The notes under the pieces: generated by a model
Seen by the model: only the letters and a program-made list of their open reading frames with translations
Told to the model about the DNA's origin: nothing
The model's database searches: none
Made by a program: the position numbers and the translations under genes
Source of the DNA: a virus
Lineage: Duplodnaviria > Caudoviricetes
Reading direction: 5' to 3' (one strand)
Length of the DNA: 51,364 bases
IMG/VR virus record: IMGVR_UViG_3300011443_000004
Span: 1-51,364 of that record
Shown: positions 1 through 51,364 of the stretch, piece after piece
How positions within the stretch are numbered: the first letter of the stretch is position 1
Layout of the letters: each line of letters begins with the position of its first letter

Positions 1-123
1 CAGTGTCTGGCATACCGCTATGCCGACAACACGAAGCCCTCGACTGGCGAGAAGAAGGAAAAGGAAGCCGTCTTCAAGCTGAAGGACGAGCTACCTGACG
101 CGCTCCGCTACGCCCTCATGGCG
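1..123. repeat. Terminal direct repeat, left copy (circular-assembly overlap)
   Basis: 1-123 is identical to 51242-51364, and the terminase reading frame continues across the join. Confidence 0.97.
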
Positions 124-345
124 TGGCCCGAACTGCCCGACCCCGATGTCGTGACTCGCACGGACGAGGAACAGGCGCGGTGGGACGGTTACGACGACAA
201 GACGCGCTACGACATCGAGCGCATGGCGGAAATCAAGAAGAAGCGACTGGGCACCAACGTCGAGCTACAGCCGGTGGAAGAGGGATATCCGACCGGCAAT
301 ATCTTCCAGCACGAGGTCGATGACTGGGGCGGGATGAACATCTAA
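1..345 (+). CDS. terL: Terminase large subunit, C-terminal part
   Basis: Frame 1 reads QCLAYRY...KDELPDALRYALMAWPE, with the typical D-x-x-DALRY nuclease-end motif. The ORF-track 118-345 is only its tail. Confidence 0.93.
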   Translation, partial: QCLAYRYADNTKPSTGEKKEKEAVFKLKDELPDALRYALMAWPELPDPDVVTRTDEEQARWDGYDDKTRYDIERMAEIKKKRLGTNVELQPVEEGYPTGNIFQHEVDDWGGMNI

Positions 346-358
346 GGAGGATCGTCAC

Positions 359-760
359 ATGTGGGTCAGTAGACAGGCGTGGCAGAGTTTGCAAGATGCG
401 ATGCAGCGGTTGGTCACAGATGCAGCCTCGCTGCGAAGCGAAGCGTGGCATCGACGGGGTGAGGCAGAGAGACTCGCAGTGGAAAACTCTCGCCTCCGCG
501 CCGACATGGACTGGTTCAAGCTACGGCTGAACCAGGTGGAGCGCGAGCGCGGCCAGTTGATTCAGGCTGCGATTGGCGTGAAGATTGCCGTGCCGGAATT
601 TGTGCCGACCTACGAGGACCCCGGTCAGGCGCTGCAAGAGATACCGGACCTGTCCACCATCGGCGGCGATGCGAAGGACCAGGGTCTGACACAAACGGAA
701 GCGGAATTGGGCGAAGGCGTGGACTACACGCAGATGCCTGGATACAAAGGTAGATACTAA
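359..760 (+). CDS. Hypothetical coiled-coil protein between terL and portal
   Basis: AAGGAGG RBS; stop overlaps the portal start (TAATG). Confidence 0.8.
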   Translation: MWVSRQAWQSLQDAMQRLVTDAASLRSEAWHRRGEAERLAVENSRLRADMDWFKLRLNQVERERGQLIQAAIGVKIAVPEFVPTYEDPGQALQEIPDLSTIGGDAKDQGLTQTEAELGEGVDYTQMPGYKGRY

Positions 761-3162
761 TGGCTGGATTGGCTCTCGAACGCACTGATGAAGTGATTGC
801 GCCGCCCCTTGACGCACTCCCGATGGAGGCTCCTGTGGATGCACTCATCACTGACGAAGAAGCGCTGAAACTCTTCAAGCAGTGCAAGAAGGAGTCCTTC
901 GACAACCGATGGATTTGGGAGCGCGGCTGGATGCGCAACATCCACTACGTGAACAACCGCCATTGGATTGAATACATCCGCCATACGAACGAGTGGCGCG
1001 ATGTGCGGCTGGCGAAGTGGTTCCCCAAGCCGGTCACGAACAAGATGGCTGAAGGCGTGCAGGCGTTGCGCGCGATGTTTGCTGCGGTGAACATCGGCGT
1101 CAACATCCGCCCCAACGGCCGTTCGCCCGAGAACATTGCGGTGGCCGCAGTGTGTGATGACTTGACGCCCCTGCTCCACGAAGAACACGTCATGGACGAG
1201 GTTCTGAACGAAGCGGACTTCTGGTTCGTCACGACGGGCAACGTGTTCCTGCACACCTACCTCGAACGCGATGTCAAACATGGCGTGACGGTGGTGCCGT
1301 ATCAGGAGTGCCTCTCGTGCCAGGGCGTCTACAAGGACACCGACATCGAGGAAGCGGGCGGCGTGTGCCCCCAGTGTCAAGCGCCCGGGCCGTTCCAGCC
1401 GGCGATGGACGAAATGGGCCAGCCGATGGAGGAACAGATTATCAACGGCAAGGGCGTGACGACTGCGCTCTCCCCGTTCGAGCTTGCGTTCCCGATGAAT
1501 TACGCGCGCTTCTCGGACGTGCCGTATGTGATTCGTCTCCGGTGGCGCAACAAGAGCTACTACGAGTTCCACCCGACGCTGGCAGCGCAAACCGCGTCGG
1601 TCAAGTGGGCGAAGGCTCCGAGTGAGCAGGCACTGCAGTTGTTTCGCAGCTTGCCCTATCACAACGACCTCGGCGTAGCCCCTTTCCTTGGTGCGAGTGG
1701 GAGTTCGTCAAATGGTGGAGAAGAAGAAGGCGCAGCGGAATACGAACTGTGGATGCGACCATGCGACCAGTATCCGGATGGCCTTGTGCTGCGGATTCTT
1801 GGTGACACAAATCCTATTGTTCTGCACCTTGAGCAGGATGAAGCGATTCCTGGGCCGCTCCCCTACAAGGACGTAAGCGGCAAGCCGATATTCACGTTCT
1901 CCCATGCGGCCTTCGAGCAGCGTGGCGGGCGCGTCTACGGGACTTCGCCACTCGATGCGGTGATTCAGAAGCAGAACATGCTGAATCAGTTGGACTCGTT
2001 CGTGTTGATGATTGTGAACCGCATGTCGAACCCCCTCTGGCTCGTGCCGAAGGGTGCGGAGATTGAGAAGTTCACCGGAGCGCCGGGGCTCGTGGTCAAG
2101 TGGAACCCGCTCACCGTGGGCGGCAACGCGAAGCCAGAGCGAGTAGATGGGCTGGGACCGAACCAGTCGCTGTTCCAGATACGCGAGCAGCACCTGAAGG
2201 ACATCGAAGAGGGCATGGGCACCTTCGACGTGCTGAAGGGCTCGAAACCACCAGGCGTCGATAGCTTCAGCGGTATGCAGTTGATGGTCGAGCGCGGACA
2301 ATCGCGTTTCGCGTCCTCCTTCAAGGCGCGCGGCCACCTATACCGCGACTGGGTGAAGTTTGCGCTTGAGATTGAGCGCGAATTCGGACCCGAAGAACGC
2401 ACTCGGAACGTGCTGTCGCCCGCTCGCCAGTGGACGCAGCAGCAGTTCAAGAACGCGCAGCTTCAGGGCAGCTTCGACATCATCGTGGAAGATGGTTCGA
2501 CCGCTCCGAAGACGACGCTGGGCACACGGGCGGCTGTCGAGCACCTGAATTCGCTTGGATTCTTGGACCCGGCAGACCCAGACCAGCGCTACAAGGTGCT
2601 GCAGTTGTTCGGACAGGGGCAATTGGCTCCGTCGCTGGACATTCACATGCAGGCGGCACTGAGGAAGCAGCAGGCGTTCGAGGAATGGGCGCAGAACCCG
2701 GAAGCGCAGCAGATGAGCCTGCAGTTGGCGACTGCGGAGACGCAGAAGTTCGAGCAGGAGCTTGCAGCGGTGAAGCCAGAAGAGGAAGCGCCGATGACTG
2801 GGCCTGATGGAGCACCCGCGCCGCTCCCGCAGCTACCGCAGCCGCCGTCTCCGAACAAGTTCACCCCGCTTTCGTGGAAACCGTGGTATAACGCGGCGAT
2901 TCACAAGCAGGAGTTCATGAAATGGGCCAATAGTGACGTGATTATTGACCTATTGAAGCAAAAGCCGGGGCTGGAGGCCCTGTTGACCGCTCATTTGGCC
3001 GAAATGGACATGTCGCTGCAGCAGGCGCAGCTACTGGCGATGGGACCGCAGCCTCCGAAGCCCGGGGGCGGCGGTATTGGAGCCGGCCAGGCCATGAAGA
3101 ACAGCAATAGCGAGTCGGGCGGCGCGCAGAACGCAGAAAACAACCAGGCGAAGCCTCGGTAA
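760..3162 (+). CDS. Portal protein (P22/podovirus-like), with a CxxC...CxxC insertion
   Basis: 800 aa following terL; portal-like motifs (VTNKM, SPFE, YGTSPLDAVIQKQNMLN, SNPLWLVPKG) and a Q/P-rich C-terminus. Confidence 0.88.
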   Translation: MAGLALERTDEVIAPPLDALPMEAPVDALITDEEALKLFKQCKKESFDNRWIWERGWMRNIHYVNNRHWIEYIRHTNEWRDVRLAKWFPKPVTNKMAEGVQALRAMFAAVNIGVNIRPNGRSPENIAVAAVCDDLTPLLHEEHVMDEVLNEADFWFVTTGNVFLHTYLERDVKHGVTVVPYQECLSCQGVYKDTDIEEAGGVCPQCQAPGPFQPAMDEMGQPMEEQIINGKGVTTALSPFELAFPMNYARFSDVPYVIRLRWRNKSYYEFHPTLAAQTASVKWAKAPSEQALQLFRSLPYHNDLGVAPFLGASGSSSNGGEEEGAAEYELWMRPCDQYPDGLVLRILGDTNPIVLHLEQDEAIPGPLPYKDVSGKPIFTFSHAAFEQRGGRVYGTSPLDAVIQKQNMLNQLDSFVLMIVNRMSNPLWLVPKGAEIEKFTGAPGLVVKWNPLTVGGNAKPERVDGLGPNQSLFQIREQHLKDIEEGMGTFDVLKGSKPPGVDSFSGMQLMVERGQSRFASSFKARGHLYRDWVKFALEIEREFGPEERTRNVLSPARQWTQQQFKNAQLQGSFDIIVEDGSTAPKTTLGTRAAVEHLNSLGFLDPADPDQRYKVLQLFGQGQLAPSLDIHMQAALRKQQAFEEWAQNPEAQQMSLQLATAETQKFEQELAAVKPEEEAPMTGPDGAPAPLPQLPQPPSPNKFTPLSWKPWYNAAIHKQEFMKWANSDVIIDLLKQKPGLEALLTAHLAEMDMSLQQAQLLAMGPQPPKPGGGGIGAGQAMKNSNSESGGAQNAENNQAKPR

Positions 3163-3168
3163 AGGGAT

Positions 3169-3198
3169 TGTCCGGAGTTTGTCTACATTCTCCGGACA
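3169..3198 (+). terminator. Hairpin after portal (terminator or operator)
   Basis: TGTCCGGAG...CTCCGGACA inverted repeat followed by GTTCTT. Confidence 0.55.
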
Positions 3199-3202
3199 GT
3201 TC

Positions 3203-3231
3203 TTGCACAAATCGTGCCATCGCGGTATGAT
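3203..3231 (+). promoter_or_regulatory. sigma70-like promoter of the scaffold/capsid operon
   Basis: TTGCAC-N17-TATGAT. Confidence 0.6.
3204..3219 (-). promoter_or_regulatory. sigma54-type -24/-12 site, antisense
   Basis: Minus strand TGGCACGATTTGTGCA. Confidence 0.65.
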
Positions 3232-3251
3232 TATTAGGCAAGCAATTCGTA

Positions 3252-3267
3252 TGCACATTTCGTGCCA
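3252..3267 (-). promoter_or_regulatory. sigma54-type -24/-12 site, antisense
   Basis: Minus strand TGGCACGAAATGTGCA. Confidence 0.65.
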
Positions 3268-3310
3268 ATTTCCAGCGTGGAACCAGACCACGTAAAAAAG
3301 GGTTGAATCA

Positions 3311-4180
3311 ATGGCTGACCAAGACGGCGTCATAACGAGTCCAGATGCAGGGGCACCTGGCACAGGCGGAAGCAACACACCAAACACCGGCAACGCCCCT
3401 GGCGGCGCACAGCCAGTAGCCGAAAAGACGTTCTCCTTCAAGGAGGACCGAAGTGATTGGGTGCCACGCACTCGCTTGAATGAGGTAAGCGGTAAGCTCA
3501 CCACCTACGAGAAGGAAAACCTCACGCTCAAGCAGCAACTGGAGCTTGCGGAGAACCGGACTCGCGCCCTCGTTGGCGTGAACCCCGTGGACCCGAAGCA
3601 GCAGTCGCAGCAAGAGATGCGTGCGGCTATCGAGGAACTCGTTCCTGAAATCAAGGCCCTGCAGGGATTCTCTGCGGAGCAGCTACAGGAAGTGCTCGAA
3701 GCCGCGAAGCAGGCGCAAGCCGCCGCACGTCAGTCCTCCAATCGGCACGCGGAAACGATGCTGAACGAGATTGATGCGGAAGCCACGCGCTCACTGGGCG
3801 TCGAGAAGCTCACGAGCAATCAGCAGAAGCAGTTGTATCGAGCCTACCGCGAAGCAGCGATTGAAGCTGCCGGCGCTCGACCGTTCATCGAAGGCACACG
3901 GGACCGTCACGACCCCACGGGTCAGGACTTCCTCAGCCGTCATGAGCGCGGCGACAAGACACTGGTGAAGGAGTTCGTGAAGCAATACCTTGCGGAGTGG
4001 TATGAGCCCGCGCGAAGGTCAGTCACGGCATCGCAGGCGAACCGGAACCTCCGACCCGTTCCTCGTGGGGAACGCGCACGGAGTCTCCCGGCAGGCGCAG
4101 GCGGCGCTAAAGTCGATTTGAACAACAAGGAAGACTTCAAGAAAGCCATCCTCGCAGCACGCGGGGCGGGCCAAGAGTAA
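3311..4180 (+). CDS. Capsid scaffolding protein
   Basis: Lies between portal and capsid; disordered N-terminus; VPRTRLNEV motif followed by coiled coil. Confidence 0.75.
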   Translation: MADQDGVITSPDAGAPGTGGSNTPNTGNAPGGAQPVAEKTFSFKEDRSDWVPRTRLNEVSGKLTTYEKENLTLKQQLELAENRTRALVGVNPVDPKQQSQQEMRAAIEELVPEIKALQGFSAEQLQEVLEAAKQAQAAARQSSNRHAETMLNEIDAEATRSLGVEKLTSNQQKQLYRAYREAAIEAAGARPFIEGTRDRHDPTGQDFLSRHERGDKTLVKEFVKQYLAEWYEPARRSVTASQANRNLRPVPRGERARSLPAGAGGAKVDLNNKEDFKKAILAARGAGQE

Positions 4181-4198
4181 GTCAAGTAGGAGCATCAC

Positions 4199-5509
4199 AT
4201 GGCAGGCGTAGATACCACAGTTCTCTCCGGTCTGGAGAAGGACGTATTCGAGAAGGGCGTCAGCGAAGGCGTCAACAACAGCTTCCCGCTCAAGGAGTTC
4301 TTCGAGCCGGAACTGACGGACGCTGACTACGTTGGCGGCGGCGGGCACATCTGGTCGCATCACGTTGGGCGGAACACCAGCCCGATGTTCACGCGCGAGG
4401 GTGCGGCGTTCGCATCTGCTGGCGCACAGCGGCACATCAAGGGGCGCATCGACATCCGCAAGATGATGGCGCGGCTCTACATGACGGCCGAAGCGATGGA
4501 GTTCTACCAGCGGTCTGAGGCGTCGTATGCGAATGCGATGTCCGACGAGAAGACCCGCTTGGTTGACGACATTGCGTTCCGCGAAGAGTATGCCCTGTCG
4601 GCTGACGGGCGCGGCGTTCTCGCTCTCTTGAGCGACGACCCGGGCACCACGACCGACGTTGACGTGGACTCACCCGCGAACATCCCGGGCACGAGCTTCG
4701 GCAACCGCTTCATCCAGAAGGGTATGTTCGTTGGGGCTGTCAACCCGGCGACCGGCTCTCTGCGTGCGGGCATCGCCCAGGTTGCGGAAGTCAACCAGGA
4801 CGGTTCCGACTTCACGGCTGCGGGCGCGATTGACGCGGCGTGGGCGGACAACGACTACATCGTGCAGGCGGCGAATGCCTCTGTCACGAGCGTGCTCGAC
4901 ACCAGCTACGAAGCGGCCTTCTGGGGCCTCCCGGCGCTGATTGACGACGGCACGAACCGCGACAACTACTTCGGCATCACGCGCACGGACGCTCCGTCGC
5001 TGAAGTCGTATGTGGTGAGCAACGCTGGAGCCTTCTCGCTCGACCTCGCGCAGCGCACGGCTGACGTGGTCAACCAGAAGCTCGGTGGAGAGATTGATAC
5101 GCTCGTGATGCATCACTCGGTGCGCCGCGAATACATCAAGCTGCTCAACGCGGACAGACGCTACAGCGGGAACAACCTGCAGAACCCCAACGGCGGAACC
5201 GTTGCGATGAAGCAGGGCGACCTCACGCTGGGTGAATGCACCGTGAAGGCGATTCGCTCGGTCGGCCTGGCTCAGGTCTACTTCCTCGATACGAAGCGCA
5301 GCGGATTCAAGCGCTACATCGCGGAAGCGGGCAAGTTCGAGGACCGCGACGGCAGCATCTGGCAGCGCGACGGCAGCGGAACATCTGCTCGCCATGCGTT
5401 TGAAGCCTGGTGGTATTCGTGGAAGCAGAACTTCTGCACGAACCCCGGATTCAATGCCCGGTGGGACGGTGTGACCGGCCAGACGTTGGTCGTTGTTCGC
5501 GCCGAGTAA
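4199..5509 (+). CDS. Major capsid protein (HK97 fold, P22 coat-like)
   Basis: 436 aa with strong codon bias, follows the scaffold gene; capsid-like motifs (GLPALIDDGT, YFGITRT, VYFLDT); followed by a terminator. Confidence 0.85.
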   Translation: MAGVDTTVLSGLEKDVFEKGVSEGVNNSFPLKEFFEPELTDADYVGGGGHIWSHHVGRNTSPMFTREGAAFASAGAQRHIKGRIDIRKMMARLYMTAEAMEFYQRSEASYANAMSDEKTRLVDDIAFREEYALSADGRGVLALLSDDPGTTTDVDVDSPANIPGTSFGNRFIQKGMFVGAVNPATGSLRAGIAQVAEVNQDGSDFTAAGAIDAAWADNDYIVQAANASVTSVLDTSYEAAFWGLPALIDDGTNRDNYFGITRTDAPSLKSYVVSNAGAFSLDLAQRTADVVNQKLGGEIDTLVMHHSVRREYIKLLNADRRYSGNNLQNPNGGTVAMKQGDLTLGECTVKAIRSVGLAQVYFLDTKRSGFKRYIAEAGKFEDRDGSIWQRDGSGTSARHAFEAWWYSWKQNFCTNPGFNARWDGVTGQTLVVVRAE

Positions 5510-5521
5510 GTAGCAACAGGT

Positions 5522-5552
5522 GGGGAGGGGCAATGTGCCTCTCCCCCTTGTT
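5522..5552 (+). terminator. Intrinsic terminator after capsid
   Basis: GGGGAGGGGC-aatgt-GCCTCTCCCC then CTTGTT. Confidence 0.65.
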
Positions 5553-5610
5553 CAGTATCGGCGGGTGTTCATCAATGGTGAACAGCCTCGAACACTGAAC
5601 AGAGGGACCT

Positions 5611-5757
5611 ATGCCGCAAGAGAAAGCTCCGGAGAAGAAGAAGGACAATCCTACGGCATTCGACTTTGCAAAGGAGTTCGTGACCGGCGTCTACGGTGAG
5701 AAGAAAGAGAAGAAACACTTGCAGGCTCCAAATCAAGTTACCGGACCAAGAGGGTAA
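5611..5757 (+). CDS. Small Lys/Glu-rich hypothetical protein (48 aa)
   Basis: GAGGG RBS; MPQEKAPEKKKDNPTAFDFAKEF...; below the ORF-track cutoff. Confidence 0.55.
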   Translation: MPQEKAPEKKKDNPTAFDFAKEFVTGVYGEKKEKKHLQAPNQVTGPRG

Positions 5758-5783
5758 CACAAGCCTTAGGAGGGCTACGTAAC

Positions 5784-6212
5784 ATGGGTGTATTTCAACA
5801 GATGGTCGAAGTCGTCAACCGCACGAGCAAGACGCTCAACCTGCGCTTCGACGGGCAGGACATGGAGCTTGTTCCCAACTACACGCCGGAAGGTGAGCCC
5901 ATCAATCCCGGGGGCAACATGATTCCCGTGCAGACGGTGGGACACGCGAAGTCGCAGAACGTGCTGATGGGCAGCGAAGACCCCCAGAACCCCAGTGAGT
6001 ATGTGGTGCTGGTCGGGCTCAGAGCCAAGCCGGGGCAGAAGCAGCGCGACGACATCACGCACCTGGAGCAGTCGAACGAGCTTACGCGCGTCAAGCTCGA
6101 AGAGTATCTGGACGACCCGACGCAGAAAATCATCGTCGCCGGCCGGCGTATCTCCAGGGGAGAGGCCCGACCTGTGAAGGACATCGCTCCGTTTGACCCA
6201 CGGCAGAGCTAA
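5784..6212 (+). CDS. Hypothetical head-associated protein
   Basis: AGGAGG RBS; coupled to the next gene. Confidence 0.75.
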   Translation: MGVFQQMVEVVNRTSKTLNLRFDGQDMELVPNYTPEGEPINPGGNMIPVQTVGHAKSQNVLMGSEDPQNPSEYVVLVGLRAKPGQKQRDDITHLEQSNELTRVKLEEYLDDPTQKIIVAGRRISRGEARPVKDIAPFDPRQS

Positions 6213-6784
6213 TGGCTACTACCAACTGGGTTGCGGATACGAACAAGTGGAAGCTGCCGGAACCGCCCGAATGGTTCCTCAAGCGGCTGTTCGACTTCGA
6301 CCCGATGCTCGTGCTCGTGCCGAGTCGGGTCAAGGCGAAGGGGTCCACGCCAGCATACCTACTGACCCGTCGCCGGCAGCATTCGGCTGGGCTCGGTGAC
6401 GTAGCGATGCTCGACAACAAGCATCCGGACACGAACATGTGTTACGCCCTCGGCGTCGTGCCGATTGCGCCACTACGGTTCAACCGGAACGTGAACACGT
6501 TCACGGAAGCGGCGTGCCAGTCTCTGATAGCGGACCTGAAAGCTCGGGACGTGTGGGCAGTGACGGGCGGGCCAACGGGCAACGCGGACAAGCTCGTAGA
6601 CATCATCGAAGCGCAGGAAGAAGCAGTCAAGGTCGCGGAGCGCAAGTCGCTCAAGGACCGCTTCTACCACATGGGACGAGACGCCTATCGGTCGTTGAAG
6701 GCGCGCACGGGACAACGCAACAAGCGGGCGAGTGACTTTCACGGAGTCGCGCCTACACCTGGTGGGAAGATAATCCTACCGTAA
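6212..6784 (+). CDS. Hypothetical protein
   Basis: TAATG coupling; phage-like codon use. Confidence 0.75.
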   Translation: MATTNWVADTNKWKLPEPPEWFLKRLFDFDPMLVLVPSRVKAKGSTPAYLLTRRRQHSAGLGDVAMLDNKHPDTNMCYALGVVPIAPLRFNRNVNTFTEAACQSLIADLKARDVWAVTGGPTGNADKLVDIIEAQEEAVKVAERKSLKDRFYHMGRDAYRSLKARTGQRNKRASDFHGVAPTPGGKIILP

Positions 6785-6847
6785 CCTCTGGATGGTTGGA
6801 GCGGGGAGCACGGCAGTGCCGTTACCGATTCCAGCGAGGATAGTATC

Positions 6848-7351
6848 ATGGCTCTTTCTCTTGTGAATGCCAACCTTGTGTGGCAGGAAGTCAAAATCGC
6901 GTTCGGTGGTGAGTCCGGCGCTGGCACGGGAACCCCGAAGCTGCTTCAGGAACAGTTCCTGGCGTTGAAGGCGCACCTTGCGCAGGTCAAGAAGAACCCC
7001 GACCTGCAGATTGTTCGCATTCAGGGCGGGTCGATTGACGACGCCTCTGGTCAGATTCTGGCGGACACGCCTTGCAAGCTCTACGGCGTCTACCTCAAGA
7101 AGGCTGCGACGGGCACCGACGTGTTCACGCAAATCATCGACGACGCCACGGACGACTCCTTGGCGGCTGTCACGTCCATCGTCGCCGTTCTCCCGCTGAC
7201 CCAGTCGAGCGAGCAGGTTGCCCTGTTCTACCCGAATGGCCTGGCGATGAGCACGGGCGTTGTGGCGAAAGCCTACAACGAGTTCGACGGTGTCACCGAC
7301 TCTTCGGCGTCGGATACGCCTGACGGCTTCATCATCATCGGCGCTGCGTAA
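6848..7351 (+). CDS. Putative virion structural/decoration protein
   Basis: Strong codon bias, beta-rich, GAGG RBS, downstream terminator. Confidence 0.65.
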   Translation: MALSLVNANLVWQEVKIAFGGESGAGTGTPKLLQEQFLALKAHLAQVKKNPDLQIVRIQGGSIDDASGQILADTPCKLYGVYLKKAATGTDVFTQIIDDATDDSLAAVTSIVAVLPLTQSSEQVALFYPNGLAMSTGVVAKAYNEFDGVTDSSASDTPDGFIIIGAA

Positions 7352-7366
7352 GCAACGCTGTAACTG

Positions 7367-7398
7367 TGGGGAGTGGGCTGGGGCCTGCTCCCCCTTTT
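7367..7398 (+). terminator. Intrinsic terminator
   Basis: GGGGAGTGGG...CCTGCTCCCC then CTTTT. Confidence 0.65.
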
Positions 7399-7425
7399 CA
7401 TCTTTCTGGAAAGGTTTCCCCATTC

Positions 7426-7971
7426 ATGGCTACCAAGTATATCGAGAGACAGGCGACCGGCGAAGCGAACATCGGCGGGCACCTGAAGGGCGATTCGGCC
7501 GGCAACGTCGCGGCGTTCATCGTGGACGCTGATGACGAACGGGTAAAGTATTGGGACCGCACGGCGGGCCTCGTGCGAGTGCTCGAAGGCGGCGTGGCGC
7601 GCACCATCACCCCGACTGCAGCCTACGTCCTGACGGCGGACGAGTCTGGCTCGGTCGTGTTCCTCAATGCGTCGGCTGGCTTCCAGATTACGTTGCCGGC
7701 GAAGGCAGCGGGTCTGCGATTCAAGTTCGTCGTCGGTGCGGCATTCGCCACCACGGACTTCACCATCGTGGTGCCTGTGGCGAACGACAACACCATTCAG
7801 GGTTACGCGAACGTGGCGAATGTCTCCACGCCAGCGTCAGGTGAAGCGACCATCAGTTTCGTGGCGACCGCAGAGACGGTTGGCGACTGGGTCGAGGTTA
7901 TCAACGACGGCACCAACTGGATTGCCAGTGGTGAGGGTCAGGTAGCATCGTCCATTACGTTCACCACGTAA
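7426..7971 (+). CDS. Putative head fibre/decoration protein
   Basis: LTADESGSVVFLNA..ITLPA..GLRFKF and GDWVEV..DGTNW fibre-like motifs; start set at MATKY. Confidence 0.65.
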   Translation: MATKYIERQATGEANIGGHLKGDSAGNVAAFIVDADDERVKYWDRTAGLVRVLEGGVARTITPTAAYVLTADESGSVVFLNASAGFQITLPAKAAGLRFKFVVGAAFATTDFTIVVPVANDNTIQGYANVANVSTPASGEATISFVATAETVGDWVEVINDGTNWIASGEGQVASSITFTT

Positions 7972-7994
7972 TCGGCTACTTCATCGAAGCTCAC

Positions 7995-8031
7995 AAGGCG
8001 GGGCGGGCTACACGCTCGTCTCGCCTTTTTT
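7995..8031 (+). terminator. Intrinsic terminator
   Basis: AGGCGGGCGGGC...GCTCGTCTCGCCT then a T run. Confidence 0.75.
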
Positions 8032-8042
8032 CGTGTAGAGGC

Positions 8043-8645
8043 ATGATGCACACTGTGCAAGTGTTCGGGGGAGCGCCGAGTAACAACCCGGTGCCAGTGC
8101 AGGGCGATGCGGAGCGGTGGGGACTGAATAACCTTGCCTGCGATAAGCGTATCGCTGCGCGCTTCCGTGGCGCGACCCGCTGGTTCGACCTCCACTCGTC
8201 TGAGCATATACAGGCGCGGAGGCTCAACGCCTACCCGTGGCTGTGCCGGCAGACGATTCCGGTCTACCGCTGGGCCATCGACGCGCAGATGCCCATGAGC
8301 ACGGTGTATCCGCTCGGGGCTGTCGCTACGGTATTCCCCGGCTGTCGCATCTTCACGAGTACTCTCGACTGGATGCTCGCTGCAGCAATCGTGCTGGAGC
8401 CCAAGCGCATCGAACTCTTTGGGTGGCGTATGCACCACCCGCAATACCGCCATCAGGTCACGAGCGGCCAGTGGTGGGTGAACCAGGCACTCTCTCGGGG
8501 TATTGAAGTCGTCAACTACAGCCGCAGTGCGCTGGTGATGACCTACAACCCCACGCTTCCGACTCCACTGGTGCTCCCGACCCATCTGATGTATGGTCTG
8601 GAAACCACAGACCGCAGCAAGTTGTATCACGCAGTTTCACGATAG
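8043..8645 (+). CDS. Putative glycosyltransferase-like protein (sialyltransferase-like/DUF115-like fold)
   Basis: VFGGAPS..WGLN..RWFDLH..FTSTLDWMLAAAI..IELFG pattern. Confidence 0.5.
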   Translation: MMHTVQVFGGAPSNNPVPVQGDAERWGLNNLACDKRIAARFRGATRWFDLHSSEHIQARRLNAYPWLCRQTIPVYRWAIDAQMPMSTVYPLGAVATVFPGCRIFTSTLDWMLAAAIVLEPKRIELFGWRMHHPQYRHQVTSGQWWVNQALSRGIEVVNYSRSALVMTYNPTLPTPLVLPTHLMYGLETTDRSKLYHAVSR

Positions 8646-8656
8646 AGGACACAGAC

Positions 8657-9073
8657 ATGGACGGCTACACCCACTACCGCAATCACTTCACCAACAAGCA
8701 CGGGCAGCTTCAGGTGCTCGCGGCGACCGACGACACGACGCTCATCACGCCGAAGACGACGAGTCACCAGATATTCCTGCAGAAGCTCTACATCAGCATC
8801 ACCACGTATGCCGCGCAGACCTGGACGTTTCAGGACAGCACGGGCACGCCGGTTCCCAACGGCCTCATCTCGATACCTGGTGCGGCTGTGGCGCTCAACA
8901 GCGAGTCGAGCACCATCGTGATTGACTTCGGGCCAGAGGGCTACGCGATTCCTGTTGGCAAGAACCTCGTGCTGAACGTCAGTGCGGCGGGTGCGGCCGG
9001 CGTGATTGTGTGGGACGCCTACGAGAAGCTCGGGGCGGTCATCAACTACTTGTCGGGCGCAAGCAACCAGTAA
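8657..9073 (+). CDS. Putative structural protein
   Basis: Beta-rich, T/A/G-rich; GAGGA RBS. Confidence 0.6.
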   Translation: MDGYTHYRNHFTNKHGQLQVLAATDDTTLITPKTTSHQIFLQKLYISITTYAAQTWTFQDSTGTPVPNGLISIPGAAVALNSESSTIVIDFGPEGYAIPVGKNLVLNVSAAGAAGVIVWDAYEKLGAVINYLSGASNQ

Positions 9074-9082
9074 GGGGCACAC

Positions 9083-9352
9083 ATGGCGGCACCGAAGTTT
9101 ATGAACCAGCCGCTGGACAGAGACTACGACATTGGGGGCGCGAGAGCGCTCCCGATTCGTGTTATCTCGAAGAGTCGGGTGGTGATGGAGATATCGGCGG
9201 ACGCTGTGGCGAATACCCCAGACGTTGCCGAAGACCCTTCCGGAACGGCACGCGGATACTTCTTCCGTGTCTCCGGGGGCAAGGAACAGTTCTGCGTGAG
9301 ATTCAGGTCGGGCGCGATTCAGATACTCGCTACGGAACCAACGGAGCCATAA
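9083..9352 (+). CDS. Hypothetical protein
   Basis: Operon context. Confidence 0.65.
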   Translation: MAAPKFMNQPLDRDYDIGGARALPIRVISKSRVVMEISADAVANTPDVAEDPSGTARGYFFRVSGGKEQFCVRFRSGAIQILATEPTEP

Positions 9353-9353
9353 C

Positions 9354-9590
9354 ATGAGATTGCGATGTCCGCACTGCGATACAGACTACGCGGCCTCCCA
9401 CTGTGGGGTGCCCGCGCTCAAGCCAGAGCAGTCTGCGCAAATCACGGTGCTCTGCATCGTGTGTAAGAAGGGCTTCGATGTCACAGCCACACCGACTCCT
9501 GCAGAAGTGCCCTCGTGGTTTCAGCGAGTGGTGCGCCGCAAGCAGGGTAAGCCGGCAGGGCTGTCCGTTGTGTCCAGTAAGAGGGAGTAA
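9354..9590 (+). CDS. Small zinc-ribbon protein
   Basis: CPHC...CIVC; GGAG RBS. Confidence 0.6.
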   Translation: MRLRCPHCDTDYAASHCGVPALKPEQSAQITVLCIVCKKGFDVTATPTPAEVPSWFQRVVRRKQGKPAGLSVVSSKRE

Positions 9591-9593
9591 CCA

Positions 9594-10454
9594 ATGGCAC
9601 TCAGAATGTGGGGGCAGACCATCATCCAGGCCGCAACGCCGGGTGAAGACCCAGTGGTCTTGGGGACGCTCTGGGTGGATACCACGGGGACTCCTACCCT
9701 AAAGGTCTGCACGGGGCTCGCGCCGTATACGTTTGCGGCGATATCAGGCGGGAGCGTCGGACTCGATGACCTGACTGATGTGGTTATTACGAGTGCTGCG
9801 ACCGGCGACTACCTGCGGTTCAACGGCACCAACTGGGTCGATGTGGCGAGCGGTCAAATCGTGACCGACATCAATGCCGCGCTCGACCACGGGACACTGC
9901 TCGGGCTCTCCGATGACGACCACTCGATATACCTGCTCGCGTCAGGCGCGACTGACCGGGCGACGTTTGCGGCGGGATGGACGGACCTGACCGATGCAGG
10001 CGCGACGACACTACACAAGCACGACCACGGCGGGCAGGACGGACTTGCGGACGACGACCACACGCAGTATGCGCTGCTCACGGGGCGCGGTGGACAGGAG
10101 CTACTCGATACGGAGCTTCGGGACCACTCGGAGACGCAGACGACGGGCACCATCAGCACGAACACACTGGCGGTAGACTACACGGACGGTGCGGTGTTCG
10201 CGGTTGCGCTCAACGCGAATATCACGACGTTCACCATTGCGAACCCGCCTGCGAGCGGCGAGCACTGCGCGGTGACGTTCGTGTTTACCGCAGACGGCAC
10301 TATTCGCACCATCACCTGGCCGACTGGCACGGTGTGGCCGGCAGGCACTGCGCCGACGATGACGGGGACTAACAACAAGCGGGACATCATCACCCTCATG
10401 ACGTATGACGGGGGCACGGTGTGGTTCGGCATGATAGTGGGGCAGAACTACTAA
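9594..10454 (+). CDS. Tail fibre-like protein
   Basis: LDDLTDVVIT, FNGTNW, two GLxDDDHxxY repeats, and a C-terminal ITWP..VWPAGTAPT..DIITL..DGGTVW module. Confidence 0.8.
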   Translation: MALRMWGQTIIQAATPGEDPVVLGTLWVDTTGTPTLKVCTGLAPYTFAAISGGSVGLDDLTDVVITSAATGDYLRFNGTNWVDVASGQIVTDINAALDHGTLLGLSDDDHSIYLLASGATDRATFAAGWTDLTDAGATTLHKHDHGGQDGLADDDHTQYALLTGRGGQELLDTELRDHSETQTTGTISTNTLAVDYTDGAVFAVALNANITTFTIANPPASGEHCAVTFVFTADGTIRTITWPTGTVWPAGTAPTMTGTNNKRDIITLMTYDGGTVWFGMIVGQNY

Positions 10455-10669
10455 TGGCTGGAAGAGAAGCGGCGCGGCCACCTGAGGAAATCCCGGTGGT
10501 CGAGACAGAGGTCCCCAGTCGTCCGAACGAGCAGTTCCAGATGGCGATGGTGGATGCATCGGAGTATCGGGCCTGGCTCGATAGAGCGACAGCGGCCGGA
10601 TGGGAAGTGGAGTGCCAGCACCACGCTGGTTCCTCCCTCTTCATGGTCATCAAGAAACAGGTGGTCTAA
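10454..10669 (+). CDS. Small hypothetical protein
   Basis: TAATG-coupled on both sides. Confidence 0.6.
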   Translation: MAGREAARPPEEIPVVETEVPSRPNEQFQMAMVDASEYRAWLDRATAAGWEVECQHHAGSSLFMVIKKQVV

Positions 10670-12069
10670 TGCTCGCGCGCACACACGGGTTCATCCATCG
10701 AGTAGCGGCGGCGACAGGGCTGGTGTTCGTTGGGGGCACATCCGTAGGTGGAGACGGCGATGACTATACCTCCGTCTCGCTCACTTCCCTTACGGGTGGG
10801 ATAGCTTCGGCTCCAGCAGCCGGGGATATCGTCGTGGTGGTGCATGGCTGGTGTTCGGCGTCTGATGATAACCCGACGATTAGTGGCTATACCGAAGTAA
10901 CGGAACTCTACGCCAATGACGACCGCGATACCAACGTGGTGGTTGCGTATAAGGTGATGACCGGCACCCCGGATACGGCCATTACAGTGCCAAATACCGC
11001 GACTGGCGATAACGCGCAGGCGACAGTGGTGCATGTGTGGCGTTCTCAAAACGCCGCGCCGATTGATGTAGCCATAGCCACAGCAACAGGCACCAATTCG
11101 GACGTTCCCAATGCGCCAACCGTCACACCCATCACGACGGGGGCGGTCATTCTCGCATGTGCGTTGTCTGCGCAACAGGAAGCAAACGCGGCGCTCACCG
11201 TGCCCTCTGGCTATGGCAACTTCTTTGCCGGGCTTGGAGAGTCCGGCACAACCGAACGGCAAGCCCGCGCAGTGATTGCCTCGAAAGCCTGGACAGGTGG
11301 TGCGGAAGACCCACCCGTGTTCGGGGGAGGCTCGGCGGAAGTGAGAGCGTCATGGGGCGCGGTATCGGTGGTCTTGCGGCCCTCTTCATCCTCGGGGTTG
11401 GTGTTCGTTGGAGGCACCACTGCCGGGGGGAGAGGCGATACCTACACGTCGGTATCGCTCACGTCACTCACTGGAGGTATTGCCGCCGCGCCTGGACCTG
11501 GTGATGTCGTTATCGTGGTGCATGGCTGCATCGGCACGAGCGACGTAGACCCGTCAGTCAGCGGCTACACGGAACTGACGGAGCTATACGCCAATGATGA
11601 CGTGGACGCGAACGTGGCGGTTGCCTGGAAGATTATGGGACCGACCCCGGATACATCGGTCACGGTGTTTCAGGACGGCACTAGCTCGAACGGGCACGCG
11701 ACAGCGATACACGTCTGGCGCGGGGCTCACCAGACTACGCCGTTCAACGTAACGACTACGACGGCTACCGGCACGAACTCGGACAAGCCGGACTCACCGA
11801 CTATCACCCCGACGACGGCAGGGTCGATGGTGCTCTCGGTAGGGCTCGGAGCGCAGGACGACACCATAGCGGCCACACTGGTCGCGCCGACTGGCTACAC
11901 CGACAACGACTTCGTATCGAAGGGCGACGGGAGCACGCGGAGCGCGATAGCGGTTATCGCCTCGAAGGCGTGGGTGTCCGGCGCGGAAGACCCTGGCGCG
12001 TGGACTGGTGGAGAGGTTGATACTAGCAACTCGTGGGTAGCGGCGACACTCGTGCTGCAGCCCGCATAA
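10669..12069 (+). CDS. Tail/receptor-binding protein with two tandem ~225 aa homologous domains
   Basis: GLVFVGGT..YTSVSLTSLTGGIA..ELYANDD..VIASKAW..AEDP occurs twice. Confidence 0.75.
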   Translation: MLARTHGFIHRVAAATGLVFVGGTSVGGDGDDYTSVSLTSLTGGIASAPAAGDIVVVVHGWCSASDDNPTISGYTEVTELYANDDRDTNVVVAYKVMTGTPDTAITVPNTATGDNAQATVVHVWRSQNAAPIDVAIATATGTNSDVPNAPTVTPITTGAVILACALSAQQEANAALTVPSGYGNFFAGLGESGTTERQARAVIASKAWTGGAEDPPVFGGGSAEVRASWGAVSVVLRPSSSSGLVFVGGTTAGGRGDTYTSVSLTSLTGGIAAAPGPGDVVIVVHGCIGTSDVDPSVSGYTELTELYANDDVDANVAVAWKIMGPTPDTSVTVFQDGTSSNGHATAIHVWRGAHQTTPFNVTTTTATGTNSDKPDSPTITPTTAGSMVLSVGLGAQDDTIAATLVAPTGYTDNDFVSKGDGSTRSAIAVIASKAWVSGAEDPGAWTGGEVDTSNSWVAATLVLQPA

Positions 12070-12078
12070 AGGATACCG

Positions 12079-12792
12079 ATGGCGACACTACTTTCAGCAA
12101 TCGAGTCGCAGGCGCGCGAGCACCTGAATGAGGATACCGCCAGCTTCTGGACGAGCGCAGAGCTTATCCAGATTATCAACAACGGTATCAAAGACCTGTG
12201 GGGGATGATTCTGGACCTGAACCAGGAGCACTTCCTCACCATCGACGTGACCAATGTGAGCCTCGCGGTGAATTCCTCGACGCTCACTGGGGTGCCTGCG
12301 GATGTGTTCCGCGTGCATCTGATTGAGCCGCTGACGACCACTCCAGGGGCTACTGGCGCAGGCGTGTTGTTCGAGCCGGCTGACTACAACAGTCACAAGT
12401 TCATCAACGCGCGTCAGGCGACAGCGCAGGACCCCAGCGGCGGGCTGAAGGTCTACTACACGCTGAGTCAGGCGGGTGCGCCCGTGGGTGCGCCAACCGT
12501 GCATGTGGCTCCGCAGCTATCGACAGCGCTGAACCCGTTGCGGTTCGTGTATGTGCCGACGCTCGCTGCGGTGGCGGCGAACGCGAACAACCCGATACCG
12601 GGTGAGAGCGATAATGCGCTGATAGCCTACTGCGTGGCGTTCGCGCGAGCCAAGGAGCGGGAGACGGCCGACGCGGACCCGACCTGGCTGAACGTCTACA
12701 AGACGGAGAAGACTAACCTCGCGGTTCGGCTCACTCCACGTCAGACGCAAGAGCCGGAAGTAGTCGAAGACCTCTACGGTGCGTATCTCTAA
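12079..12792 (+). CDS. Head-tail adaptor / tail tubular protein A-like
   Basis: N-terminal ..REHLNED..FWTSAELIQIINNG motif typical of adaptors; position. Confidence 0.7.
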   Translation: MATLLSAIESQAREHLNEDTASFWTSAELIQIINNGIKDLWGMILDLNQEHFLTIDVTNVSLAVNSSTLTGVPADVFRVHLIEPLTTTPGATGAGVLFEPADYNSHKFINARQATAQDPSGGLKVYYTLSQAGAPVGAPTVHVAPQLSTALNPLRFVYVPTLAAVAANANNPIPGESDNALIAYCVAFARAKERETADADPTWLNVYKTEKTNLAVRLTPRQTQEPEVVEDLYGAYL

Positions 12793-12801
12793 AGGAGTCG
12801 T

Positions 12802-13020
12802 ATGCCTGCTACTATCCAGAAGCGCGTGTTTGCGCGTGTTGTGGAAGCAGGGAACCTCGAACCAGCAATCGCGGAAGTGACCAGTGAGGTTAATGCTTTC
12901 CTCAGCACTTTTGCTCTCGCTAGTCGTGTATTAGATGTCCGGATGCACACGGGACCGGCGTCGAAATACGGAGAGCGTTCGGTTCACATTGTTACGGTAT
13001 TCTACCTAGAGGTCACATAA
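12802..13020 (+). CDS. Hypothetical protein
   Basis: AAGGAG RBS. Confidence 0.65.
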   Translation: MPATIQKRVFARVVEAGNLEPAIAEVTSEVNAFLSTFALASRVLDVRMHTGPASKYGERSVHIVTVFYLEVT

Positions 13021-13021
13021 C

Positions 13022-13408
13022 ATGAGTCTGTTCACAGGAAGTATCAGAGAGATTGGTGACGCGCGAGCGTTAGACGTTGCAGTAGTTGATGGGCTCGGCG
13101 CACAGCTAACGGGATTCGACCCGTCGCGTCCCGCTAATGCCGGCATCACCACTGTCTCTGTAGACAACACGGTCGGGGGAACCTCGCTGCTCGTAGCGAA
13201 CCCGGCTCGTCGTCAATTCATCGTGCATAACGACAGCGCGGGCACCATCTTCGTTGCGCTCGCGGCAACAGCTTCGGCTACCGCCTTCACCTACGAAGTC
13301 GCTGGCAACAGCACCATCGAGGGGCCACTCAATGGCTACACGGGTGCAATATCGGCGTTTCGAGTGTCGGGTGTGAGCGCGGTTCGGGTGACGGAAGTCA
13401 CGACCTAA
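13022..13408 (+). CDS. Putative structural protein
   Basis: ANPARRQFIVHN beta-sandwich-like motif. Confidence 0.6.
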   Translation: MSLFTGSIREIGDARALDVAVVDGLGAQLTGFDPSRPANAGITTVSVDNTVGGTSLLVANPARRQFIVHNDSAGTIFVALAATASATAFTYEVAGNSTIEGPLNGYTGAISAFRVSGVSAVRVTEVTT

Positions 13409-13420
13409 ACAGGAGCAGAC

Positions 13421-14752
13421 ATGGCTGCAGGCAAGATTCGGAACTTCGGCTTCGGCGTAGACGGTGTGAACATCGTCACGGACCCGCTCAAGCTCAAGCC
13501 ATCAGAGGGTATCTCGCTCCAGAATGCGGAACTGGTGCCCAATGAGGCGACAGGCGGGCTCAGTGCGCTCACGCAGCGCAAGGGGCTCGATGCGTTGAAC
13601 GGGTCAGCGATGTCGGGGAGTGTCATCGGCATATACAACTGGCCGCTGCGCACCACCATCGTCAAGACGCTGTATGCAGCGAAGCAGACGGAGGACGCGA
13701 ACACGTTCCAGAGCACCATCGACGGCACGACCTGGGTGCCTACTTCGACGCCGGTAGCGCCAGTGACGGATGCTTACTTCGCGGATAACTCGAACGTGCA
13801 GTCGGCGCGACGATTCGCCGGCTTCAAGAACCTGTTGATATACCCGGGCGGGACCTACACGCAGGATTCCGCGAACCCGACCATTCAGTCGTGGAACGGG
13901 ACCGATGCGTTCACGGTGACGGCGATTCCGGTGGGGCCTGGCGATAGCTCGGACGAACCCTTCGTCATCGTTGACCAGTTGACGATTGGCGACAAGACGT
14001 ATCTGGCGGTGAGCGACCCGGGCGGCGGCGCAGCACCAGACCACGCAGGGCGCGTGCTGCAGCTAGACATGACCACGGGCAAGCTGCGGCAGGTAGCGAG
14101 CACGTTCGGCAACGACTCGGGCCAGATGGGCGGGGGCACCCCGTGCTGCATGGCTTACTACCAGAATCAGCTATTCGTCGGGCTCAATGGTAGCGCCACG
14201 ACCAATGGCATCGGCAAGATTGTGCGATGCTTCCCTGACGTGGACGAGACGTGGACGGTAGATGTCTCGAACCTGGTCAGTCACCCCGTGACGCTCATCG
14301 CGGAGGGCGGCGGGATGCTCGTGGGGACGCGCAGCAGTGCGACGACCGGCGCGCAGGTTTACTTCCGCTCCAACTCGGCGTTGACGTGGGGCTCGGAGCT
14401 AACCAGTGGCGGCGGCGCAGCGGGCAGCGGCCACTACCAGGGGCTCGTGTCCTACAACGGCGAAGTGTATTGCGTGGAATACCACTCCACGACGCCTATC
14501 ATCAACATCAAGAAGCGCACGGCGCTCGGCGTGTGGTCTACCGTTCGTGACGTAGCCACGACTGACAGTGGCGTGGCCGGCAACCTGCCTGGCAACGGCA
14601 TCGTGTTCAACAGCAAGTTGTTCTTCACCTTCCGGTCACTGACGGCAGGCGGCAACGACGGCTTCATCTTGCAGTGTGCGACCTCGACGTGGACGAAGGT
14701 GCTCACCGATAACATCGGCGGGTCGATGGCGATACTGACGCAGCGGAGCTAA
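13421..14752 (+). CDS. Tail protein, beta-propeller-like
   Basis: N-terminus resembles a tail-hub (P22 gp10-like) start; propeller-like repeats. Confidence 0.6.
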   Translation: MAAGKIRNFGFGVDGVNIVTDPLKLKPSEGISLQNAELVPNEATGGLSALTQRKGLDALNGSAMSGSVIGIYNWPLRTTIVKTLYAAKQTEDANTFQSTIDGTTWVPTSTPVAPVTDAYFADNSNVQSARRFAGFKNLLIYPGGTYTQDSANPTIQSWNGTDAFTVTAIPVGPGDSSDEPFVIVDQLTIGDKTYLAVSDPGGGAAPDHAGRVLQLDMTTGKLRQVASTFGNDSGQMGGGTPCCMAYYQNQLFVGLNGSATTNGIGKIVRCFPDVDETWTVDVSNLVSHPVTLIAEGGGMLVGTRSSATTGAQVYFRSNSALTWGSELTSGGGAAGSGHYQGLVSYNGEVYCVEYHSTTPIINIKKRTALGVWSTVRDVATTDSGVAGNLPGNGIVFNSKLFFTFRSLTAGGNDGFILQCATSTWTKVLTDNIGGSMAILTQRS

Positions 14753-14753
14753 C

Positions 14754-16376
14754 ATGGCATTCATTCTCGCGCAAGCAGGCACGACGCTCTACAAGGTTGA
14801 TGTCTCCACAGGCACAGCGACTGCGCTGACGCTGCCTACGGGAGTCACACTCAACTCGACGCGCAAGCCGAAGTTTGCCACGCTTGGGGAGTGGGTCGTG
14901 ATGACTCACTCGCCCTCGAAGAACCTGGCGATTGACGTGGAGGGCACCGTGCGGGTGCTCTGCCCGCAAGCGCCACTCAACGGGCCGACTACTTCCAACG
15001 TGGCGGGTGGGTCTGCTCTCACTGGCACCTACAAGTATTGGGTGTCCTTCTACGTGAAGGATGCGGACGGCAACGTGCTCATGGAGAGCCCGCTGAGTCT
15101 GCCCTCGGTGGAGCTAACGGTCACGACCGATGACATCGAGGTAGGCGAGCTTCCGTTGTCGGGGGATACGGTTACTGGGCGAAGACTGTATCGGAGCCTG
15201 ACCGGGGGCGTGGTTCCCTACAGGCTATTCGACGTGGACGACAATACCTCGAACAGCGTGCGCGACGGGATTGCGGACACGACGCTTGAACTGCTGCCCT
15301 CGCTCGCGGAGTTCTATGTGTCGCCGCCCGGGACAGTCCCTGGGTTCCAGATGAAGTCGATTGTGGAGTGGAAGTCGCGGCTGTGGGGAGTCTCCAACGA
15401 CCCCACGTTGGTAGACACCATCTTCGCCAGCGACACGAACAAAATCTACACCTGGCCGAATAGCCTCGTAGCGCATCCGGCCGGCATCGACAAGGAAGGT
15501 GTGGTCGGGTTCGGCGTGCGGCGGAACCATCTTGGGTTCATGAAGCGAACAGGTATCTGGGCCGTCAGTGCGACGAGCGGTGGCACTGGTATCGACTTTA
15601 CCCGGCTGACCGTCTCACAGATTGCTCCACGTCAGGCGGGGTGCCTGGCTGAGGATAGCATTCTGACCATCAACGACAAGGTCTACTGGCTAGGCCGCGA
15701 CGGGGTGTATGAGTGGGACGACAACGGCGTGAAGTCGGTGAGCGATACGTTGGTCGCGCCGTGGTTCAAGAAGGGCACGACGGTCTTCAATCGGGACCGC
15801 TTTCAATATGCGTTTGCGCGCTACAACGCGGTCACGAACAGCTACGAGCTTCACCTGGCCGCTGCCGCTGCCAGCACCGAGAACCGATGGGTGAGCTTCA
15901 ACCTCACCAACCGATGTTGGTATGGTCCGCATGTGACGGGCGCGTTCACACCGACGCACGCGGGCGATGCTACTGACGCGAACGGGTTGCCCCTGACGCT
16001 GGTCGGAGGTAGCGATGGCGTTATCTACGCCGGCAATGGCAGCAACAACCGCGACGGCTCTGCGACGGCTATCGACATGGACTGCTATGGTCCGTGGCAT
16101 CACGGGGAGGACCCGGATGATACGAACTACTACGGTCAGGTGTCGGTGCTCTCGCGCGTAGAGTCGGCGGGCACAATGGAGGTCATCCCCGTGGTGGGAC
16201 GCCTCGATACGACGGCACAGGCGGCTATCACGCACACGCTGACTACAGGGCGTGAGAGGTTGCGGCGGCTCGGCGTAGGCGCACTGATGCGGTTGCGGTT
16301 TCGCAAGAACACCGTGAACCAGAGCGCGAGCATCTACGGGTATGAACTCCCGTGGCACACTATCGGACGGAGGTAA
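14754..16376 (+). CDS. Tail hub / stabilisation protein (P22 gp10 or tubular protein B-like)
   Basis: GCLAEDSI..VYWLGRDGVYEW..VKSVS pattern; C-terminal MRLRF. Confidence 0.7.
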   Translation: MAFILAQAGTTLYKVDVSTGTATALTLPTGVTLNSTRKPKFATLGEWVVMTHSPSKNLAIDVEGTVRVLCPQAPLNGPTTSNVAGGSALTGTYKYWVSFYVKDADGNVLMESPLSLPSVELTVTTDDIEVGELPLSGDTVTGRRLYRSLTGGVVPYRLFDVDDNTSNSVRDGIADTTLELLPSLAEFYVSPPGTVPGFQMKSIVEWKSRLWGVSNDPTLVDTIFASDTNKIYTWPNSLVAHPAGIDKEGVVGFGVRRNHLGFMKRTGIWAVSATSGGTGIDFTRLTVSQIAPRQAGCLAEDSILTINDKVYWLGRDGVYEWDDNGVKSVSDTLVAPWFKKGTTVFNRDRFQYAFARYNAVTNSYELHLAAAAASTENRWVSFNLTNRCWYGPHVTGAFTPTHAGDATDANGLPLTLVGGSDGVIYAGNGSNNRDGSATAIDMDCYGPWHHGEDPDDTNYYGQVSVLSRVESAGTMEVIPVVGRLDTTAQAAITHTLTTGRERLRRLGVGALMRLRFRKNTVNQSASIYGYELPWHTIGRR

Positions 16377-16377
16377 C

Positions 16378-17355
16378 GTGGCGAATGACATCTTCGACAA
16401 ACCGTTCTCACTCGTCGGGGACGCGACCCCGGAGAAGATGTATCAGATTGATGCGATGTTCGAGGACATCTATCGGCGCTTGGCCTCGACGCAGCAGACG
16501 GTCGTGCAGGCGTTTCCGGAAGGACAGCCTGTTGACGTGACGCGATGGAAGACGGGTCCGTGGACGTATGATGGCATCGTGCCGTCTGCGCGCGTGGCCC
16601 GCCTCGTCCACAACCTGGCGGCGGCGACGGAGTATGCGGACTTCGCGCCGGAAGGCATCGACACCTGCGTCGAGATAGCCGTGACTCCGCTCGGAGCCGG
16701 CGCGTCCATCAGCGGTATCCGCCACTTCGGGCAGATATCGCGCAAAATCTGCATCGTGAACGCCAGCGGCACCGAGTCGCTGACGATTCCGCATGAGGAA
16801 GCGACTTCGACAGACATCTACCGCTTCAATCTCCCCGACAGCACCGACATTGTGCTCGCACCCTACCAGGTGCTGTGGGCGAGCTACAACCCGGAGCTTC
16901 ACCGCTGGCAGTTGATGGTGACGCCGCATTCGTCGGGCGGGCTCTCGGGCGGGGGCGGGGTTGCACTCTACGCTTCGCGGACCTTCTTGGAGGCTGAACT
17001 GGAGGCCATGACGGGGGCGACGTTCTGCGAGGTCATCCCTGCGATAGCGAATACCTGTATCGTCCCCCTCGATGTGGTGTGGGACAACGATGTGACAGAC
17101 GCCTACACCAACGCGCCGACGTGGGTGGTGCATCGAAACGGCGGGGGCGGAAACGGGTTGATAACCCCGCTGTCACTGACCTACAGCACCGGCCCGCGTC
17201 GTCAGGTGTATCGGTCGGCTATGGTGGCTGGCTCAGACCCTTTGGCCGACTTTTCTGGGACAAATGTAGGCTGCACCCTTGCGGCTGCACTCACCGGGGT
17301 CGGCGCGGCTACGACCACTGTCCACATCTGGTATGGGACTTTTAGCACGGTATAA
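16378..17355 (+). CDS. Putative tail protein
   Basis: GGAGG plus GTG start directly after the tail-hub gene. Confidence 0.6.
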   Translation: MANDIFDKPFSLVGDATPEKMYQIDAMFEDIYRRLASTQQTVVQAFPEGQPVDVTRWKTGPWTYDGIVPSARVARLVHNLAAATEYADFAPEGIDTCVEIAVTPLGAGASISGIRHFGQISRKICIVNASGTESLTIPHEEATSTDIYRFNLPDSTDIVLAPYQVLWASYNPELHRWQLMVTPHSSGGLSGGGGVALYASRTFLEAELEAMTGATFCEVIPAIANTCIVPLDVVWDNDVTDAYTNAPTWVVHRNGGGGNGLITPLSLTYSTGPRRQVYRSAMVAGSDPLADFSGTNVGCTLAAALTGVGAATTTVHIWYGTFSTV

Positions 17356-17370
17356 GCAAGAAACGTGCCA
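17355..17370 (-). promoter_or_regulatory. sigma54-type site, antisense, upstream of ejection genes
   Basis: Minus strand TGGCACGTTTCTTGCT (consensus match); TAAAAT at 17378-17383 on the + strand. Confidence 0.7.
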
Positions 17371-17401
17371 AATAGGGTAAAATAGAAGGGGAGTTTACAC
17401 A

Positions 17402-18178
17402 ATGACCATGCTTGCGGAACAAAAGGCTCAGATGAGCCAGATGTCGCCCGGGTCTACCGAGAAGTATATCTACAACTCGATAGGTGGGCGGACACTCAAT
17501 CCGTATTACACGGCACCGACCTCTCAGCCGTCTTCGAGCAATGTAGGGGCCACCGTCAACATGAATGACGGGTCCGTGCGCTACCGAACGGCGACGGGCG
17601 GGCTGTCTACGATGCTGCCGACCTCGTCTACGCCGTATGCGGATTCGGACCCTACGGCGCAAGAGTTTGGGCAGGGCGGGCCGATGTCCACCCAGTTCAA
17701 TTCTCAGGTGACAGGTGCGTCCGCGATTGGTGACGACGCATACAACGAGCAGCAGCGGATGCTACTCGCTGACAAGCTGTCGCGCGAGCGCATGGCGAGC
17801 CTATCTGGAATGATGGGCGATACCGCAGCGCGCGTGCAGATGCCGGGTGGTCCGGATGAGACGGCGGCGCGCAGTGCGGCGTTTGCGCGTGCGAAGGAGC
17901 AGGCGGGCTCGACGGCTCGGTCTGCGCTCATGTCGCTCCAGGGCGCGATTGACGAGCGCGGCATGACGGGTTCCAGCGTGGAAGCCGGTCAGGCGGGCGG
18001 CGTCATCGGTGGCGCGGCCAACAGCGTGGGTGACTTCACCCGCGAACAACTGATACAGGACCTGAACAGGGCCAGCCAGATTGCCGACATGCGCTATCAG
18101 GGTGATATCACGCAGCGTGGGCAGGACATGAACCGCACCCAGACCCTCATGGGCCTGATGGCGGGGGCGGCATACTAA
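17402..18178 (+). CDS. Putative internal virion/ejection protein
   Basis: Q/A/G/M-rich, with an ITQRGQD motif seen in pilot/ejection proteins. Confidence 0.6.
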   Translation: MTMLAEQKAQMSQMSPGSTEKYIYNSIGGRTLNPYYTAPTSQPSSSNVGATVNMNDGSVRYRTATGGLSTMLPTSSTPYADSDPTAQEFGQGGPMSTQFNSQVTGASAIGDDAYNEQQRMLLADKLSRERMASLSGMMGDTAARVQMPGGPDETAARSAAFARAKEQAGSTARSALMSLQGAIDERGMTGSSVEAGQAGGVIGGAANSVGDFTREQLIQDLNRASQIADMRYQGDITQRGQDMNRTQTLMGLMAGAAY

Positions 18179-18627
18179 TGGCCCGCGAGATGCTCGACAC
18201 GCGCGTGTTCGGGGGCAACCACGGACAGCAAGGGGTGTTCGACCGGAACGACCCCAACATGAAGAATGAGGCGCTCCAGCGGCTACAGGAGTTGACCTCC
18301 CAATACGGAGCCATGCTCGACTCGAACTACACGGGCGAGACTGGCTTCGCAGCGAACGACGCGGACAGCTACTACAAGTGGCGGAACGCGACTACGGAAG
18401 CCGACAACATCAATCGGTCACTCGGTGGAAAAGCCGGGATGAACATCCACTCGGTCGTCCCACAAGGCGGCGAGCTATCCGCGATGAACCCGCAATTGCG
18501 GCAGGAGTCGCGGCTCGGGCCTGACGCGACGGGTGACTTGGTGAACAAGCACTATCAGCGTGCGGCCAGTGCGAACCCGGCGATGCAGTCCCTCAGCGAC
18601 CTTATCATGCGGAAGAGGTTCCAATAA
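18178..18627 (+). CDS. Putative internal virion protein
   Basis: Coupled; composition. Confidence 0.55.
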   Translation: MAREMLDTRVFGGNHGQQGVFDRNDPNMKNEALQRLQELTSQYGAMLDSNYTGETGFAANDADSYYKWRNATTEADNINRSLGGKAGMNIHSVVPQGGELSAMNPQLRQESRLGPDATGDLVNKHYQRAASANPAMQSLSDLIMRKRFQ

Positions 18628-19454
18628 TGGTTCACGACCCAAACGCCCTGCGAGCCCTTCTGGGTATGCAGGCACTGAGCAATCAGGCGACACCGGGTGT
18701 TGACCCGTTCGTGGCGAAGCGACGGGCGCAGATTTACAGCGGTGAGGATGCGCTCGCCAACAGCGAAGTCGAGCAGCGGCGCGCACAGATGGCAGAGCCC
18801 ACGCTGGGCCTGTCGCGCGAGCAATACCGCGACGACGCCATGAACAAGCTGAAGAAGACGCTGGGGATGCAGCAGATTCAGGCGCAGCAGGAGCTTGCGC
18901 TGAAGATGGCCCCTGAGCAACTGAAGGGTGAGTATGACCTCCGTGGACGCGAGATGTCCAACGAAGGCCAGTTGAACGTCGCCAAGACCTACGCGCAGCA
19001 GCGGGAGGAAACGGCAGCGGCGAACAACGCGGCTCGCGCGCAAGCGCAGCAAGAGATGTTCATGCAGCATCAGGCGGACCCGAACCGCTCGATGACGGTC
19101 GCTGGAGTCGGCTCGATTGGTGCGGCCCCTCGGCAGGCTACGCCACCGAACACGACCGTCCCTGCTCCGCTTTACAAGGCGGTTGACGAAGCGAAGGCTG
19201 CGTATGAGTCTTACGCGAACAACCCGCTCGGGCGCACGCTGTTCGGTGCGAGCCGCAACAACAACTACTCTTCGGCGCTGACCAACTTGCTCGACAAGAA
19301 GGGCACGCTGCAGGAAGTCGAGGAAGTGTTCGGCATTCTGCGCGGCGTCGATGGCGCGACCATCGAAGAGAAGATTGCGAACAGCGGCGACCCCGCGATG
19401 CAAGCGCTCGACCCCTACGAGAGACAGTATCTGCAGTTGAAGCTGGGACAATAA
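18627..19454 (+). CDS. Putative internal virion/ejection protein
   Basis: Q/A-rich, helical. Confidence 0.55.
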   Translation: MVHDPNALRALLGMQALSNQATPGVDPFVAKRRAQIYSGEDALANSEVEQRRAQMAEPTLGLSREQYRDDAMNKLKKTLGMQQIQAQQELALKMAPEQLKGEYDLRGREMSNEGQLNVAKTYAQQREETAAANNAARAQAQQEMFMQHQADPNRSMTVAGVGSIGAAPRQATPPNTTVPAPLYKAVDEAKAAYESYANNPLGRTLFGASRNNNYSSALTNLLDKKGTLQEVEEVFGILRGVDGATIEEKIANSGDPAMQALDPYERQYLQLKLGQ

Positions 19455-19455
19455 C

Positions 19456-20958
19456 ATGGCTGAGAAAAAGGTATGGACGAATGCGGACCTGAAGACCTCA
19501 GGGCCGACGACTACGTATGGTCCGTGGAAGTCTGTGCCTAAGCCAAAGGCCGCGCCGATGAGCGCAGCGGACTTGCGCAACAGCACCTTGCTTGACCAGA
19601 TGTTGGCAGAGCAGGAGGCCGGCACCTACATCGACCCAGTAGAGCAGGCGAAGGCGACTACGGCGCGACTGGACCGGGCAGAGCACTTGCGCAAGGCTCC
19701 GGAACAGATTGCGAACCTGGCGGCGACCTCGGGTCAGGAGCTACAGACGGAGCGGGACCTGCGGCGCGCGGGCACCGAGTCTGGTGTGCTCATCGACGCG
19801 GCGAAGCAGGGCCTGTATGGCGCGGCGATTCCGCTGTCCATGACGGGCGGGGGTGCAGGCATCGCTGCAGGCGGCTATCTCGCGCTCAACGCACTGAACG
19901 ACTTCGTGGATAACCCCGGATGGGGCACCGGAGCGGGCGCAGTGCTCGACATGATTCCGATGGGGTTGGGCAAGGCAGCGAAGGCTGTTACGCGGCTTGC
20001 GCGCGGCTCGAAGGCGGCGGAAGTCGCGCCGGGGCTCGCACGTAGCCGCTACATGCAAGGGATGGCAGAGCGCACCAAGCCGAGTGCAGGCGGATACGTC
20101 GCTGGACAGGGCAACGGCACGATGCCGATTCGTCCGCCAGTGGCACCGACGCCGGCTGCTGCGGCACCACAGGCACAGAGCACCGGAACCTCGTGGGACT
20201 TTCCATCAGGGGCTCCACAGGCGAATGTTCGACCATCGCCCGTCGCACCGACGCCGGCACCGCGACCGCAGAACACGGGAACGATGTGGGGGCACGCGGC
20301 TCCTGCAGCACAAGGAGTAGACGATGTCGTCGCACGCGCTGCAACACCTGCGGGTCCAGTGCCTAGTCCAGCTAGTGAATTTGACGCTGCTATGGAACAG
20401 GCACTCAAAGGGGACGGTCCCTCTATTGAAGTTGTTGAAGAAGGCGGCGGGTATCTGAACAACGCGAGCGGTGATTCAGCAGCGAGCATTGAAGCGCTGC
20501 AGCGGGCATCGGGCATGGCGAGCCGTGGCGAGAAGTTCGGATACTTCGACCGCAGCGGCCAGTTCAAGGAGCTTATCGGACCAGAGGCTGTAGACTTCGT
20601 CCCACGTCAGGGCCAGACCTACGGCAAGATGACGCCGAATGGGTTCGAGACGCTCTCCGACATGGGCGGGCGAGTTACGCAACCTGCGCCGGCTGTTACG
20701 CAAGCTGCGGTGGGTCCAACGGGACGCGCGGTAACGGACATTCACCCGGCGCAGACTGACGCGGGCGCGTTCGGCTTCGAGGACCTCGGGTCCATCAGCG
20801 AAGGCGAGCTAACGCGGATGCAGCAAGGGCAGTGGCCGACTGCAAGCCGCGAAGTGCCTAGCGTAGGCAGCTTCGAGGACTACTGGAAGGCGAGAGGCCG
20901 TAAGAAGCCGTTCGACCATCCGAAGGCACCGGAGAAGAAGGCAAAGAAAAAGGGGTAA
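19456..20958 (+). CDS. Putative ejection protein
   Basis: A/G/P-rich, with a hydrophobic Gly-rich segment. Confidence 0.55.
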   Translation: MAEKKVWTNADLKTSGPTTTYGPWKSVPKPKAAPMSAADLRNSTLLDQMLAEQEAGTYIDPVEQAKATTARLDRAEHLRKAPEQIANLAATSGQELQTERDLRRAGTESGVLIDAAKQGLYGAAIPLSMTGGGAGIAAGGYLALNALNDFVDNPGWGTGAGAVLDMIPMGLGKAAKAVTRLARGSKAAEVAPGLARSRYMQGMAERTKPSAGGYVAGQGNGTMPIRPPVAPTPAAAAPQAQSTGTSWDFPSGAPQANVRPSPVAPTPAPRPQNTGTMWGHAAPAAQGVDDVVARAATPAGPVPSPASEFDAAMEQALKGDGPSIEVVEEGGGYLNNASGDSAASIEALQRASGMASRGEKFGYFDRSGQFKELIGPEAVDFVPRQGQTYGKMTPNGFETLSDMGGRVTQPAPAVTQAAVGPTGRAVTDIHPAQTDAGAFGFEDLGSISEGELTRMQQGQWPTASREVPSVGSFEDYWKARGRKKPFDHPKAPEKKAKKKG

Positions 20959-20961
20959 GCG

Positions 20962-21951
20962 ATGGCAAACAGATTCCTCAGCACGCCGACTACTGCACCA
21001 GAGCAGGGACAGGCTGTGTCGAGTAACCGCTTCCTCACGGGCTCGCGGAGCACCACGCCGACGCCGGCTCCACAGAATGACGAGTGGAAGGCTGCGGGAG
21101 CGCTCGCGGCTGGTGCGGCTGGCCTCACTGGCTTGGGTATGCTTGGCAGCAAGCTCCCGGGCAAGGCCGGCAAAGCCTTCGAGGTTCTCAACGCGATACG
21201 AATGCAGATGATGCTGTCTGGCAAGGCGCTGCCGAAGTCGCTGCTGGGCAACGTCGGTGCGGTCGTCAACCGCTCGCTGGAGACTGGGTCTACGCGGCCG
21301 TTGCGAGAATTCGCATCGCCGCAAACATGGCGTGACGCTAAGGCGGCGTATAGTTCGCAGAGCGGCGTTCGCGCCAACCCGGCAGGGCACACGGGGGTCA
21401 CACTCCCTGGCCCTACGCCGGGGCGTTTCATGGGTGCGATGGATGAGGCTACGCAGGGAGCACTGAAGAGGTCGGGGGCCACTGCGGAGGAAGCGGCGAA
21501 CGAAACGCTGCAGACTCCACTGGGCGTCAACTTCGGGCCGATGGGCGAAGCGCTCGAAGGACCAGTCGCACAATACCTGGTGCCTTTCCGACGCACGCCG
21601 TTCAATCAGGCTATCGAGGGCGCGAAGGCTATCACCAAGGGCATGAGCGGGACGGACAAGGGGGCGAGACGCGCGCTCTCTACGCACGCTGCGGTTGGCA
21701 GCATACACGGGGCGGCGACATCGGACGACAGTATGCCGGCGAGCATTCCACTCGCGGCAGCTATGGCGGGGCGATATGCGGTGCCGTATGGGCTGGCGGC
21801 GCTTATCTCTCGTGTTCACGCGGCGGGCGGTAAAGGTGGGGGCGGTATTGCTAGCGGTATGCTACCTGTCTCTGAGTATGGCATCGAGTCGGCAATCACG
21901 GACCCTGTTCGTCCGTTCTACGACCCGGCGTTGTTTCGATTCTTCAAGTAA
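20962..21951 (+). CDS. Putative ejection protein
   Basis: LVPFRRTPFN motif typical of large internal-virion proteins; A/G-rich. Confidence 0.55.
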   Translation: MANRFLSTPTTAPEQGQAVSSNRFLTGSRSTTPTPAPQNDEWKAAGALAAGAAGLTGLGMLGSKLPGKAGKAFEVLNAIRMQMMLSGKALPKSLLGNVGAVVNRSLETGSTRPLREFASPQTWRDAKAAYSSQSGVRANPAGHTGVTLPGPTPGRFMGAMDEATQGALKRSGATAEEAANETLQTPLGVNFGPMGEALEGPVAQYLVPFRRTPFNQAIEGAKAITKGMSGTDKGARRALSTHAAVGSIHGAATSDDSMPASIPLAAAMAGRYAVPYGLAALISRVHAAGGKGGGGIASGMLPVSEYGIESAITDPVRPFYDPALFRFFK

Positions 21952-21963
21952 GGCCATCGTGAC

Positions 21964-22203
21964 ATGCAAGAACCACAGTATCTCACTACACGGGAGTTTG
22001 ACAGTTGGCGAGTTGAGCACGATAGAAAGGTAGATGCCATCCTAGCGGCGTCGGAGCTTCGACAGGAGCGCGACATCAAGACTGAAGGACGCATCACCAC
22101 GTTAGAGACTCACAGGGAACACGCCATCATCGGGCTCGGTATCTTCTCGTCGGTCATCAGCGCCATCGTCGGCGGTCTGGTGGCTATGGTTTCGTCACGC
22201 TAA
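21964..22203 (+). CDS. Holin-like membrane protein
   Basis: Coiled coil plus one C-terminal transmembrane segment, immediately before the endolysin. Confidence 0.55.
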   Translation: MQEPQYLTTREFDSWRVEHDRKVDAILAASELRQERDIKTEGRITTLETHREHAIIGLGIFSSVISAIVGGLVAMVSSR

Positions 22204-22212
22204 GAGGCAGTC

Positions 22213-22761
22213 ATGGCACTCAGGACTCGATACACGGCACTCATCAAGCAGGTAGCGGAGAAGCATGGTCTGCACCCAGACCTTGTCGAGGGGATTGTGT
22301 TGCAGGAGTCGGCAGGGAACACGGATGCGTTCCGGTTCGAGCCCGACTTCTGGAACCGCTACCTGAAGACGAACCCGAAGTATCGGCACCTGAACCCGCG
22401 AAGGGTCAGTAGCAGCTACGGCCTCATGCAGGTGATGTATTGTCGCTTGCTCGAAGACAAGATAGCGGCGAATGACGCCTGGGAGCCGGAACTGCTGTTC
22501 ATACCGGAGAACGGTCTGGACATCGGTTGCGCCTTCTTCAAGGAGCTACTGACGTGGGCGGAAGGGTTGACCCTGCCGGCCGACAAGCCTATCACATTCA
22601 TCGAAGTTGCGCTCGCAGCGTATAATGGTGGACGTGGCGGTAACGACCCCTCGAAGAACTGGCCGCTGCGGAACGGCAAGTATGCGCGAGAGGTTCTGGC
22701 GAAGGTAGCGGCGTTGCAGAAAGAAGGCGCGCATGTGCAAGACGGACAGGTGGGTCAGTAA
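22213..22761 (+). CDS. Endolysin, SLT lytic transglycosylase
   Basis: LQES, SYGLMQV and ALAAYNGG motifs. Confidence 0.9.
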   Translation: MALRTRYTALIKQVAEKHGLHPDLVEGIVLQESAGNTDAFRFEPDFWNRYLKTNPKYRHLNPRRVSSSYGLMQVMYCRLLEDKIAANDAWEPELLFIPENGLDIGCAFFKELLTWAEGLTLPADKPITFIEVALAAYNGGRGGNDPSKNWPLRNGKYAREVLAKVAALQKEGAHVQDGQVGQ

Positions 22762-23059
22762 CGTCCCACCCGCTGACGACATCTACTGGTTCCAGGTTAG
22801 GCTCGTGGCCGACCTTCTACAATCGGACGGCTGCACGGGGGTAGCCGAGATATACCAGGATTCGTGCCTCGAACACGACATCCACTGGCGGACAGGGGCT
22901 ACCATCTTCGGTGTCCCCCTGACGACAGCACAGGCGAACCGGAGATTCCGCCTGGTCATCCAATCTCGCTCACGGCTCGGGAGGTTCTCTCCCCTGTCGT
23001 GGTGGCGATACGCGGGCGTCACCTTTGGCGCTCTCTTTATCTCGCACAAGACGAAGTAG
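22733..23059 (+). CDS. Phospholipase A2-like / DUF1353-like protein
   Basis: SDGCTG...CLEHD...ANRRF...YAGV pattern. Confidence 0.55.
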   Translation: MCKTDRWVSNVPPADDIYWFQVRLVADLLQSDGCTGVAEIYQDSCLEHDIHWRTGATIFGVPLTTAQANRRFRLVIQSRSRLGRFSPLSWWRYAGVTFGALFISHKTK

Positions 23060-23060
23060 T

Positions 23061-23076
23061 TGGCATGGGGTTTGCA
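23061..23076 (+). promoter_or_regulatory. sigma54-type promoter of the nucleotide-metabolism operon
   Basis: TGGCATGGGGTTTGCA, intergenic, sense to the downstream genes. Confidence 0.7.
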
Positions 23077-23135
23077 TCAGTAGATGTAGACCCCTTTGCT
23101 ATGTATGGAGGTCCATGACCAATAAAGGAGACACT

Positions 23136-24248
23136 ATGCCTCATTTCTGCCTCACTCCGTCCTGCGGTAACGTCGCTCGTCGGCGCGGGCTCTGCACCAA
23201 GTGCGGGCGCGGCGCAATTTCCGTGCCAGTTCCTACGCCGGCTGCGGCCCTGGCCTTCGACCGGGAGAAGCAGAAGCTGCAGGCGGAACAGGCCAATCTC
23301 AAGCTGCGCTACGCTGCTGCGCTCAAGACCATTGACGAGCAGGAGCGCGAGCTTGATGCCCTTGGGGTGCTCGGCCACTCGGTGGAAACATACTCCATCG
23401 AGCCCGTGTCTACGTCCAAGGGGACCGGGGAAGCGACAGCGGTGCTTCTTGCCGGCGACTGGCACTACGAGGAAGAGGTCAAGCCGTCGCAGGTGAATGG
23501 ACTGAACAAGTATACGCTCGACATCGCTAAGGAGCGGACCACGACGTTCTTCCAGGCATCGCTGCGCCTTATCCGGTTGCTGCAGCAGGATGTGCGTATT
23601 GACCGCTGCATCATGGCGCTGCTGGGCGACTTCATCACGAACCAGATTCACGGCGCGGAGAACGCCGAGAAGAACCAGCTTGAGCCGACGTATGCCATCG
23701 TCGCGGCGCGGAACGCGATTATCAGCGGGATTGACTTCTTCTTGGAGCACTCCAAGCTGGAGTTCATCATTCCGTGTGCGTCAGGCAATCACGCGCGGAC
23801 CACGCACACGACGCGGTTCGGCAGCGAGAATGGGCACAGCCTGGAATTCCTCATGTATGAGCACCTGGCCGCGCACTATCGGAACGAGCCGCGCGTGACG
23901 TTCATCATTCCGGAGGGGATGCACAGCTATGTCAGAGTCTACGACACGACCATTCGCTTCCACCACGGGCACGCGGTGAAGTATGGCGGCGGCGTGGGCG
24001 GTATCTACATTCCGGTGAACAAGGCGATAGCACAATGGAACAAGGGGAAGAGGGCGGACCTCGACTGCTTCGGACACTTCCATCAGTTGCGGGATGGGGG
24101 GAACTTCATCTGCAACGGGTCCGTCATCGGCTACAACACGTTTGCCCTGAGTATCAAGGCAGACTACGAACCACCGAAGCAGACGCTGTTTCTCATCGAC
24201 AAGAAGCGGGGCAGGACTTGCACCTGGCCCATCCTGTTCAAGCGATAG
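23136..24248 (+). CDS. Calcineurin-like metallophosphoesterase with an N-terminal Zn finger
   Basis: GDWH, LGD, SGNH, HHGH and GHFH motifs; alternative start at 23115. Confidence 0.88.
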   Translation: MPHFCLTPSCGNVARRRGLCTKCGRGAISVPVPTPAAALAFDREKQKLQAEQANLKLRYAAALKTIDEQERELDALGVLGHSVETYSIEPVSTSKGTGEATAVLLAGDWHYEEEVKPSQVNGLNKYTLDIAKERTTTFFQASLRLIRLLQQDVRIDRCIMALLGDFITNQIHGAENAEKNQLEPTYAIVAARNAIISGIDFFLEHSKLEFIIPCASGNHARTTHTTRFGSENGHSLEFLMYEHLAAHYRNEPRVTFIIPEGMHSYVRVYDTTIRFHHGHAVKYGGGVGGIYIPVNKAIAQWNKGKRADLDCFGHFHQLRDGGNFICNGSVIGYNTFALSIKADYEPPKQTLFLIDKKRGRTCTWPILFKR

Positions 24249-24266
24249 CAGAGAAGGAGTCGTAAC

Positions 24267-24455
24267 ATGGAAGACCAAGCACCGGACAACATCGCGTTCT
24301 ACTACGAAGACCCCCGCGAGCCCGTGGAGATTATCTCTGCGTGCCCGGGGGATGTCACGTTCCCTGAACTAGTCGAAGTGTTCAGGGCGTTCGCGCGGCG
24401 CGTAGGCTTCACCGACTACACCATCGAGCAGAGCCTGGGGAAGCCGCGTGCGTAA
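24267..24455 (+). CDS. Hypothetical protein
   Basis: AAGGAG RBS. Confidence 0.65.
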   Translation: MEDQAPDNIAFYYEDPREPVEIISACPGDVTFPELVEVFRAFARRVGFTDYTIEQSLGKPRA

Positions 24456-24705
24456 CTTCGCCATCGGGTTCATCGTGCAGTTTGCGAGCTACCTGAACCT
24501 GACGCTCAACTACCGGGCGATAGCGGAGAGTCAGAAGGGGTATGCGATGGTGACGGATGCGGCGGCTGTGCTGCTCGCCTACGTCATCATTCGCAAGGTC
24601 AGTAGGGACGAGCACTCGTATTGGACGCTCGCCGGCATGGTCGTAGGCGGGTCACTAGCTGCGTGGTTCGGTATCACGCTTACGGAGCATTGGAGAACGC
24701 CATGA
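24448..24705 (+). CDS. Small membrane protein
   Basis: Three hydrophobic segments. Confidence 0.65.
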   Translation: MRNFAIGFIVQFASYLNLTLNYRAIAESQKGYAMVTDAAAVLLAYVIIRKVSRDEHSYWTLAGMVVGGSLAAWFGITLTEHWRTP

Positions 24706-25106
24706 GTGAATTCGCAGTGAAGCAGCCGCTGGTGATGGAGCCCGTGATGCAGAAGTTCACCTGGGACTGCGGCATTGCGTGCCTTCAGATGCTGACCGGC
24801 CAGTCCTACGTGGACATCCGCAAGAAGATTCGCTACAAGATGCCCGTGGGGCTCAGTCTGCGGGAACTGCGGAGTGTGAGCAAGCGCTTAGGCTTTCCCC
24901 TCAGCTTCTCGAAGGAGGTAGACCACGATGATGTGGGGATTCTGTTCCTGGTGCATAGCCTGGACCCCACGGATGGACATGTAGTCGTCTTCGCCAAGGG
25001 GACCATATACAACCCGGCGCAGGGGCAGTGGTGGACGGACGTAGACAGCTACCTGGCGCAGACCGGGTATGAGAAGAGGGGCATACTACAACGGAGGGAC
25101 CAATGA
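24702..25106 (+). CDS. Peptidase C39-like cysteine protease
   Basis: Q-x4-DCGIACLQM, GHVVV, IYNPA. Confidence 0.78.
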   Translation: MSEFAVKQPLVMEPVMQKFTWDCGIACLQMLTGQSYVDIRKKIRYKMPVGLSLRELRSVSKRLGFPLSFSKEVDHDDVGILFLVHSLDPTDGHVVVFAKGTIYNPAQGQWWTDVDSYLAQTGYEKRGILQRRDQ

Positions 25107-25867
25107 GCGCACAACCGTGCGGGTGCGACCCGACGCACCACAACGGATACTACCGATGCAGTGAGCACGCGCGGCTGAAGGTCGAAGAAGACTTCATGCA
25201 GAGCCTGATAGACGCACAAGACAAATCGAACATGCTGGAGGGCATACGAACTATGGCACAAGACAACGCGGGGCTGAATCGGGACCTTATCAAGGATGGG
25301 CGCGGCGCACTGACCGGCATTGGCGGCGCACCGACGCGCGCAACCACGCTGCCTGACGCGCCGGCAGAGCGGAAGAAGTATCCGGTAGCGAGCGGTGTGC
25401 TCGACTACTTTCCGGATGCGCTGGTCGCCCTCTCGAACGTGTCGTGGCGCGGCAACGAGCAGCACAACCCGGGACAGCCCCTGCATTGGGCGCGCGGGAA
25501 GTCTAGCGACGAGTCGGACACGATGATTCGCCACTTCCTGCAGAGGGGCTCGCTCGATAGCGACGGTATCCGCCATAGCGCGAAGATGGTGTGGAGGGCG
25601 CTGGCGATACTGCAGAAGGAGATAGAAGCGGAGAAGGCGCAGGCACCGACTGTGCGCGAGCACTTCGAGAACTACGCGCAGGGGCAGGCACAGCGACACG
25701 TCAAGACCCCGCCCGTGCCCGACTACAAGGCTCTCTACAAGGACCCGAACCCGACTGGGCGGGACAACGGGCCGCGAGAGTCAGAGCCTCAGTATCGCGC
25801 TCGCATGGGCTACGACAAGCCACAGCAGGAGCGTGGGCTCACTCCAGACGATAGGTATCAGTCATGA
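25103..25867 (+). CDS. dATP/dGTP diphosphohydrolase-domain protein (DUF5664-like)
   Basis: DYFPDAL..GNEQHN..W..RH..DSDGIRHSAK..WRAL. Confidence 0.75.
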   Translation: MSAQPCGCDPTHHNGYYRCSEHARLKVEEDFMQSLIDAQDKSNMLEGIRTMAQDNAGLNRDLIKDGRGALTGIGGAPTRATTLPDAPAERKKYPVASGVLDYFPDALVALSNVSWRGNEQHNPGQPLHWARGKSSDESDTMIRHFLQRGSLDSDGIRHSAKMVWRALAILQKEIEAEKAQAPTVREHFENYAQGQAQRHVKTPPVPDYKALYKDPNPTGRDNGPRESEPQYRARMGYDKPQQERGLTPDDRYQS

Positions 25868-26493
25868 AGATAGGATTCGATATCGACGGAGTGCTGGCGA
25901 ATTGGGAACAGAAGGCGGGGCCGCTGCTCGTGAAGACCTCGGGGCGTAACCTACTGCCGGCCGACTTCCTCACGAAGCGGCCTCCCGTGTGGGACTGGCT
26001 GCGCTTCTACGGGTATACCCCGGAGGAACTTGCGGCCTTCTGGCAGGCCCTGCAGACGGACACCACGTTCTGGCTGAACCTGCCGCCGATGGAGGGTGCA
26101 GGCACGCTCAAGATGCTGTGGCCGGCACTGAAGCGGGCGCACGATGTCTACTTCATCACGAACCGCTCGGGCGCGTTTGTGAAGCGGCAGACGGAGCTAT
26201 GGCTACTGGAGCACATCAGCGATGAACTGCGTATCAAGCGGGGGCCAGACGGTGGCTTCCCGTCGCATCATCCTACGGTGCTGATTAGTGGCGACAAGGG
26301 CGGGTGTGCGAAGGCGCTCGCGCTCGACTGCTACGTGGATGACAACGTGGAGAACGTCAACGCGGTTGCACCCTACGCGCGGACCTATCTGCTCGATGCG
26401 CCCTACAACAAGGAAGGCGTAGACCTCGGCGTGCTGCGGATTCACACGCTGGGCCAGATGTTCGACGTGGAGGTTGCAGCCGGCAGGCTGTAG
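25864..26493 (+). CDS. HAD-family 5'(3')-deoxyribonucleotidase-like
   Basis: FDIDGVLAN, ITNR, K, YVDD, PYN. Confidence 0.88.
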   Translation: MKIGFDIDGVLANWEQKAGPLLVKTSGRNLLPADFLTKRPPVWDWLRFYGYTPEELAAFWQALQTDTTFWLNLPPMEGAGTLKMLWPALKRAHDVYFITNRSGAFVKRQTELWLLEHISDELRIKRGPDGGFPSHHPTVLISGDKGGCAKALALDCYVDDNVENVNAVAPYARTYLLDAPYNKEGVDLGVLRIHTLGQMFDVEVAAGRL

Positions 26494-26502
26494 GCGTAGA
26501 AT
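26474..26502 (+). promoter_or_regulatory. sigma70-like promoter
   Basis: TTGCAG-N17-TAGAAT ahead of a structured leader. Confidence 0.55.
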
Positions 26503-26618
26503 AGAGGGGAAGCGCACTTCACTTGTGAGTGGAGGAAAGCCTATGAAACACTAACAGCAAGACCAGGGGGTATGCGAGTTCAGACTCGGCCCCCTGGCTC
26601 CCCTTCGGAGGTCTTAAC

Positions 26619-27056
26619 ATGGCCGTGATAACAACCCCCGCCCGTGGCATCCGCCAAGTCCTCTACACCCTCCTGCTTGTCGCCTTCCTGAAGTCCTGCA
26701 CTCCCTGGCTGAACGAGCCGGCAATGGATGTGGAGGCTGCTGAACCCCCCGCAATCTCCCTCCGCATCGACCCCAAGGTCCAGATGGTCAGCTACGGCGG
26801 GACAGGGACTGTCCGTGTAAGAATTACAGTGCCCAAGAACGCCCAGAATCGGGCTGTGTGCGTAGAGGTCGATGGACCGACGTATCGCTCGTCATGCTTC
26901 GAGCACGTTGGCCTGGGGGCACCCAGTCAAGCCGAATGGCTGGTTAAAGGGCTCGATGCGGGTGAGTATGTGGCGGCGGCTCGGTTGGAGCGCTCAGGAG
27001 GGGCTGTGGAGCTTGCCCGGGACAGCTTTGTGGTGTCTGGGGTGTCAGAATTCTGA
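26619..27056 (+). CDS. Membrane-anchored/secreted Ig-like protein
   Basis: N-terminal hydrophobic stretch with Cys; beta-rich; LDAGEY motif. Confidence 0.65.
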   Translation: MAVITTPARGIRQVLYTLLLVAFLKSCTPWLNEPAMDVEAAEPPAISLRIDPKVQMVSYGGTGTVRVRITVPKNAQNRAVCVEVDGPTYRSSCFEHVGLGAPSQAEWLVKGLDAGEYVAAARLERSGGAVELARDSFVVSGVSEF

Positions 27057-27101
27057 CGCGGTAAACGTCGGCACCTGCGCGTAAGTGCCGACATCTACTG
27101 C

Positions 27102-27932
27102 TCAGTGACTCAGGGCGTAGAGGAAGATGTTCACGCCTAGTGCGTAGGACCGCCACGAATACTCCGAGAGGAATTCGGCATTCTCAGGCTTGTCTTCCTC
27201 CCACCCATCCGCGATGTCCGTGTTGTGGGTAGACAGGACCACCAGCCGGCCCTTCCGGTCGAACATGCCGCGCGCAGTAGCCTGAATACTATCGTCGCCG
27301 CGCTCGCTCGTGATGCGCGTGCCGTCGTCCTGCAGCACCCACCAGCCGATAGTCGGCATCTGCCAGATACCCGGGATGCGATACTGCTGATTGAAGACCG
27401 GGTGAGTGGCCCCTAGCGTCTCCATCGGCGCGTCCGGTAGCACCCTCCGTATCTCCCGCACCCACTGGTCCCACGCTTCGCTCCCCCAGAAGTCATCGAC
27501 CCACAGAAACCCGCCTTTGCTGAGATACGCACGCAAACCGCGCACTTCAGCATCCGACAGCAACATTGTGCCTACGTCTTCCATGAACAGGACCGGGCAC
27601 AGCGAGAGTAGCGGGCTGTCGAGCTTCACGACGACGTTGCGGCCCGTGCGGATGCTGGTGACTTCGCGTAGGCGCACCAGCAGGTTGATGTCCGCGCCGG
27701 GGTAGTCCGTCCACCAGTCAGAGCCGTTGTCCTCGAAGCGGTCTGCGGTGTAGTAGCCCCTACAGAAGGGCACGCGCCCGTTGTTGTCGTCGGGCGTGAC
27801 CCAGGTGATGGTCGAGTTGGTAGAGGGGCCGGTGTAGGTCTGCTGTGCGAACAGGCCGGTGGAAAGGAGCAGGAAGGCCCCCGTAAGAGCCCTCCTGCCT
27901 GGCCGTCTAGTGGCCGCTGGGGTTGGAGTCAT
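27102..27932 (-). CDS. DUF4159-family exported protein
   Basis: WWTDYPGAD..LRAYLSKGGFLWVDDFWG..HPVF..HNTDIADGWE..GVNIFLYALSH. Start chosen at a signal-like MTPTPAATRRPGRR; start uncertain. Confidence 0.8.
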   Translation of the reverse strand: MTPTPAATRRPGRRALTGAFLLLSTGLFAQQTYTGPSTNSTITWVTPDDNNGRVPFCRGYYTADRFEDNGSDWWTDYPGADINLLVRLREVTSIRTGRNVVVKLDSPLLSLCPVLFMEDVGTMLLSDAEVRGLRAYLSKGGFLWVDDFWGSEAWDQWVREIRRVLPDAPMETLGATHPVFNQQYRIPGIWQMPTIGWWVLQDDGTRITSERGDDSIQATARGMFDRKGRLVVLSTHNTDIADGWEEDKPENAEFLSEYSWRSYALGVNIFLYALSH

Positions 27933-28587
27933 CGTCCTTGTCGCAGTCGTTGCCGTGACCGTTGTTGCCGTCGTCCTCGTCCGTGCAGGGCTCGTCGCTG
28001 TCGTTGCCGCCGCCCGGGTTCGAGTCGTCGTCGCCATCGTCGTCATTCCCGTGGCCGTTATTGCCATCGTCGTCGTCACCGTCCGTAGGCGGGACGTAGA
28101 CTGGGCCTTCGCTGCCGCCTTCGTTCGGCTGGCCGTCCATGTAAATGATGAGCACGCTCGACCACTCGCCGGGGAGGCCGCACGTATTCACCACGCGAAC
28201 CCGCACGAAGTAGCGCCCGCCGTCTTCCGGGTCGCCCAGCGTGGCTTCCGCGATACCCTGCGCGAGCACATAGCCCACGAAGGTCTTCGGGAACCGCTGT
28301 TCGTCGCGCGTGTGGTAGACCTCCAACTGGTAGATGTTCACGTTCTGAACCGCTTCCCAGTAGACGCGAGCGCTACGCCCGACCGGCGAGAAGCTCGTGG
28401 TTATCCAGCGCACGGGTGCATCGCTGCACTGGATGCCGGCCTGGCGGATGCTCGAACGCCCACCCTGGTCCGCGTAGACCGCCGTGCTGCTCGGCGTCAG
28501 TGAAGGTCCGGTCGTGGGGCTGTCGCCACACGCCGCCGTGAAGATGACGATGCTCGCTACGATACTCGCAAGTAGTGACTTTCTCAT
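27907..28587 (-). CDS. Lipoprotein with FN3-like domain and acidic GNNGHGND repeats
   Basis: Lipobox TAAC after a hydrophobic signal; YFVRVRVVN..GEWS; two DGNNGHGND..DDDSNP repeats. Confidence 0.8.
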   Translation of the reverse strand: MRKSLLASIVASIVIFTAACGDSPTTGPSLTPSSTAVYADQGGRSSIRQAGIQCSDAPVRWITTSFSPVGRSARVYWEAVQNVNIYQLEVYHTRDEQRFPKTFVGYVLAQGIAEATLGDPEDGGRYFVRVRVVNTCGLPGEWSSVLIIYMDGQPNEGGSEGPVYVPPTDGDDDDGNNGHGNDDDGDDDSNPGGGNDSDEPCTDEDDGNNGHGNDCDKDDDSNPSGH

Positions 28588-28988
28588 TCGCTGTCCCCTC
28601 CCTTTTCCTTCTTGCCTGGTGGCGTGATGCGCACGTAGGCGGTGTTCGGTGTCGTCTCTGTGCAGGCGTCGAGGTCTTCTTGAGACAGCCCATGCGCCTT
28701 CATGAGTGCCATTGTGTCGAGCTTCGAGGTTTCCCCCGTGACCAGCTTGATTTTGAACCCGTCAAGCTCGGTGCCGTCTGCCAGCGCTTTCCCCTGCTTG
28801 TCCTTGATGAACAGGGCATCTACCTCGGCACTGATGCGCTTCTTGCGCTCCTTGGCTTCCTTCTCTATCTTCGACAGCTTGGCGTATTCCTCGCAGCGTT
28901 GACGCACCATCATGCGCGTGTTCGGCTTGAGTGCCACCGTCACCGCTACGGTTGTGGTCGCCTGCACCGTCTGTTTCAGTCGTGGCAT
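28584..28988 (-). CDS. Hypothetical basic coiled-coil phage protein
   Basis: GGGAGGG RBS; ATGA overlap with the lipoprotein gene. Confidence 0.7.
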   Translation of the reverse strand: MPRLKQTVQATTTVAVTVALKPNTRMMVRQRCEEYAKLSKIEKEAKERKKRISAEVDALFIKDKQGKALADGTELDGFKIKLVTGETSKLDTMALMKAHGLSQEDLDACTETTPNTAYVRITPPGKKEKGGDSE

Positions 28989-28997
28989 CTGCCCTCC

Positions 28998-29159
28998 CTA
29001 GTGGTTGTAGCCGAAGGTGACTGCGGCCGTTATCCAGAATGCGCCGGTCCAGTAGGCGACATCCGCCCACTTCCCCTCAAAGGCCCACCTGCCGGCGTTC
29101 AGCAGGTAGAGGCCCATGATGAGGTAGTTGAAGAGTCGCGGGTCGAGAAGCAGGCCCAC
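28998..29159 (-). CDS. Small membrane protein (53 aa)
   Basis: Hand-translated MGLLLDPRLFNYLIMGLYLLNAGRW...; fills the gap exactly. Confidence 0.55.
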   Translation of the reverse strand: MGLLLDPRLFNYLIMGLYLLNAGRWAFEGKWADVAYWTGAFWITAAVTFGYNH

Positions 29160-29160
29160 C

Positions 29161-29412
29161 TTAGCTGTCCGACGCCATGTTCAGGCGGTCCACCACTGCC
29201 GGCTCGGCTACCGGGATTGGCAGCGACAGGCGCGGGTTGCCCATCCAGCCGTTGTAGTCAGCGACCACGACCTGGCCGCTCTTGATAAGGCCCTGGCAGG
29301 TGCGGCGCGTCGAAGCCGGGATGAGGCCGGCGCGATGGGCGATGTCGGCCTGCATCAGGGGCTCATTCGCCTGGCGCAAGGTGTCGATGATGCGTTCTGC
29401 TGCTTTGCTCAT
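29161..29412 (-). CDS. Winged HTH DNA-binding protein
   Basis: LMQADIAHRAGLIPASTRRTCQGLIKSGQV. Confidence 0.75.
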   Translation of the reverse strand: MSKAAERIIDTLRQANEPLMQADIAHRAGLIPASTRRTCQGLIKSGQVVVADYNGWMGNPRLSLPIPVAEPAVVDRLNMASDS

Positions 29413-29457
29413 GCTGTCTCCTTCATGTGACGGTGTCGGTTCCTACCTATCTATAGA

Positions 29458-29473
29458 AGCAAGGGCTGTGCCA
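29458..29473 (-). promoter_or_regulatory. sigma54-type promoter of the HTH-lipoprotein-DUF4159 operon
   Basis: TGGCACAGCCCTTGCT. Confidence 0.75.
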
Positions 29474-29474
29474 A

Positions 29475-29630
29475 CTAGCGCCGCCAGCGTGTCATGCTGA
29501 ACGCCGCCGACAGATTCTCCATAGCAATCAGCCATATCCACCAGCAGCCGGGGCAAGAGATACGCGGTTTCCGCCTGCCCAGGTAGCGCGGGTGTGTGTC
29601 ACAGCGGTAGTAGGTGCGGCTCGTTCTCAT
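29475..29630 (-). CDS. Small Cys/His protein
   Basis: CDTH...CPGC; ATGA overlap with the polymerase stop. Confidence 0.5.
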   Translation of the reverse strand: MRTSRTYYRCDTHPRYLGRRKPRISCPGCWWIWLIAMENLSAAFSMTRWRR

Positions 29631-31963
29631 TTGTGATACCTCTCCCCTACCCACCCCTCTGCCCCAATTGGGCATCCTTCGGCCCAATCTGGGAGAGTGA
29701 CGAGCAGGTGTTCAAATTCGAGGACACTACCTGTCCCCTTTTCAGCCTCGGCTACGACCTCGTCGTGGACGGTCAGCACCGGGACGTAGGTGCCTGAGCG
29801 CTCACAGCGGAGCATCGCGTCCGCCATGATGTCTCGGGCCACTGCCTGCACGATGTTCTCTACCAGCGAGCCGCCATAGGTGCTCTGCCGCTTCCACTGG
29901 CGGGTGCGGATGTCGATACCCATGAAGGTCAACTGCTCGCGCAGTTCACCCCAGGAGGTTCGCGTGTTGTGAATCTCCGGAAACGGATACGCCAGCCGGC
30001 GACCGCTCGGGAGTTCACAATAGAGGTAGTCGCCCTCGCAGAAGAAGGACACGCCGTTCGTGCTGTGGGTGCCGCCCTGGTCTACCGCGCGTATCGCAGC
30101 AGCTTCTACATCGCCCCACAGTTCCTTGACGCGCCAGAACTTCTCTCGATACGCCTTGACTACCTTGACGGCCGTGATGGCATCGGGATTCGCATCGGGG
30201 GCAAACTCGAACTCGTGGTTCTTACGATAGTGCCGCCCAGTTCCCACGCCACAGACTTCGCAGAAGTGGTCTTCAGGAATATCCACCCCACCCTGCTTAC
30301 ACGTCTCCACAAACTTCGCGGCACCCATCTGGTAGCCGAGTCCCAACACTGCAATTTTTCCAATGCCTCGTTCCACAGGGTGGTCGTGCTTATTGGTCTT
30401 GTATCGGTAGATGTCATCCGCCATGTAGCAGTAGATGTCGGCTCCACTACGAAAAACCTCCAAGGCGTCGAGGTCGCCGGCAATCCACAGCAGAACACGG
30501 GCCTCGATGGATGAATAGTCCGCAACGTATAGGACCTTCCCAGGCCCAGCGACGATGGCACCGCGTAGTCCATGTGACAGAGCCTCCATTGTGTTGCCGT
30601 AGGTGGCAGCGATAAGTTCCGCGTTGCGCGTCTTGAGGTTCGCCCACAGGCTGTCCTGCGTGCCCTCCTTCAGCGGGTGTCCCTTCTCTTGGTTCCCCTT
30701 CGGGAAGTTGTGCGGCTGAATGCCCGCACCGCTCCACCTACCAGTGCCAGCACCGTGATAGAGCAAACCCCCACGGACGCGATAGTCAGCGGGGTCCACC
30801 CAGTCAGCCATCTTGCCATACTTGGCTGTAGAGGAACGACCAAGGGCGCGCATAAGCTCAATGCCACGGCGAGCCTTAGGTGGGACCTCGATATCCCAAC
30901 CAGGCAACTCTTCCCCATCAATTTCAGGAGCCTCACCATCGAGAATCGCATCGAGCGTCTCCTTCCGTGTGTTGTCGAGCACGAGCCCCTCTGTCTCCAG
31001 CCAGGCTCGCATCTGTGCGCGTTGCGTGGCCTTCTCGACCACCCCGCCCGTAAGCTCGAAGAGTTCAGCGTTCAGTTCAGCGGACTCGCCATCGACTAGG
31101 TAGAGTGCCGCTTGCACCGCGTCAGCATCCAACTGGAAGCCGCGCCGGTTGATGGTCTGGTCTAGGTGATACATGTCTAGCTCGTGCGCGCACAGGTCGG
31201 GGACGACTTCGCTGAGTGCTTCCTCGGCTAGCACGTCCTGCCGGCAGTAGGCCCACAGAGCCTCGAATATCTCCACCGACTCGTGCCACAGCCGGGGCAT
31301 GTCGGGGACCGCGCCATCGCGGTAGCCGCGCCCCTCGCACCGCATACACCGCGACTCGTTCGCCTTCGGTAGTCCCTTCACCGTGTAGTCCTGCACTTTA
31401 CCCGTGCCAGCGCAGGGGATGCAGGGTAGGTGGAGTCGCCGCCAGTTCCGCCAGTCGGTCTTGTTGGCTTTGCGCGGCTGACTCACCTTCGTCATCGAGC
31501 GCTGTTTGGACCCATCAAGGTCAAGAGCCGTGCGCAGTGCTGCATCGTCCTTGCGAGTGTCGAGCGATAGGGCTCGCGCAGCGTCCGCCAGTTTTCGCGG
31601 TAGTGAGTGTGCAGCCGCCTTCGCTGCGCTACAACGCCACTGCGTGCTTTTCGGCTGGGGCCAGTGGGGAAGACGATTGCTCCAAATGCATTGCTCGAAC
31701 CATGCGTTGTGCGCTTCAAGGATACCGCCTTTCATCACCCACGAGAAGAATTCCGCTTGGTCGTCCCCGCACTCGGCTTCTGCGATGCCCAGGTGGGGGA
31801 ATGCCGGGTGCCACAGGCCCGTGCGTCCCGCTTCCCAGTAGGGGAGACGATAGGCGAAGCACAACACTTCTGTTGTGGGGTCTACGGAGTATCGCCAGGT
31901 TCCGCTATTGCGAAGCGAGCAGGCGCTGCGTGTCTCGAAGTCCGTCGTTGCGCGCGCTTCCAT
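29627..31963 (-). CDS. polA: DNA polymerase family A (SPO2/APSE-like) with 3'-5' exonuclease
   Basis: DFETRS, AHNAWFE, YCRQDV, TGRWSG, ADYSSIEAR, GKIAVLGLGYQMG, ENIVQA, VHDE. Start at MEARA with GGAGG. Confidence 0.95.
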   Translation of the reverse strand: MEARATTDFETRSACSLRNSGTWRYSVDPTTEVLCFAYRLPYWEAGRTGLWHPAFPHLGIAEAECGDDQAEFFSWVMKGGILEAHNAWFEQCIWSNRLPHWPQPKSTQWRCSAAKAAAHSLPRKLADAARALSLDTRKDDAALRTALDLDGSKQRSMTKVSQPRKANKTDWRNWRRLHLPCIPCAGTGKVQDYTVKGLPKANESRCMRCEGRGYRDGAVPDMPRLWHESVEIFEALWAYCRQDVLAEEALSEVVPDLCAHELDMYHLDQTINRRGFQLDADAVQAALYLVDGESAELNAELFELTGGVVEKATQRAQMRAWLETEGLVLDNTRKETLDAILDGEAPEIDGEELPGWDIEVPPKARRGIELMRALGRSSTAKYGKMADWVDPADYRVRGGLLYHGAGTGRWSGAGIQPHNFPKGNQEKGHPLKEGTQDSLWANLKTRNAELIAATYGNTMEALSHGLRGAIVAGPGKVLYVADYSSIEARVLLWIAGDLDALEVFRSGADIYCYMADDIYRYKTNKHDHPVERGIGKIAVLGLGYQMGAAKFVETCKQGGVDIPEDHFCEVCGVGTGRHYRKNHEFEFAPDANPDAITAVKVVKAYREKFWRVKELWGDVEAAAIRAVDQGGTHSTNGVSFFCEGDYLYCELPSGRRLAYPFPEIHNTRTSWGELREQLTFMGIDIRTRQWKRQSTYGGSLVENIVQAVARDIMADAMLRCERSGTYVPVLTVHDEVVAEAEKGTGSVLEFEHLLVTLPDWAEGCPIGAEGWVGERYHK

Positions 31964-32093
31964 ACTTGCCTCCCTCCACAGATACCGAGATACCAGAACA
32001 GCCCCACGGCTACCTTCACCGAACGTAGAGACAGGCGGGGCGCAGAGTGGAGGACATACCCCCACGCTACGCGCCCGCCTTCACGGAGTCGCA

Positions 32094-32420
32094 TCAGTCT
32101 GTGCTGCCCGGGAACAGAAGTATCGACGCCGGCTCGTATATCTCACGCCAGTCCAGCCACTCCTTGTAGCAGGCGACCACCACCTGGATAGGCCCCTCTT
32201 CCGGGTCGCGGTAGGCGCGCACCAAGCGCAGGATGCCCTCCGACTGGAGCACCACGCAGGCATGAGCCTCGTGCTCGATGCTGACCACCTTGTTCAGTTC
32301 AGCGTCGTAGTGGCGGACCACATACTTCTGACACGGCGGTATCTCCTTCGGCGCGAGCATCGGAGTGCCCGCACCGTCCTGTCCTGGTGGCACGTCGCTG
32401 GGGATATCAAATCTACTCAT
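32094..32420 (-). CDS. Hypothetical protein
   Basis: ATGA-coupled to the ERCC4 gene. Confidence 0.6.
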   Translation of the reverse strand: MSRFDIPSDVPPGQDGAGTPMLAPKEIPPCQKYVVRHYDAELNKVVSIEHEAHACVVLQSEGILRLVRAYRDPEEGPIQVVVACYKEWLDWREIYEPASILLFPGSTD

Positions 32421-33190
32421 CGTCTGAATGTCTCCATAATCTTCTTGGCTCGGGACGCGCCGAGTCGCTTGGTGCCCTCTTTGTTGGGCACCGCTAGCTC
32501 CGACCACTCTGCCTCGGTCATGAGAAGCACCCGCTGTAGCTGGTCACGTAGGGCCAGGTCGGGTCCTACGAAGTCCTCCACAGCCTTAGATACTGCAAGA
32601 CCTATGCCAGGCAGCGTCACAGTGAGCGCTTTCCGGAAGTCGCTAGCCGGCGTCAGCAGAGCACCGTCGAGGTCAGGCGCGTAGACCGCCAGGTGGCTCT
32701 TGTGCTCGTCTAGCGCCTTGTCAGTCCAGTAACGGTAGCACGCAGCGATGAACCGGAGGGTATCGCGCCGGCTCGTCGTGTGTCGCACCCAGCACCCACC
32801 CCTAGTCTGGATGTTGAGTATCTCCTGTTCAAAGGCCATCGCGTTAGGGACTCCAGCCATCGGCCGCGCCCGATTGCCCTTACCGCGAAAGGTCGTGGCT
32901 CGTCCCTTGTCGTCGGAGTGAAAGTCACCCTCGATAAGTAGGTATCGCCGGTCGAAGTCTCGACACAGTCCCAGTAGCTGATGTCCTTGGAAGCGTTTGG
33001 TGCGAAGCGACGTTGCAAGCTCACCTACTTTCTTCAGTTCGATGCCGATGAAGAGAAGGGTTTCCCCCTCCCCTCGACCGACAAACGCGATATCACCGAA
33101 TTCCAGATGGGTCTTCTGGACGATGAACCCCATCTTCTCTAGGGGCGATACTAGCTCGTTGCTGCCCGTCGCGCCGTCTATCAGAATCAT
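32417..33190 (-). CDS. ERCC4/XPF-like nuclease (resolvase) with HhH
   Basis: LEFGDI..IELKKVGEL..RFQGHQL..LLIEG; LPGIG HhH. Confidence 0.8.
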   Translation of the reverse strand: MILIDGATGSNELVSPLEKMGFIVQKTHLEFGDIAFVGRGEGETLLFIGIELKKVGELATSLRTKRFQGHQLLGLCRDFDRRYLLIEGDFHSDDKGRATTFRGKGNRARPMAGVPNAMAFEQEILNIQTRGGCWVRHTTSRRDTLRFIAACYRYWTDKALDEHKSHLAVYAPDLDGALLTPASDFRKALTVTLPGIGLAVSKAVEDFVGPDLALRDQLQRVLLMTEAEWSELAVPNKEGTKRLGASRAKKIMETFRR

Positions 33191-33389
33191 AGTCGTGCTC
33201 CCACCTAATCCACCCTTCAGGTATGGCGAACATCCGGCGCGGGTGTCGGTTCTCGAACCGAATCTGCGCAACCATTGCAGCCTCGCGTATCTCCGTAGGC
33301 GTTAGCTTCGCCTGCTCGATAGCGGCGTAGAGTGCGTCCACCACCTGCTTGAACAGCGGGTCGTGGTAGTAGCGGTCGTGCGGGCTCAT
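33093..33389 (-). CDS. Hypothetical protein
   Basis: MSPHDRYYHDPLF..., with RBS; 3' end overlaps the ERCC4 start. Confidence 0.5.
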   Translation of the reverse strand: MSPHDRYYHDPLFKQVVDALYAAIEQAKLTPTEIREAAMVAQIRFENRHPRRMFAIPEGWIRWEHDYDSDRRRDGQQRASIAPREDGVHRPEDPSGIR

Positions 33390-33559
33390 CACGTCTCCTT
33401 TCGAGCATTCGCCACCCAGAGCATCGCCGTCTCTAGGTTCGTCGCCGCAACAGCCATCGCTCGCGGGTCGCACCACTCGGGATGTGCCTTGAGCGCGTTC
33501 AGGGCGTCAAGGTGTATCTGCATCGCCGTGAGAAGCTCCAGCCACTTTGCTTCGTCCAT
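33389..33559 (-). CDS. Small helical-hairpin protein, Acb2/Tad1-like (56 aa)
   Basis: Hand-translated MDEAKWLELL...DPRAMAVAATNLETAMLWVANARKET; coupled on both sides. Confidence 0.5.
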   Translation of the reverse strand: MDEAKWLELLTAMQIHLDALNALKAHPEWCDPRAMAVAATNLETAMLWVANARKET

Positions 33560-34341
33560 TACAGCCCCCAGTCTTCGGGCGACGAGTCCGGATACAGCAG
33601 CATCGCCAGGGTGAGGAAGTCCAAGTCTGCGAACTCCTTGCCCATCAGGTCAACGGCGTTACCTAGCCGGCACTTCTCCAGTATCTTCACCTTGAAGGCG
33701 CGGTCTTCGTCGTCCCATCGGTGCTCCAGATTGACTTGGACAAGCTCTGTTACTTCCTTCTGTCCGCGCGGCTTCATGACACCCGTGAAACCCATCTGCG
33801 GGGCACCAGTCTGGCGAGACACTCCGGTCACGCCCCAGGTATCCTTGAGCCCTCGAATGAGCCCCAGGTTCATGCCAGCGGCCTCAGCCTGCACGATGAG
33901 CCCTCGATACTGCATGTTCAGTTCGTAGAAGTTCTTCGGCGTCGGAGAGTCCACTTCATCGTGGGCATACCGGAGCGTCTCCCACAGGATGTCCTCCTTG
34001 TCGATAACGGCAGTGCGCGCGAGGTTCAGCGCAATCGGCCACGCTTCCTCGAACCCCTGCATGACTTCGATGGCGCGCGCTACTCGCTGCTCGCGTGGCA
34101 GTCGCCCGTAGTCGAGCTTCTTCGACAGGTCGATGACGCGGATATCCTTCTCTTTGAAGAGAGGGTTATCCGACAGGCCCTTCAACCCACCCGGGTCGAA
34201 GAGGAAGTAGGCGATAGGGTCGGGGGCCGTCAGCCAGAAGTGGGTTTTGCCCGCCCCGCCGATGCCCTGTGATGACGCGATGATGCTGCGTGTCTCGTCC
34301 GCGCCTAGCTGTGCGAATGCTCCCCAGTCTGCTGTTGTCAT
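33559..34341 (-). CDS. P-loop ATPase (AAA_24/Sak4-like recombination protein)
   Basis: GIGGAGKTHF, AVID; replication context. Confidence 0.75.
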   Translation of the reverse strand: MTTADWGAFAQLGADETRSIIASSQGIGGAGKTHFWLTAPDPIAYFLFDPGGLKGLSDNPLFKEKDIRVIDLSKKLDYGRLPREQRVARAIEVMQGFEEAWPIALNLARTAVIDKEDILWETLRYAHDEVDSPTPKNFYELNMQYRGLIVQAEAAGMNLGLIRGLKDTWGVTGVSRQTGAPQMGFTGVMKPRGQKEVTELVQVNLEHRWDDEDRAFKVKILEKCRLGNAVDLMGKEFADLDFLTLAMLLYPDSSPEDWGL

Positions 34342-34349
34342 GTGACTCC

Positions 34350-34673
34350 TTAGCTGATGAAAACGTCGATGCGTTGTTCGGTTGAGAGAATGAACTTCCA
34401 CTTGAAGGCATAGCGGGAGTCCGGATATTCCGCCTTGGTGATAGACTCGCCCTCGGTGCCGAAGTGGTCCTGCAGGAACGCGAGAAGCGCGTGAGGGTCG
34501 TTGCCCTGCTCCACGTCCATTGCGAGGAAGTAGAGGTCGAGGTCCTTGTCGCTCTTGCCCAGGTTGAGCACGCCGCCGCCGAGTGCAACGTGGTAGCCGA
34601 ATGGTCGCACCGCTTCCTGAATGTCTCGAACAACCGCTACTCCCTCATCGAGCGTCCACATGTTGTGCATCAC
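34350..34673 (-). CDS. Minimal Pol-beta-type nucleotidyltransferase-like protein
   Basis: ALGGGV..SDKDLDL..RIDVF. Confidence 0.6.
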   Translation of the reverse strand: MMHNMWTLDEGVAVVRDIQEAVRPFGYHVALGGGVLNLGKSDKDLDLYFLAMDVEQGNDPHALLAFLQDHFGTEGESITKAEYPDSRYAFKWKFILSTEQRIDVFIS

Positions 34674-34679
34674 ACCCTC

Positions 34680-34865
34680 CTATTCAGTTGGAACCCGGTG
34701 GCATCGCTTGCAGCAGACGACCCCGCCTAGTGTCTGCCACTCGTGCTTCAGTTGAGCGCACGCACGGTCTAGGCGTCTCTGCTCTGCCCATGAGTAGCCG
34801 AGAACCGCAGCGGTCGGTCCCATCATTAAGCCGGCGATAGCAGCGAGCAGTAGTAGCAGACTCAT
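34680..34865 (-). CDS. Small membrane/Zn protein
   Basis: Hydrophobic N-terminus; HEW..CKRC. Confidence 0.5.
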   Translation of the reverse strand: MSLLLLLAAIAGLMMGPTAAVLGYSWAEQRRLDRACAQLKHEWQTLGGVVCCKRCHRVPTE

Positions 34866-35515
34866 ACGTCCATGCCCTTCTTCCGCGCGTGGCGGATGAT
34901 GATTGCCCAGTTGTCGATAAGCTCGCGCGCCGTGAACGTGATGTCCCACATGAGTAGCAGTGGCCCACTCGGTAGCACGCCGAAGCCAGGGACCTCCGCT
35001 GGCGTCCACTGCCCGTGCCCGTTGATGAACAGCGCGACCAGCCTCGCGTGCTGCATCTTGAGCGGGAACCCGTAGCACAACATCTGACAGAACCACTTGT
35101 CGAACTTCTTCTGCTGCAGCCCGCCGCCGATGGTCATGCGCGTAGACTTGAACTCCCCTAGTCGCGTTTCCTCTTCGTAGAAGAAGTGGTCAGGCGAGAA
35201 GATGATGGAGCGCGGAGTGCCTACCGGAACGATGAGTCCTTCAGCGGTCGCTGCGAATTCGCCAGGCCGCGTGCTCGAACCCGTCATGCGCCGCGCGAGG
35301 TTGGCAGCGATAGACTCTTCGAGCGCTTCCTCGAAGGACGACCCATACTCCATCGCTACGACATCTGGCCCGCCAGGCTTCCCGAACCGCTTGGGGTCGA
35401 GGTCCTTGTAGAGGCTGTTGTAGATGTCGGACATGTGCAGGCCCGGGGTGCGCACATACCCCTCGGTCGGTGCGCCTATCTCCAGTCCGTGGTCTACTAC
35501 TGGCGTCAGAATCAT
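34862..35515 (-). CDS. PD-(D/E)xK exonuclease (Cas4/RecB-like)
   Basis: LHMSDI, SPD, EFKST, Q-x-x-x-Y. Confidence 0.78.
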   Translation of the reverse strand: MILTPVVDHGLEIGAPTEGYVRTPGLHMSDIYNSLYKDLDPKRFGKPGGPDVVAMEYGSSFEEALEESIAANLARRMTGSSTRPGEFAATAEGLIVPVGTPRSIIFSPDHFFYEEETRLGEFKSTRMTIGGGLQQKKFDKWFCQMLCYGFPLKMQHARLVALFINGHGQWTPAEVPGFGVLPSGPLLLMWDITFTARELIDNWAIIIRHARKKGMDV

Positions 35516-35524
35516 CGGGCTCCT

Positions 35525-36150
35525 TTACGAATGCGGTGGCGGCGCGCGTGCTGGGCGTCCCCTCTGTGACCTACTGGGATGAAGCTGCAGCCACCCCTAT
35601 CAACAATCACGGTAAACGTCTGTTCCAGATTCTTGCGCGCCGCCTTGTCGGTGGGGTGCGCGGAGCGGTGGACAACCGCCCCTCAGAGCGCCGACCCGCG
35701 CTCCTATGCACCCAAGTTGTGGCCGATGCCCCAGTGAAGGGGTTGACCGTCATGACGGCCTATCGTCGGACCCGCGATAACCCCAGGACCTAGCGGGGCT
35801 CTAGCTCGAATGGTGGACCGCCTCTCTTCGGCCCTCGCTTTGATTCCGATTCGCGCCTGCCCTTATCCCGAAGGAGGTTGGCTTCGTGTCGGTTCGCCGG
35901 GTATTAGCCCGCATGGTCGGTGTATCGCCCCGTCACCATGATAGCGCTGGATGCAAGACCCACCCAGTAGCCTACCGCCACAAGTGTTGAAGGGTTCCGG
36001 TGCGGCTCAGTTCCCCCTATAATCACGTCCATAGGTGATGACGGATGCCGAGTTGTTGTAGCAGGTGCAATCCACCCTGCTGCGCGACGGAGGTTCCGAT
36101 GTAGCCACACTGTCTACTGGGCGTCCCTCCGCGCGAGTGCGTAGGCGCTA
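35525..36150. ncRNA. Candidate large structured non-coding RNA (probably transcribed on the - strand)
   Basis: About 640 nt without a convincing ORF in a gene-dense operon; many perfect stems (see findings). Confidence 0.5.
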
Positions 36151-36152
36151 CC

Positions 36153-37094
36153 TCAGACTGCGAGGTTGATAACGCCCTTCTTGTCCTCGACGTTGACGAC
36201 CCACCCGCTCTGACGCGAGAGGAATTCGTCGGTGACGATGACCTTGCGGATAGCGTCCCGCTCGGCCGGTTCGAGGTTCTCCGCAACCGACTGCTTCACC
36301 ACGAGCGAAGGCAGCGACGTGCGCGCGAGCACGTTATCCTTCGCGTTGGCGAGCAAGGTCAGCAGCATTGACTCTGCCTGCGTGAACAACGCATCGCTGT
36401 CCACTTCGGCTGGCTTCGTCGCCGGCTTGGTAGCCGTCTTCGTAGCCGCCTTGGTCGCCGGCTTGGCCGCTGCCGTCTTCGCAGCAGGAGCCGCCACGGG
36501 CGCTTCGCCCAACAACGACGTGACAATGAGTCGGTCGTGGTTGTAGGACTTGGACTTGTCCTTCTTGTCCTTGCGCTTGCCCGCCGTCATGATGTCGGCG
36601 TCCGTGTAGGTCCGCGTGCCCGCCTGGTAGCTGCCTGCCTTCAGGTTCAGCGCCTTGCGTCCGCTCGCCATCTGCTTCGCCACATCCGGCTCCTTGCCGA
36701 ACACGACGCGGCGTCCGAAGAGGTTCTCGAAGTTCCGGAGGTTGCCCGCCAGGACCTCTTCCTCAGGGATGCCAGCCTCGACCAACGACGCCAAGAAGCG
36801 CTCTGCGTTCGAGCCCTTGGCGATGAGGTCGCCTTCCTTGTCCGATTCGAGCGTCAAGCCATCTTCGCTGATGCCCTGTCCGTCTTTCGGGTAGAGGAAG
36901 CCGGCTTCGAGGAACTGAGGCACCGGCTCAGTCGCTCCGTCCGCCAGGGTGTCAACCACGAGAGAGAACGTGGAATACGCCTTCGGCGTGCCCTTGTTCC
37001 ACTCCGTTGCCTCGAAGCGCAGTGCCGCGATGCTGCCCGGGGTGTTGTTGAGGTATCCGCCGCCCGCCGACTTGAAACGTCCTTCAAATGCCAT
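36153..37094 (-). CDS. Putative ssDNA-binding/recombination protein
   Basis: Strong codon bias, AK/P-rich linker, replication context, AGGAGG RBS. Confidence 0.55.
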   Translation of the reverse strand: MAFEGRFKSAGGGYLNNTPGSIAALRFEATEWNKGTPKAYSTFSLVVDTLADGATEPVPQFLEAGFLYPKDGQGISEDGLTLESDKEGDLIAKGSNAERFLASLVEAGIPEEEVLAGNLRNFENLFGRRVVFGKEPDVAKQMASGRKALNLKAGSYQAGTRTYTDADIMTAGKRKDKKDKSKSYNHDRLIVTSLLGEAPVAAPAAKTAAAKPATKAATKTATKPATKPAEVDSDALFTQAESMLLTLLANAKDNVLARTSLPSLVVKQSVAENLEPAERDAIRKVIVTDEFLSRQSGWVVNVEDKKGVINLAV

Positions 37095-37141
37095 TCACTG
37101 TCCTCCTGTTAGGTCAATCAAAGTGCCTATACAGATATACC

Positions 37142-37157
37142 TGCATAAGCCGTGCCA
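37142..37157 (-). promoter_or_regulatory. sigma54-type promoter of the replication operon
   Basis: TGGCACGGCTTATGCA. Confidence 0.75.
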
Positions 37158-37171
37158 ACTTACCCGCCCGC

Positions 37172-38041
37172 CTACTTGGGCTCCGCGAGCCCGATGTCGT
37201 CGTCCTTCTCTGCCTTCCGGTGGTCCTTGTCCGCCGTATAACTACCTGCAAGAATCAGGCCGGACTTCTTGTCGTTCGTCCAGGTCGGGGAGATATACAG
37301 GGTGCTCGGTAGCCCCCACGCCCTGACCTTGTCCGGTTCGAGCCGCGTCAACGAGAGTCCGTCCTTCCGTGGTCGCCCTGCAGCCTTCACCTGAAACTGC
37401 ACCTGGTCGGCTGCGCCCTGCCAGTGCTTCGCGCCCCTCATGGTCCTACGCCCGCCCTTCTCGGTGCGTATCTTCGCGTGCTTGATAGGTATCGCCGTGG
37501 CTACCGGGTCCGTGAGGTTCATGAGCCGCTTGATACCCTTGATGCCCTGGTTCGCTTCGGCGTTGCTGTTCTCGTCCCCGATGTTGAGACAGGGGGTCGC
37601 CGTGTCGAAGAAGATAGCATGAGGCTTGATGGCCTGCACATACTCGCCGGCTACGGCCTCCCAATCCTCCGTCCCAAGCACGTCCGCCGCCACCCAGAAG
37701 TTGGTGTGCAGCATTCCCAGGTCTGGCTCCTTCTTGTTGGCGCGGGTGAGCCCCTGGAAGGCCCGCCGCAGATACTTGTTCCGGTCCTGACTGCTGTTCT
37801 CGTTGTCGAAGTAGAGCACTCGCTTGGGCTCGCCAGCGGGCACCAGGCCCGATAGCGCCGGACTCCCGCTCGCTATCGCCATGCCTATCGCCATGCACAG
37901 CAGTGACTTCCCCGCCCCCGGCTCGCCGGCCAAGCACACCATCGTGCCCTGCAGCCACAGGTTGGGCACGAGCCATTGCGGGTTCTCTTCTTCCGACGTT
38001 AGGATGTCCACGATTGGATTCTCGATGTCCTCAAGCTCCAT
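37172..38041 (-). CDS. RepA/AAA_25 RecA-family helicase
   Basis: PQWLVPNL..AGEPGAGKS, VLYFDNE, IFFDT, MRGA..W. Confidence 0.85.
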   Translation of the reverse strand: MELEDIENPIVDILTSEEENPQWLVPNLWLQGTMVCLAGEPGAGKSLLCMAIGMAIASGSPALSGLVPAGEPKRVLYFDNENSSQDRNKYLRRAFQGLTRANKKEPDLGMLHTNFWVAADVLGTEDWEAVAGEYVQAIKPHAIFFDTATPCLNIGDENSNAEANQGIKGIKRLMNLTDPVATAIPIKHAKIRTEKGGRRTMRGAKHWQGAADQVQFQVKAAGRPRKDGLSLTRLEPDKVRAWGLPSTLYISPTWTNDKKSGLILAGSYTADKDHRKAEKDDDIGLAEPK

Positions 38042-38064
38042 GTCCCCTCATGTCCTGCCTCCCT

Positions 38065-38160
38065 CGGAAACTAACCGAGTTTTTTCCTCGGTTTTTAATT
38101 CTCGTTTAGAATCAACGCTTTAGCGAAACGGAAAACCCCCACTACCTAGTAAGGTAGTTA
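38065..38160 (+). repeat. ~95 bp element, copy A (contains an IHF-like site)
   Basis: Inverted homolog of 48287-48382. Confidence 0.85.
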
Positions 38161-38166
38161 TCAGGA

Positions 38167-38475
38167 TTATTCGCCATCTATCAGGTTCGTCTCCCACATG
38201 CGGCGGCGATACAGGTCCCACGCCGCTGCGTAGGACTTCAGTGCGGCTTCCTCTTCAGGGGCCAGGCACTGGGGAGGACACTCAGCGGCATTCGGCCACT
38301 GGGCGTAGAAGGTGCCCGGGGTGTAGCCGCGCGCTCGATGCGGGCCACTGTGCCCCCGCGCCTGTGTGCAGGCCAGCCAGGAGCCGCTCGGTATCGGGCA
38401 CTGCTGCTCGCAACACGGAACCGCACGCGGTGTGCCAGCGACGTTCTCCGGGTCGGGTGAGCCTACGTCATACAT
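38167..38475 (-). CDS. Cys/His-rich hypothetical protein
   Basis: C..C..GHSGPH motif; AGGAG RBS. Confidence 0.55.
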   Translation of the reverse strand: MYDVGSPDPENVAGTPRAVPCCEQQCPIPSGSWLACTQARGHSGPHRARGYTPGTFYAQWPNAAECPPQCLAPEEEAALKSYAAAWDLYRRRMWETNLIDGE

Positions 38476-38595
38476 GGGGTTGTGCTCCTTGAAAAAAGGG
38501 ACCTAACCAGTGTCTCACGGTCCATACAGTTTTGTTCCCCGCTTAATGTGGTAGAGGACAACGAGTGTCCTCCACCATTAGTAGCGGTGTGTCCC

Positions 38596-39330
38596 CTACA
38601 GTCTCTTCAGGTTCTCAGGCAGCGAGCCGTGGTAAGACGGCTTGTCCCCGCTCGTGTTGAGCACCCAGACAAACTCCCGGCCCGTCACGCCGAACTGCGG
38701 CGCGTCAGCGGGTCGCGGGATGACGTGTCCGCGCCAGCCAGTGTTCGAGGATATGGCCGTCCGGTGGCCGATATACTCCACGAGCACCCCCCAGTCGAGC
38801 GGCTTGATGGGGGTGGGTAGCGGCTCCCACGGTGCCGGTCCACAGGTATTGATGTCGTTCAGGGCCTGCACAGCCGCCTGCACCTGCACCTTCACGGCAG
38901 CTTTCGCGTCTTCACGCGCCAGCCGCTGTTCGAGCTTCTCAATGCGCGCGAGCATCCCTGTCTCCAGCCCGTCACGGTGGCCGTTCGTCTTCTCCAGGTC
39001 CGTCACGCGGCGAATCACCCGGTCGAGAGTCGTGCCTACGTGGTCGATGCGCTCGGCCAGCTTCGAGTCTACCTTCTCGGCAGTGATGGCTACCTGCGAG
39101 ATACTCGCCGTTGCCGCATCCATGCTGCGCCTCTGGTCGGCGTAGACGCTATCCACTCCCGCCTTGACGGCCGATACCTGCACGGTCAGCGAGCGCTGGA
39201 TAGCCTTGAGCACGCCTATCTCCCTGTCCTGCTCGGTGAGGACCTTGGTCGCCAGCTTCAGGTTGGCATGGGCCTGCTCGACATCCTTCATGAGCACGGG
39301 CACTTGTGCGAGCGTTTCGCTAACAGTCAT
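38596..39330 (-). CDS. Coiled-coil hypothetical protein
   Basis: 244 aa with heptads. Confidence 0.75.
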   Translation of the reverse strand: MTVSETLAQVPVLMKDVEQAHANLKLATKVLTEQDREIGVLKAIQRSLTVQVSAVKAGVDSVYADQRRSMDAATASISQVAITAEKVDSKLAERIDHVGTTLDRVIRRVTDLEKTNGHRDGLETGMLARIEKLEQRLAREDAKAAVKVQVQAAVQALNDINTCGPAPWEPLPTPIKPLDWGVLVEYIGHRTAISSNTGWRGHVIPRPADAPQFGVTGREFVWVLNTSGDKPSYHGSLPENLKRL

Positions 39331-42022
39331 CTATTCCCCTCCTTCGGTAGTCGCACAGCCACGACGTTGTGCGTAAGTGGTTCGAGCAGGCCAATAATGG
39401 CCGCGTTGTCGAGCCTGCCCTCGGCAGTCACGGTCCCATCATCGGCTACAGAGTAAAAGAATGTGAGGTCGTCGGGGTGGTCCCCCATCCACGCCAGCCG
39501 CTTGTCGCTGATGACGTAGCGCGCATACTTCGCTTGCTTTCCGATGACGCTAACGGTGTATGGGCGCTCGCCGTGTAGGCGCGCGTGCTCGGCCTCCGCT
39601 GCGTCCCCGACGACGATGCCCATCATCGGAGAGAAAGGTCGGCGAATATCTCGCCCCCTTCCCTCCAAGATAGCGCGGCGAACGATGGTCACGCTGTCAC
39701 CGCGAGGTAGATGATGGCGAGCGTAGCCGTGACGAGCCAGAAGAACCCGTAGGCGCGTTGCCGGCGAAGGTGCGTGGTCGCGTGGGACAGTGCCCGCAGC
39801 ACCTGCGTGTGGTGCGTGAGAATCTCGCTCAGGTCCTTGTCCCCGATGCCTCGAACGAAAGTTGACTTCTTCATGTGTGTGTCCTCTCCAGTGAACAGCC
39901 AGTTACTAGCTAGTTACTTACTCTGCAAGCTGCGTGCCGATGATGGCCGCAGCCCGTCGTGCCGTCTCGCGCTGCCCGCTGCAGTAGCCGGGATACTCCC
40001 GCCCGGGGGTGTTTGCGTTCGGGCTGCTGCTCTTGATGAGCTTGGCGAGAATGGGATGGCCCGCCCCCTGCGCCCGCGCCTGCTCCTTCTTCGAGCCCGC
40101 GCCCACCTTCAGGAGCGCGAGCACCGCGACTATCGCCGCGTTGAACCGCTGTTGAACCCTACCTAGTCCCGCCATTTAGACGACCTCCTGTGCGGTAAAC
40201 GTGAACGGCTTCATCGCTGCGCGCCCGCCCTGACCCCTGTCGAAGGCCAGGATGAAAGCCGTTGCCTCAGCCGGCAGCAGAAGCTGCCGCCGATACTTGT
40301 CCTTGACGATGCTACCCGCGAAGATAGTATCGCTGCCGACAGCGATGTTCTTACGCCGCAGCTTACGCTTGGCCGCGAGCGCAACCGGGCAGAAGCTGCA
40401 GCTTCGCTGCACGCCGCTGTTGATGTCCGCCTGCGTGACGGTGATAACGACCGGCTTGAATCCGTTAGGATGTTGCATCGGGTGCCTCCCCCTGGTTCTT
40501 CTTCGCCAGTATCCGCTGGCGTCGGCTCAGGCCCTGCTTGGCCCGGTCCCGGCAGATGCCCTCCCACCGCGTGACCATGCGCCGTGACGCAAAGGCCCCA
40601 TCGGGGTTGACGACCGTGCGGAACTTCTCAAGGTCCCGCTGGCCCGCTTCCCTGTTGGAAAGCTGCTCATACTTGGTAGCCGCAGCTACCGCTTCCGTGC
40701 GCATGGCGAGCCCGATAGCCGCCAGCGGTAGACCCTCATACTTGTTCTGTCTGCTCATGCCTTCTCCCCTGCTATGGTGGCGAATATCTCGTCCACCGAT
40801 ATGTCTACGGTCTTCCCCTTGAGTGTCACCGACAGGAACCCCCACTGGTCGAGTGGGATGCGCAGCCGCGCTCGTGTGGTCTGCAGTCCCGTGGGGTTAT
40901 CCTTCCCCTGCGCGAAGGCTCGAACGTCTGCCAGGGGCAGCGCCAGCACCGCGAGGATAGCCTGTCGCCTAGTCAAGGGCGTCAAGGTCTGGGTCCTCTG
41001 CACGCATGTTGGCATATGCCGTTTCGTCTTCACTGGTCACGCCACCGCGCGGAGCGATGCCGCCTATCGAAGACCCCCGCGTGCTGTGGTGCTGTCCCGG
41101 CCAGTGCATCAGCACTCCCGCCCAGGTCGCCGCCGCGTTGCCATGTCGGAGCACGCCGAGTGCGCCCGCTGGTGCCATGACTAACTTCATCCGCTGGTCC
41201 CGTGTCAGTGTCTTTACTTCACTCATGGTCCGTCTTCTCCCCTGCAAAAGTAGCATTGAAATTCTGGGTCCTCTGGGTCGTCTACGACGGGCGTCACTGG
41301 CTCGCTCGCCCGCCCGAAGAAGCACATAACATCGCCCGCTTCGAGCTTGGGCCGGTGTCGGTCGCACGACTGGAACGTGTAGTCCTCCGGTCCAGCCTCG
41401 AACTGCAGCGTGCGCTCGCACGTTACTAGCTCACTTGCCACTCGTGTATCCTCCCACAAAGCACTCTTCACTCTCCGACCACACGCTGACGGCGACGATG
41501 GTATCCCGTGGGTCAGCGAGCAGCGCCTGTGCCTCTTCTGCAATATCCGCGCCATGCTGCGTGCTGCCGGCGAGAACCTCGCTGGTGCTGGTCCCCTTCT
41601 TCCGTGGGTGGGGCCTGCAGACGACCAGCTTGTAGGGGCCTCGATGCCGGTCCCAGAAGGGTAGACTCATCGCCCCTTCTCCAGGTCGAAGCCGCACAGC
41701 GGGCACTCGTGCTGCGCCTGCTTCGAGAACCAGCGTTCGCACATGCCGCAATACCAGTGGGCTATACGTTTCTTCACAGTAACTCTCCCATCTGCTGTAT
41801 CCGGCCTTCGAGGTCTTCGATGCGTGCCGCCGCCCCCGCTTCCCCCTGCTCGCGCGCTAGGACGGCCCGTAGCACGTCCAGGGTTCCGTTTGCAGAGCCG
41901 TGGCGGTTCAGCCGCTCGATGGTCGCCTGCGCCAGGCTGAGGGCCTCCACGACGGTCACAGTGGAGACTGGTTCGGCCCGCAGGGCGTCGTAAGTCAACG
42001 CCGGGATATCTCTGTCGCTCAT
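39327..42022 (-). other. Cluster of about 12 small overlapping early-gene ORFs of unknown function
   Basis: Approximate coordinates: 39327-39692, 39689-39874, 39918-40175, 40176-40478, 40465-40758, 40755-40976 (twin-Arg-like signal), 40969-41226, 41223-41441, 41431-41670, 41667-41777, 41774-42022; mostly overlap-coupled. Confidence 0.65.
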
Positions 42023-42396
42023 GGCAAGTCCCCTTCAAGCTCCCACAGCTTCTCAAGGTCGTCTCGATTCTGCAGGAACAGTTCATCCGTCCGGTCCACG
42101 AAGAAGTCGCGCGTTGTCCTCGATATGTTACGTGTCCCCTTTCCGAGACACCCGCTGCACTGGGGCGGGTCGCGGTCGGGGTCCAGGCCCGCTATCGCAA
42201 TGTAGCCGTTGCCGCCGCAGCCCGGGCAGTCCACCGCTTCGAGCCGGTCGCGGAGGTCAGCGATGCGCGCCTCCAGGTCCGCCAGGGCCTCGCGCTCTGC
42301 GTGCGGGTTGTAGCCGCACCGTGGGCAATCGTGCTGCCCGTCGTCCTCGTCCTCCATCACGCGAAAGTGTCGTCTGCAGTGTGAGCAAGTCGCCAT
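42019..42396 (-). CDS. Zn-finger protein with DnaJ-type CxxCxGxG repeats
   Basis: CSHC, CPRCG, CPGCGGNG, CSGCLGKG. Confidence 0.7.
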   Translation of the reverse strand: MATCSHCRRHFRVMEDEDDGQHDCPRCGYNPHAEREALADLEARIADLRDRLEAVDCPGCGGNGYIAIAGLDPDRDPPQCSGCLGKGTRNISRTTRDFFVDRTDELFLQNRDDLEKLWELEGDLP

Positions 42397-42755
42397 CAGT
42401 AAAACCCTCCGGTCACGGGACGCACCCGCATGGTCACGGGTTTGATTCTGTCATCCTTTGTGGTCAATTCGCTGGTCACGCAGTCCTTACATGCAATCGC
42501 CGCGCCATTGCGCCTCAGCCTCGACAGGCCCGCCTGCGTTTGCGTGATGTCCTTCGAGCACAGGGTGCAGCGGAAGCTGGCTGCATGGACATAGGCGAGC
42601 GTGCCCCATTCTGGCCCTGCCTTCGTGTCGTATATGTGCCAGACGTTTGCGGGCACAGGTCGAAGCCTCCGACCATCGAGCGTGATGTCCCCTTTTGTGG
42701 GCGCGGGTGTCACCACGAACCAATGGTCTTTTCGGTCGGCGCGGTAGTCCCTCAT
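42396..42755 (-). CDS. Zn-finger hypothetical protein
   Basis: CTLC...CKDC; start at MRDYRA. Confidence 0.55.
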   Translation of the reverse strand: MRDYRADRKDHWFVVTPAPTKGDITLDGRRLRPVPANVWHIYDTKAGPEWGTLAYVHAASFRCTLCSKDITQTQAGLSRLRRNGAAIACKDCVTSELTTKDDRIKPVTMRVRPVTGGFY

Positions 42756-43114
42756 ACGGCGCTCACCGTGTAGGTGCGCAACAGGCGCGCATAGGTGCGC
42801 CGGAAGGGCTCGCCATGCGAAGTCCCCCGCATCTTGCGTGGCTTGCGGTCGTTCAGGACGTGTGCGCACTCATGGAGCACGCTATCGAGCTTAATGCGCC
42901 GCTGGCTGTCGCAGGAGAGGTAGATTGCGCGCGTCCCCCAGGCCCAGGAGCCTCGAATACGCTTCGCTTGGATGTGGACCTTAGGCCCCACTATCTCGCG
43001 CGCTATATCGAGCGCTACGGCCTCAGGGAACTTGCGTTGCGCCAGGCATAGGTGCGCCAGGTCGCCGTGGCTGTTCAGCCAGCGGACCACGTTCGTGTAG
43101 TCCAGTGCGCTCAC
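42752..43114 (-). CDS. SprT-like HExxH metalloprotease
   Basis: VLHECAHV...HGEPF. Confidence 0.7.
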   Translation of the reverse strand: MSALDYTNVVRWLNSHGDLAHLCLAQRKFPEAVALDIAREIVGPKVHIQAKRIRGSWAWGTRAIYLSCDSQRRIKLDSVLHECAHVLNDRKPRKMRGTSHGEPFRRTYARLLRTYTVSAV

Positions 43115-44810
43115 AGCCCTAGCCCCAACTGCACGGAGGTATCGGGCGCAGTCTCCGCGACGGGTATCACGACCTCGAAAGGCTCGCCATAGTCGATGGA
43201 GCGCTTCATGCTCCCGACCTTGCCCATGTCTGCACCGTGGTCGCGCAGGCTCGCCTCGGCCAGCTTCAGGTCCGCGCCGGTCCCGTGGTAGCGGATAGCG
43301 CGCGGCTCGTTCGGATGTATCTCGAACTGGGGGAACGACTGCAGTGCCTGCAGCGCCAGGGCCGGCGAGTGCCAGAGTATGCAGATGGTGGCGCTGTAGT
43401 CGCCCCAGAAGTGGTGCTGCAACTGCCCCTTGCCGATGATGCCTGCACGCATGCTACTCTCCCTGCGCGGCAATGCGCGCCTTTTCCGCCTGCACTCGCG
43501 CGGTCAGGGCCTCGACTGCGCCCATGTAGTCACGCGCCTTGAAGGTGAGCCCCGTATGTCGCGCCGCCGCCGCCATCATAGCCTTCGGCGTATAGGCCCG
43601 GTTCGGTCGCATGCCCGTCGCGGCATACATGCGGAGGCCACTGGCGAGCACCGCCATAGCGAACACGTCTACGGCCCCCGGTCCACTGAACGAGCGCGCA
43701 TTGCCCTGTTCGTCGTATGTGATGTTGTCCATGCTACTCTCCCCAGATGATGATGTTCATACCTGCGAGGGGTCCTGCACAAGCTGTGCCGCCGCGCGCC
43801 GCAGCCGATACGCCGTGCGCGCCTCCACGAACGCATCGAGCACCGCCCGGTCCCTGTCCGTCAGCCCCAGGCAGAAGGTCGAGCGAAACTGTGCAATCTC
43901 TGCATCGTCCGAGTAGGGCGACACTGCCCAATTCTGCACATGCCCGTTGCCGTCGATGTAGAGCACCCGCACCATGCTGTAGGTAGACGCCTTTGGCTTG
44001 TTCCAGGGCTTGTTCCAGAATTCAACCGGCCGCTTAGGGTCGGTCGTCTGGCTCACCACGCGCTGCCCATTCTTGTTCGTCTCAATCCAGACGCGCTTCT
44101 TGCAGCGTAGGATGCGCCCATACGGGTAGTCCGCGATGATATACGCCGTTTCAGGGCTCGTGTGGCCGCTCAGCACCGTGATACCTGTCGGAAATTCCAT
44201 CGTCTACTTCTCCAGCGCTAACAGTAGCGCAATCTGTCTGTCTCGAAGTCTCGCCATCCGCTTCGACATCTCATCCTGCACAGCCTGTGCCAAGTCAATC
44301 ATGCTCTCGACCGCATGTAATTGCGACTTCAGCGCCAGGCGCAGCGCAGCATCGACCTCGGCGGGTGACGGTTGATTGTCCACCTTAGGCTCCAACAGTG
44401 TCCCCCTCGTATGTGTCGAGTGCCTCGATTGACGCCTCCAGATTGCGCGCCGACGTTTCGAGCCTGTTTGCACTCTCGCGCGCATCCGCTATCTGGCGCA
44501 GCTTCGCGCGCTGCGTCGTGCGCACCAGGCGCAATTGCCTCTCCAGATAGCTTCGTGTCGCTGTTCGTTCCTGTGCTGTCATGTCTCCCCCTCACCACAT
44601 TGGCGCAGTGCGGCGTAGTTCCCACTGCGCATCCTCGCTCGCACGTTCCCACAACCGCCATTGGTCAGGGAGTGGCGCGTCTATCGCCTCGAAGTCGCGT
44701 TGCATCGCCGCCCACAAGTTGATGATGCCTTGCAGGTTCTTGGCTCGCTGTAGCCGCGTGAGCCTCCCCCGATACAGCGTGCAGAGTTTCTGAGCCTTTG
44801 CGTAGTCCAC
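43111..44810 (-). other. Cluster of about six early ORFs
   Basis: 43111-43452, 43454-43732, 43757-44200 (DYPYG motif), about 44204-44380, 44385-44582, 44592-44810; most have a purine-rich RBS. Confidence 0.65.
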
Positions 44811-44851
44811 TATCTACCTCCCCCGGTCCAATCCCGGTCCCCGGTCCCGTG

Positions 44852-44867
44852 TGCAAGCGGGATGCCA
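44852..44867 (-). promoter_or_regulatory. sigma54-type promoter of the leftward early operon
   Basis: TGGCATCCCGCTTGCA, 42 nt upstream of the GTG at 44810. Confidence 0.7.
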
Positions 44868-45028
44868 GGCAGGTTCACGGCATTGCACACCTGCCCGTAA
44901 CTGCCCGCAGCTTCCGCATAGCGCACGCTACTGTTCATCACTGCGCGCCACTTGCCGTCGCTGCCGGCCGTTGCACCCGCTTGCACCTACTTGCACACTC
45001 TGTCTTGTCGTCGCACGTCATGACAAGG

Positions 45029-45044
45029 TGCATACGCCGTGCCA
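45029..45044 (-). promoter_or_regulatory. Second leftward sigma54-type promoter
   Basis: TGGCACGGCGTATGCA. Confidence 0.7.
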
Positions 45045-45180
45045 GTGCAGTTCTGTGCAGGCCCGCTCGCCGGCCGCGCCAAAGTGTGCAATACCACGCA
45101 GAGCCTCGAAAGTCTAGTGCCGAACTGTGCAATGTCAGAATTTCTGGAGGACAGCGAGTGTCCACTATTGGGGAATGTCC

Positions 45181-45198
45181 TTTAGAATCAACAAGTTA
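45181..45198 (+). promoter_or_regulatory. IHF-like binding site
   Basis: TTTAG-AATCAACAAGTTA matches WATCAANNNNTTR. Confidence 0.65.
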
Positions 45199-45203
45199 GC
45201 GTT

Positions 45204-45219
45204 TGGCATAGCGCCTGCA
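45204..45219 (+). promoter_or_regulatory. Rightward sigma54-type promoter
   Basis: TGGCATAGCGCCTGCA; predicted +1 near the ATG at 45232. Confidence 0.7.
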
Positions 45220-45231
45220 GTATCTGTCAGC

Positions 45232-46074
45232 ATGGCAACGCTACAATCAATCAAGGCGCTACATGTTGGTGATACGGTAACGCTATTCGGACAGACCTTG
45301 ACCGTAACCGCGAGTGTGGACCTTGACGGTAAAGGCGTTGTAATTGCGCGAAAGGATAACCGCGTATACGCAAGGCGCGTCTACTTTGTTGAGCGTATCG
45401 GCGGGTATCGTAGCCGATGGTATAGGCTGGAGGCATAATGGTAACGCGCACCCTTTACACAATTGCACTCGTCGGTCTGTTCGGTTCGGTCAATGTTAGC
45501 GCGCAAGAGATAGCCGCAACAATTGCGGATATCCTCGCGCTACTTTCCTGAGGTATCAATCAATGAATAACGAAGTTTACATCCTGCCGAAGGCGCTATC
45601 ATCGGACGATAATTGCCCGCCGTTCGTGGCAGACGTTCAAACGCCTGCGTTTTACGCTGCAGACGATAGGCGCGCGCGTTGCGTCGTTTGCGCGTTGCCT
45701 GTAGAGCCTGCAGAATTCAACGTCTGCAAGGCGCACGCTGGCGTTACCTCGGCCGAATTCGGCGCAGCGCTGAAGGATAACCGATAATGCGCGCCTACAT
45801 GCTACATACTGAAAGCCTGCCGAACCTTTCCGCAATCGTCGCGCGCTATTTCAAAGGCGCTACCATCTTGCACGGTCTAGGCCTGTATATCGGGCAATTG
45901 GAGTCTAGCGCTACCGTCCTGATATACGCGGACGCAAACGCAGAGCATACCTCGATTGCGGCACTTGCGGACGCTATCGTGCGCGAGAATCGGCAAGATT
46001 GCGTGCTAGTCTCTGTCGCGCCAGTAACGCTCTACACTGCCACGCATGCCGGCCTCACAAAGGTAGCGCAGTGA
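45232..46074 (+). other. Four small ORFs of the compositionally distinct island
   Basis: 45232-45438, about 45438-45550, 45563-45787, 45787-46074. Confidence 0.6.
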
Positions 46075-46730
46075 AACGCGCGCCTAGACTCAAGTTTGAC
46101 GCGCATAAATTGCGCTCGAACATTGCGCACGTTTATAGCCTTGCAACGCGCGAGGATATCGACAAGGGTTCGCAATGGTATCCACTCGCGCATAACATCG
46201 TCCGCGAGTGGGCAGATACATACGGCCGTTCTATCGGTAACGTAGCCTGCGTTGTTGCGGCCCTTAGTCCGCAAAATGAGTGGACGCGCAACCTACTGCA
46301 GGCGTCCGATATCCTCGCCGGCAATCGTCCTACCATTGGAGGTATAGAAACCAATATCCGCAAGGCGCAGGCGATAGCAAACGACCTTGCGACCGATACC
46401 CTTGCATACTTTCCAAGTGGGTATAAGGTTCGGTCTTTTGCCTGCAATCTAGCAGGCGATAGCGCTATCGTGACATGTGATACGCACGCCTTGCAGATTG
46501 CGCTAGGTTCGCCACTCGCGCGCGTTACCTTTCGCAATTGGTCACAATACGCAGAGGTAGCAAACGCCTATCAGGATGTAGCCGCAATGATGGGCCTCGA
46601 ACCTAGCACGTTACAGGCTACGACGTGGATAACGTGGAAGCGTATTTATCCTCCGGAGGATAAACGCGCACTAATCCACCAAAGCAAGATAGCGCGCACG
46701 CAAAAAGGCGCGCGAAGGAAAGGCAGATAA
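46071..46730 (+). CDS. HhH-GPD DNA-glycosylase-like phage protein (DUF7178-like)
   Basis: G..WY, VAALSPQNEW..N, KVRSF..N, VTCDTHA, LQATTW. Confidence 0.6.
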   Translation: MKRAPRLKFDAHKLRSNIAHVYSLATREDIDKGSQWYPLAHNIVREWADTYGRSIGNVACVVAALSPQNEWTRNLLQASDILAGNRPTIGGIETNIRKAQAIANDLATDTLAYFPSGYKVRSFACNLAGDSAIVTCDTHALQIALGSPLARVTFRNWSQYAEVANAYQDVAAMMGLEPSTLQATTWITWKRIYPPEDKRALIHQSKIARTQKGARRKGR

Positions 46731-46731
46731 C

Positions 46732-47055
46732 ATGAAAGGCAAACGCGCTACCGTCCTAGGTTCGGGTATGAGTGCTGCAGCGTTAGCAGCCGATACCGAA
46801 CAATCGGATATTGAATACATCATTGAAAGGCAACGCAAGGCGCGCGAGGATAGCGCGCGCAAGGCAACGCGCAAACGATACGACTACGTTTCGGCTATCT
46901 CCGCGTATGAATCCGGAGAGTTAGACGATAGCGCCACAATCGAGCTTTTCGATTATCTGCTACGTTCCGGCGTGATATACGCCTTGCAAGGTTCTTATCA
47001 GCGTATGGCGCAGGCTCTAATCGACGCTGGCGAGATAGGCCACAATGCGCGCTAG
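46732..47055 (+). CDS. Hypothetical protein
   Basis: AYESGEL..LF..L..SG..LQGSYQRMA phage motif. Confidence 0.65.
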   Translation: MKGKRATVLGSGMSAAALAADTEQSDIEYIIERQRKAREDSARKATRKRYDYVSAISAYESGELDDSATIELFDYLLRSGVIYALQGSYQRMAQALIDAGEIGHNAR

Positions 47056-47335
47056 GCCTAACGCCGAACCTTTGGCGCGCGATATCTCGGCCGAACCTTT
47101 GCGCCGATACGATGATACGCGCGCACGCGATAAGGCGCGCATCATTGGAGTAGCGCTAGACTTGCTCGAACAATCGGCAGTAGACGCAACAAAGGGCTAT
47201 ACCGCGCCTGCATACTCGTTTATTGCAGGCTCTGCAGATATCTCCGTCGATAGGTTCTCGAACGACTACGACGCGCGCGCCAACTATATCCGCGCCTTGC
47301 TAGCCGATATCCGCTCGAACCTGCTACCGTTCTGA
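47045..47335 (+). CDS. Hypothetical protein
   Basis: Overlap-coupled. Confidence 0.6.
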   Translation: MRARPNAEPLARDISAEPLRRYDDTRARDKARIIGVALDLLEQSAVDATKGYTAPAYSFIAGSADISVDRFSNDYDARANYIRALLADIRSNLLPF

Positions 47336-47509
47336 GGTAACGCAATGGACCCACAAACGACGCGCGAGGATATCGCTGCAGGCGAGTGGACGATAGAGTG
47401 CGAAGTATGTGATACGACTACCGTAGTCGTCTGCAGACATGAACCTAATCAATGCCCCAACTGCGGCAGCGTTTTCGGGCATGAAGTAACGCCCGGGCGT
47501 ATCGACTAA

Positions 47510-48280
47510 CATCCTGCCAACTGGCGCGCTAGGCTACGGTCTGGCGCGCTATCCTTTCCCTACCCTACCCGATACCCTACCCGATACGCTCGAACGTCCT
47601 AGCAGGCGCAGGCGCGTTACCTCGCGCGTTAGCAGGCGCGTTAGCAGGCGCAGGCGCTAGGCTCTGCTCTACTGCTTACGCTCGAACGTGGCGCAGTATA
47701 TAGTCCCTTGCGTTACTTACCTACTGACTAGGACGCTAGGCACCGCCGCACCCTGCCAACTGCGCGCCTGAATAGTCCCCCCTGCCATATGCCAATCGGC
47801 TAGTATTGCGGTTAATATAGCGGTTAATTAAACGGCTAGTATCTAGGCCAAGTATCTGCAGGGTATTAGGCTGTGCCAACACTAGCTGGCATGAGGCAAG
47901 GCGGGCTCGAAGATAGTGTGCAATCCGGCCCGAATGCGTGCAAGTGCGTGCAGTTCCGTGCAGCAAGGGGGGGGGGACCCCCGCGAGCGATGGCCCTGGC
48001 CCCCCGGGGGCGGTGTCTGCGCAAAATTTTTGCAGAATTCGTCCCCTTAGGAGGACAATAGGCGGCGGGCTATGGGCGCGGGCACCGCCAATAGGCGCGG
48101 GCCTATCGACAGGAAGTGCTTGCGTTCGCACAGCAGCAGATGCTTGTGCTTACCCAGGCGGGGAAATGCCCAGCGAATCGCCGGCTAGGTGGGCAGAGGT
48201 CCGGAGTCGCGCGGCTCCCGGGCATGGACATGTCGGTCGCCGCTAGGGTGCAGGTATGAGCAGTATTGGATACTCCGAAT
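47510..48280. other. Non-coding region with short repeats and a G-run; probable genome-end/packaging region
   Basis: CCCTACCCGATA x2, AGCAGGCGC x3, a long G run at about 47967, GCAAAATTTTTGC; upstream of the terS region. Confidence 0.5.
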
Positions 48281-48286
48281 AATGCA

Positions 48287-48382
48287 TTACCTACTCTACT
48301 AGTAGGGGGGTATTTCGGTTACTGTAAAGTGTTGATTCTAAACACAATCAATTAACCGCGTGGAAAACTCGGTTAGTTTCCG
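48287..48382 (-). repeat. ~95 bp element, copy B
   Basis: Reverse complement aligns to 38065-38160. Confidence 0.85.
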
Positions 48383-48886
48383 CGCCCGGGTTTGGCCGAT
48401 GTCTTGGCCGATGTTCTGAAGCGAATAGAGGGCAGTTTTCGCTTCAATCGGCGCAGCAGGGCGAGCCCCACCGTCCATTTGAGCAGGACGTAGAGGCTGG
48501 CCCAGGCCATAAACCAGTAGTCGGGCGGGTTCACAGGCCCATCATCCGCTTGTTCAGGGCCTTGAGGGTCGGGACGCCGGCACTGAAGAGGGTGCGGGTC
48601 AGGGCACCGTTCGGACAGAGCCACCAGCGGTAGCCGACCAGCAGGTGGGTGCAGATGAAGCATTCGCCGCAGTGGGAGCAGCGATAGGGGTAGCAGCCTG
48701 CCTCGGTCACTTCGTGGAGGGTGCAGACTTTGACTCCCTGGAGCCGCGTGATGAATCGGAACAGACTGAGCATGAATGAATCTCCACAAGGGTTGCGAGG
48801 TCAGTGTCGGCAGCGCCGGCCGGCTTGCAGTCGCTGATAGTTCGACCGCAGCCGGGGCAGTAGAAGCAGAGCCATCTTGGGTTCAT
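48373..48886 (-). other. Three small leftward ORFs (two Cys-rich, one membrane)
   Basis: 48707-48886, 48531-48773, about 48373-48534. Confidence 0.45.
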
Positions 48887-48897
48887 GTAAGTATACT

Positions 48898-48913
48898 TGC
48901 ATAATCCGTGCCA
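48898..48913 (-). promoter_or_regulatory. sigma54-type site overlapping a sigma70-like terS promoter on the opposite strand
   Basis: Minus strand TGGCACGGATTATGCA; plus strand TTGCAT-N17-CAGAAT (48897-48925) with TG extension. Confidence 0.7.
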
Positions 48914-48942
48914 ACCTGCCAGAATACTAACGGGGGTAGGGA

Positions 48943-49716
48943 GTGGCATCTAAGACTGCAGGCGGAAGCCGCAAATCTCATAAGTCGCGCAAAACACAGG
49001 TGGTAGAGCCGGTCAATCCGGAGTCCTCTCCGCTCGTGGGCAGTGGCCCCTCCTTCACTGGCCTGGCGACACAAGGTGCTACACCTACCCCTCCCTCCAA
49101 TCCGCTCGCCGCGCTCTTGAAAAAGGGTGACGGCGAAGGCAAGGCAGATACCGGCATCCCGGCCGAAGACCCCACCAAGCAATGGTGGAGACGAGCGCCA
49201 GACTCGAAGACTCGGAAGGTAGCCGAGAAGATATTCGTGCTACGCGCTGCCGGCCACGACTTCGCGGAGATTGCGAAGAAGCTGAAGTCTACGGAAGCGA
49301 CGATGCGCCAAGCGGTGTTCGTGGCGCGCAAGAACGGCTGGGTCGATGACCAGGACGAGCCGGTAGACACAGAATTCGAGATGGCGATGACGGTGGACCG
49401 TAAGGTAGTCCGCAACATCAACGCCGCTCTTGACGGCCAGATGACCAACTGGCAAACACATGAAATGACCATCGCTGCGGCGAAAGGCAGGGGGCACTTC
49501 AAGTCGCACGAGGTAAGCAAGAATGAAGGAGCCACTGGCCTCCAAGTCGTCGCTATTCAGGTGGTCATGCCCTCCCTCGGAGCCGGCGACCAGATGCCCA
49601 ACGTGCAGGAGGACCAGATGGGGGGCGAGCCTCTCTACCTCGAAGGAGACGTGGAGACAGATAATCCTGGGCCAAGTGCGACTGTTTCAGTTACTCGTGG
49701 TGCAGGTGCTTCTTAG
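48943..49716 (+). CDS. terS: Putative terminase small subunit (HTH)
   Basis: LRAAGHDFAEIAKKL HTH; upstream of terL. Confidence 0.6.
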   Translation: MASKTAGGSRKSHKSRKTQVVEPVNPESSPLVGSGPSFTGLATQGATPTPPSNPLAALLKKGDGEGKADTGIPAEDPTKQWWRRAPDSKTRKVAEKIFVLRAAGHDFAEIAKKLKSTEATMRQAVFVARKNGWVDDQDEPVDTEFEMAMTVDRKVVRNINAALDGQMTNWQTHEMTIAAAKGRGHFKSHEVSKNEGATGLQVVAIQVVMPSLGAGDQMPNVQEDQMGGEPLYLEGDVETDNPGPSATVSVTRGAGAS

Positions 49717-49829
49717 CGCCCTGCTATTCTGTTTTCCCATCTTCGTCGTCATGGTATCTATCCGCGTGCTCGAAGGGCTCGCCTACATCATCTGGTGGGG
49801 GCAGTCGCTGTGGACGCCGGGGGTGTGAC

Positions 49830-49979
49830 ATGGATAGCGAAGCGAACCCGGAGCACATCGACTTTCGCGTAGAGGGCCTGTGGAAGGACATACCGCCACC
49901 GCAACCCATCTACCCGTGGGAGCTTTCGTTCAACGACAAGAAGTTTCTGCGCTCGCTCAAGATTAACCCAGAGGGATAA
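49830..49979 (+). CDS. Small hypothetical protein (49 aa)
   Basis: Hand-translated MDSEANPEHIDF...LRSLKINPEG; abuts terL. Confidence 0.5.
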   Translation: MDSEANPEHIDFRVEGLWKDIPPPQPIYPWELSFNDKKFLRSLKINPEG

Positions 49980-49981
49980 CC

Positions 49982-51364
49982 GTGGCGTCACAAGTTCGTC
50001 TCCCGCCTGGATGCGGCCGGCTACTCGAAGAACCGCTGCTCTACAACGAGTATCAGCAGCGTTTCATTCGTGCGCGCCGGATGCGCTTCTGCTTGAACTG
50101 CAAGACCACAGGCAGCATGGACGAGATGGGGCGGTTCGTGTGCGCGAAATGCGCGAAGGACCACAGCGGTCGCTGGGGCAACCTGACTGCGCCACGCATG
50201 TTCGACAACTTCCTGCTGCTCGCCGGTCGCGGTGGCGGCAAGACGCTCGTCGGTGCTCATGCGGTGCGCGAAGAGTTGATGATACCCGGAGCGCTCTGGT
50301 GGGTCATGGGCGCGAACTACAAGCTGCTGTGGGACTCGACGTTCCCCACCTTGGTTGGGCTCATCGCGCCGCAATGGGTCGCCCGCTGGGATGCGGAGCA
50401 CGCCGAGATAACGCTCAAGAACGGCTCGAAGGTCGCGTTTCGTTCGCTCGAAGACCCAGACCGTGCCAGAGGCCCACACGGAGTCAACGGCCTGTGGGTC
50501 GATGAGGCCGCGCAGGCACCGGAGCGCGCGTGGCACGTCGGCACGCCAATGCTTATCAAGGCAGGCGGCATCGCTATCGCTACGACTACGGTCCTCGGCT
50601 ACGACTGGACCTACGAGCTACTGGAGAGACGCGCCCTCGTCTACCGCGAGCGCGGCTACTGGGCCGCGAAGTGGAAGACCATCGAGAACCCGCTGTTCGC
50701 GTCCAATCCCGTCATGAAGGCGAAGATTGAGCGGGACCGCAAGATGATGAACCCCGCGCTGTTTGCGCAGGAGTATGAGTCGGAGCGGAGCAACGCGGAG
50801 GGCCTCATCTACGGCGACATGGTGAGCAAGAACTTTCTGGCGACTGACGCGGAGGTTCGCAAGTATATTCCGGAGTGGCCGAACATCAGCCCGACGCGGA
50901 AGGTGCTCATTGGCGTTGACGAAGGCGCAGACCACCCATTCGGTGCCGTCCTCATCGTCGTCACCGACAAGGGACTCGTGGTTGTGCGCGACTACCTGAA
51001 GCGCATGAAGGCCAATAGCGCTGCCCACGATGACGTGTGGCGCGAAATGGGGCTGAGTAACTTTCAGGAGCGCACGTTCGCCGGCAACAAGAACGCGCTG
51101 CAGCTTCGGCTGGAGTGGGGGCTCAAGGGCACGGGCGTTATACAGGCAGAGTCGAAGCAAGAGGTAGGCATTCAGCGGGTGCAGTCGTGGTTCCTGACCG
51201 GGCAACTGAAGATTGCCTACACCGCAATGCGCACCAAGGAGCAGTGTCTGGCATACCGCTATGCCGACAACACGAAGCCCTCGACTGGCGAGAAGAAGGA
51301 AAAGGAAGCCGTCTTCAAGCTGAAGGACGAGCTACCTGACGCGCTCCGCTACGCCCTCATGGCG
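49982..51364 (+). CDS. terL: Terminase large subunit, N-terminal part (continues at 1-345; about 534 aa in total)
   Basis: Hand-translated from GTG 49982 (missing from the ORF track because it runs off the end). Walker A LAGRGGGKT, Walker B LWVDEAAQ, motif III-like ATTT, nuclease IGVDEG, and QEYES. Confidence 0.95.
   Translation, partial: MASQVRLPPGCGRLLEEPLLYNEYQQRFIRARRMRFCLNCKTTGSMDEMGRFVCAKCAKDHSGRWGNLTAPRMFDNFLLLAGRGGGKTLVGAHAVREELMIPGALWWVMGANYKLLWDSTFPTLVGLIAPQWVARWDAEHAEITLKNGSKVAFRSLEDPDRARGPHGVNGLWVDEAAQAPERAWHVGTPMLIKAGGIAIATTTVLGYDWTYELLERRALVYRERGYWAAKWKTIENPLFASNPVMKAKIERDRKMMNPALFAQEYESERSNAEGLIYGDMVSKNFLATDAEVRKYIPEWPNISPTRKVLIGVDEGADHPFGAVLIVVTDKGLVVVRDYLKRMKANSAAHDDVWREMGLSNFQERTFAGNKNALQLRLEWGLKGTGVIQAESKQEVGIQRVQSWFLTGQLKIAYTAMRTKEQCLAYRYADNTKPSTGEKKEKEAVFKLKDELPDALRYALMA
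51242..51364. repeat. Terminal direct repeat, right copy
   Basis: Identical to 1-123. Confidence 0.97.

What the first reader, a model, noticed from the sequence alone, without database searches (positions are those of the whole stretch)
3204..48913. Genome-wide sigma54 (RpoN)-type promoter programme in a phage with no sigma factor or enhancer-binding protein of its own
Seen: ten copies of TGGCA(C/T)-N6-TGC(A/T) with exact GG-N10-GC spacing, all in or at the edge of the few intergenic gaps: 3204(-), 3252(-), 17355(-), 23061(+), 29458(-), 37142(-), 44852(-), 45029(-), 45204(+), 48898(-). Seven point into early/middle operons. Known: this is the sigma54 -24/-12 consensus, and sigma54 holoenzyme normally needs a GAFTGA AAA+ activator; I see none encoded here. 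Inference: the phage runs early, replication and metabolic transcription on host sigma54, using a host activator or a new kind of phage activator. Most characterised phages use sigma70 or their own polymerase/sigma factor.
Basis: partly seen in the sequence, partly recalled or inferred. Interest (0 to 1): 0.88.

Follow-up and report, generated by a model that had tools for sequence, protein, structure and literature searches.

The report
Phage operons behind sigma-54-type promoters
An uncultured 51-kb phage and its relatives place near-perfect copies of the bacterial sigma-54 promoter in front of their replication and early genes, and backwards on top of two late-gene promoters, yet encode no sigma-54 or activator, so they probably borrow the host's sigma-54 machinery.

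Summary
TGGCAY-N6-TGCW occurs 12 times in the 51,364-bp window against 0.57 expected.

Eight of 12 lie outside called genes, where random placement gives 1.46. Seven of 12 sit 38-124 nt before a co-directional start codon, where 1.30 is expected.

The sites are conserved at homologous places in syntenic relatives G001, G002, L032 and L033, while the spacer letters change. More distant relatives (L061-L063) carry 3-5 sites per ~16 kb before long ORFs.

Nine sites head non-structural operons. Three (3204, 3252, 17355) point backwards inside the late operon. Site 3204 overlaps a conserved sigma70-like promoter, as does 48898, which heads a leftward gene.

No sigma-54, sigma-70, or enhancer-binding ATPase was found in the window. 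None of the five relative records searched has the ATPase either.

Transcription by host sigma-54 is inferred, not shown: the host is unknown and no start sites could be mapped.

Pseudomonas phage YuA is a published precedent for rpoN-dependent phage promoters. This scan has also noted sigma-54 promoter sets in other uncultured phages.

The parts
45204..45219 (+). Sigma-54-type site heading the rightward operon of the divergent control region. The predicted +1 (about 45230) lies 2 nt before ATG 45232, the start of a 68-aa ORF, so the mRNA would be nearly leaderless.
   Evidence: An IHF-consensus hit at 45186 lies 6 nt upstream, and GTGTGCAA boxes lie at 45086 and 45127.
45029..45044 (-). Upstream member of a tandem pair of sigma-54-type sites for the leftward early operon.
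44852..44867 (-). Downstream member of the tandem pair, 41 nt before the GTG start at 44810 with a GGAGG ribosome-binding site.
44277..44292 (-). Exact site inside a small called ORF, 76 nt before the 147-aa gene 43757-44200. Possibly an internal promoter.
   Evidence: No conservation in relatives was seen.
37142..37157 (-). Sigma-54-type promoter in the gap between the DnaB-like helicase gene and the 313-aa gene, 47 nt before the start at 37094.
   Evidence: A site lies at the same place before homologs in G001, L020, L022/L025 and L023, and a weaker one (2 mismatches) in G002.
32594..32609 (-). Exact site inside the ERCC4-nuclease gene, co-directional, 86-173 nt before the next gene depending on which start is used.
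   Evidence: Not conserved in G001.
29458..29473 (-). Sigma-54-type promoter after the DNA polymerase gene, 45 nt before the 83-aa winged-helix gene 29161-29412 and the operon that runs down to 27102.
   Evidence: G001 has CGGCAC-N5-GTGCA in the same gap at 36746(-). G002 has none within 2 mismatches.
23061..23076 (+). Sigma-54-type promoter at the end of the structural operon, 38 nt before the exonuclease / nucleotide-metabolism module 23115-27056.
   Evidence: G002 has a site at 29226(+) before the homolog. In G001 the module is inverted and joined to the minus-strand operon, and it has no site of its own.
48898..48913 (-). Sigma-54-type site whose predicted +1 (48887) lies 1 nt before ATG 48886, the start of a 59-aa Cys-rich ORF. 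It lies back-to-back with, and overlaps, a plus-strand sigma70-like TTGCAT-N17-CAGAAT in front of the 49036/terminase operon.
   Evidence: Equivalent sites: G001 7933(-) with ATG at +3, G002 2672(-), L032 861(-).
3204..3219 (-). Antisense sigma-54-type site in the gap between the portal and scaffold genes. It overlaps a plus-strand sigma70-like promoter (3204-3231).
   Evidence: GGCA(C/T)-N5-(T/G)TGCAA is kept on the minus strand in 5 of 5 relatives aligned, and each has a -10-like hexamer on the plus strand.
3252..3267 (-). Second antisense site, 48 nt from the first.
   Evidence: Kept in L033 (exact) and G001 (GG-N10-GC retained), lost in G002 and L032.
17355..17370 (-). Antisense site in the 46-nt gap between two late genes (16378-17355 and 17402-18178).
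   Evidence: G002 has a perfect TGGCAC-N5-TTGCA at the homologous place and strand, 22952(-). G001 has none.
39924..39939 (-). One-mismatch variant (CGGCAC-N5-TTGCA), 49 nt before gene 39689-39874. A candidate weaker promoter. Similar co-directional variants lie at 41539 and 42492.
37172..38041 (-). AAA_25 / DnaB-like P-loop protein. It was considered as an activator and rejected.
33559..34341 (-). AAA_24 (Sak4-like) P-loop protein. It was considered as an activator and rejected.

Best explanation
The sites are genuine binding sites for host RNA polymerase carrying sigma-54 (RpoN). The phage lineage uses them in two ways.

(1) Nine co-directional sites act as enhancer-dependent promoters for non-structural units:
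- the divergent early control region (45029, 44852 leftward; 45204 rightward);
- a small Cys-rich gene (48898);
- the 313-aa gene (37142);
- the winged-helix/envelope operon after the DNA polymerase (29458);
- the exonuclease and nucleotide-pool module (23061);
- two internal sites (44277, 32594).

(2) Three sites face backwards inside the late operon (3204, 3252, 17355). Site 3204, and the leftward promoter 48898, overlap sigma70-like late promoters. There a sigma-54 holoenzyme parked in its closed complex would hinder late transcription or make antisense RNA.

The phage supplies neither sigma-54 nor a canonical AAA+ activator. Opening of the promoters must therefore come from a host enhancer-binding protein, possibly acting from solution, or from an unrecognised phage factor.

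Shown here: motif identity, excess, placement, strand logic and conservation; absence of recognisable sigma and activator genes. Inferred: binding by sigma-54, the transcription start, the activator, and the antagonism at late promoters.
For: 1. Excess: 12 exact hits against 0.57 expected; 0 of 100 shuffles reached 12.

2. Placement: 8 of 12 lie outside called genes (expected 1.46). Seven of 12 lie 38-124 nt before a co-directional start (expected 1.30). Neither count was reached in 20,000 random placements.

3. Strand logic: of the sites keeping GG-N10-GC with at most 2 mismatches, all 11 that lie between 27.1 and 45.0 kb, where genes are on the minus strand, are on the minus strand.

4. Conservation with changing spacers:
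- Before the 313-aa gene, a site with at most 1 mismatch sits 58-80 nt before the match in 5 of 6 loci that have upstream sequence. L022 and L025 are identical there, so this is 4 independent loci of 5. Protein identity is only 34-42%.
- In the portal-scaffold gap the site is kept in 5 of 5 relatives.
- The 17355, 23061 and 48898 equivalents are present in G002, and 48898 also in G001 and L032.
- In 19 relatives' sites, the T-GG-CA and TGC positions are kept in 17-19 of 19, against 6-11 of 19 for the spacer positions.

5. Clade signal: 4 hits in G001, 4 in G002, and 9 per 65.9 kb in loci with capsid identity of 85% or more. Loci with capsid identity of 47-53% have 2 per 296 kb, which is the control level.

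6. Wider kin found through the Sak4-like gene carry 3, 3 and 5 exact sites per ~16 kb; L061 and L062 are identical at their sites. Ten of the 11 sites are co-directional with that gene, and those ten lie 12-61 nt before ORFs of 54-531 aa.

7. Geometry: counting 12 nt from the C of the GC puts +1 one or two nt before an ATG opening a 59-, 68- or 82-aa ORF at 48898, 45204 and G001 7933. That is what leaderless mRNAs would need.

8. Sigma70-type consensus promoters are not enriched: 10 found against about 12 expected over the 47.4 kb scanned.

9. Precedent: YuA is stated to depend on sigma70 and sigma54 and carries annotated -24/-12 promoters.
Against: - The host is unknown. There is no prophage or cultured relative, so I cannot show that the host has rpoN.
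- No transcript 5' ends are available. The only RNA run is kept as contigs, and only four short pieces fit.
- No activator was found in the window or in the five relative records searched.
- No upstream activator box is shared by the promoters. The best shared 8-mer is not convincing.
- An IHF-consensus site accompanies only 45204, and the GTGCAA boxes are not conserved in G001 or G002.
- Three sites are antisense to genes. Two exact sites (32594, 44277) lie in coding DNA and are not conserved.
- The DNA-polymerase-gap site is absent in G002, and L021 lacks the site before the 313-aa homolog.
- YuA itself has 0 exact matches in the 50 kb read, so the precedent rests on much weaker motifs.
Confidence: 0.66

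Rival explanations
1. The sites are mainly docking or parking sites for sigma-54 holoenzyme, which binds stably without an activator, rather than productive promoters. They would sequester host sigma-54 polymerase, block or insulate transcription units, and shut overlapping sigma70 promoters. The genes downstream would be read from other promoters.
For: - No activator gene and no shared upstream box were found.
- Three sites face away from any gene, and 3204 and 48898 overlap sigma70-like promoters.
- Other AI notes of this scan describe gene-free arrays of such sites in other phages. These are unchecked leads only.
Against: - Seven of 12 sites keep promoter-like distances to co-directional start codons, with ribosome-binding sites or an ATG at the predicted +1.
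- G001 lacks a site of its own before the exonuclease module, which there is fused into an operon that already has one. This is as expected for a promoter and not for a decoy.
- Sigma70-like promoters that could otherwise serve these operons are not enriched.
Confidence: 0.14
2. A factor other than sigma-54 reads the motif: a phage-encoded DNA-binding protein or an unrecognised phage sigma-like protein that redirects host polymerase, in the way T4 MotA/AsiA do (recalled). The likeness to the -24/-12 consensus would be coincidental or mimicry.
For: - Most early proteins have no known family: searches left most of them without a hit.
- YuA has a separate phage-specific promoter motif thought to need phage factors.
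- A TAT-rich hexamer follows many sites by 1-3 nt.
Against: - The conserved positions and the exact GG-N10-GC spacing coincide with the sigma-54 consensus (recalled) at about ten positions, in the window and in relatives.
- The distance from TTGGCA to the TAT-rich hexamer is 11-15 nt, read by eye. That does not fit a sigma70 -35/-10 pair.
- Early regulators diverge strongly between the window, G001 and G002 while the motif stays constant. That fits a conserved host reader better.
Confidence: 0.12
3. The motif is a compositional accident, or a restriction-modification or packaging-type word with no role in transcription.
For: None beyond the fact that two exact sites lie in coding DNA.
Against: - Shuffles and the backward-read control.
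- Intergenic and start-codon placement.
- Strand bias.
- Positional conservation across relatives with diverged flanks.
Confidence: 0.02

Closest known systems
Bacterial enhancer-dependent sigma-54 (RpoN) promoters, for example glnAp2, pspA, nifH (names and the consensus TGGCAC-N5-TTGCW are recalled, not from a call)
   Same: - GG and GC exactly 10 nt apart with the extended consensus.
- A position a few tens of nt before start codons.
- At 45204, an IHF-consensus site and repeated boxes upstream, in the classical order.
   Different: - The sites are on a phage, at about 12 per 51 kb.
- There is no cognate AAA+ activator gene nearby or anywhere in the genome.
- No upstream box is shared.
- Three sites are antisense to genes.
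- Two promoters would give leaderless mRNAs.
rpoN-dependent promoters of Pseudomonas phage YuA (Ceyssens et al. 2008, J Bacteriol 190:1429). I could not open that paper. I saw one passage of PMC10914365 that cites it, and the feature table of NC_010116.
   Same: - A tailed phage without its own RNA polymerase that is reported to use host sigma-54 as well as sigma-70.
- The window's DNA polymerase is about 48-49% identical to those of phages such as PaMx28, PaMx74 and AAT-1. That these share YuA's family is recalled, not from a call.
   Different: - YuA's three annotated -24/-12 promoters lie in the head, tail and lysis region. Its sequence has 0 exact matches to the pattern in the 50 kb read.
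- Here the sites are near-consensus and four times as many. They head early, replication and nucleotide-metabolism units, and sit backwards on late promoters.
- The capsid and terminase are unrelated to YuA's group.
Intragenic and antisense sigma-54 binding sites in E. coli (Bonocora et al. 2015, PMC4591121; only the search listing and the start of the abstract were seen)
   Same: Sigma-54 holoenzyme binding at places that do not head a gene, in a transcriptionally inactive state. This is a possible model for 3204, 3252 and 17355.
   Different: Here the antisense sites are intergenic and conserved across phage relatives. One overlaps a conserved sigma70-like promoter, which suggests a designed antagonism rather than incidental binding.
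Phage antisense promoters that hold back late genes, such as lambda paQ and P22 sar (recalled, not from a call)
   Same: A promoter facing into late genes from their downstream side, as one reading of 3204/3252 and 17355.
   Different: Those are sigma-70 promoters (paQ is CII-activated). No antisense RNA has been shown here.

Membership tests
Sigma-54 (RpoN) -24/-12 promoter | Invariant GG and GC doublets spaced exactly 10 nt apart | tested here: met
   12 of 12 exact sites. 19 of 19 sites compiled from relatives keep both doublets.
Sigma-54 (RpoN) -24/-12 promoter | Extended consensus TGGCAC-N5-TTGCW (consensus recalled) | tested here: met
   Eleven of the 12 sites have 1 mismatch to TGGCAC-N5-TTGCA over the 11 specified positions, and one (45204) has 2.
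Sigma-54 (RpoN) -24/-12 promoter | Lies upstream of, and co-directional with, the transcribed gene | tested here: inconclusive
   Met for 9 of 12 sites. Sites 3204, 3252 and 17355 are antisense to the late operon.
Sigma-54 (RpoN) -24/-12 promoter | Transcription starts about 11-13 nt after the GC | not testable with these tools
   The only RNA run is kept as contigs, with four short pieces and no ends. Indirect support: an ATG at predicted +2/+3 at 48898, 45204 and G001 7933.
Sigma-54 (RpoN) -24/-12 promoter | Dependence on rpoN, and a host that has rpoN | not testable with these tools
   Host unknown. No relative was found in 185,579 species genomes or among cultured phages.
Sigma-54 (RpoN) -24/-12 promoter | A cognate AAA+ enhancer-binding protein (GAFTGA loop) with upstream binding sites | tested here: not met
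   - On the phage: PF00158 and PF14532 have no six-frame match at E<=1.
- No GAFTGA-like or GESGTGK-like string.
- The only Walker-A proteins besides the terminase are DnaB-like, Sak4-like and a 106-aa ORF.
- Relatives G001-G005 have none.
- A host activator remains possible. No shared upstream box was found.
Sigma-54 (RpoN) -24/-12 promoter | An IHF site between the enhancer and the core promoter (common, not obligatory) | tested here: inconclusive
   The genome has only 3 IHF-consensus hits. One (45186) lies next to 45204 and 142 nt upstream of 45029. None accompanies the other sites.
YuA-type rpoN-dependent phage promoters | Experimentally rpoN-dependent activity, located in the particle-formation and lysis region | tested here: not met
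The location differs: the window's co-directional sites head non-structural units, whereas YuA's are late. There is no sequence likeness.

The most novel reading that the evidence does not exclude
The phage uses host sigma-54 holoenzyme as a two-way switch and timer.

Early, at low genome copy number, the scarce holoenzyme occupies every consensus site. It fires the early, replication and nucleotide-pool operons, opened either by a stress-activated host enhancer-binding protein acting from solution or by a new, non-AAA+ phage factor among the many unknown early ORFs. At the same time it sits, needing no activator, on the -35 elements of the sigma70-like promoters for the terminase and capsid operons.

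Once replication multiplies the 12 sites per genome beyond the supply of sigma-54, the late promoters are freed. The early-to-late transition would then be set by titration of a host sigma factor rather than by a phage-made regulator.
Probability: 0.15. Interest if true: 0.85.

Novelty: new variant of a known kind. Interest (0 to 1): 0.6.

Why it matters
Sigma-54 promoters cannot open without an ATP-driven activator, so a virus that places most of its non-structural operons behind them, while carrying no activator, raises a sharp question: who opens the promoters during infection?

Either answer would be new for phage biology. One is hijack of a host stress or nutrient-sensing activator, which would tie phage development to host physiology. 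The other is an unknown kind of phage activator.

The back-to-front sites on late promoters suggest a simple competition between two host sigma factors as a developmental switch.

The sites are consensus-grade, so this can be tested with standard E. coli or Pseudomonas sigma-54 reagents even though the phage is uncultured.

The lineage appears common in metagenomes. The 260-aa Sak4-like protein has 148 homologs at E<=0.001, several of them on contigs of about 50 kb.

Tried and rejected
- Close relatives by single-protein look-up. The 313-aa protein and the Sak4-like protein found nothing in viral contigs. DNA-polymerase relatives (16 loci, 25-41% identity) had 0 motif hits, so they are too distant to inform.
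- Host identification failed. There are no tRNA genes, no Rfam match, no prophage relative of the capsid or the 313-aa family in genome contigs, and no cultured phage relative of the capsid beyond 22-32% identity or of the 313-aa protein. megablast of 25 kb against phages found nothing.
- Expression. Run X4 (RNA, contigs only) gave four pieces of 157-259 nt at 32579-32735, 35919-36123, 36272-36530 and 42374-42614. They show neither strand nor ends and may be DNA carry-over, so I draw nothing from them, nor from uncovered parts. The run labels read freshwater sediment metagenome. X1 may be the source sample.
- Activator candidates. The AAA_25 protein is DnaB-like and the 260-aa Walker-A protein is AAA_24/Sak4-like (14 of 26 family members); both were rejected as enhancer-binding proteins. 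PDB sequence searches with three proteins or profiles gave nothing useful. The PF00940 search is uninformative because its control rang nowhere.
- Shared upstream boxes. The k-mer search over the 210 nt upstream of the 12 sites gave only AGGCGGAA (7 copies in the genome, in 4 independent upstream regions). Two copies share a longer GCAGGCGGAA-N-CCGC context. That is too little to call an enhancer.
- A sigma70 reading of the sites themselves (TTGGCA as -35, TAT-rich hexamer as -10) was rejected because the spacer is 11-15 nt (by eye).
- The overlapping-sigma70 idea for 17355 was rejected: no conserved -10 or -35 in the window or G002.
- Literature. Searches returned YuA as the only phage with sigma-54-dependent promoters that I could find. 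PMC7693777 only proposes a weak HHpred likeness of a phage protein to sigma-54. The preprint on Htm (abstract seen) concerns a T4-like phage protein structurally similar to enhancer-binding proteins and is not tied to sigma-54 promoters. Supplements were closed and were not requested; Table S3 of PMC10914365 (YuA start sites) may bear on the comparison.
- The sigma70 scan did not cover 40001-43999.

Full report
WHAT THE WINDOW IS

The window is a complete IMG/VR virus record of 51,364 bp. Its last 123 bases repeat the first 123, so the unique genome is 51,241 bp and probably circularly permuted. GC content is about 60%.

A rough codon-usage gene call gives 89 genes covering 90% of the sequence. 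The layout is:
- A plus-strand structural operon runs from about 49.0 kb through the ends to 23.06 kb. It holds the large terminase at 49982-345, the portal at 760-3162 and the major head protein at 4199-5509.
- A plus-strand exonuclease and nucleotide-pool module occupies 23115-27056.
- A minus-strand block runs from 45.0 down to 27.1 kb. It holds many unknown small ORFs, a DnaB-like P-loop protein, a 313-aa unknown protein, a Sak4-like P-loop protein, an ERCC4 nuclease, a family-A DNA polymerase, a winged-helix protein and a DUF4159 protein.
- A short plus-strand block occupies 45.2-47.5 kb.
- A gene-poor, repeat-rich stretch lies at 47.5-49.0 kb.

THE OBSERVATION

The mean in 100 dinucleotide-preserving shuffles is 0.57, and no shuffle exceeded 2. 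The same pattern read backwards occurs 0 times.

Eight of 12 sites are not inside a called gene, where random placement gives 1.46. Seven of 12 lie 38-124 nt before a co-directional called start codon, where 1.30 is expected. Neither count was reached in 20,000 random placements.

Among all sites that keep GG-N10-GC with at most 2 mismatches to TGGCAC-N5-TTGCA, the 11 that fall in the minus-strand gene block (27.1-45.0 kb) are all on the minus strand.

The motif is specific, non-random, promoter-placed and strand-aware.

ANATOMY

Nine sites are co-directional with the genes that follow:
- 23061(+), 29458(-) and 37142(-) sit in clean gaps, right after the stop codon of the preceding gene and 38-47 nt before a start codon with a ribosome-binding site.
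- 45029(-) and 44852(-) are a tandem pair feeding the leftward early operon, and 45204(+) faces the other way.
- Taking the C of the GC as -12, the predicted +1 of 45204 is 45230, 2 nt before ATG 45232 (a 68-aa ORF).
- The predicted +1 of 48898 is 48887, 1 nt before ATG 48886 (a 59-aa Cys-rich ORF).
- In relative G001, the equivalent site 7933(-) has an ATG at +3 that opens an 82-aa ORF.

Three independent cases of an ATG at the predicted start are what leaderless mRNAs require. They are the only sequence-level support I could obtain for the sigma-54 start-site geometry.

Three sites (3204, 3252, 17355) are on the minus strand in gaps of the plus-strand late operon.

RELATIVES

No close relative exists among GenBank phages. 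The DNA polymerase is about 48-49% identical to those of Pseudomonas, Xanthomonas, Variovorax, Janthinobacterium and Stenotrophomonas phages such as PaMx28, PaMx74 and Xp12. The capsid and terminase are unrelated to that group.

IMG/VR and metagenome scans gave two syntenic whole records:
- G001, 51,294 bp: 33 window proteins matched, at 28-87% identity.
- G002, 48,722 bp: 32 window proteins matched.

They also gave two fragments with capsids 85-90% identical (L032, L033) and short contigs carrying the 313-aa homolog (L020-L026).

Exact-pattern counts are:
- 4 in G001 (backward control 1) and 4 in G002 (control 0);
- 9 per 65.9 kb over the four close loci, against 2 per 296 kb (control 2) in 22 loci whose capsids are only 47-53% identical;
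- 0 per 258 kb (control 3) in the 16 distant polymerase loci.

POSITIONAL CONSERVATION

(a) Before the 313-aa gene. L020 and L022/L025 have perfect TGGCAC-N5-TTGCA. L023 and G001 have one mismatch, and G002 has two. L021 has none nearby, and L024 and L026 lack upstream sequence. The five spacer letters differ in every genome.

(b) In the portal-scaffold gap. GGCA(C/T)-N5-(T/G)TGCAA is kept, on the minus strand, in all five genomes aligned.

(c) 17355(-) has a perfect counterpart at G002 22952(-), at the same place and strand.

(d) 23061(+) corresponds to G002 29226(+). In G001 the same module is inverted and fused to the minus-strand operon, and it has no site of its own. A promoter would behave this way.

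(e) 48898(-) corresponds to G001 7933(-), G002 2672(-) and L032 861(-).

(f) 29458(-) corresponds to G001 36746(-), but not in G002.

Over 19 sites taken from relatives only, the T-GG-CA and TGC positions are kept in 17-19 of 19, while the spacer positions reach 6-11 of 19.

Loci found through the Sak4-like protein at only 30-35% identity (L061 and L062, which are identical at their sites, and L063) carry 3, 3 and 5 exact sites per ~16 kb. Ten of these 11 sites are co-directional with that gene, and those ten lie 12-61 nt before ORFs of 54-531 aa. The habit therefore reaches beyond the window's immediate clade.

THE BACKWARD SITES

On the plus strand, the TGCAA/TGCAC of the 3204-type site reads as a -35-like TTGCA(A/C). 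It is followed, after 16-19 nt, by a -10-like hexamer that aligns in one column in all five genomes: TATGAT, TATGAT, TACACT, GATAAT and TAGTAT/TATCAT (read by eye).

The consensus scanner independently reports 3204-3231(+) as the only plus-strand hit in 1-20 kb.

Sigma-70 has no need for the conserved GTGCC in that spacer, so both readings seem to be under selection. A sigma70-like promoter for the scaffold and capsid genes appears to overlap, on the other strand, a sigma-54 site.

The 48898-type site shows the same overlap with a TTGCA(T/A)-N17/18-(CAGAAT/TATTCT) in front of the terminase operon in the window, G002 and L032.

For 17355 I found no conserved sigma70 partner.

I reached it from the sequence before seeing that note and have added the cross-genome test.

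WHO READS THE MOTIF, AND WHO OPENS THE PROMOTER

Six-frame searches found no Sigma54_DBD, Sigma54_CBD, Sigma70_r2, Sigma54_activat or Sigma54_activ_2 at E<=1, while the controls rang. The single-subunit polymerase search had a silent control and says nothing.

No GAFTGA-like or GESGTGK-like string occurs in any frame. Every non-structural protein of 200 aa or more was scanned against Pfam without an activator-like hit.

Walker-A motifs occur in 4 of 89 genes: the terminase, the DnaB-like protein, the Sak4-like protein and a 106-aa ORF. G001-G005 also lack PF00158.

Sigma70-type consensus promoters are not enriched: 3 against 3.3, 6 against 4.1 and 1 against 4.6. The stretch 40.0-44.0 kb was not scanned.

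An upstream architecture of the classical kind is visible only at 45204. One of just three IHF-consensus hits in the genome lies 6 nt upstream of it, and two GTGTGCAA boxes lie about 77 and 118 nt upstream. These boxes are not conserved in G001 or G002, and no box is shared by the other promoters.

MOST LIKELY MECHANISM

Host sigma-54 holoenzyme binds these sites. At the nine co-directional ones it is opened by an activator the phage does not visibly encode: a host enhancer-binding protein, perhaps acting from solution, or an unrecognised phage product.

At the backward sites the closed complex, which needs no activator, competes with sigma-70 polymerase for the late promoters and/or makes antisense RNA.

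The motif, its placement and its conservation are shown. Binding, start sites, the activator and the competition are inferred. I put this at about two in three.

The main rivals are parking sites without productive transcription (about 0.14) and a non-sigma-54 reader (about 0.12).

WEAK POINTS

- The host is unknown, so the presence of rpoN is assumed. The assumption rests only on the proteobacterial hosts of the nearest polymerase relatives.
- The only RNA data set holds four short contigs without strand or ends.
- Sites 32594 and 44277 are in coding DNA and are not conserved.
- The polymerase-gap site is missing in G002, and the site before the 313-aa homolog is missing in L021.

COMPARISON WITH WHAT IS KNOWN

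The sites meet the sequence definition of sigma-54 promoters. The functional criteria could not be tested, and the activator criterion is not met on the phage itself.

The nearest published phage case is YuA. A passage in PMC10914365 states that YuA depends on sigma70 and sigma54, citing Ceyssens et al. 2008, which I could not open. The record NC_010116 annotates three -24/-12 promoters of high activity in the head and tail region.

YuA's sequence has no exact match to the pattern in the 50 kb read. The present case therefore differs in four ways:
- strength of the consensus;
- number of sites;
- the class of genes served;
- the backward sites on late promoters.

My literature searches returned no description of a phage whose early and replication operons sit behind consensus sigma-54 promoters. 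This holds only for the library searched.

Within this scan, AI notes report sigma-54-type promoter sets in many other uncultured phages, including one said to encode a minimal activator. These are unchecked leads. I tested the activator idea here and found none.

VERDICT

This is a real, conserved regulatory feature and a new variant of a known kind. It is of solid interest because it poses a clean, testable question (what opens sigma-54 promoters for a phage that brings no activator) and suggests a sigma-competition switch at late promoters.

Noticed in passing
window 38065-38145 and 48302-48382: An 81-nt inverted repeat, 75% complementary, brackets the early region. Each arm holds one of only three IHF-consensus hits in the genome (38110, 48325). 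One arm lies just upstream of the DnaB-like gene, which has no sigma-54-type site.
   Followed up: partly
window about 48968-48996; G001, G002 and L032 at the equivalent place: A ~25-nt element in the presumed leader of the terminase/late operon is conserved in four genomes while its flanks diverge (by eye). A related GCAGGCGGAA-N-CCGC word also occurs at 29569(-). It could be a late-control RNA or DNA element, or a packaging signal.
   Followed up: no
window 44971-45000, 45086, 45127, 47918-47965: GTGCAA/TTGCAC boxes occur in direct repeats phased 10 bp apart: three in the leader of the 45029 promoter, two between the divergent promoters, and four (two of them GTGCAG) in the gene-poor region next to a G/C-rich palindrome. 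They are probably operators or iterons of a phage regulator. They are not conserved in G001 or G002.
   Followed up: partly
window 47540-47660 and 47790-47850: Short tandem and interspersed repeats (CCTACCCGATAC-type, TTAGCAGGCGC-type, GGCTAGTAT / GCGGTTAAT-type) lie in the lowest-GC part of the genome. They resemble a replication origin (by eye).
   Followed up: no
window 25103-26493: The module behind the 23061(+) site encodes a protein with the N-terminal domain of dATP/dGTP diphosphohydrolases (PF18909, E 7.7e-7) and an NT5C-type 5'-deoxynucleotidase (E 1e-6). This hints at manipulation of the nucleotide pool or at modified DNA. I saw no PurZ-like gene, but I did not search for one.
   Followed up: no
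window 23067-23094 (+) and 37125-37150 (-): Hairpins of 12 and 11 pairs overlap the -12 element and the predicted start of the 23061 and 37142 sites, each followed by a T-rich tail. They may terminate the preceding unit exactly where the next one starts.
   Followed up: no
window 36409-36480: Four overlapping copies of a 36-nt unit with a 12-nt period lie inside the 313-aa gene. This is a short peptide repeat in the protein that has the best-conserved sigma-54-type promoter. Its family has no Pfam, PHROG or PDB match.
   Followed up: no
L032 about 6800-6900: Between the portal gene and the antisense site, this relative carries what looks by eye like a tRNA gene on the late strand (a T-arm-like GGTTCGATCCC in reverse complement). 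It was not checked with ARAGORN.
   Followed up: no
window 27102-28079: A DUF4159 protein (E 7.8e-40) ends the operon led by the 29458 site.
   Followed up: no

Follow-up and report, generated by a model that had tools for sequence, protein, structure and literature searches.

The window, which is the whole stretch of DNA analyzed here (51,364 nt; record IMGVR_UViG_3300011443_000004), represents a whole virus with a 123-bp terminal direct repeat and was rated 100% complete. The plus strand carried the putative small terminase gene (terS; 48943) followed in gene order by the large terminase, portal, scaffold, capsid, and virion genes to approximately 27 kb, including gene 14754-16376 that matched an internal virion protein family. 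Minus-strand genes extended from approximately 44.8 kb down to 27.1 kb and included those coding for a DNA polymerase, a helicase/primase-like protein, and an ERCC4 nuclease, and a further plus-strand block at 23.1-26.5 kb was non-structural and encoded an exonuclease, a dATP/dGTP diphosphohydrolase-like domain, and a 5'-nucleotidase. The large terminase scored above its Pfam cut-off and the portal slightly below it; the capsid displayed remote matches only among GenBank phages, to Arthrobacter-phage capsids with 22-32% identity. A nucleotide search against GenBank phages gave zero matches, with no cultured relative found, and two related complete genomes (G001 and G002) were only 65-78% identical to the window at the nucleotide level, even where genes were conserved. 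An Rfam search of the window returned zero family matches, and many of the phage genes were without known function. A MazZ-like domain had prompted the idea of a Z-genome, which was dropped as PurZ was absent.

The control region of the scaffold/capsid operon (3170-3311) contained the following features:

3170..3197, plus strand: hairpin GTCCGGAG-N12-CTCCGGAC, directly 3' of the portal stop codon TAA (3160-3162)
3203..3231, plus strand: sigma70-type promoter-like pair before the scaffold/capsid operon, TTGCAC (3203-3208), N17, and TATGAT (3226-3231), predicted start at about 3238
3219-3204, minus strand: sigma54-type site 1, TGGCACGATTTGTGCA, with GG at 3218-3217 and GC at 3206-3205, predicted start at about 3193
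3267-3252, minus strand: sigma54-type site 2, TGGCACGAAATGTGCA, predicted start at about 3241, some 3 nt from the predicted plus-strand start
3276..3292, plus strand: leader hairpin CGTGG-N7-CCACG, with the ribosome site AAGGG and then the scaffold ATG (3311) downstream

Site 1 (3204..3219) spans about -34 to -19 of the plus-strand capsid promoter, such that its -12 TGCA lies inside the -35 hexamer and its -24 GGCAC inside the sigma70 spacer, and site 2 (3252-3267) covers about +15 to +30 of the plus-strand capsid transcript. The predicted start of site 1 falls within an arm of the upstream hairpin, which looks like a weak terminator and was not conserved in relatives. A plus-strand sigma54 candidate at 3187-3207 (CCGGAC-N5-TTGCA) was dropped with a spacing one base too short. 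The metatranscriptome X3 yielded ten thin contigs, identical or nearly so to the phage, over parts of the portal, scaffold, capsid, and downstream genes; these contigs carry no strand or end information and their coverage excludes 3163-3310.

The sigma54 -24/-12 consensus (TGGCACG-N4-TTGCW) has 12 specified positions, with its GG and GC at fixed spacing, and transcription from such a site is expected to begin some 12 nt past the GC. Sites at 3204, 3252, 17355, and 48898 scored 11, 11, 12, and 11 of 12, respectively, and all four had the canonical GG/GC spacing within TGGCAC-N5-TTGCA. Across the window, the pattern TGGCAC-N7-GC matched 11 times, all on the minus strand (11/11), compared to 4.1 ± 2.0 in shuffled sequences, where none of 100 shuffles reached 11. 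Fixing GG and GC and demanding at least 10/12 positions gave 17 sites (15 minus, 2 plus) vs. 4.8 ± 2.3 and a maximum of 9 in 40 shuffles. The same score of at least 10/12 gave 10 sites (9 minus) vs. 3.75 ± 1.9 in G002 and 11 sites (9 minus) vs. 5.1 ± 2.3 in G001, which was the weakest case with one shuffle at 12. Three genomes of a distant clade (approximately 50% capsid identity) had 4, 3, and 5 sites, equal to their shuffles and therefore without enrichment, so that the sigma54-type sites are a trait of the window's own clade. The stricter score was used for these comparisons since the looser pattern GGCAC-N7-GC matched its control in relatives and was too permissive. A pyrimidine that was not part of the selection preceded TGGCA[CT] in 9/10 window sites, and the sites resemble the ChIP-mapped RpoN motifs in PMC7657599 and PMC4591121.

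Most sites were sense-oriented and lay ahead of DNA-metabolism genes, with such sense sites present on both strands:

23061-23076, plus strand: before the exonuclease gene, with a ribosome site and start codon downstream
29458-29473, minus strand: ribosome site and start codon a short distance downstream
37142-37157, minus strand: TGGCACGGCTTATGCA, in the spacer ahead of gene 36153-37094, with AGGAGG and an ATG downstream
39924-39939, minus strand: ribosome site and start codon a short distance downstream
44852-44867, minus strand: ribosome site and start codon a short distance downstream
45029-45044, minus strand: sharing the upstream spacer with the 44852 site

The homologue of gene 36153-37094 keeps an upstream sigma54-type site in both G001 and G002 (3/3 genomes). 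None of the five minus-strand sense spacer sites had a -10 box behind it, and the base following the -12 TGC[AT] box in the six window sense sites was G, G, C, C, T, and T. A same-strand gene was present downstream of the sense sites at 29458, 37142, 39924, 44852, and 23061 and of the 48898 site, and none followed the minus-strand sites 3204, 3252, and 17355. The motif thus arranged behaves as a putative directional promoter elsewhere in the genome, and we infer that the DNA-metabolism genes of this phage clade are probably served by the host sigma54 polymerase. The original prediction had sigma54 driving early genes; the sense sites do precede DNA-metabolism genes, but replication and nucleotide-metabolism genes are more likely middle than early. 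Its broader proposal that sigma54 drives one gene class while facing the other fits the sense sites, which precede DNA-metabolism genes and are accompanied by a ribosome site and a start codon.

Two further loci placed a minus-strand sigma54-type site across a plus-strand promoter-like pair ahead of a structural operon:

17354..17383, plus strand: promoter-like pair, AAGCAA (17354-17359), N18, and TAAAAT (17378-17383), before gene 17402-18178 in the virion module
17370-17355, minus strand: sigma54-type site TGGCACGTTTCTTGCT, matching 12/12 consensus positions and the best match in the genome
48897..48925, plus strand: promoter-like pair, TTGCAT (48897-48902), N17, and CAGAAT (48920-48925), before the putative small terminase (GTG at 48943)
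48913-48898, minus strand: sigma54-type site TGGCACGGATTATGCA, with a minus-strand ATG at 48886, 11 nt past the -12 box

At sites 3204, 17355, and 48898, the -12 TGCA also forms part of a plus-strand TTGCAx/-10 promoter-like pair, and the core elements overlap completely (3204-3219 in 3203-3231, 17355-17370 in 17354-17383, and 48898-48913 in 48897-48925), each site spanning about -35 to -19 of its plus-strand promoter. The -10 hexamers (TATGAT, TAAAAT, and CAGAAT) all have A2 and T6; likeness of the -35 elements to TTGACA was lower, as TTGCAx matches just 3-4/6 positions and AAGCAA at 17354 is poor. On re-reading, the boxes at the capsid operon, 3252, terS, and 17354 lay exactly where the original prediction had placed them, and its central claim of a minus-strand sigma54-type site overlapping a plus-strand sigma70-type promoter was borne out, with the same register at two unrelated spacers. 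Composite elements were counted where a -10-like hexamer having A2, T6, and no fewer than 4/6 matches lay 3-9 nt downstream of a loosely defined sigma54 core. Four composites were identified on the plus strand (3203, 17354, 48897, and the intragenic 44276) and none on the minus strand, compared to 0.45 per strand in shuffles, of which 0/300 reached 4 and 2/300 reached 3 on the plus strand. A generic sigma70 scan alone found 6 sites vs. 4.1 ± 2.2 and was not enriched, and 3204-3231 was its sole plus-strand match in 1-20000. Judged by the composite counts, the overlap of backward sigma54-type sites with late-type promoters is in excess of chance.

The 17354 locus had been called a weaker case, which was correct for its -35 element but not for its sigma54 site, the genome's best. 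Conservation of this overlap, put forward earlier as a check, was partial. The site recurred in one of the two other complete genomes (G002), in the same orientation and 14 nt before the homologous gene, but with a different geometry in which TATAAT lies upstream of the site and not downstream; G001 is without a site of this type because its spacer is 13 nt. Gene 17402-18178 itself had zero relatives in the viral collection. The G002 site, at 22952, sits like site 2 of the window, both at about +14 to +30 with the opposed predicted starts approximately 3-4 nt apart.

The sigma54-type site on the terS side was present in 6/6 relatives. The minus-strand ATG lay 11-12 nt past the -12 box in 3/3 complete genomes, and because this is the predicted sigma54 start, the minus-strand message would be leaderless or nearly so. 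The terS-side site is consequently a putative divergent promoter for a minus-strand gene and not purely antisense; the antisense label originally given to all of the sites held for 3204, 3252, and 17355, which have no minus-strand gene downstream, but not for this one. The register of TTGCAx, N17/18, and then a -10 box was identified in 4/6 terS spacers, and the remaining two have a -10-like hexamer directly against GTGCCA. Overlap at terS is nearly unavoidable because the spacer between the divergent genes is only about 47-56 nt.

The capsid spacer was compared among 12 distinct members of the close clade (the window, L001-L004, L036, L043, L065, L072, L081, L083, and L087). Duplicates were left out (L038, equal to L001; L054, equal to L003; and L044, equal to L043), as were contigs ending before the spacer (L037, L039-L042, and L045) or retaining just 10 nt of it (L046), and L047, which has 61% identity and no leader hairpin. 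Minus-strand site 1 was present in 12/12 with its orientation kept; orientation not being conserved had been named beforehand as evidence against the original prediction, and it was kept in 12/12 at the capsid operon and 6/6 at terS. Within the alignment, T-[T/A]GCA and TGCC were invariant and the 5-6 nt between the boxes varied freely, which is the signature of a putative two-box element with fixed spacing. A T preceded TGCA in 12/12, corresponding to the first T of the -35 TTG on the plus strand and to an A after TGCA on the minus strand. At 6-8 bases beyond site 1, a hexamer with A2 and T6 was present in 12/12, matching at least 4/6 positions in 11/12, while its letters differed among relatives (TATGAT, TATTCT, TATACT, TAATAT, CATACT, TACACT, GATAAT, TATCAT, and others). 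The distance from TTGCAx to the -10 box was 17 nt in 3, 18 nt in 5, and 19 nt in 4 of the 12, and a TGn extension was found in 4 relatives, all with 18-19 nt spacers. Both strand readings therefore appear to be under selection on the same DNA, because the site 1 boxes and the A2 and T6 of the -10 box were kept while the rest varied. The claim that TGCA doubles as the -35 element stood for the capsid spacer and for 4/6 terS spacers but not for the other two terS spacers, and the capsid spacer of L083 (possibly also that of L065) is readable in a second register. The -10 box of L087 is followed, 11 nt on, by the start of a plus-strand tRNA-Thr.

Site 2 was less regular, being present in 7/12 relatives and missing in 5/12. 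Its right half GCCAA was kept in 9/12, including 3/5 relatives without the -12 box, and some further constraint presumably acts on site 2 because GCCAA was kept even there. Under a reading of site 2 as no more than an RNA hairpin (GCAC-N5-GTGC), stems of 3-4 bp are available in a shifted register to relatives that lack the sigma54 boxes, and such stems are weak. Site 2 as a sigma54-type element is only partly supported by these alignments. The leader hairpin was conserved over 18 sequences from both clades, with 90/90 cells paired, compensatory changes in 2/5 pairs, and a score that 0/500 shuffles reached.

In the distant clade, the same spacer carried TTGAC[ATG] in 9/18 loci, nearly all of them TTGACA, and shared the leader hairpin (this count omits the duplicates L016 and L024 as well as L010 and L018, whose spacers could not be placed). 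A minus-strand sigma54-like site occurred in only 2/18, one of which, L012, had a full composite (TTGCAT-17-TAATCT). A genuine plus-strand promoter at the capsid spacer is favored by these TTGAC[ATG] boxes, by the leader hairpin, and by the position of the tRNA-Thr in L087. The picture suggested by the differences between the clades is that the plus-strand promoter at the capsid spacer is old and that the window's clade may have written a backward sigma54 site onto it, by which the -35 element would have been weakened to TTGCA and the -10 element improved.

The best explanation for 3203-3267 is a putative doubly coded control region of the scaffold/capsid operon. The closed complex of sigma54 has a footprint of approximately -34 to -5 and the open complex of sigma70 one of approximately -55 to +20. 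On these values, the DNA covered by sigma54 holoenzyme would be about 3198-3227 at site 1 and about 3246-3275 at site 2, and a sigma70 complex at the capsid promoter would need about 3183-3258; because these predicted footprints overlap, occupancy by the two would be mutually exclusive. PMC4591121 describes sigma54 holoenzyme as binding in an inactive state and repressing where its site overlaps another promoter. It is tentatively suggested, as the favored reading, that the sigma54 polymerase competes with sigma70 at the structural-gene promoters and holds them down. The structural operons would be kept down while a sigma54 program runs at the DNA-metabolism genes, either by a silent closed complex or by backward firing across the late promoter. 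The backward orientation would ensure that an activator firing the sense sites could not turn on the structural genes early, and one option for release would be titration of scarce sigma54 by replicated genomes. Against this, sigma54 bound inside E. coli genes did not act as a roadblock (PMC4591121). The fuller scheme appears rather unlikely as a whole, namely that a soil/sediment phage clade uses the host sigma54 polymerase twice, as a driver of replication and nucleotide genes and, through backward sites and with no phage regulator, as a late-gene repressor whose release by titration couples late transcription to replication.

Alternatively, the backward sites could be working sigma54 promoters where the RNA or the leftward transcription matters and not the occupancy, for instance as antisense RNA against portal read-through, as a small RNA, or in genome-wide leftward transcription. 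Phages whose DNA entry is pulled by transcription have promoters that all point the same way, and the minus-strand bias (15/17, 9/11, and 9/10 in three close genomes) would agree with this, as would the place of the sites among the genome's best consensus matches (11-12 of 12) and the terS site that clearly serves a minus-strand gene. Mutations of antisense RpoN sites in Yersinia also altered sense-gene expression (PMC7657599). However, no conserved product was found downstream of site 1 across relatives, where the portal 3' end, a hairpin, or tRNA genes lie instead, the site 1 start would fall inside a hairpin arm, and the conserved -10 box and shared register at unrelated spacers are left unexplained. 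Working promoters as the whole account are judged unlikely, and the account is partly compatible with competition between the two holoenzymes, as interference would be a sub-case of it.

A comparably improbable account dispenses with functional coupling and regards the overlap as a side effect of compaction and of how closely TTGCA resembles TTGACA, left either by tight packing or by a former two-way or palindromic sigma54 promoter. The spacers are just 46, 56, and 148 nt, such that some overlap would arise without selection, and the register is not universal. Furthermore, a plus-strand TGGCA lies upstream in 5/12 relatives, properly spaced in 3 and imperfect in 2, forming an inverted pair around the palindromic TTGCAA. 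The three properly spaced sites (L036, L065, and L087) aim at the capsid genes, and in these relatives the late genes might be driven by sigma54 and not blocked by it. Of such a two-way element, the window could have retained just the minus-strand half. The plus-strand partner decays but the minus-strand one does not, the latter being kept in 12/12 and 6/6 despite 65-78% nucleotide identity, and the composite count was above all 300 shuffles, both of which argue against chance packing.

A quite improbable reading has the motif, as two TGCA/TGCC-like boxes spaced 11 bp apart, recognized by another phage or host DNA-binding protein that would activate or repress both gene classes; sigma54 use was deduced from the sequence, no activator was found in the phage, functions are lacking for many of its genes, and some relatives display inverted symmetry, but the consensus match reaches unselected positions such as the pyrimidine before TGG, the spacing is exact, start codons sit at the predicted start, and the sense sites are asymmetric and directional.

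Phages time their genes via their own polymerases, sigma factors, anti-sigma factors, and activators. In the window's phage, a domain search for Sigma54_activat found none (its control was found in 14/14 genomes), the GAFTGA motif was absent, and there were no Sigma70_r2 or Sigma54_DBD domains. A search for a shared enhancer upstream of the sense sites revealed no common 8-mer beyond what overlap of the regions explains.

Opposed-promoter switches in phages include lambda paQ antisense to Q, the face-to-face pR/pL of coliphages 186 and P2, and P22 sar. These are similar to the favored competition model in that expression of a lytic or late function is reduced, through interference or antisense RNA, by a promoter pointing at it, with temporal or developmental control as the result. 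They differ in using sigma70 promoters and phage regulators, compared to the enhancer-dependent sigma54 class predicted here, which would be able to repress while silent. Among bacteria, E. coli glmY reportedly has "perfectly overlapping" promoters, as described by Reichenbach et al. in 2009. Bacterial overlapping sigma54/sigma70 promoters share core DNA, admit one holoenzyme at a time, and allow sigma54 to sit without transcribing (PMC4591121). Unlike these, the phage pair is opposed so that sigma54 would never express the overlapped gene, and it is set apart by its phage setting, likely temporal purpose, occurrence at several operons, and second site in the leader. ChIP-seq mapping in E. coli and Yersinia pseudotuberculosis likewise gave intergenic and intragenic antisense RpoN sites, with high-scoring -24/-12 motifs directed against the neighboring gene (PMC4591121 and PMC7657599). 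Those sites are scattered and mostly of unknown use, whereas the phage sites lie exactly on structural core promoters and are conserved in diverged relatives. Mutations of intergenic RpoN sites in Yersinia had both positive and negative effects on expression (PMC7657599).

Literature searches at the level of titles and abstract openings revealed no phage with sigma54-class promoters of its own and none using sigma54 as a built-in repressor of late genes. What differs from known systems is the combination of opposed sigma54/sigma70 overlap, repeated at several operons, in a phage; each half is known separately. If true, this would constitute a new and very economical timing circuit and a natural, compact test bed for competition between two bacterial holoenzyme families, where the -24 GG can be altered without touching the sigma70 boxes because it lies in the sigma70 spacer. 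Sigma54-type motifs may also provide a host clue when annotating uncultivated phages; in this group, distant relatives only (45-49% capsid identity) were located on contigs binned with Polyangiaceae, Vicinamibacterales, and Acidobacteriota.

The sole good plus-strand sigma54-type site of the window precedes an exonuclease gene, the first gene of the plus-strand nucleotide-metabolism block:

23061-23076, plus strand, sigma54-type site TGGCATGGGGTTTGCA
23115-24248, plus strand, exonuclease gene, its ATG 38 nt past the site
25103-26493, genes with domains of two kinds, dATP/dGTP diphosphohydrolase N-terminal and deoxy-5'-nucleotidase

Since this site heads the nucleotide-metabolism block, its placement indicates that the sigma54-type motif tracks gene class rather than strand. 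The two domains encoded further along hint at nucleotide-pool remodelling, and a search of the window for an adenylosuccinate-synthetase-like (PurZ) gene found none.

A minus-strand ATG accompanies the sigma54-type site next to terS, the putative small terminase gene, in the window and in the two other complete genomes of its clade (G001 and G002):

48884-48886, minus strand, ATG in the window
7918-7920, minus strand, ATG in G001
2657-2659, minus strand, ATG in G002

The ATG falls 11-12 nt downstream of the sigma54-type -12 box in all three genomes, so a message started at the predicted promoter would have little or no leader. The proteins starting here in G001 and G002 are homologous to one another, and the window's ORF encodes a different, cysteine-rich product of 59 aa.

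Among relatives, the portal-scaffold spacer holds tRNA genes (Thr, His) and additional sigma54-type sites:

L087 279-354, L003 4701-4857, and L065 13-89, plus strand, tRNA genes
L036 215-230, L065 109-124, and L087 228-243, plus strand, sigma54-type sites

The tRNA genes lie directly upstream of site 1 (the minus-strand site corresponding to 3204-3219), or else past the -10 box of the sigma70-type promoter-like pair and ahead of the second minus-strand site (3252-3267 in the window); the window has no tRNA genes. The plus-strand sites are next to the conserved minus-strand site or use the same palindromic TTGCAA -12 box, forming a convergent pair with it, and imperfect versions occur in L072 and L083. 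The scaffold gene leader also carries a hairpin:

3276-3292, 5-bp hairpin CGYGG-N6/7-CCRCG, directly 5' of the AAGGG ribosome site

This hairpin is common to the close and distant clades (window and L001-L022), with compensatory changes (one pair is C-G, U-A, or G-C), and is present in two copies in some distant relatives. It could serve as a stabiliser, processing site, or protein-binding site.

Repeated words lie near two further minus-strand sigma54-type sites:

44971-44996, minus strand, three GTGCAA repeats with a 10-bp period
near 45135-45107, sigma70-like pair CTGACA-N16-TAGACT

The repeats are ~105-130 nt upstream of site 44852-44867 and directly downstream of site 45029-45044, an enhancer-like placement, and further TGCAC/TTGCAC words are dispersed across 44880-45140.

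Features were also identified at the window ends and downstream of the capsid gene:

1-123 and 51242-51364, exact terminal direct repeat of 123 bp
5512-5548, G+C-rich hairpin GGGGAGGGG...CCTCTCCCC
5612-5757, lysine-rich ORF of 48 codons

Because the large-terminase frame starts at 49982 and is open through the window end, and the terminal repeat is exact, these may not be the true ends of the genome but the product of overlap in the assembly of a circular or permuted map. The G+C-rich hairpin is immediately 3' of the capsid stop codon and is followed by the lysine-rich ORF.

Follow-up and report, generated by a model that had tools for sequence, protein, structure and literature searches.

The 637-nt gap at 35516-36152 of the phage genome analysed here (the window, a complete genome of 51,364 bp) may be a multi-module structured RNA, presumably transcribed from the minus strand, that occupies a 'tRNA slot' and has a mimic of the tRNA-Ala acceptor end as its core; to this reading we give somewhat less than an even chance. 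Judged by its sequence, the most widely conserved part of the gap is a 20-nt hairpin followed by ACCA that appears to mimic the acceptor end of tRNA-Ala or tmRNA. The 'tRNA slot' itself, located between a P0002-type gene and an exonuclease gene, is common across the phage group.

A non-coding gap within the replication operon

The gap is bounded by two ORFs on the minus strand. The upstream gene, P0002 (36153-37094, minus strand; 313 aa, from the ORF call and its translation), comprises an N-terminal β-rich domain, a linker rich in Ala, Lys, Pro and Thr, and a C-terminal helical domain. Searches against Pfam and PHROG returned no match, and comparison of the predicted structure (pLDDT 80.8) with known folds gave weak matches only (winged helix, E 0.2; PrgE, E 0.28). 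A gene of this type always precedes the slot in relatives, in synteny with the nuclease gene. The downstream gene, P0001 (34862-35515, minus strand; 217 aa), is predicted to encode a PD-(D/E)xK nuclease with the Cas4/MGME1/λ-exonuclease fold: D109, E121, K123, Q144 and Y148 are invariant among 31 sequences, and the structural model (pLDDT 83.5) matched SSO0001 Cas4 (E 2.9e-5), MGME1 and λ exonuclease in Foldseek. Its Shine-Dalgarno sequence AAGGAG, read from the sequence, is located at 35520-35525 on the minus strand, and its start codon at 35515-35513. With genes for an AAA_25 ATPase, DNA polymerase A and an ERCC4 nuclease in the neighbourhood, the gap sits in a minus-strand replication/recombination operon, as a preliminary description of this DNA had stated. 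No integrase was detected among the 28 ORFs of the genome scanned against Pfam.

The gap is non-coding, which likewise agrees with that description: GC3 periodicity, present in both flanks, is absent, and each of the six frames contains 4-9 stop codons. The small ORFs of the gap gave no match in PHROG and are shared only in part with L030, the sole close relative. In the only shared ORF fragment a hand count gave four amino-acid-changing and one silent codon change, and these are the same changes that are compensatory in RNA stems; the codon-level conservation that the preliminary description had set against an RNA was not seen, the shared frame being mostly amino-acid-changing. Neither an intrinsic terminator nor a sigma-70 promoter consensus was found in 35300-36400, and the recurrence across the genome that would be expected of phage promoters did not exceed chance for any motif of the gap. 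A metatranscriptome run contained a 205-nt contig identical to 35919-36123, a weak hint of RNA given that the same run equally has a coding-gene contig and that a contig from an RNA library may be carried-over DNA.

Folding energy and known RNA families

The segment had been called highly structured, a claim that folding energies do not bear out. The z-score of the whole-gap minimum free energy is +1.01 for the minus strand and +0.62 for the plus strand, with 18 of 20 and 16 of 20 shuffles, respectively, folding at least as well, so the outcome of the z-score check named in the preliminary description is unremarkable. Among 120-nt windows of the minus strand only 35600-35759 reaches a z-score of about -2.2 to -2.5, and exceptional thermodynamic stability is ruled out by the two sets of scores. 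It is in the comparison with relatives, and there alone, that the stems exceed chance.

As anticipated, the gap belongs to no known RNA family: a scan of the whole window with 4227 Rfam models gave no match at the gathering score, and at E up to 10 the sole match in 35300-36400 was to sR14 (11.5 bits), by chance. In L030 only an inserted tRNA reached the gathering score, with four weak chance matches below theirs. ARAGORN at default settings detected neither tRNA genes nor a tmRNA in the window, and lowered thresholds yielded noise; a cloverleaf with anticodon arm and T arm is absent from the window, and neither ARAGORN nor Rfam revealed a tmRNA body with T arm, pseudoknots and tag reading frame. 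A group I or group II intron was rejected, the flanks being two separate complete genes that are separate in relatives too, and Rfam giving no intron match. Nothing in the analysis points to a ribozyme, which had also been suggested.

Relatives of the gap

Among 70 loci in metagenome contigs the gap is shared by L030 alone. A phage record collection searched by DNA and by each flanking protein contained no close relative, and none was found in viral contigs searched with the nuclease alone. Among proteins, the nearest relatives of the two flanking gene products include P0003/P0069, at 76%/48% identity, P0007/P0071, P0006, P0010, P0011 and P0016. Searching the viral contigs with the nuclease alignment gave nine loci, all of at most 48% identity and without DNA similarity to the gap, and exact-pattern scans of the viral contigs with four conserved blocks gave no match for any of them. 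A scan of genome contigs with a 22-mer returned three matches, which represent one 24-nt coincidence in a conserved bacterial gene and were taken as chance; by eye, this gene is mutL-like.

Compared with the window, the L030 gap is a mosaic of near-identical blocks, replaced hairpins and insertions. The latter include a 74-nt tRNA gene (ARAGORN; Rfam tRNA, 51.4 bits) inserted in the middle of the gap, at the linker following ACCA, for which ARAGORN gives a 6-nt anticodon loop.

Conservation of base pairing

Comparison of the sequences indicates that the pairing is conserved. Three segments contain 33, 22 and 36 predicted pairs, of which 5, 3 and 4, respectively, are changed on both sides in L030 and none is broken, RNAalifold and the model-fitted alignment being biased towards pairing. 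Three helices of at least 5 bp carry at least two compensatory changes as compared to 0.28-0.45 expected from local column shuffles (P 0.003-0.01); under global shuffles the counts of compensatory changes are marginal (P 0.05-0.14). The z-score of the consensus fold is -4.3 for the minus strand and -2.4 for the plus strand, and the G·U pairs of the stems fit the minus strand only. With several stems conserved through compensatory change, 'multi-domain RNA', as the gap had been termed, is a fair description of a structure whose larger part is derived from two sequences and one motif of which is derived from three.

In the 5' to 3' direction of the minus strand the gap begins with a leader (36086-36152) that is poorly conserved in L030 (about 37-57% identity in 30-nt blocks) and contains the 5' copy of an 11-nt direct repeat, D1 (36117-36127). 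It is followed by a multi-hairpin domain (35944-36085; RNAalifold, window and L030), which is covered by the RNA-library contig and in which a closing stem (36085-82/35947-44) encloses hairpins at 36081-76/36065-60, 36035-30/36021-16, 36015-08/35999-92, 35981-77/35971-67 and 35966-61/35953-48. Its 33 pairs include five changed on both sides and none broken, its G·U pairs favour the minus strand, and in L030 the junction is enlarged by an insert of 45 nt; model R2, representing this domain, finds the window and L030 only. From the hairpins previously noted at 36060-36135, the one at 36060-36081 is borne out, with one compensatory change in L030. The small hairpin CGGG-CUAAUA-CCCG (35898-35911, minus strand) is conserved, and the hairpins on either side of it (35912-35940 and about 35846-35892) are replaced by other hairpins in L030; the former is the stem CATGGT 35912-17/ACCATG 35935-40, which is present as read.

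The acceptor-stem microhelix with ACCA (35811-35834, minus strand) is connected by the linker UUCGAGC (35804-35810, minus strand; CAUCGAGC in L062), the point of tRNA insertion in L030, to a conserved motif at 35714-35808 of the minus strand. This motif, identified from the alignment with L030, model R3 and the locus L062, consists of a hairpin (35800-94/35785-79) and a three-way junction with an outer helix (35772-64/35728-21) and two inner hairpins (35760-55/35750-45 and 35742-39/35732-29). The stem GGGGTT 35739-44/AACCCC 35779-84 of the preliminary description is present, but covariation supports other partners for each of its arms, and the model with these partners also fits L062. Model R3, comprising the hairpin and the three-way junction, matches L062 at 84-211 (31.1 bits, E 5.9e-6); together with L062 the three-way junction has 24 pairs with 98.6% of cells paired and six pairs changed on both sides, a result reached by none of 500 shuffles. 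The motif follows the microhelix in three loci, and R3 found nothing in five complete related phage genomes.

Next comes a variable hairpin (35654-35713, minus strand; block identity about 50%), which is closed by GGGUGC/GCACCC and is seen in folds of the window (z -2.1). The earlier reading, GGGTGC 35654-59/GCACCC 35708-13 enclosing GGAGCG/CGCTCC, stands for the closing stem, kept in L030 as GGGGC/GCCCC, but the enclosed part is replaced there by a larger, unrelated insert. The last module is a long irregular hairpin of 107 nt (35538-35644, minus strand; RNAalifold) that stops 12 nt short of the nuclease ribosome-binding site. Its 10-bp base stem, GGCGGCGCGC 35538-47/GCGCGCCGCC 35635-44 (inverted repeat I3), had already been recognised and pairs in L030 through two two-sided changes; the segment has 36 predicted pairs, 34 of them in the hairpin, with four changed on both sides and none broken, and model R1 finds this hairpin in the window and L030 only. 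The hairpin has a conserved palindromic loop, GCUGCAGC, which could kiss itself.

All stems and repeats listed in the preliminary description are present where it had placed them, including the two on which it based a switch. CCCAGTAG at 35963 is complementary to CTACTGGG at 35571 and 36114, but these long-range pairings are lost in L030, and the 11-nt repeat CTGGGCGTCCC at 35551 and 36117 has lost its 5' copy there. The idea of a switch is thus unsupported, because its basis, the alternative long-range pairings, is not kept in the sole close relative.

A tRNA-Ala-like microhelix in the slot

That the segment is not a tRNA, tmRNA or intron had been proposed before and agrees with the searches and the flanking genes, but the description as not tRNA-like is incomplete, because an acceptor-stem microhelix with ACCA at 35834-35811 had been overlooked and relatives carry tRNA genes at the same place. 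The microhelix, GGGCCG-AAGAGAGG-CGGUCC (35834-35815) followed by ACCA (35814-35811), appears in the minimum free energy and centroid folds, the motif search and the pair table, and carries the acceptor identity set of tRNA-Ala, i.e. G1-C72, G2-C71, G3·U70, A73 and C74 C75 A76, with G1 at 35834 and A76 at 35811. It has 6 bp in the window, where the acceptor strands are 8 nt apart and thus enclose no tmRNA body, and 6-9 bp in the other six loci. The features by which AlaRS substrates and tmRNAs are recognised, G3·U70 in a helix of at least 4 bp, A73 and an encoded 3' CCA, are all found.

Seven of 64 non-redundant loci, representing about five lineages, possess the microhelix (the window, L030, L031, L066, L015, L062 and L003), in each case on the same strand as the nuclease gene and in the slot that precedes it, with none antisense; dinucleotide shuffles gave a mean of 0.32 and a maximum of 3 in 500. 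Pairs 4-69, 5-68 and 6-67 vary yet stay paired, and loop length ranges between 4 and 57 nt. Across the seven loci there is no change in the first three pairs, A73 or CCA, an invariance that is partly by construction since GGG and UCCACCA were preset in the search pattern. A relaxed acceptor-like search, allowing any NCCA tail and any start, returned noise (44 sense vs 50 antisense). As the microhelix is absent from 57 of the 64 loci, it is not essential to the phage group. In viral contigs the exact microhelix has 65 matches vs roughly 70 expected by our own arithmetic on an assumed collection size; 64 of them lie in open frames of at least 145 codons, some being terminator hairpins of the other strand, one (L112) is non-coding, and none was located beside a relative of either flanking gene by tblastn. 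Two other readings of the motif were excluded: UCCACCA as an attP core, given an adjacent complementary 5' strand that covaries with it, and a terminator of the opposite strand, on which the G·U would turn into an equally conserved A·C mismatch and the hairpin has no T-run after it.

The tRNA of L030 starts 6 nt past ACCA, and the slot holds a tRNA-Phe in L003 and a tRNA-Thr in L026 and L027. We suggest that the minus-strand operon transcript includes the gap and that host tRNA-processing enzymes treat the microhelix as a tRNA, RNase P cutting 5' of G35834 and 3' trimming halting at CCA (35811). Such processing would parallel that required by the tRNA genes at the same spot in relatives; against it, RNase P acts poorly on a 6-bp helix that lacks a T arm. 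The operon transcript would be cut in two and yield a small RNA whose CCA end is free and which has the full AlaRS recognition set; this product could be charged or act as a decoy of the tRNA-Ala acceptor. The flanking modules might shield the upstream message at its 3' end and provide the nuclease message with a structured leader. Charging by Escherichia coli AlaRS depends on G3:U70 and extends to a 7-bp microhelix and even to a tetraloop hairpin of 4 bp (PMC8583063). Doubtful, in our view, is the further proposal that phages encode a natural 'microhelix-Ala', an anticodon-less RNA of 20-75 nt with encoded CCA that would be excised by the host from the replication-operon transcript and charged by AlaRS for a non-decoding role, for example to donate alanine or to distract host factors or defence toxins that recognise acceptor ends; in the phage analysed here it would form part of a multi-domain RNA, itself new, of about 640 nt.

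Alternative explanations

On the whole unlikely, though a serious competitor, is the view that small elements, each independent of the others, have gathered in a slot prone to recombination: a 3' stabiliser of the upstream message, relics of tRNA genes, with the microhelix as a tRNA-Ala-like remnant, and a structured 5' leader for tuning nuclease translation. The slot varies among relatives from about 130 to 2200 nt and contains small ORFs, tRNAs or non-coding DNA, and conservation relative to L030 is mosaic, with replaced segments and insertions. In L031, L066 and L015 the microhelix occurs without the other modules; its 75-nt, tRNA-sized version in L003 and the 51-nt version in L062 resemble a reduction series, and the 3' hairpin always adjoins a ribosome-binding site, that of the nuclease gene in the window and that of an extra small ORF in L030. 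However, a mere relic in which pairs 4-6 and the loop change would not retain G1-C72, G2-C71, G3·U70, A73 and CCA, and microhelix, linker, hairpin and three-way junction are found together both in the window and in the distant L062.

We regard it as improbable that the gap acts at the DNA level as a replication origin, a single-strand initiation site or a protein-binding site whose hairpins form in DNA. The surrounding replication and recombination genes would suit such an element, and compensatory changes from G-C to A-T are strand-neutral, but the other strand would have A·C mismatches in place of the conserved G·U pairs, and the minus strand gives the better consensus fold. Moreover, the gap has no iterons, D1 being its only direct repeat pair and one copy of it being lost in L030, and no A+T-rich stretch, its GC content of 0.585-0.645 being similar to that of the flanks. 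We also know of no role in DNA for a CCA-tailed helix with G3·U70.

A decaying protein-coding remnant without present function is slightly less probable still. Small ORFs do occur in the slots of relatives, and L030 has an extra ORF of 87-121 aa that the window lacks; the block 35716-35804, however, differs between the window and L030 at one position in 89 nt and is thus more conserved than the flanking coding DNA (94.9% and 84.7% identical), the changes compensate in RNA stems and mostly alter amino acids in the only shared frame, and the microhelix motif is enriched on the sense strand only.

Least probable of all is a distant GOLLD- or ROOL-type self-assembling large phage RNA with the L030 tRNA in its variable linker: phage origin, a size of 640-815 nt, many hairpins, conserved blocks with variable arms, a tRNA inside one member (L030) and the potential self-kissing of GCUGCAGC would fit, but no Rfam family, among them GOLLD and ROOL, was recognised in the gap or its L030 counterpart even at E up to 10, the family is tiny and there is no evidence of multimer contacts.

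Relation to known RNAs

The likeness to GOLLD and ROOL lies in phage origin, a length of hundreds of nucleotides, many hairpins and a location at tRNA genes, the element of L030 even containing a tRNA; the RNA of the gap differs in being shorter, in being known from two or three sequences only and in showing no sign of oligomer contacts. GOLLD and ROOL are phage-encoded and located beside or around tRNA genes, as is the gap, and tRNAs sometimes reside within a variable linker of GOLLD (PMC12286853).

With the acceptor of tRNA-Ala and the tRNA-like domain of tmRNA the microhelix shares the helix with G1-C72, G2-C71 and G3·U70 and the single-stranded A73 and CCA, but it has no T arm, D arm or anticodon in the window, L030, L031, L066 and L015, and no tag frame. 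In nature the G3·U70 acceptor is, to our knowledge, part of a complete tRNA or tmRNA. Microhelices of the acceptor stem with G3·U70 are classic constructs of the laboratory, which located alanine identity in the acceptor helix, and we know of no natural free-standing one; among the portions of the literature retrieved in a search on this theme, none describes a phage-encoded acceptor-stem microhelix. Should one be made by phages, nature would offer a minimal tRNA mimic, and with it a handle on how acceptor-end recognition is used in infection, be it for processing, charging or the decoying of tRNA-targeting defences; if the modules are mere processing signals, the finding is modest. Independently of the microhelix, a 'tRNA/ncRNA slot' flanked by two genes of recombination type emerges as a conserved feature of a little-known phage lineage, and the locus adds a new RNA motif, the three-way junction.

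Species 1 and 2 RNAs of phage T4 are stable non-tRNA RNAs among phage tRNA genes that are matured by tRNA-processing enzymes; compared by description, they are about 120-140 nt long, whereas the tRNA-like part of the gap has only 24 nt. MALAT1 mascRNA and the tRNA punctuation of mitochondrial transcripts, both tRNA-like signals for 3'-end processing, and the tRNA-like structures of plant viruses place a tRNA mimic within a longer transcript, where it attracts RNase P, the CCA enzyme or a synthetase. These mimics copy the whole L-shape, whereas the microhelix copies the acceptor helix only, and does so in the operon of a DNA phage.

Genomic context and coding status of the gap

The window corresponds to one complete virus record of 51,364 bp and has direct terminal repeats. 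Its structural genes lie on the plus strand up to ~27 kb; after them comes a long minus-strand block encoding a family A DNA polymerase, an ERCC4 nuclease and an AAA_25 ATPase. On the minus strand the boundaries of the upstream P0002 ORF (36153-37094) and the downstream ORF of the nuclease P0001 (34862-35515) enclose a gap of 637 nt (35516-36152). P0001 has no match in Pfam or PHROG; a D..ExK..QxxxY pattern is invariant in its alignment, and its predicted model (pLDDT 83.5) matches the folds of Cas4 SSO0001 (E 2.9e-5), MGME1 and lambda exonuclease. For P0002 we obtained only weak fold matches, to winged-helix domains and the OB-fold protein PrgE.

The gap is non-coding. The GC3 signal, strong in both flanking genes, is gone inside it, all six frames contain stops (4-9 per frame), and its small ORFs have no match in PHROG. 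An ORF of 68 codons (35904-36110) has one fragment, residues 20-53, in common with L030, a 1532-nt metagenome contig from a close relative. Counted in the alignment, this fragment has four amino-acid-changing codon changes and one silent change, these being the same changes that compensate each other in RNA hairpins, and the ORF begins and stops at different places in the two sequences. According to a crude GC3-based gene call the minus-strand module has no coding-free stretch larger than the gap; the same call leaves 47336-48530 (~1.2 kb) and 44811-45282 (~0.47 kb) without a confident ORF, the latter at the point where genes switch from the minus to the plus strand. Neither origin-of-replication features in the gap nor promoter and terminator consensus sites at it were detected.

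The stems and repeats listed in the preliminary description were all found at their positions. Its term 'highly structured' is borne out by comparison with relatives but not by folding energy: relative to dinucleotide shuffles the whole gap gives z-scores of +1.01 (minus strand) and +0.62 (plus strand), that is, no excess of stability, and among 120-nt windows only 35600-35759 reaches a z of about -2.2 to -2.5. Rfam returned no family for the gap at its gathering score, nor when E values up to 10 were allowed, and zero matches for the entire window, and ARAGORN found no tRNA or tmRNA in the window. By these two programs the gap is no tRNA or tmRNA, and by the Rfam test it belongs to neither GOLLD nor ROOL.

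The gap occupies a variable slot

The phage record collection contained nothing similar to the gap by DNA, nor to either flanking protein. A large protein collection contains 67 relatives of the nuclease, some of them encoded by contigs of ~50 kb, and a locus search with an alignment of 31 nucleases yielded nine viral and 70 metagenome loci. The order P0002-type gene, then nuclease gene is kept in the relatives that have both, and the slot between them, ~130 to ~2200 nt long, is filled with small ORFs, with non-coding DNA or, as in L003 (tRNA-Phe) and in L026 and L027 (tRNA-Thr), with tRNA genes. The sequence of the gap itself is common to the window and one locus only, L030. In seven loci from groundwater-metagenome relatives (L035, L036, L039, L041, L042, L044, L058) the same slot upstream of the nuclease gene carries a second, unrelated set of conserved mosaic blocks, whose pieces of 30-330 nt are 75-96% identical.

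Compared with L030, the coding DNA on either side of the gap is 94.9% identical at the P0002 end and 84.7% at the nuclease start, and within the gap near-identical blocks, such as 35716-35804 with one difference in 89 nt, alternate with replaced or unalignable segments. The 5' part of the L030 gap contains an insert of 45 nt and its middle a 74-nt tRNA gene (L030:624-697); a larger insert replaces the 35654-35713 hairpin, and an additional small ORF precedes the nuclease. The tRNA gene, with 51.4 bits in Rfam, encodes no CCA and is called 'tRNA-???' by ARAGORN with a two-base anticodon (cc), i.e. a 6-nt anticodon loop. Replaced segments again form a hairpin at the same position, and the 35654-35713 hairpin retains its closing stem around the unrelated insert.

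RNAalifold on the two sequences predicted 33 pairs in the 5' domain, 22 in the middle and 36 in the 3' segment, of which five, three and four, respectively, are changed on both sides and none is broken. As predictions of this type favour covariation, we separately counted helices of at least 5 bp that are conserved in both sequences with at least two compensatory changes. Three were observed, whereas shuffling columns locally gave 0.28-0.45 (P 0.003-0.01); under global shuffles the support of this type was only marginal (P 0.05-0.14). Folded as a consensus, the whole gap has a z of -4.3 on the minus and -2.4 on the plus strand against column shuffles, which flatter the score, and several conserved G·U pairs are possible on the minus strand only.

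The earlier proposal of a new structured non-coding RNA is supported in part, while its specific idea of a switch is not. The long-range pairings of CCCAGTAG with both copies of CTACTGGG are not retained in L030, where CCCAGTAG is changed to CUACCGGC and the partner to ACGAGGAG; instead, 35961-35967 forms a local pairing with two compensatory changes. Nor does L030 preserve the 5' copy of the 11-nt direct repeat.

A covariance model built on the block 35716-35808 recovered one more member besides the window and L030, in the distantly related L062 (34% nuclease identity), upstream of its nuclease and on the same strand (31.1 bits, E 5.9e-6 in 308 kb; 26 bits with filters off). Over these three sequences the motif has 24 pairs with 98.6% of cells paired and six pairs changed on both sides, values that are favoured by fitting the alignment to the model and were reached by 0 of 500 shuffles, with slid controls giving 0-2. 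Within the block, 35741-35764 matches 24 nt of a conserved bacterial gene exactly in three MAGs of different lineages (L081-L083); read by eye, the gene is presumably mutL-like. The flanks are without similarity, and we take this match as coincidence.

A conserved acceptor-like microhelix

The unexpected result was a conserved alanine-type acceptor microhelix. The hairpin preceding the motif of block 35716-35808 differs in sequence between the window and L062 and has the same form, a helix starting G-C, G-C, G·U and followed by ACCA: GGGCCG-AAGAGAGG-CGGUCC-ACCA in the window (35834-35811, minus strand) and GGGGAGC-(33 nt)-GCUCUCC-ACCA in L062. The acceptor stems of tRNA-Ala and tmRNA are marked by this same identity set. 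Another G-rich hairpin in L062, ~250 nt downstream of the first microhelix, is followed by a second 'CCCC-ACCA-CAU' (L062:300-335), with no G·U at position 3.

A search for GGG...UCC-ACCA helices with a minimum of 6 bp, covering every locus and both strands of the window, gave 13 matches, of which seven precede the nuclease gene within the slot and share its strand (the window, L030, L031, L066, L015, L062 and L003). In 64 non-redundant upstream regions (47 kb) this amounts to seven sense and no antisense matches, compared with a mean of 0.32 and a maximum of 3 in 500 dinucleotide shuffles; 57 of the 64 lack the microhelix. The seven represent about five independent lineages, window/L030 and L031/L066 being close pairs, and none lies inside a long sense-strand open frame. 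The pattern fixes GGG and UCCACCA, so that their constancy is partly built in; pairs 4-69 (C-G/G-C), 5-68 (C-G/A-U) and 6-67 (G-C/G·U) vary yet remain paired, and loops have 4, 8, 33 or 57 nt. A relaxed pattern produced noise.

In L030 the tRNA gene begins 6 nt 3' of the microhelix ACCA. L003 has a tRNA-sized version of 75 nt (L003:3143-3217), ~127 nt upstream of a normal tRNA-Phe, with a 9-bp G3·U70 acceptor helix, one long arm, a hairpin that resembles a T arm and has a non-canonical loop of 7 nt, and an encoded ACCA; neither ARAGORN nor Rfam calls it. Scanning viral contigs for the exact window/L031-type helix gave 65 matches, about equal to the chance estimate, none adjoining a relative of either flanking gene and 64 lying inside open frames of at least 145 codons. 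The sole non-coding match, GGGCCG-CUCUU-UGGUCC-ACCA (L112:2087-2108), lies on an unrelated viral contig of 63.8 kb, where the opposite strand carries a tRNA-Thr ~1.1 kb away.

Probable modular organization and possible function

The gap is most likely a transcribed spacer of modules in a tRNA slot. From 5' to 3' on the minus strand these would be a five-hairpin domain (36085-35944), several small hairpins, some conserved and some variable, the acceptor microhelix with ACCA (35834-35811), a hairpin with a three-way junction (35808-35714), a variable hairpin (35713-35654) and a 107-nt hairpin (35644-35538) ending 12 nt before the nuclease ribosome-binding site. A metatranscriptome run contains a contig identical to 35919-36123 and another within the P0002 gene, which is only a hint of RNA since such libraries can contain DNA. 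The evidence as a whole is computational and thin, most modules being represented by two or three sequences and the microhelix by seven loci.

Relatives with true tRNA genes would need RNase P to cleave the operon transcript and a further step to trim the 3' end, and the simplest reading of a CCA-tailed helix in this slot would be a substrate or mimic for the same tRNA-processing enzymes. G3·U70 is not required by RNase P but is required by alanyl-tRNA synthetase (AlaRS). According to PMC8583063, a 7-bp microhelix with G3:U70 suffices for charging by AlaRS, and so does even a 4-bp tetraloop hairpin that has this pair. On these grounds we propose, with at most moderate confidence, that the microhelix is a tRNA-Ala acceptor mimic freed by tRNA processing; its processing, charging and any decoy role are inferred. 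In working principle the element would be nearest to tRNA-like elements, and in genomic habit to GOLLD and ROOL, which according to PMC12286853 are phage-encoded and near tRNA islands, the GOLLD linker sometimes containing tRNAs.

The palindrome GCUGCAGC (35581-35590), which contains a PstI site core, is kept in both the window and L030. It lies in the 3' hairpin, where it tops the innermost stem, and could in principle make a self-complementary loop-loop contact.
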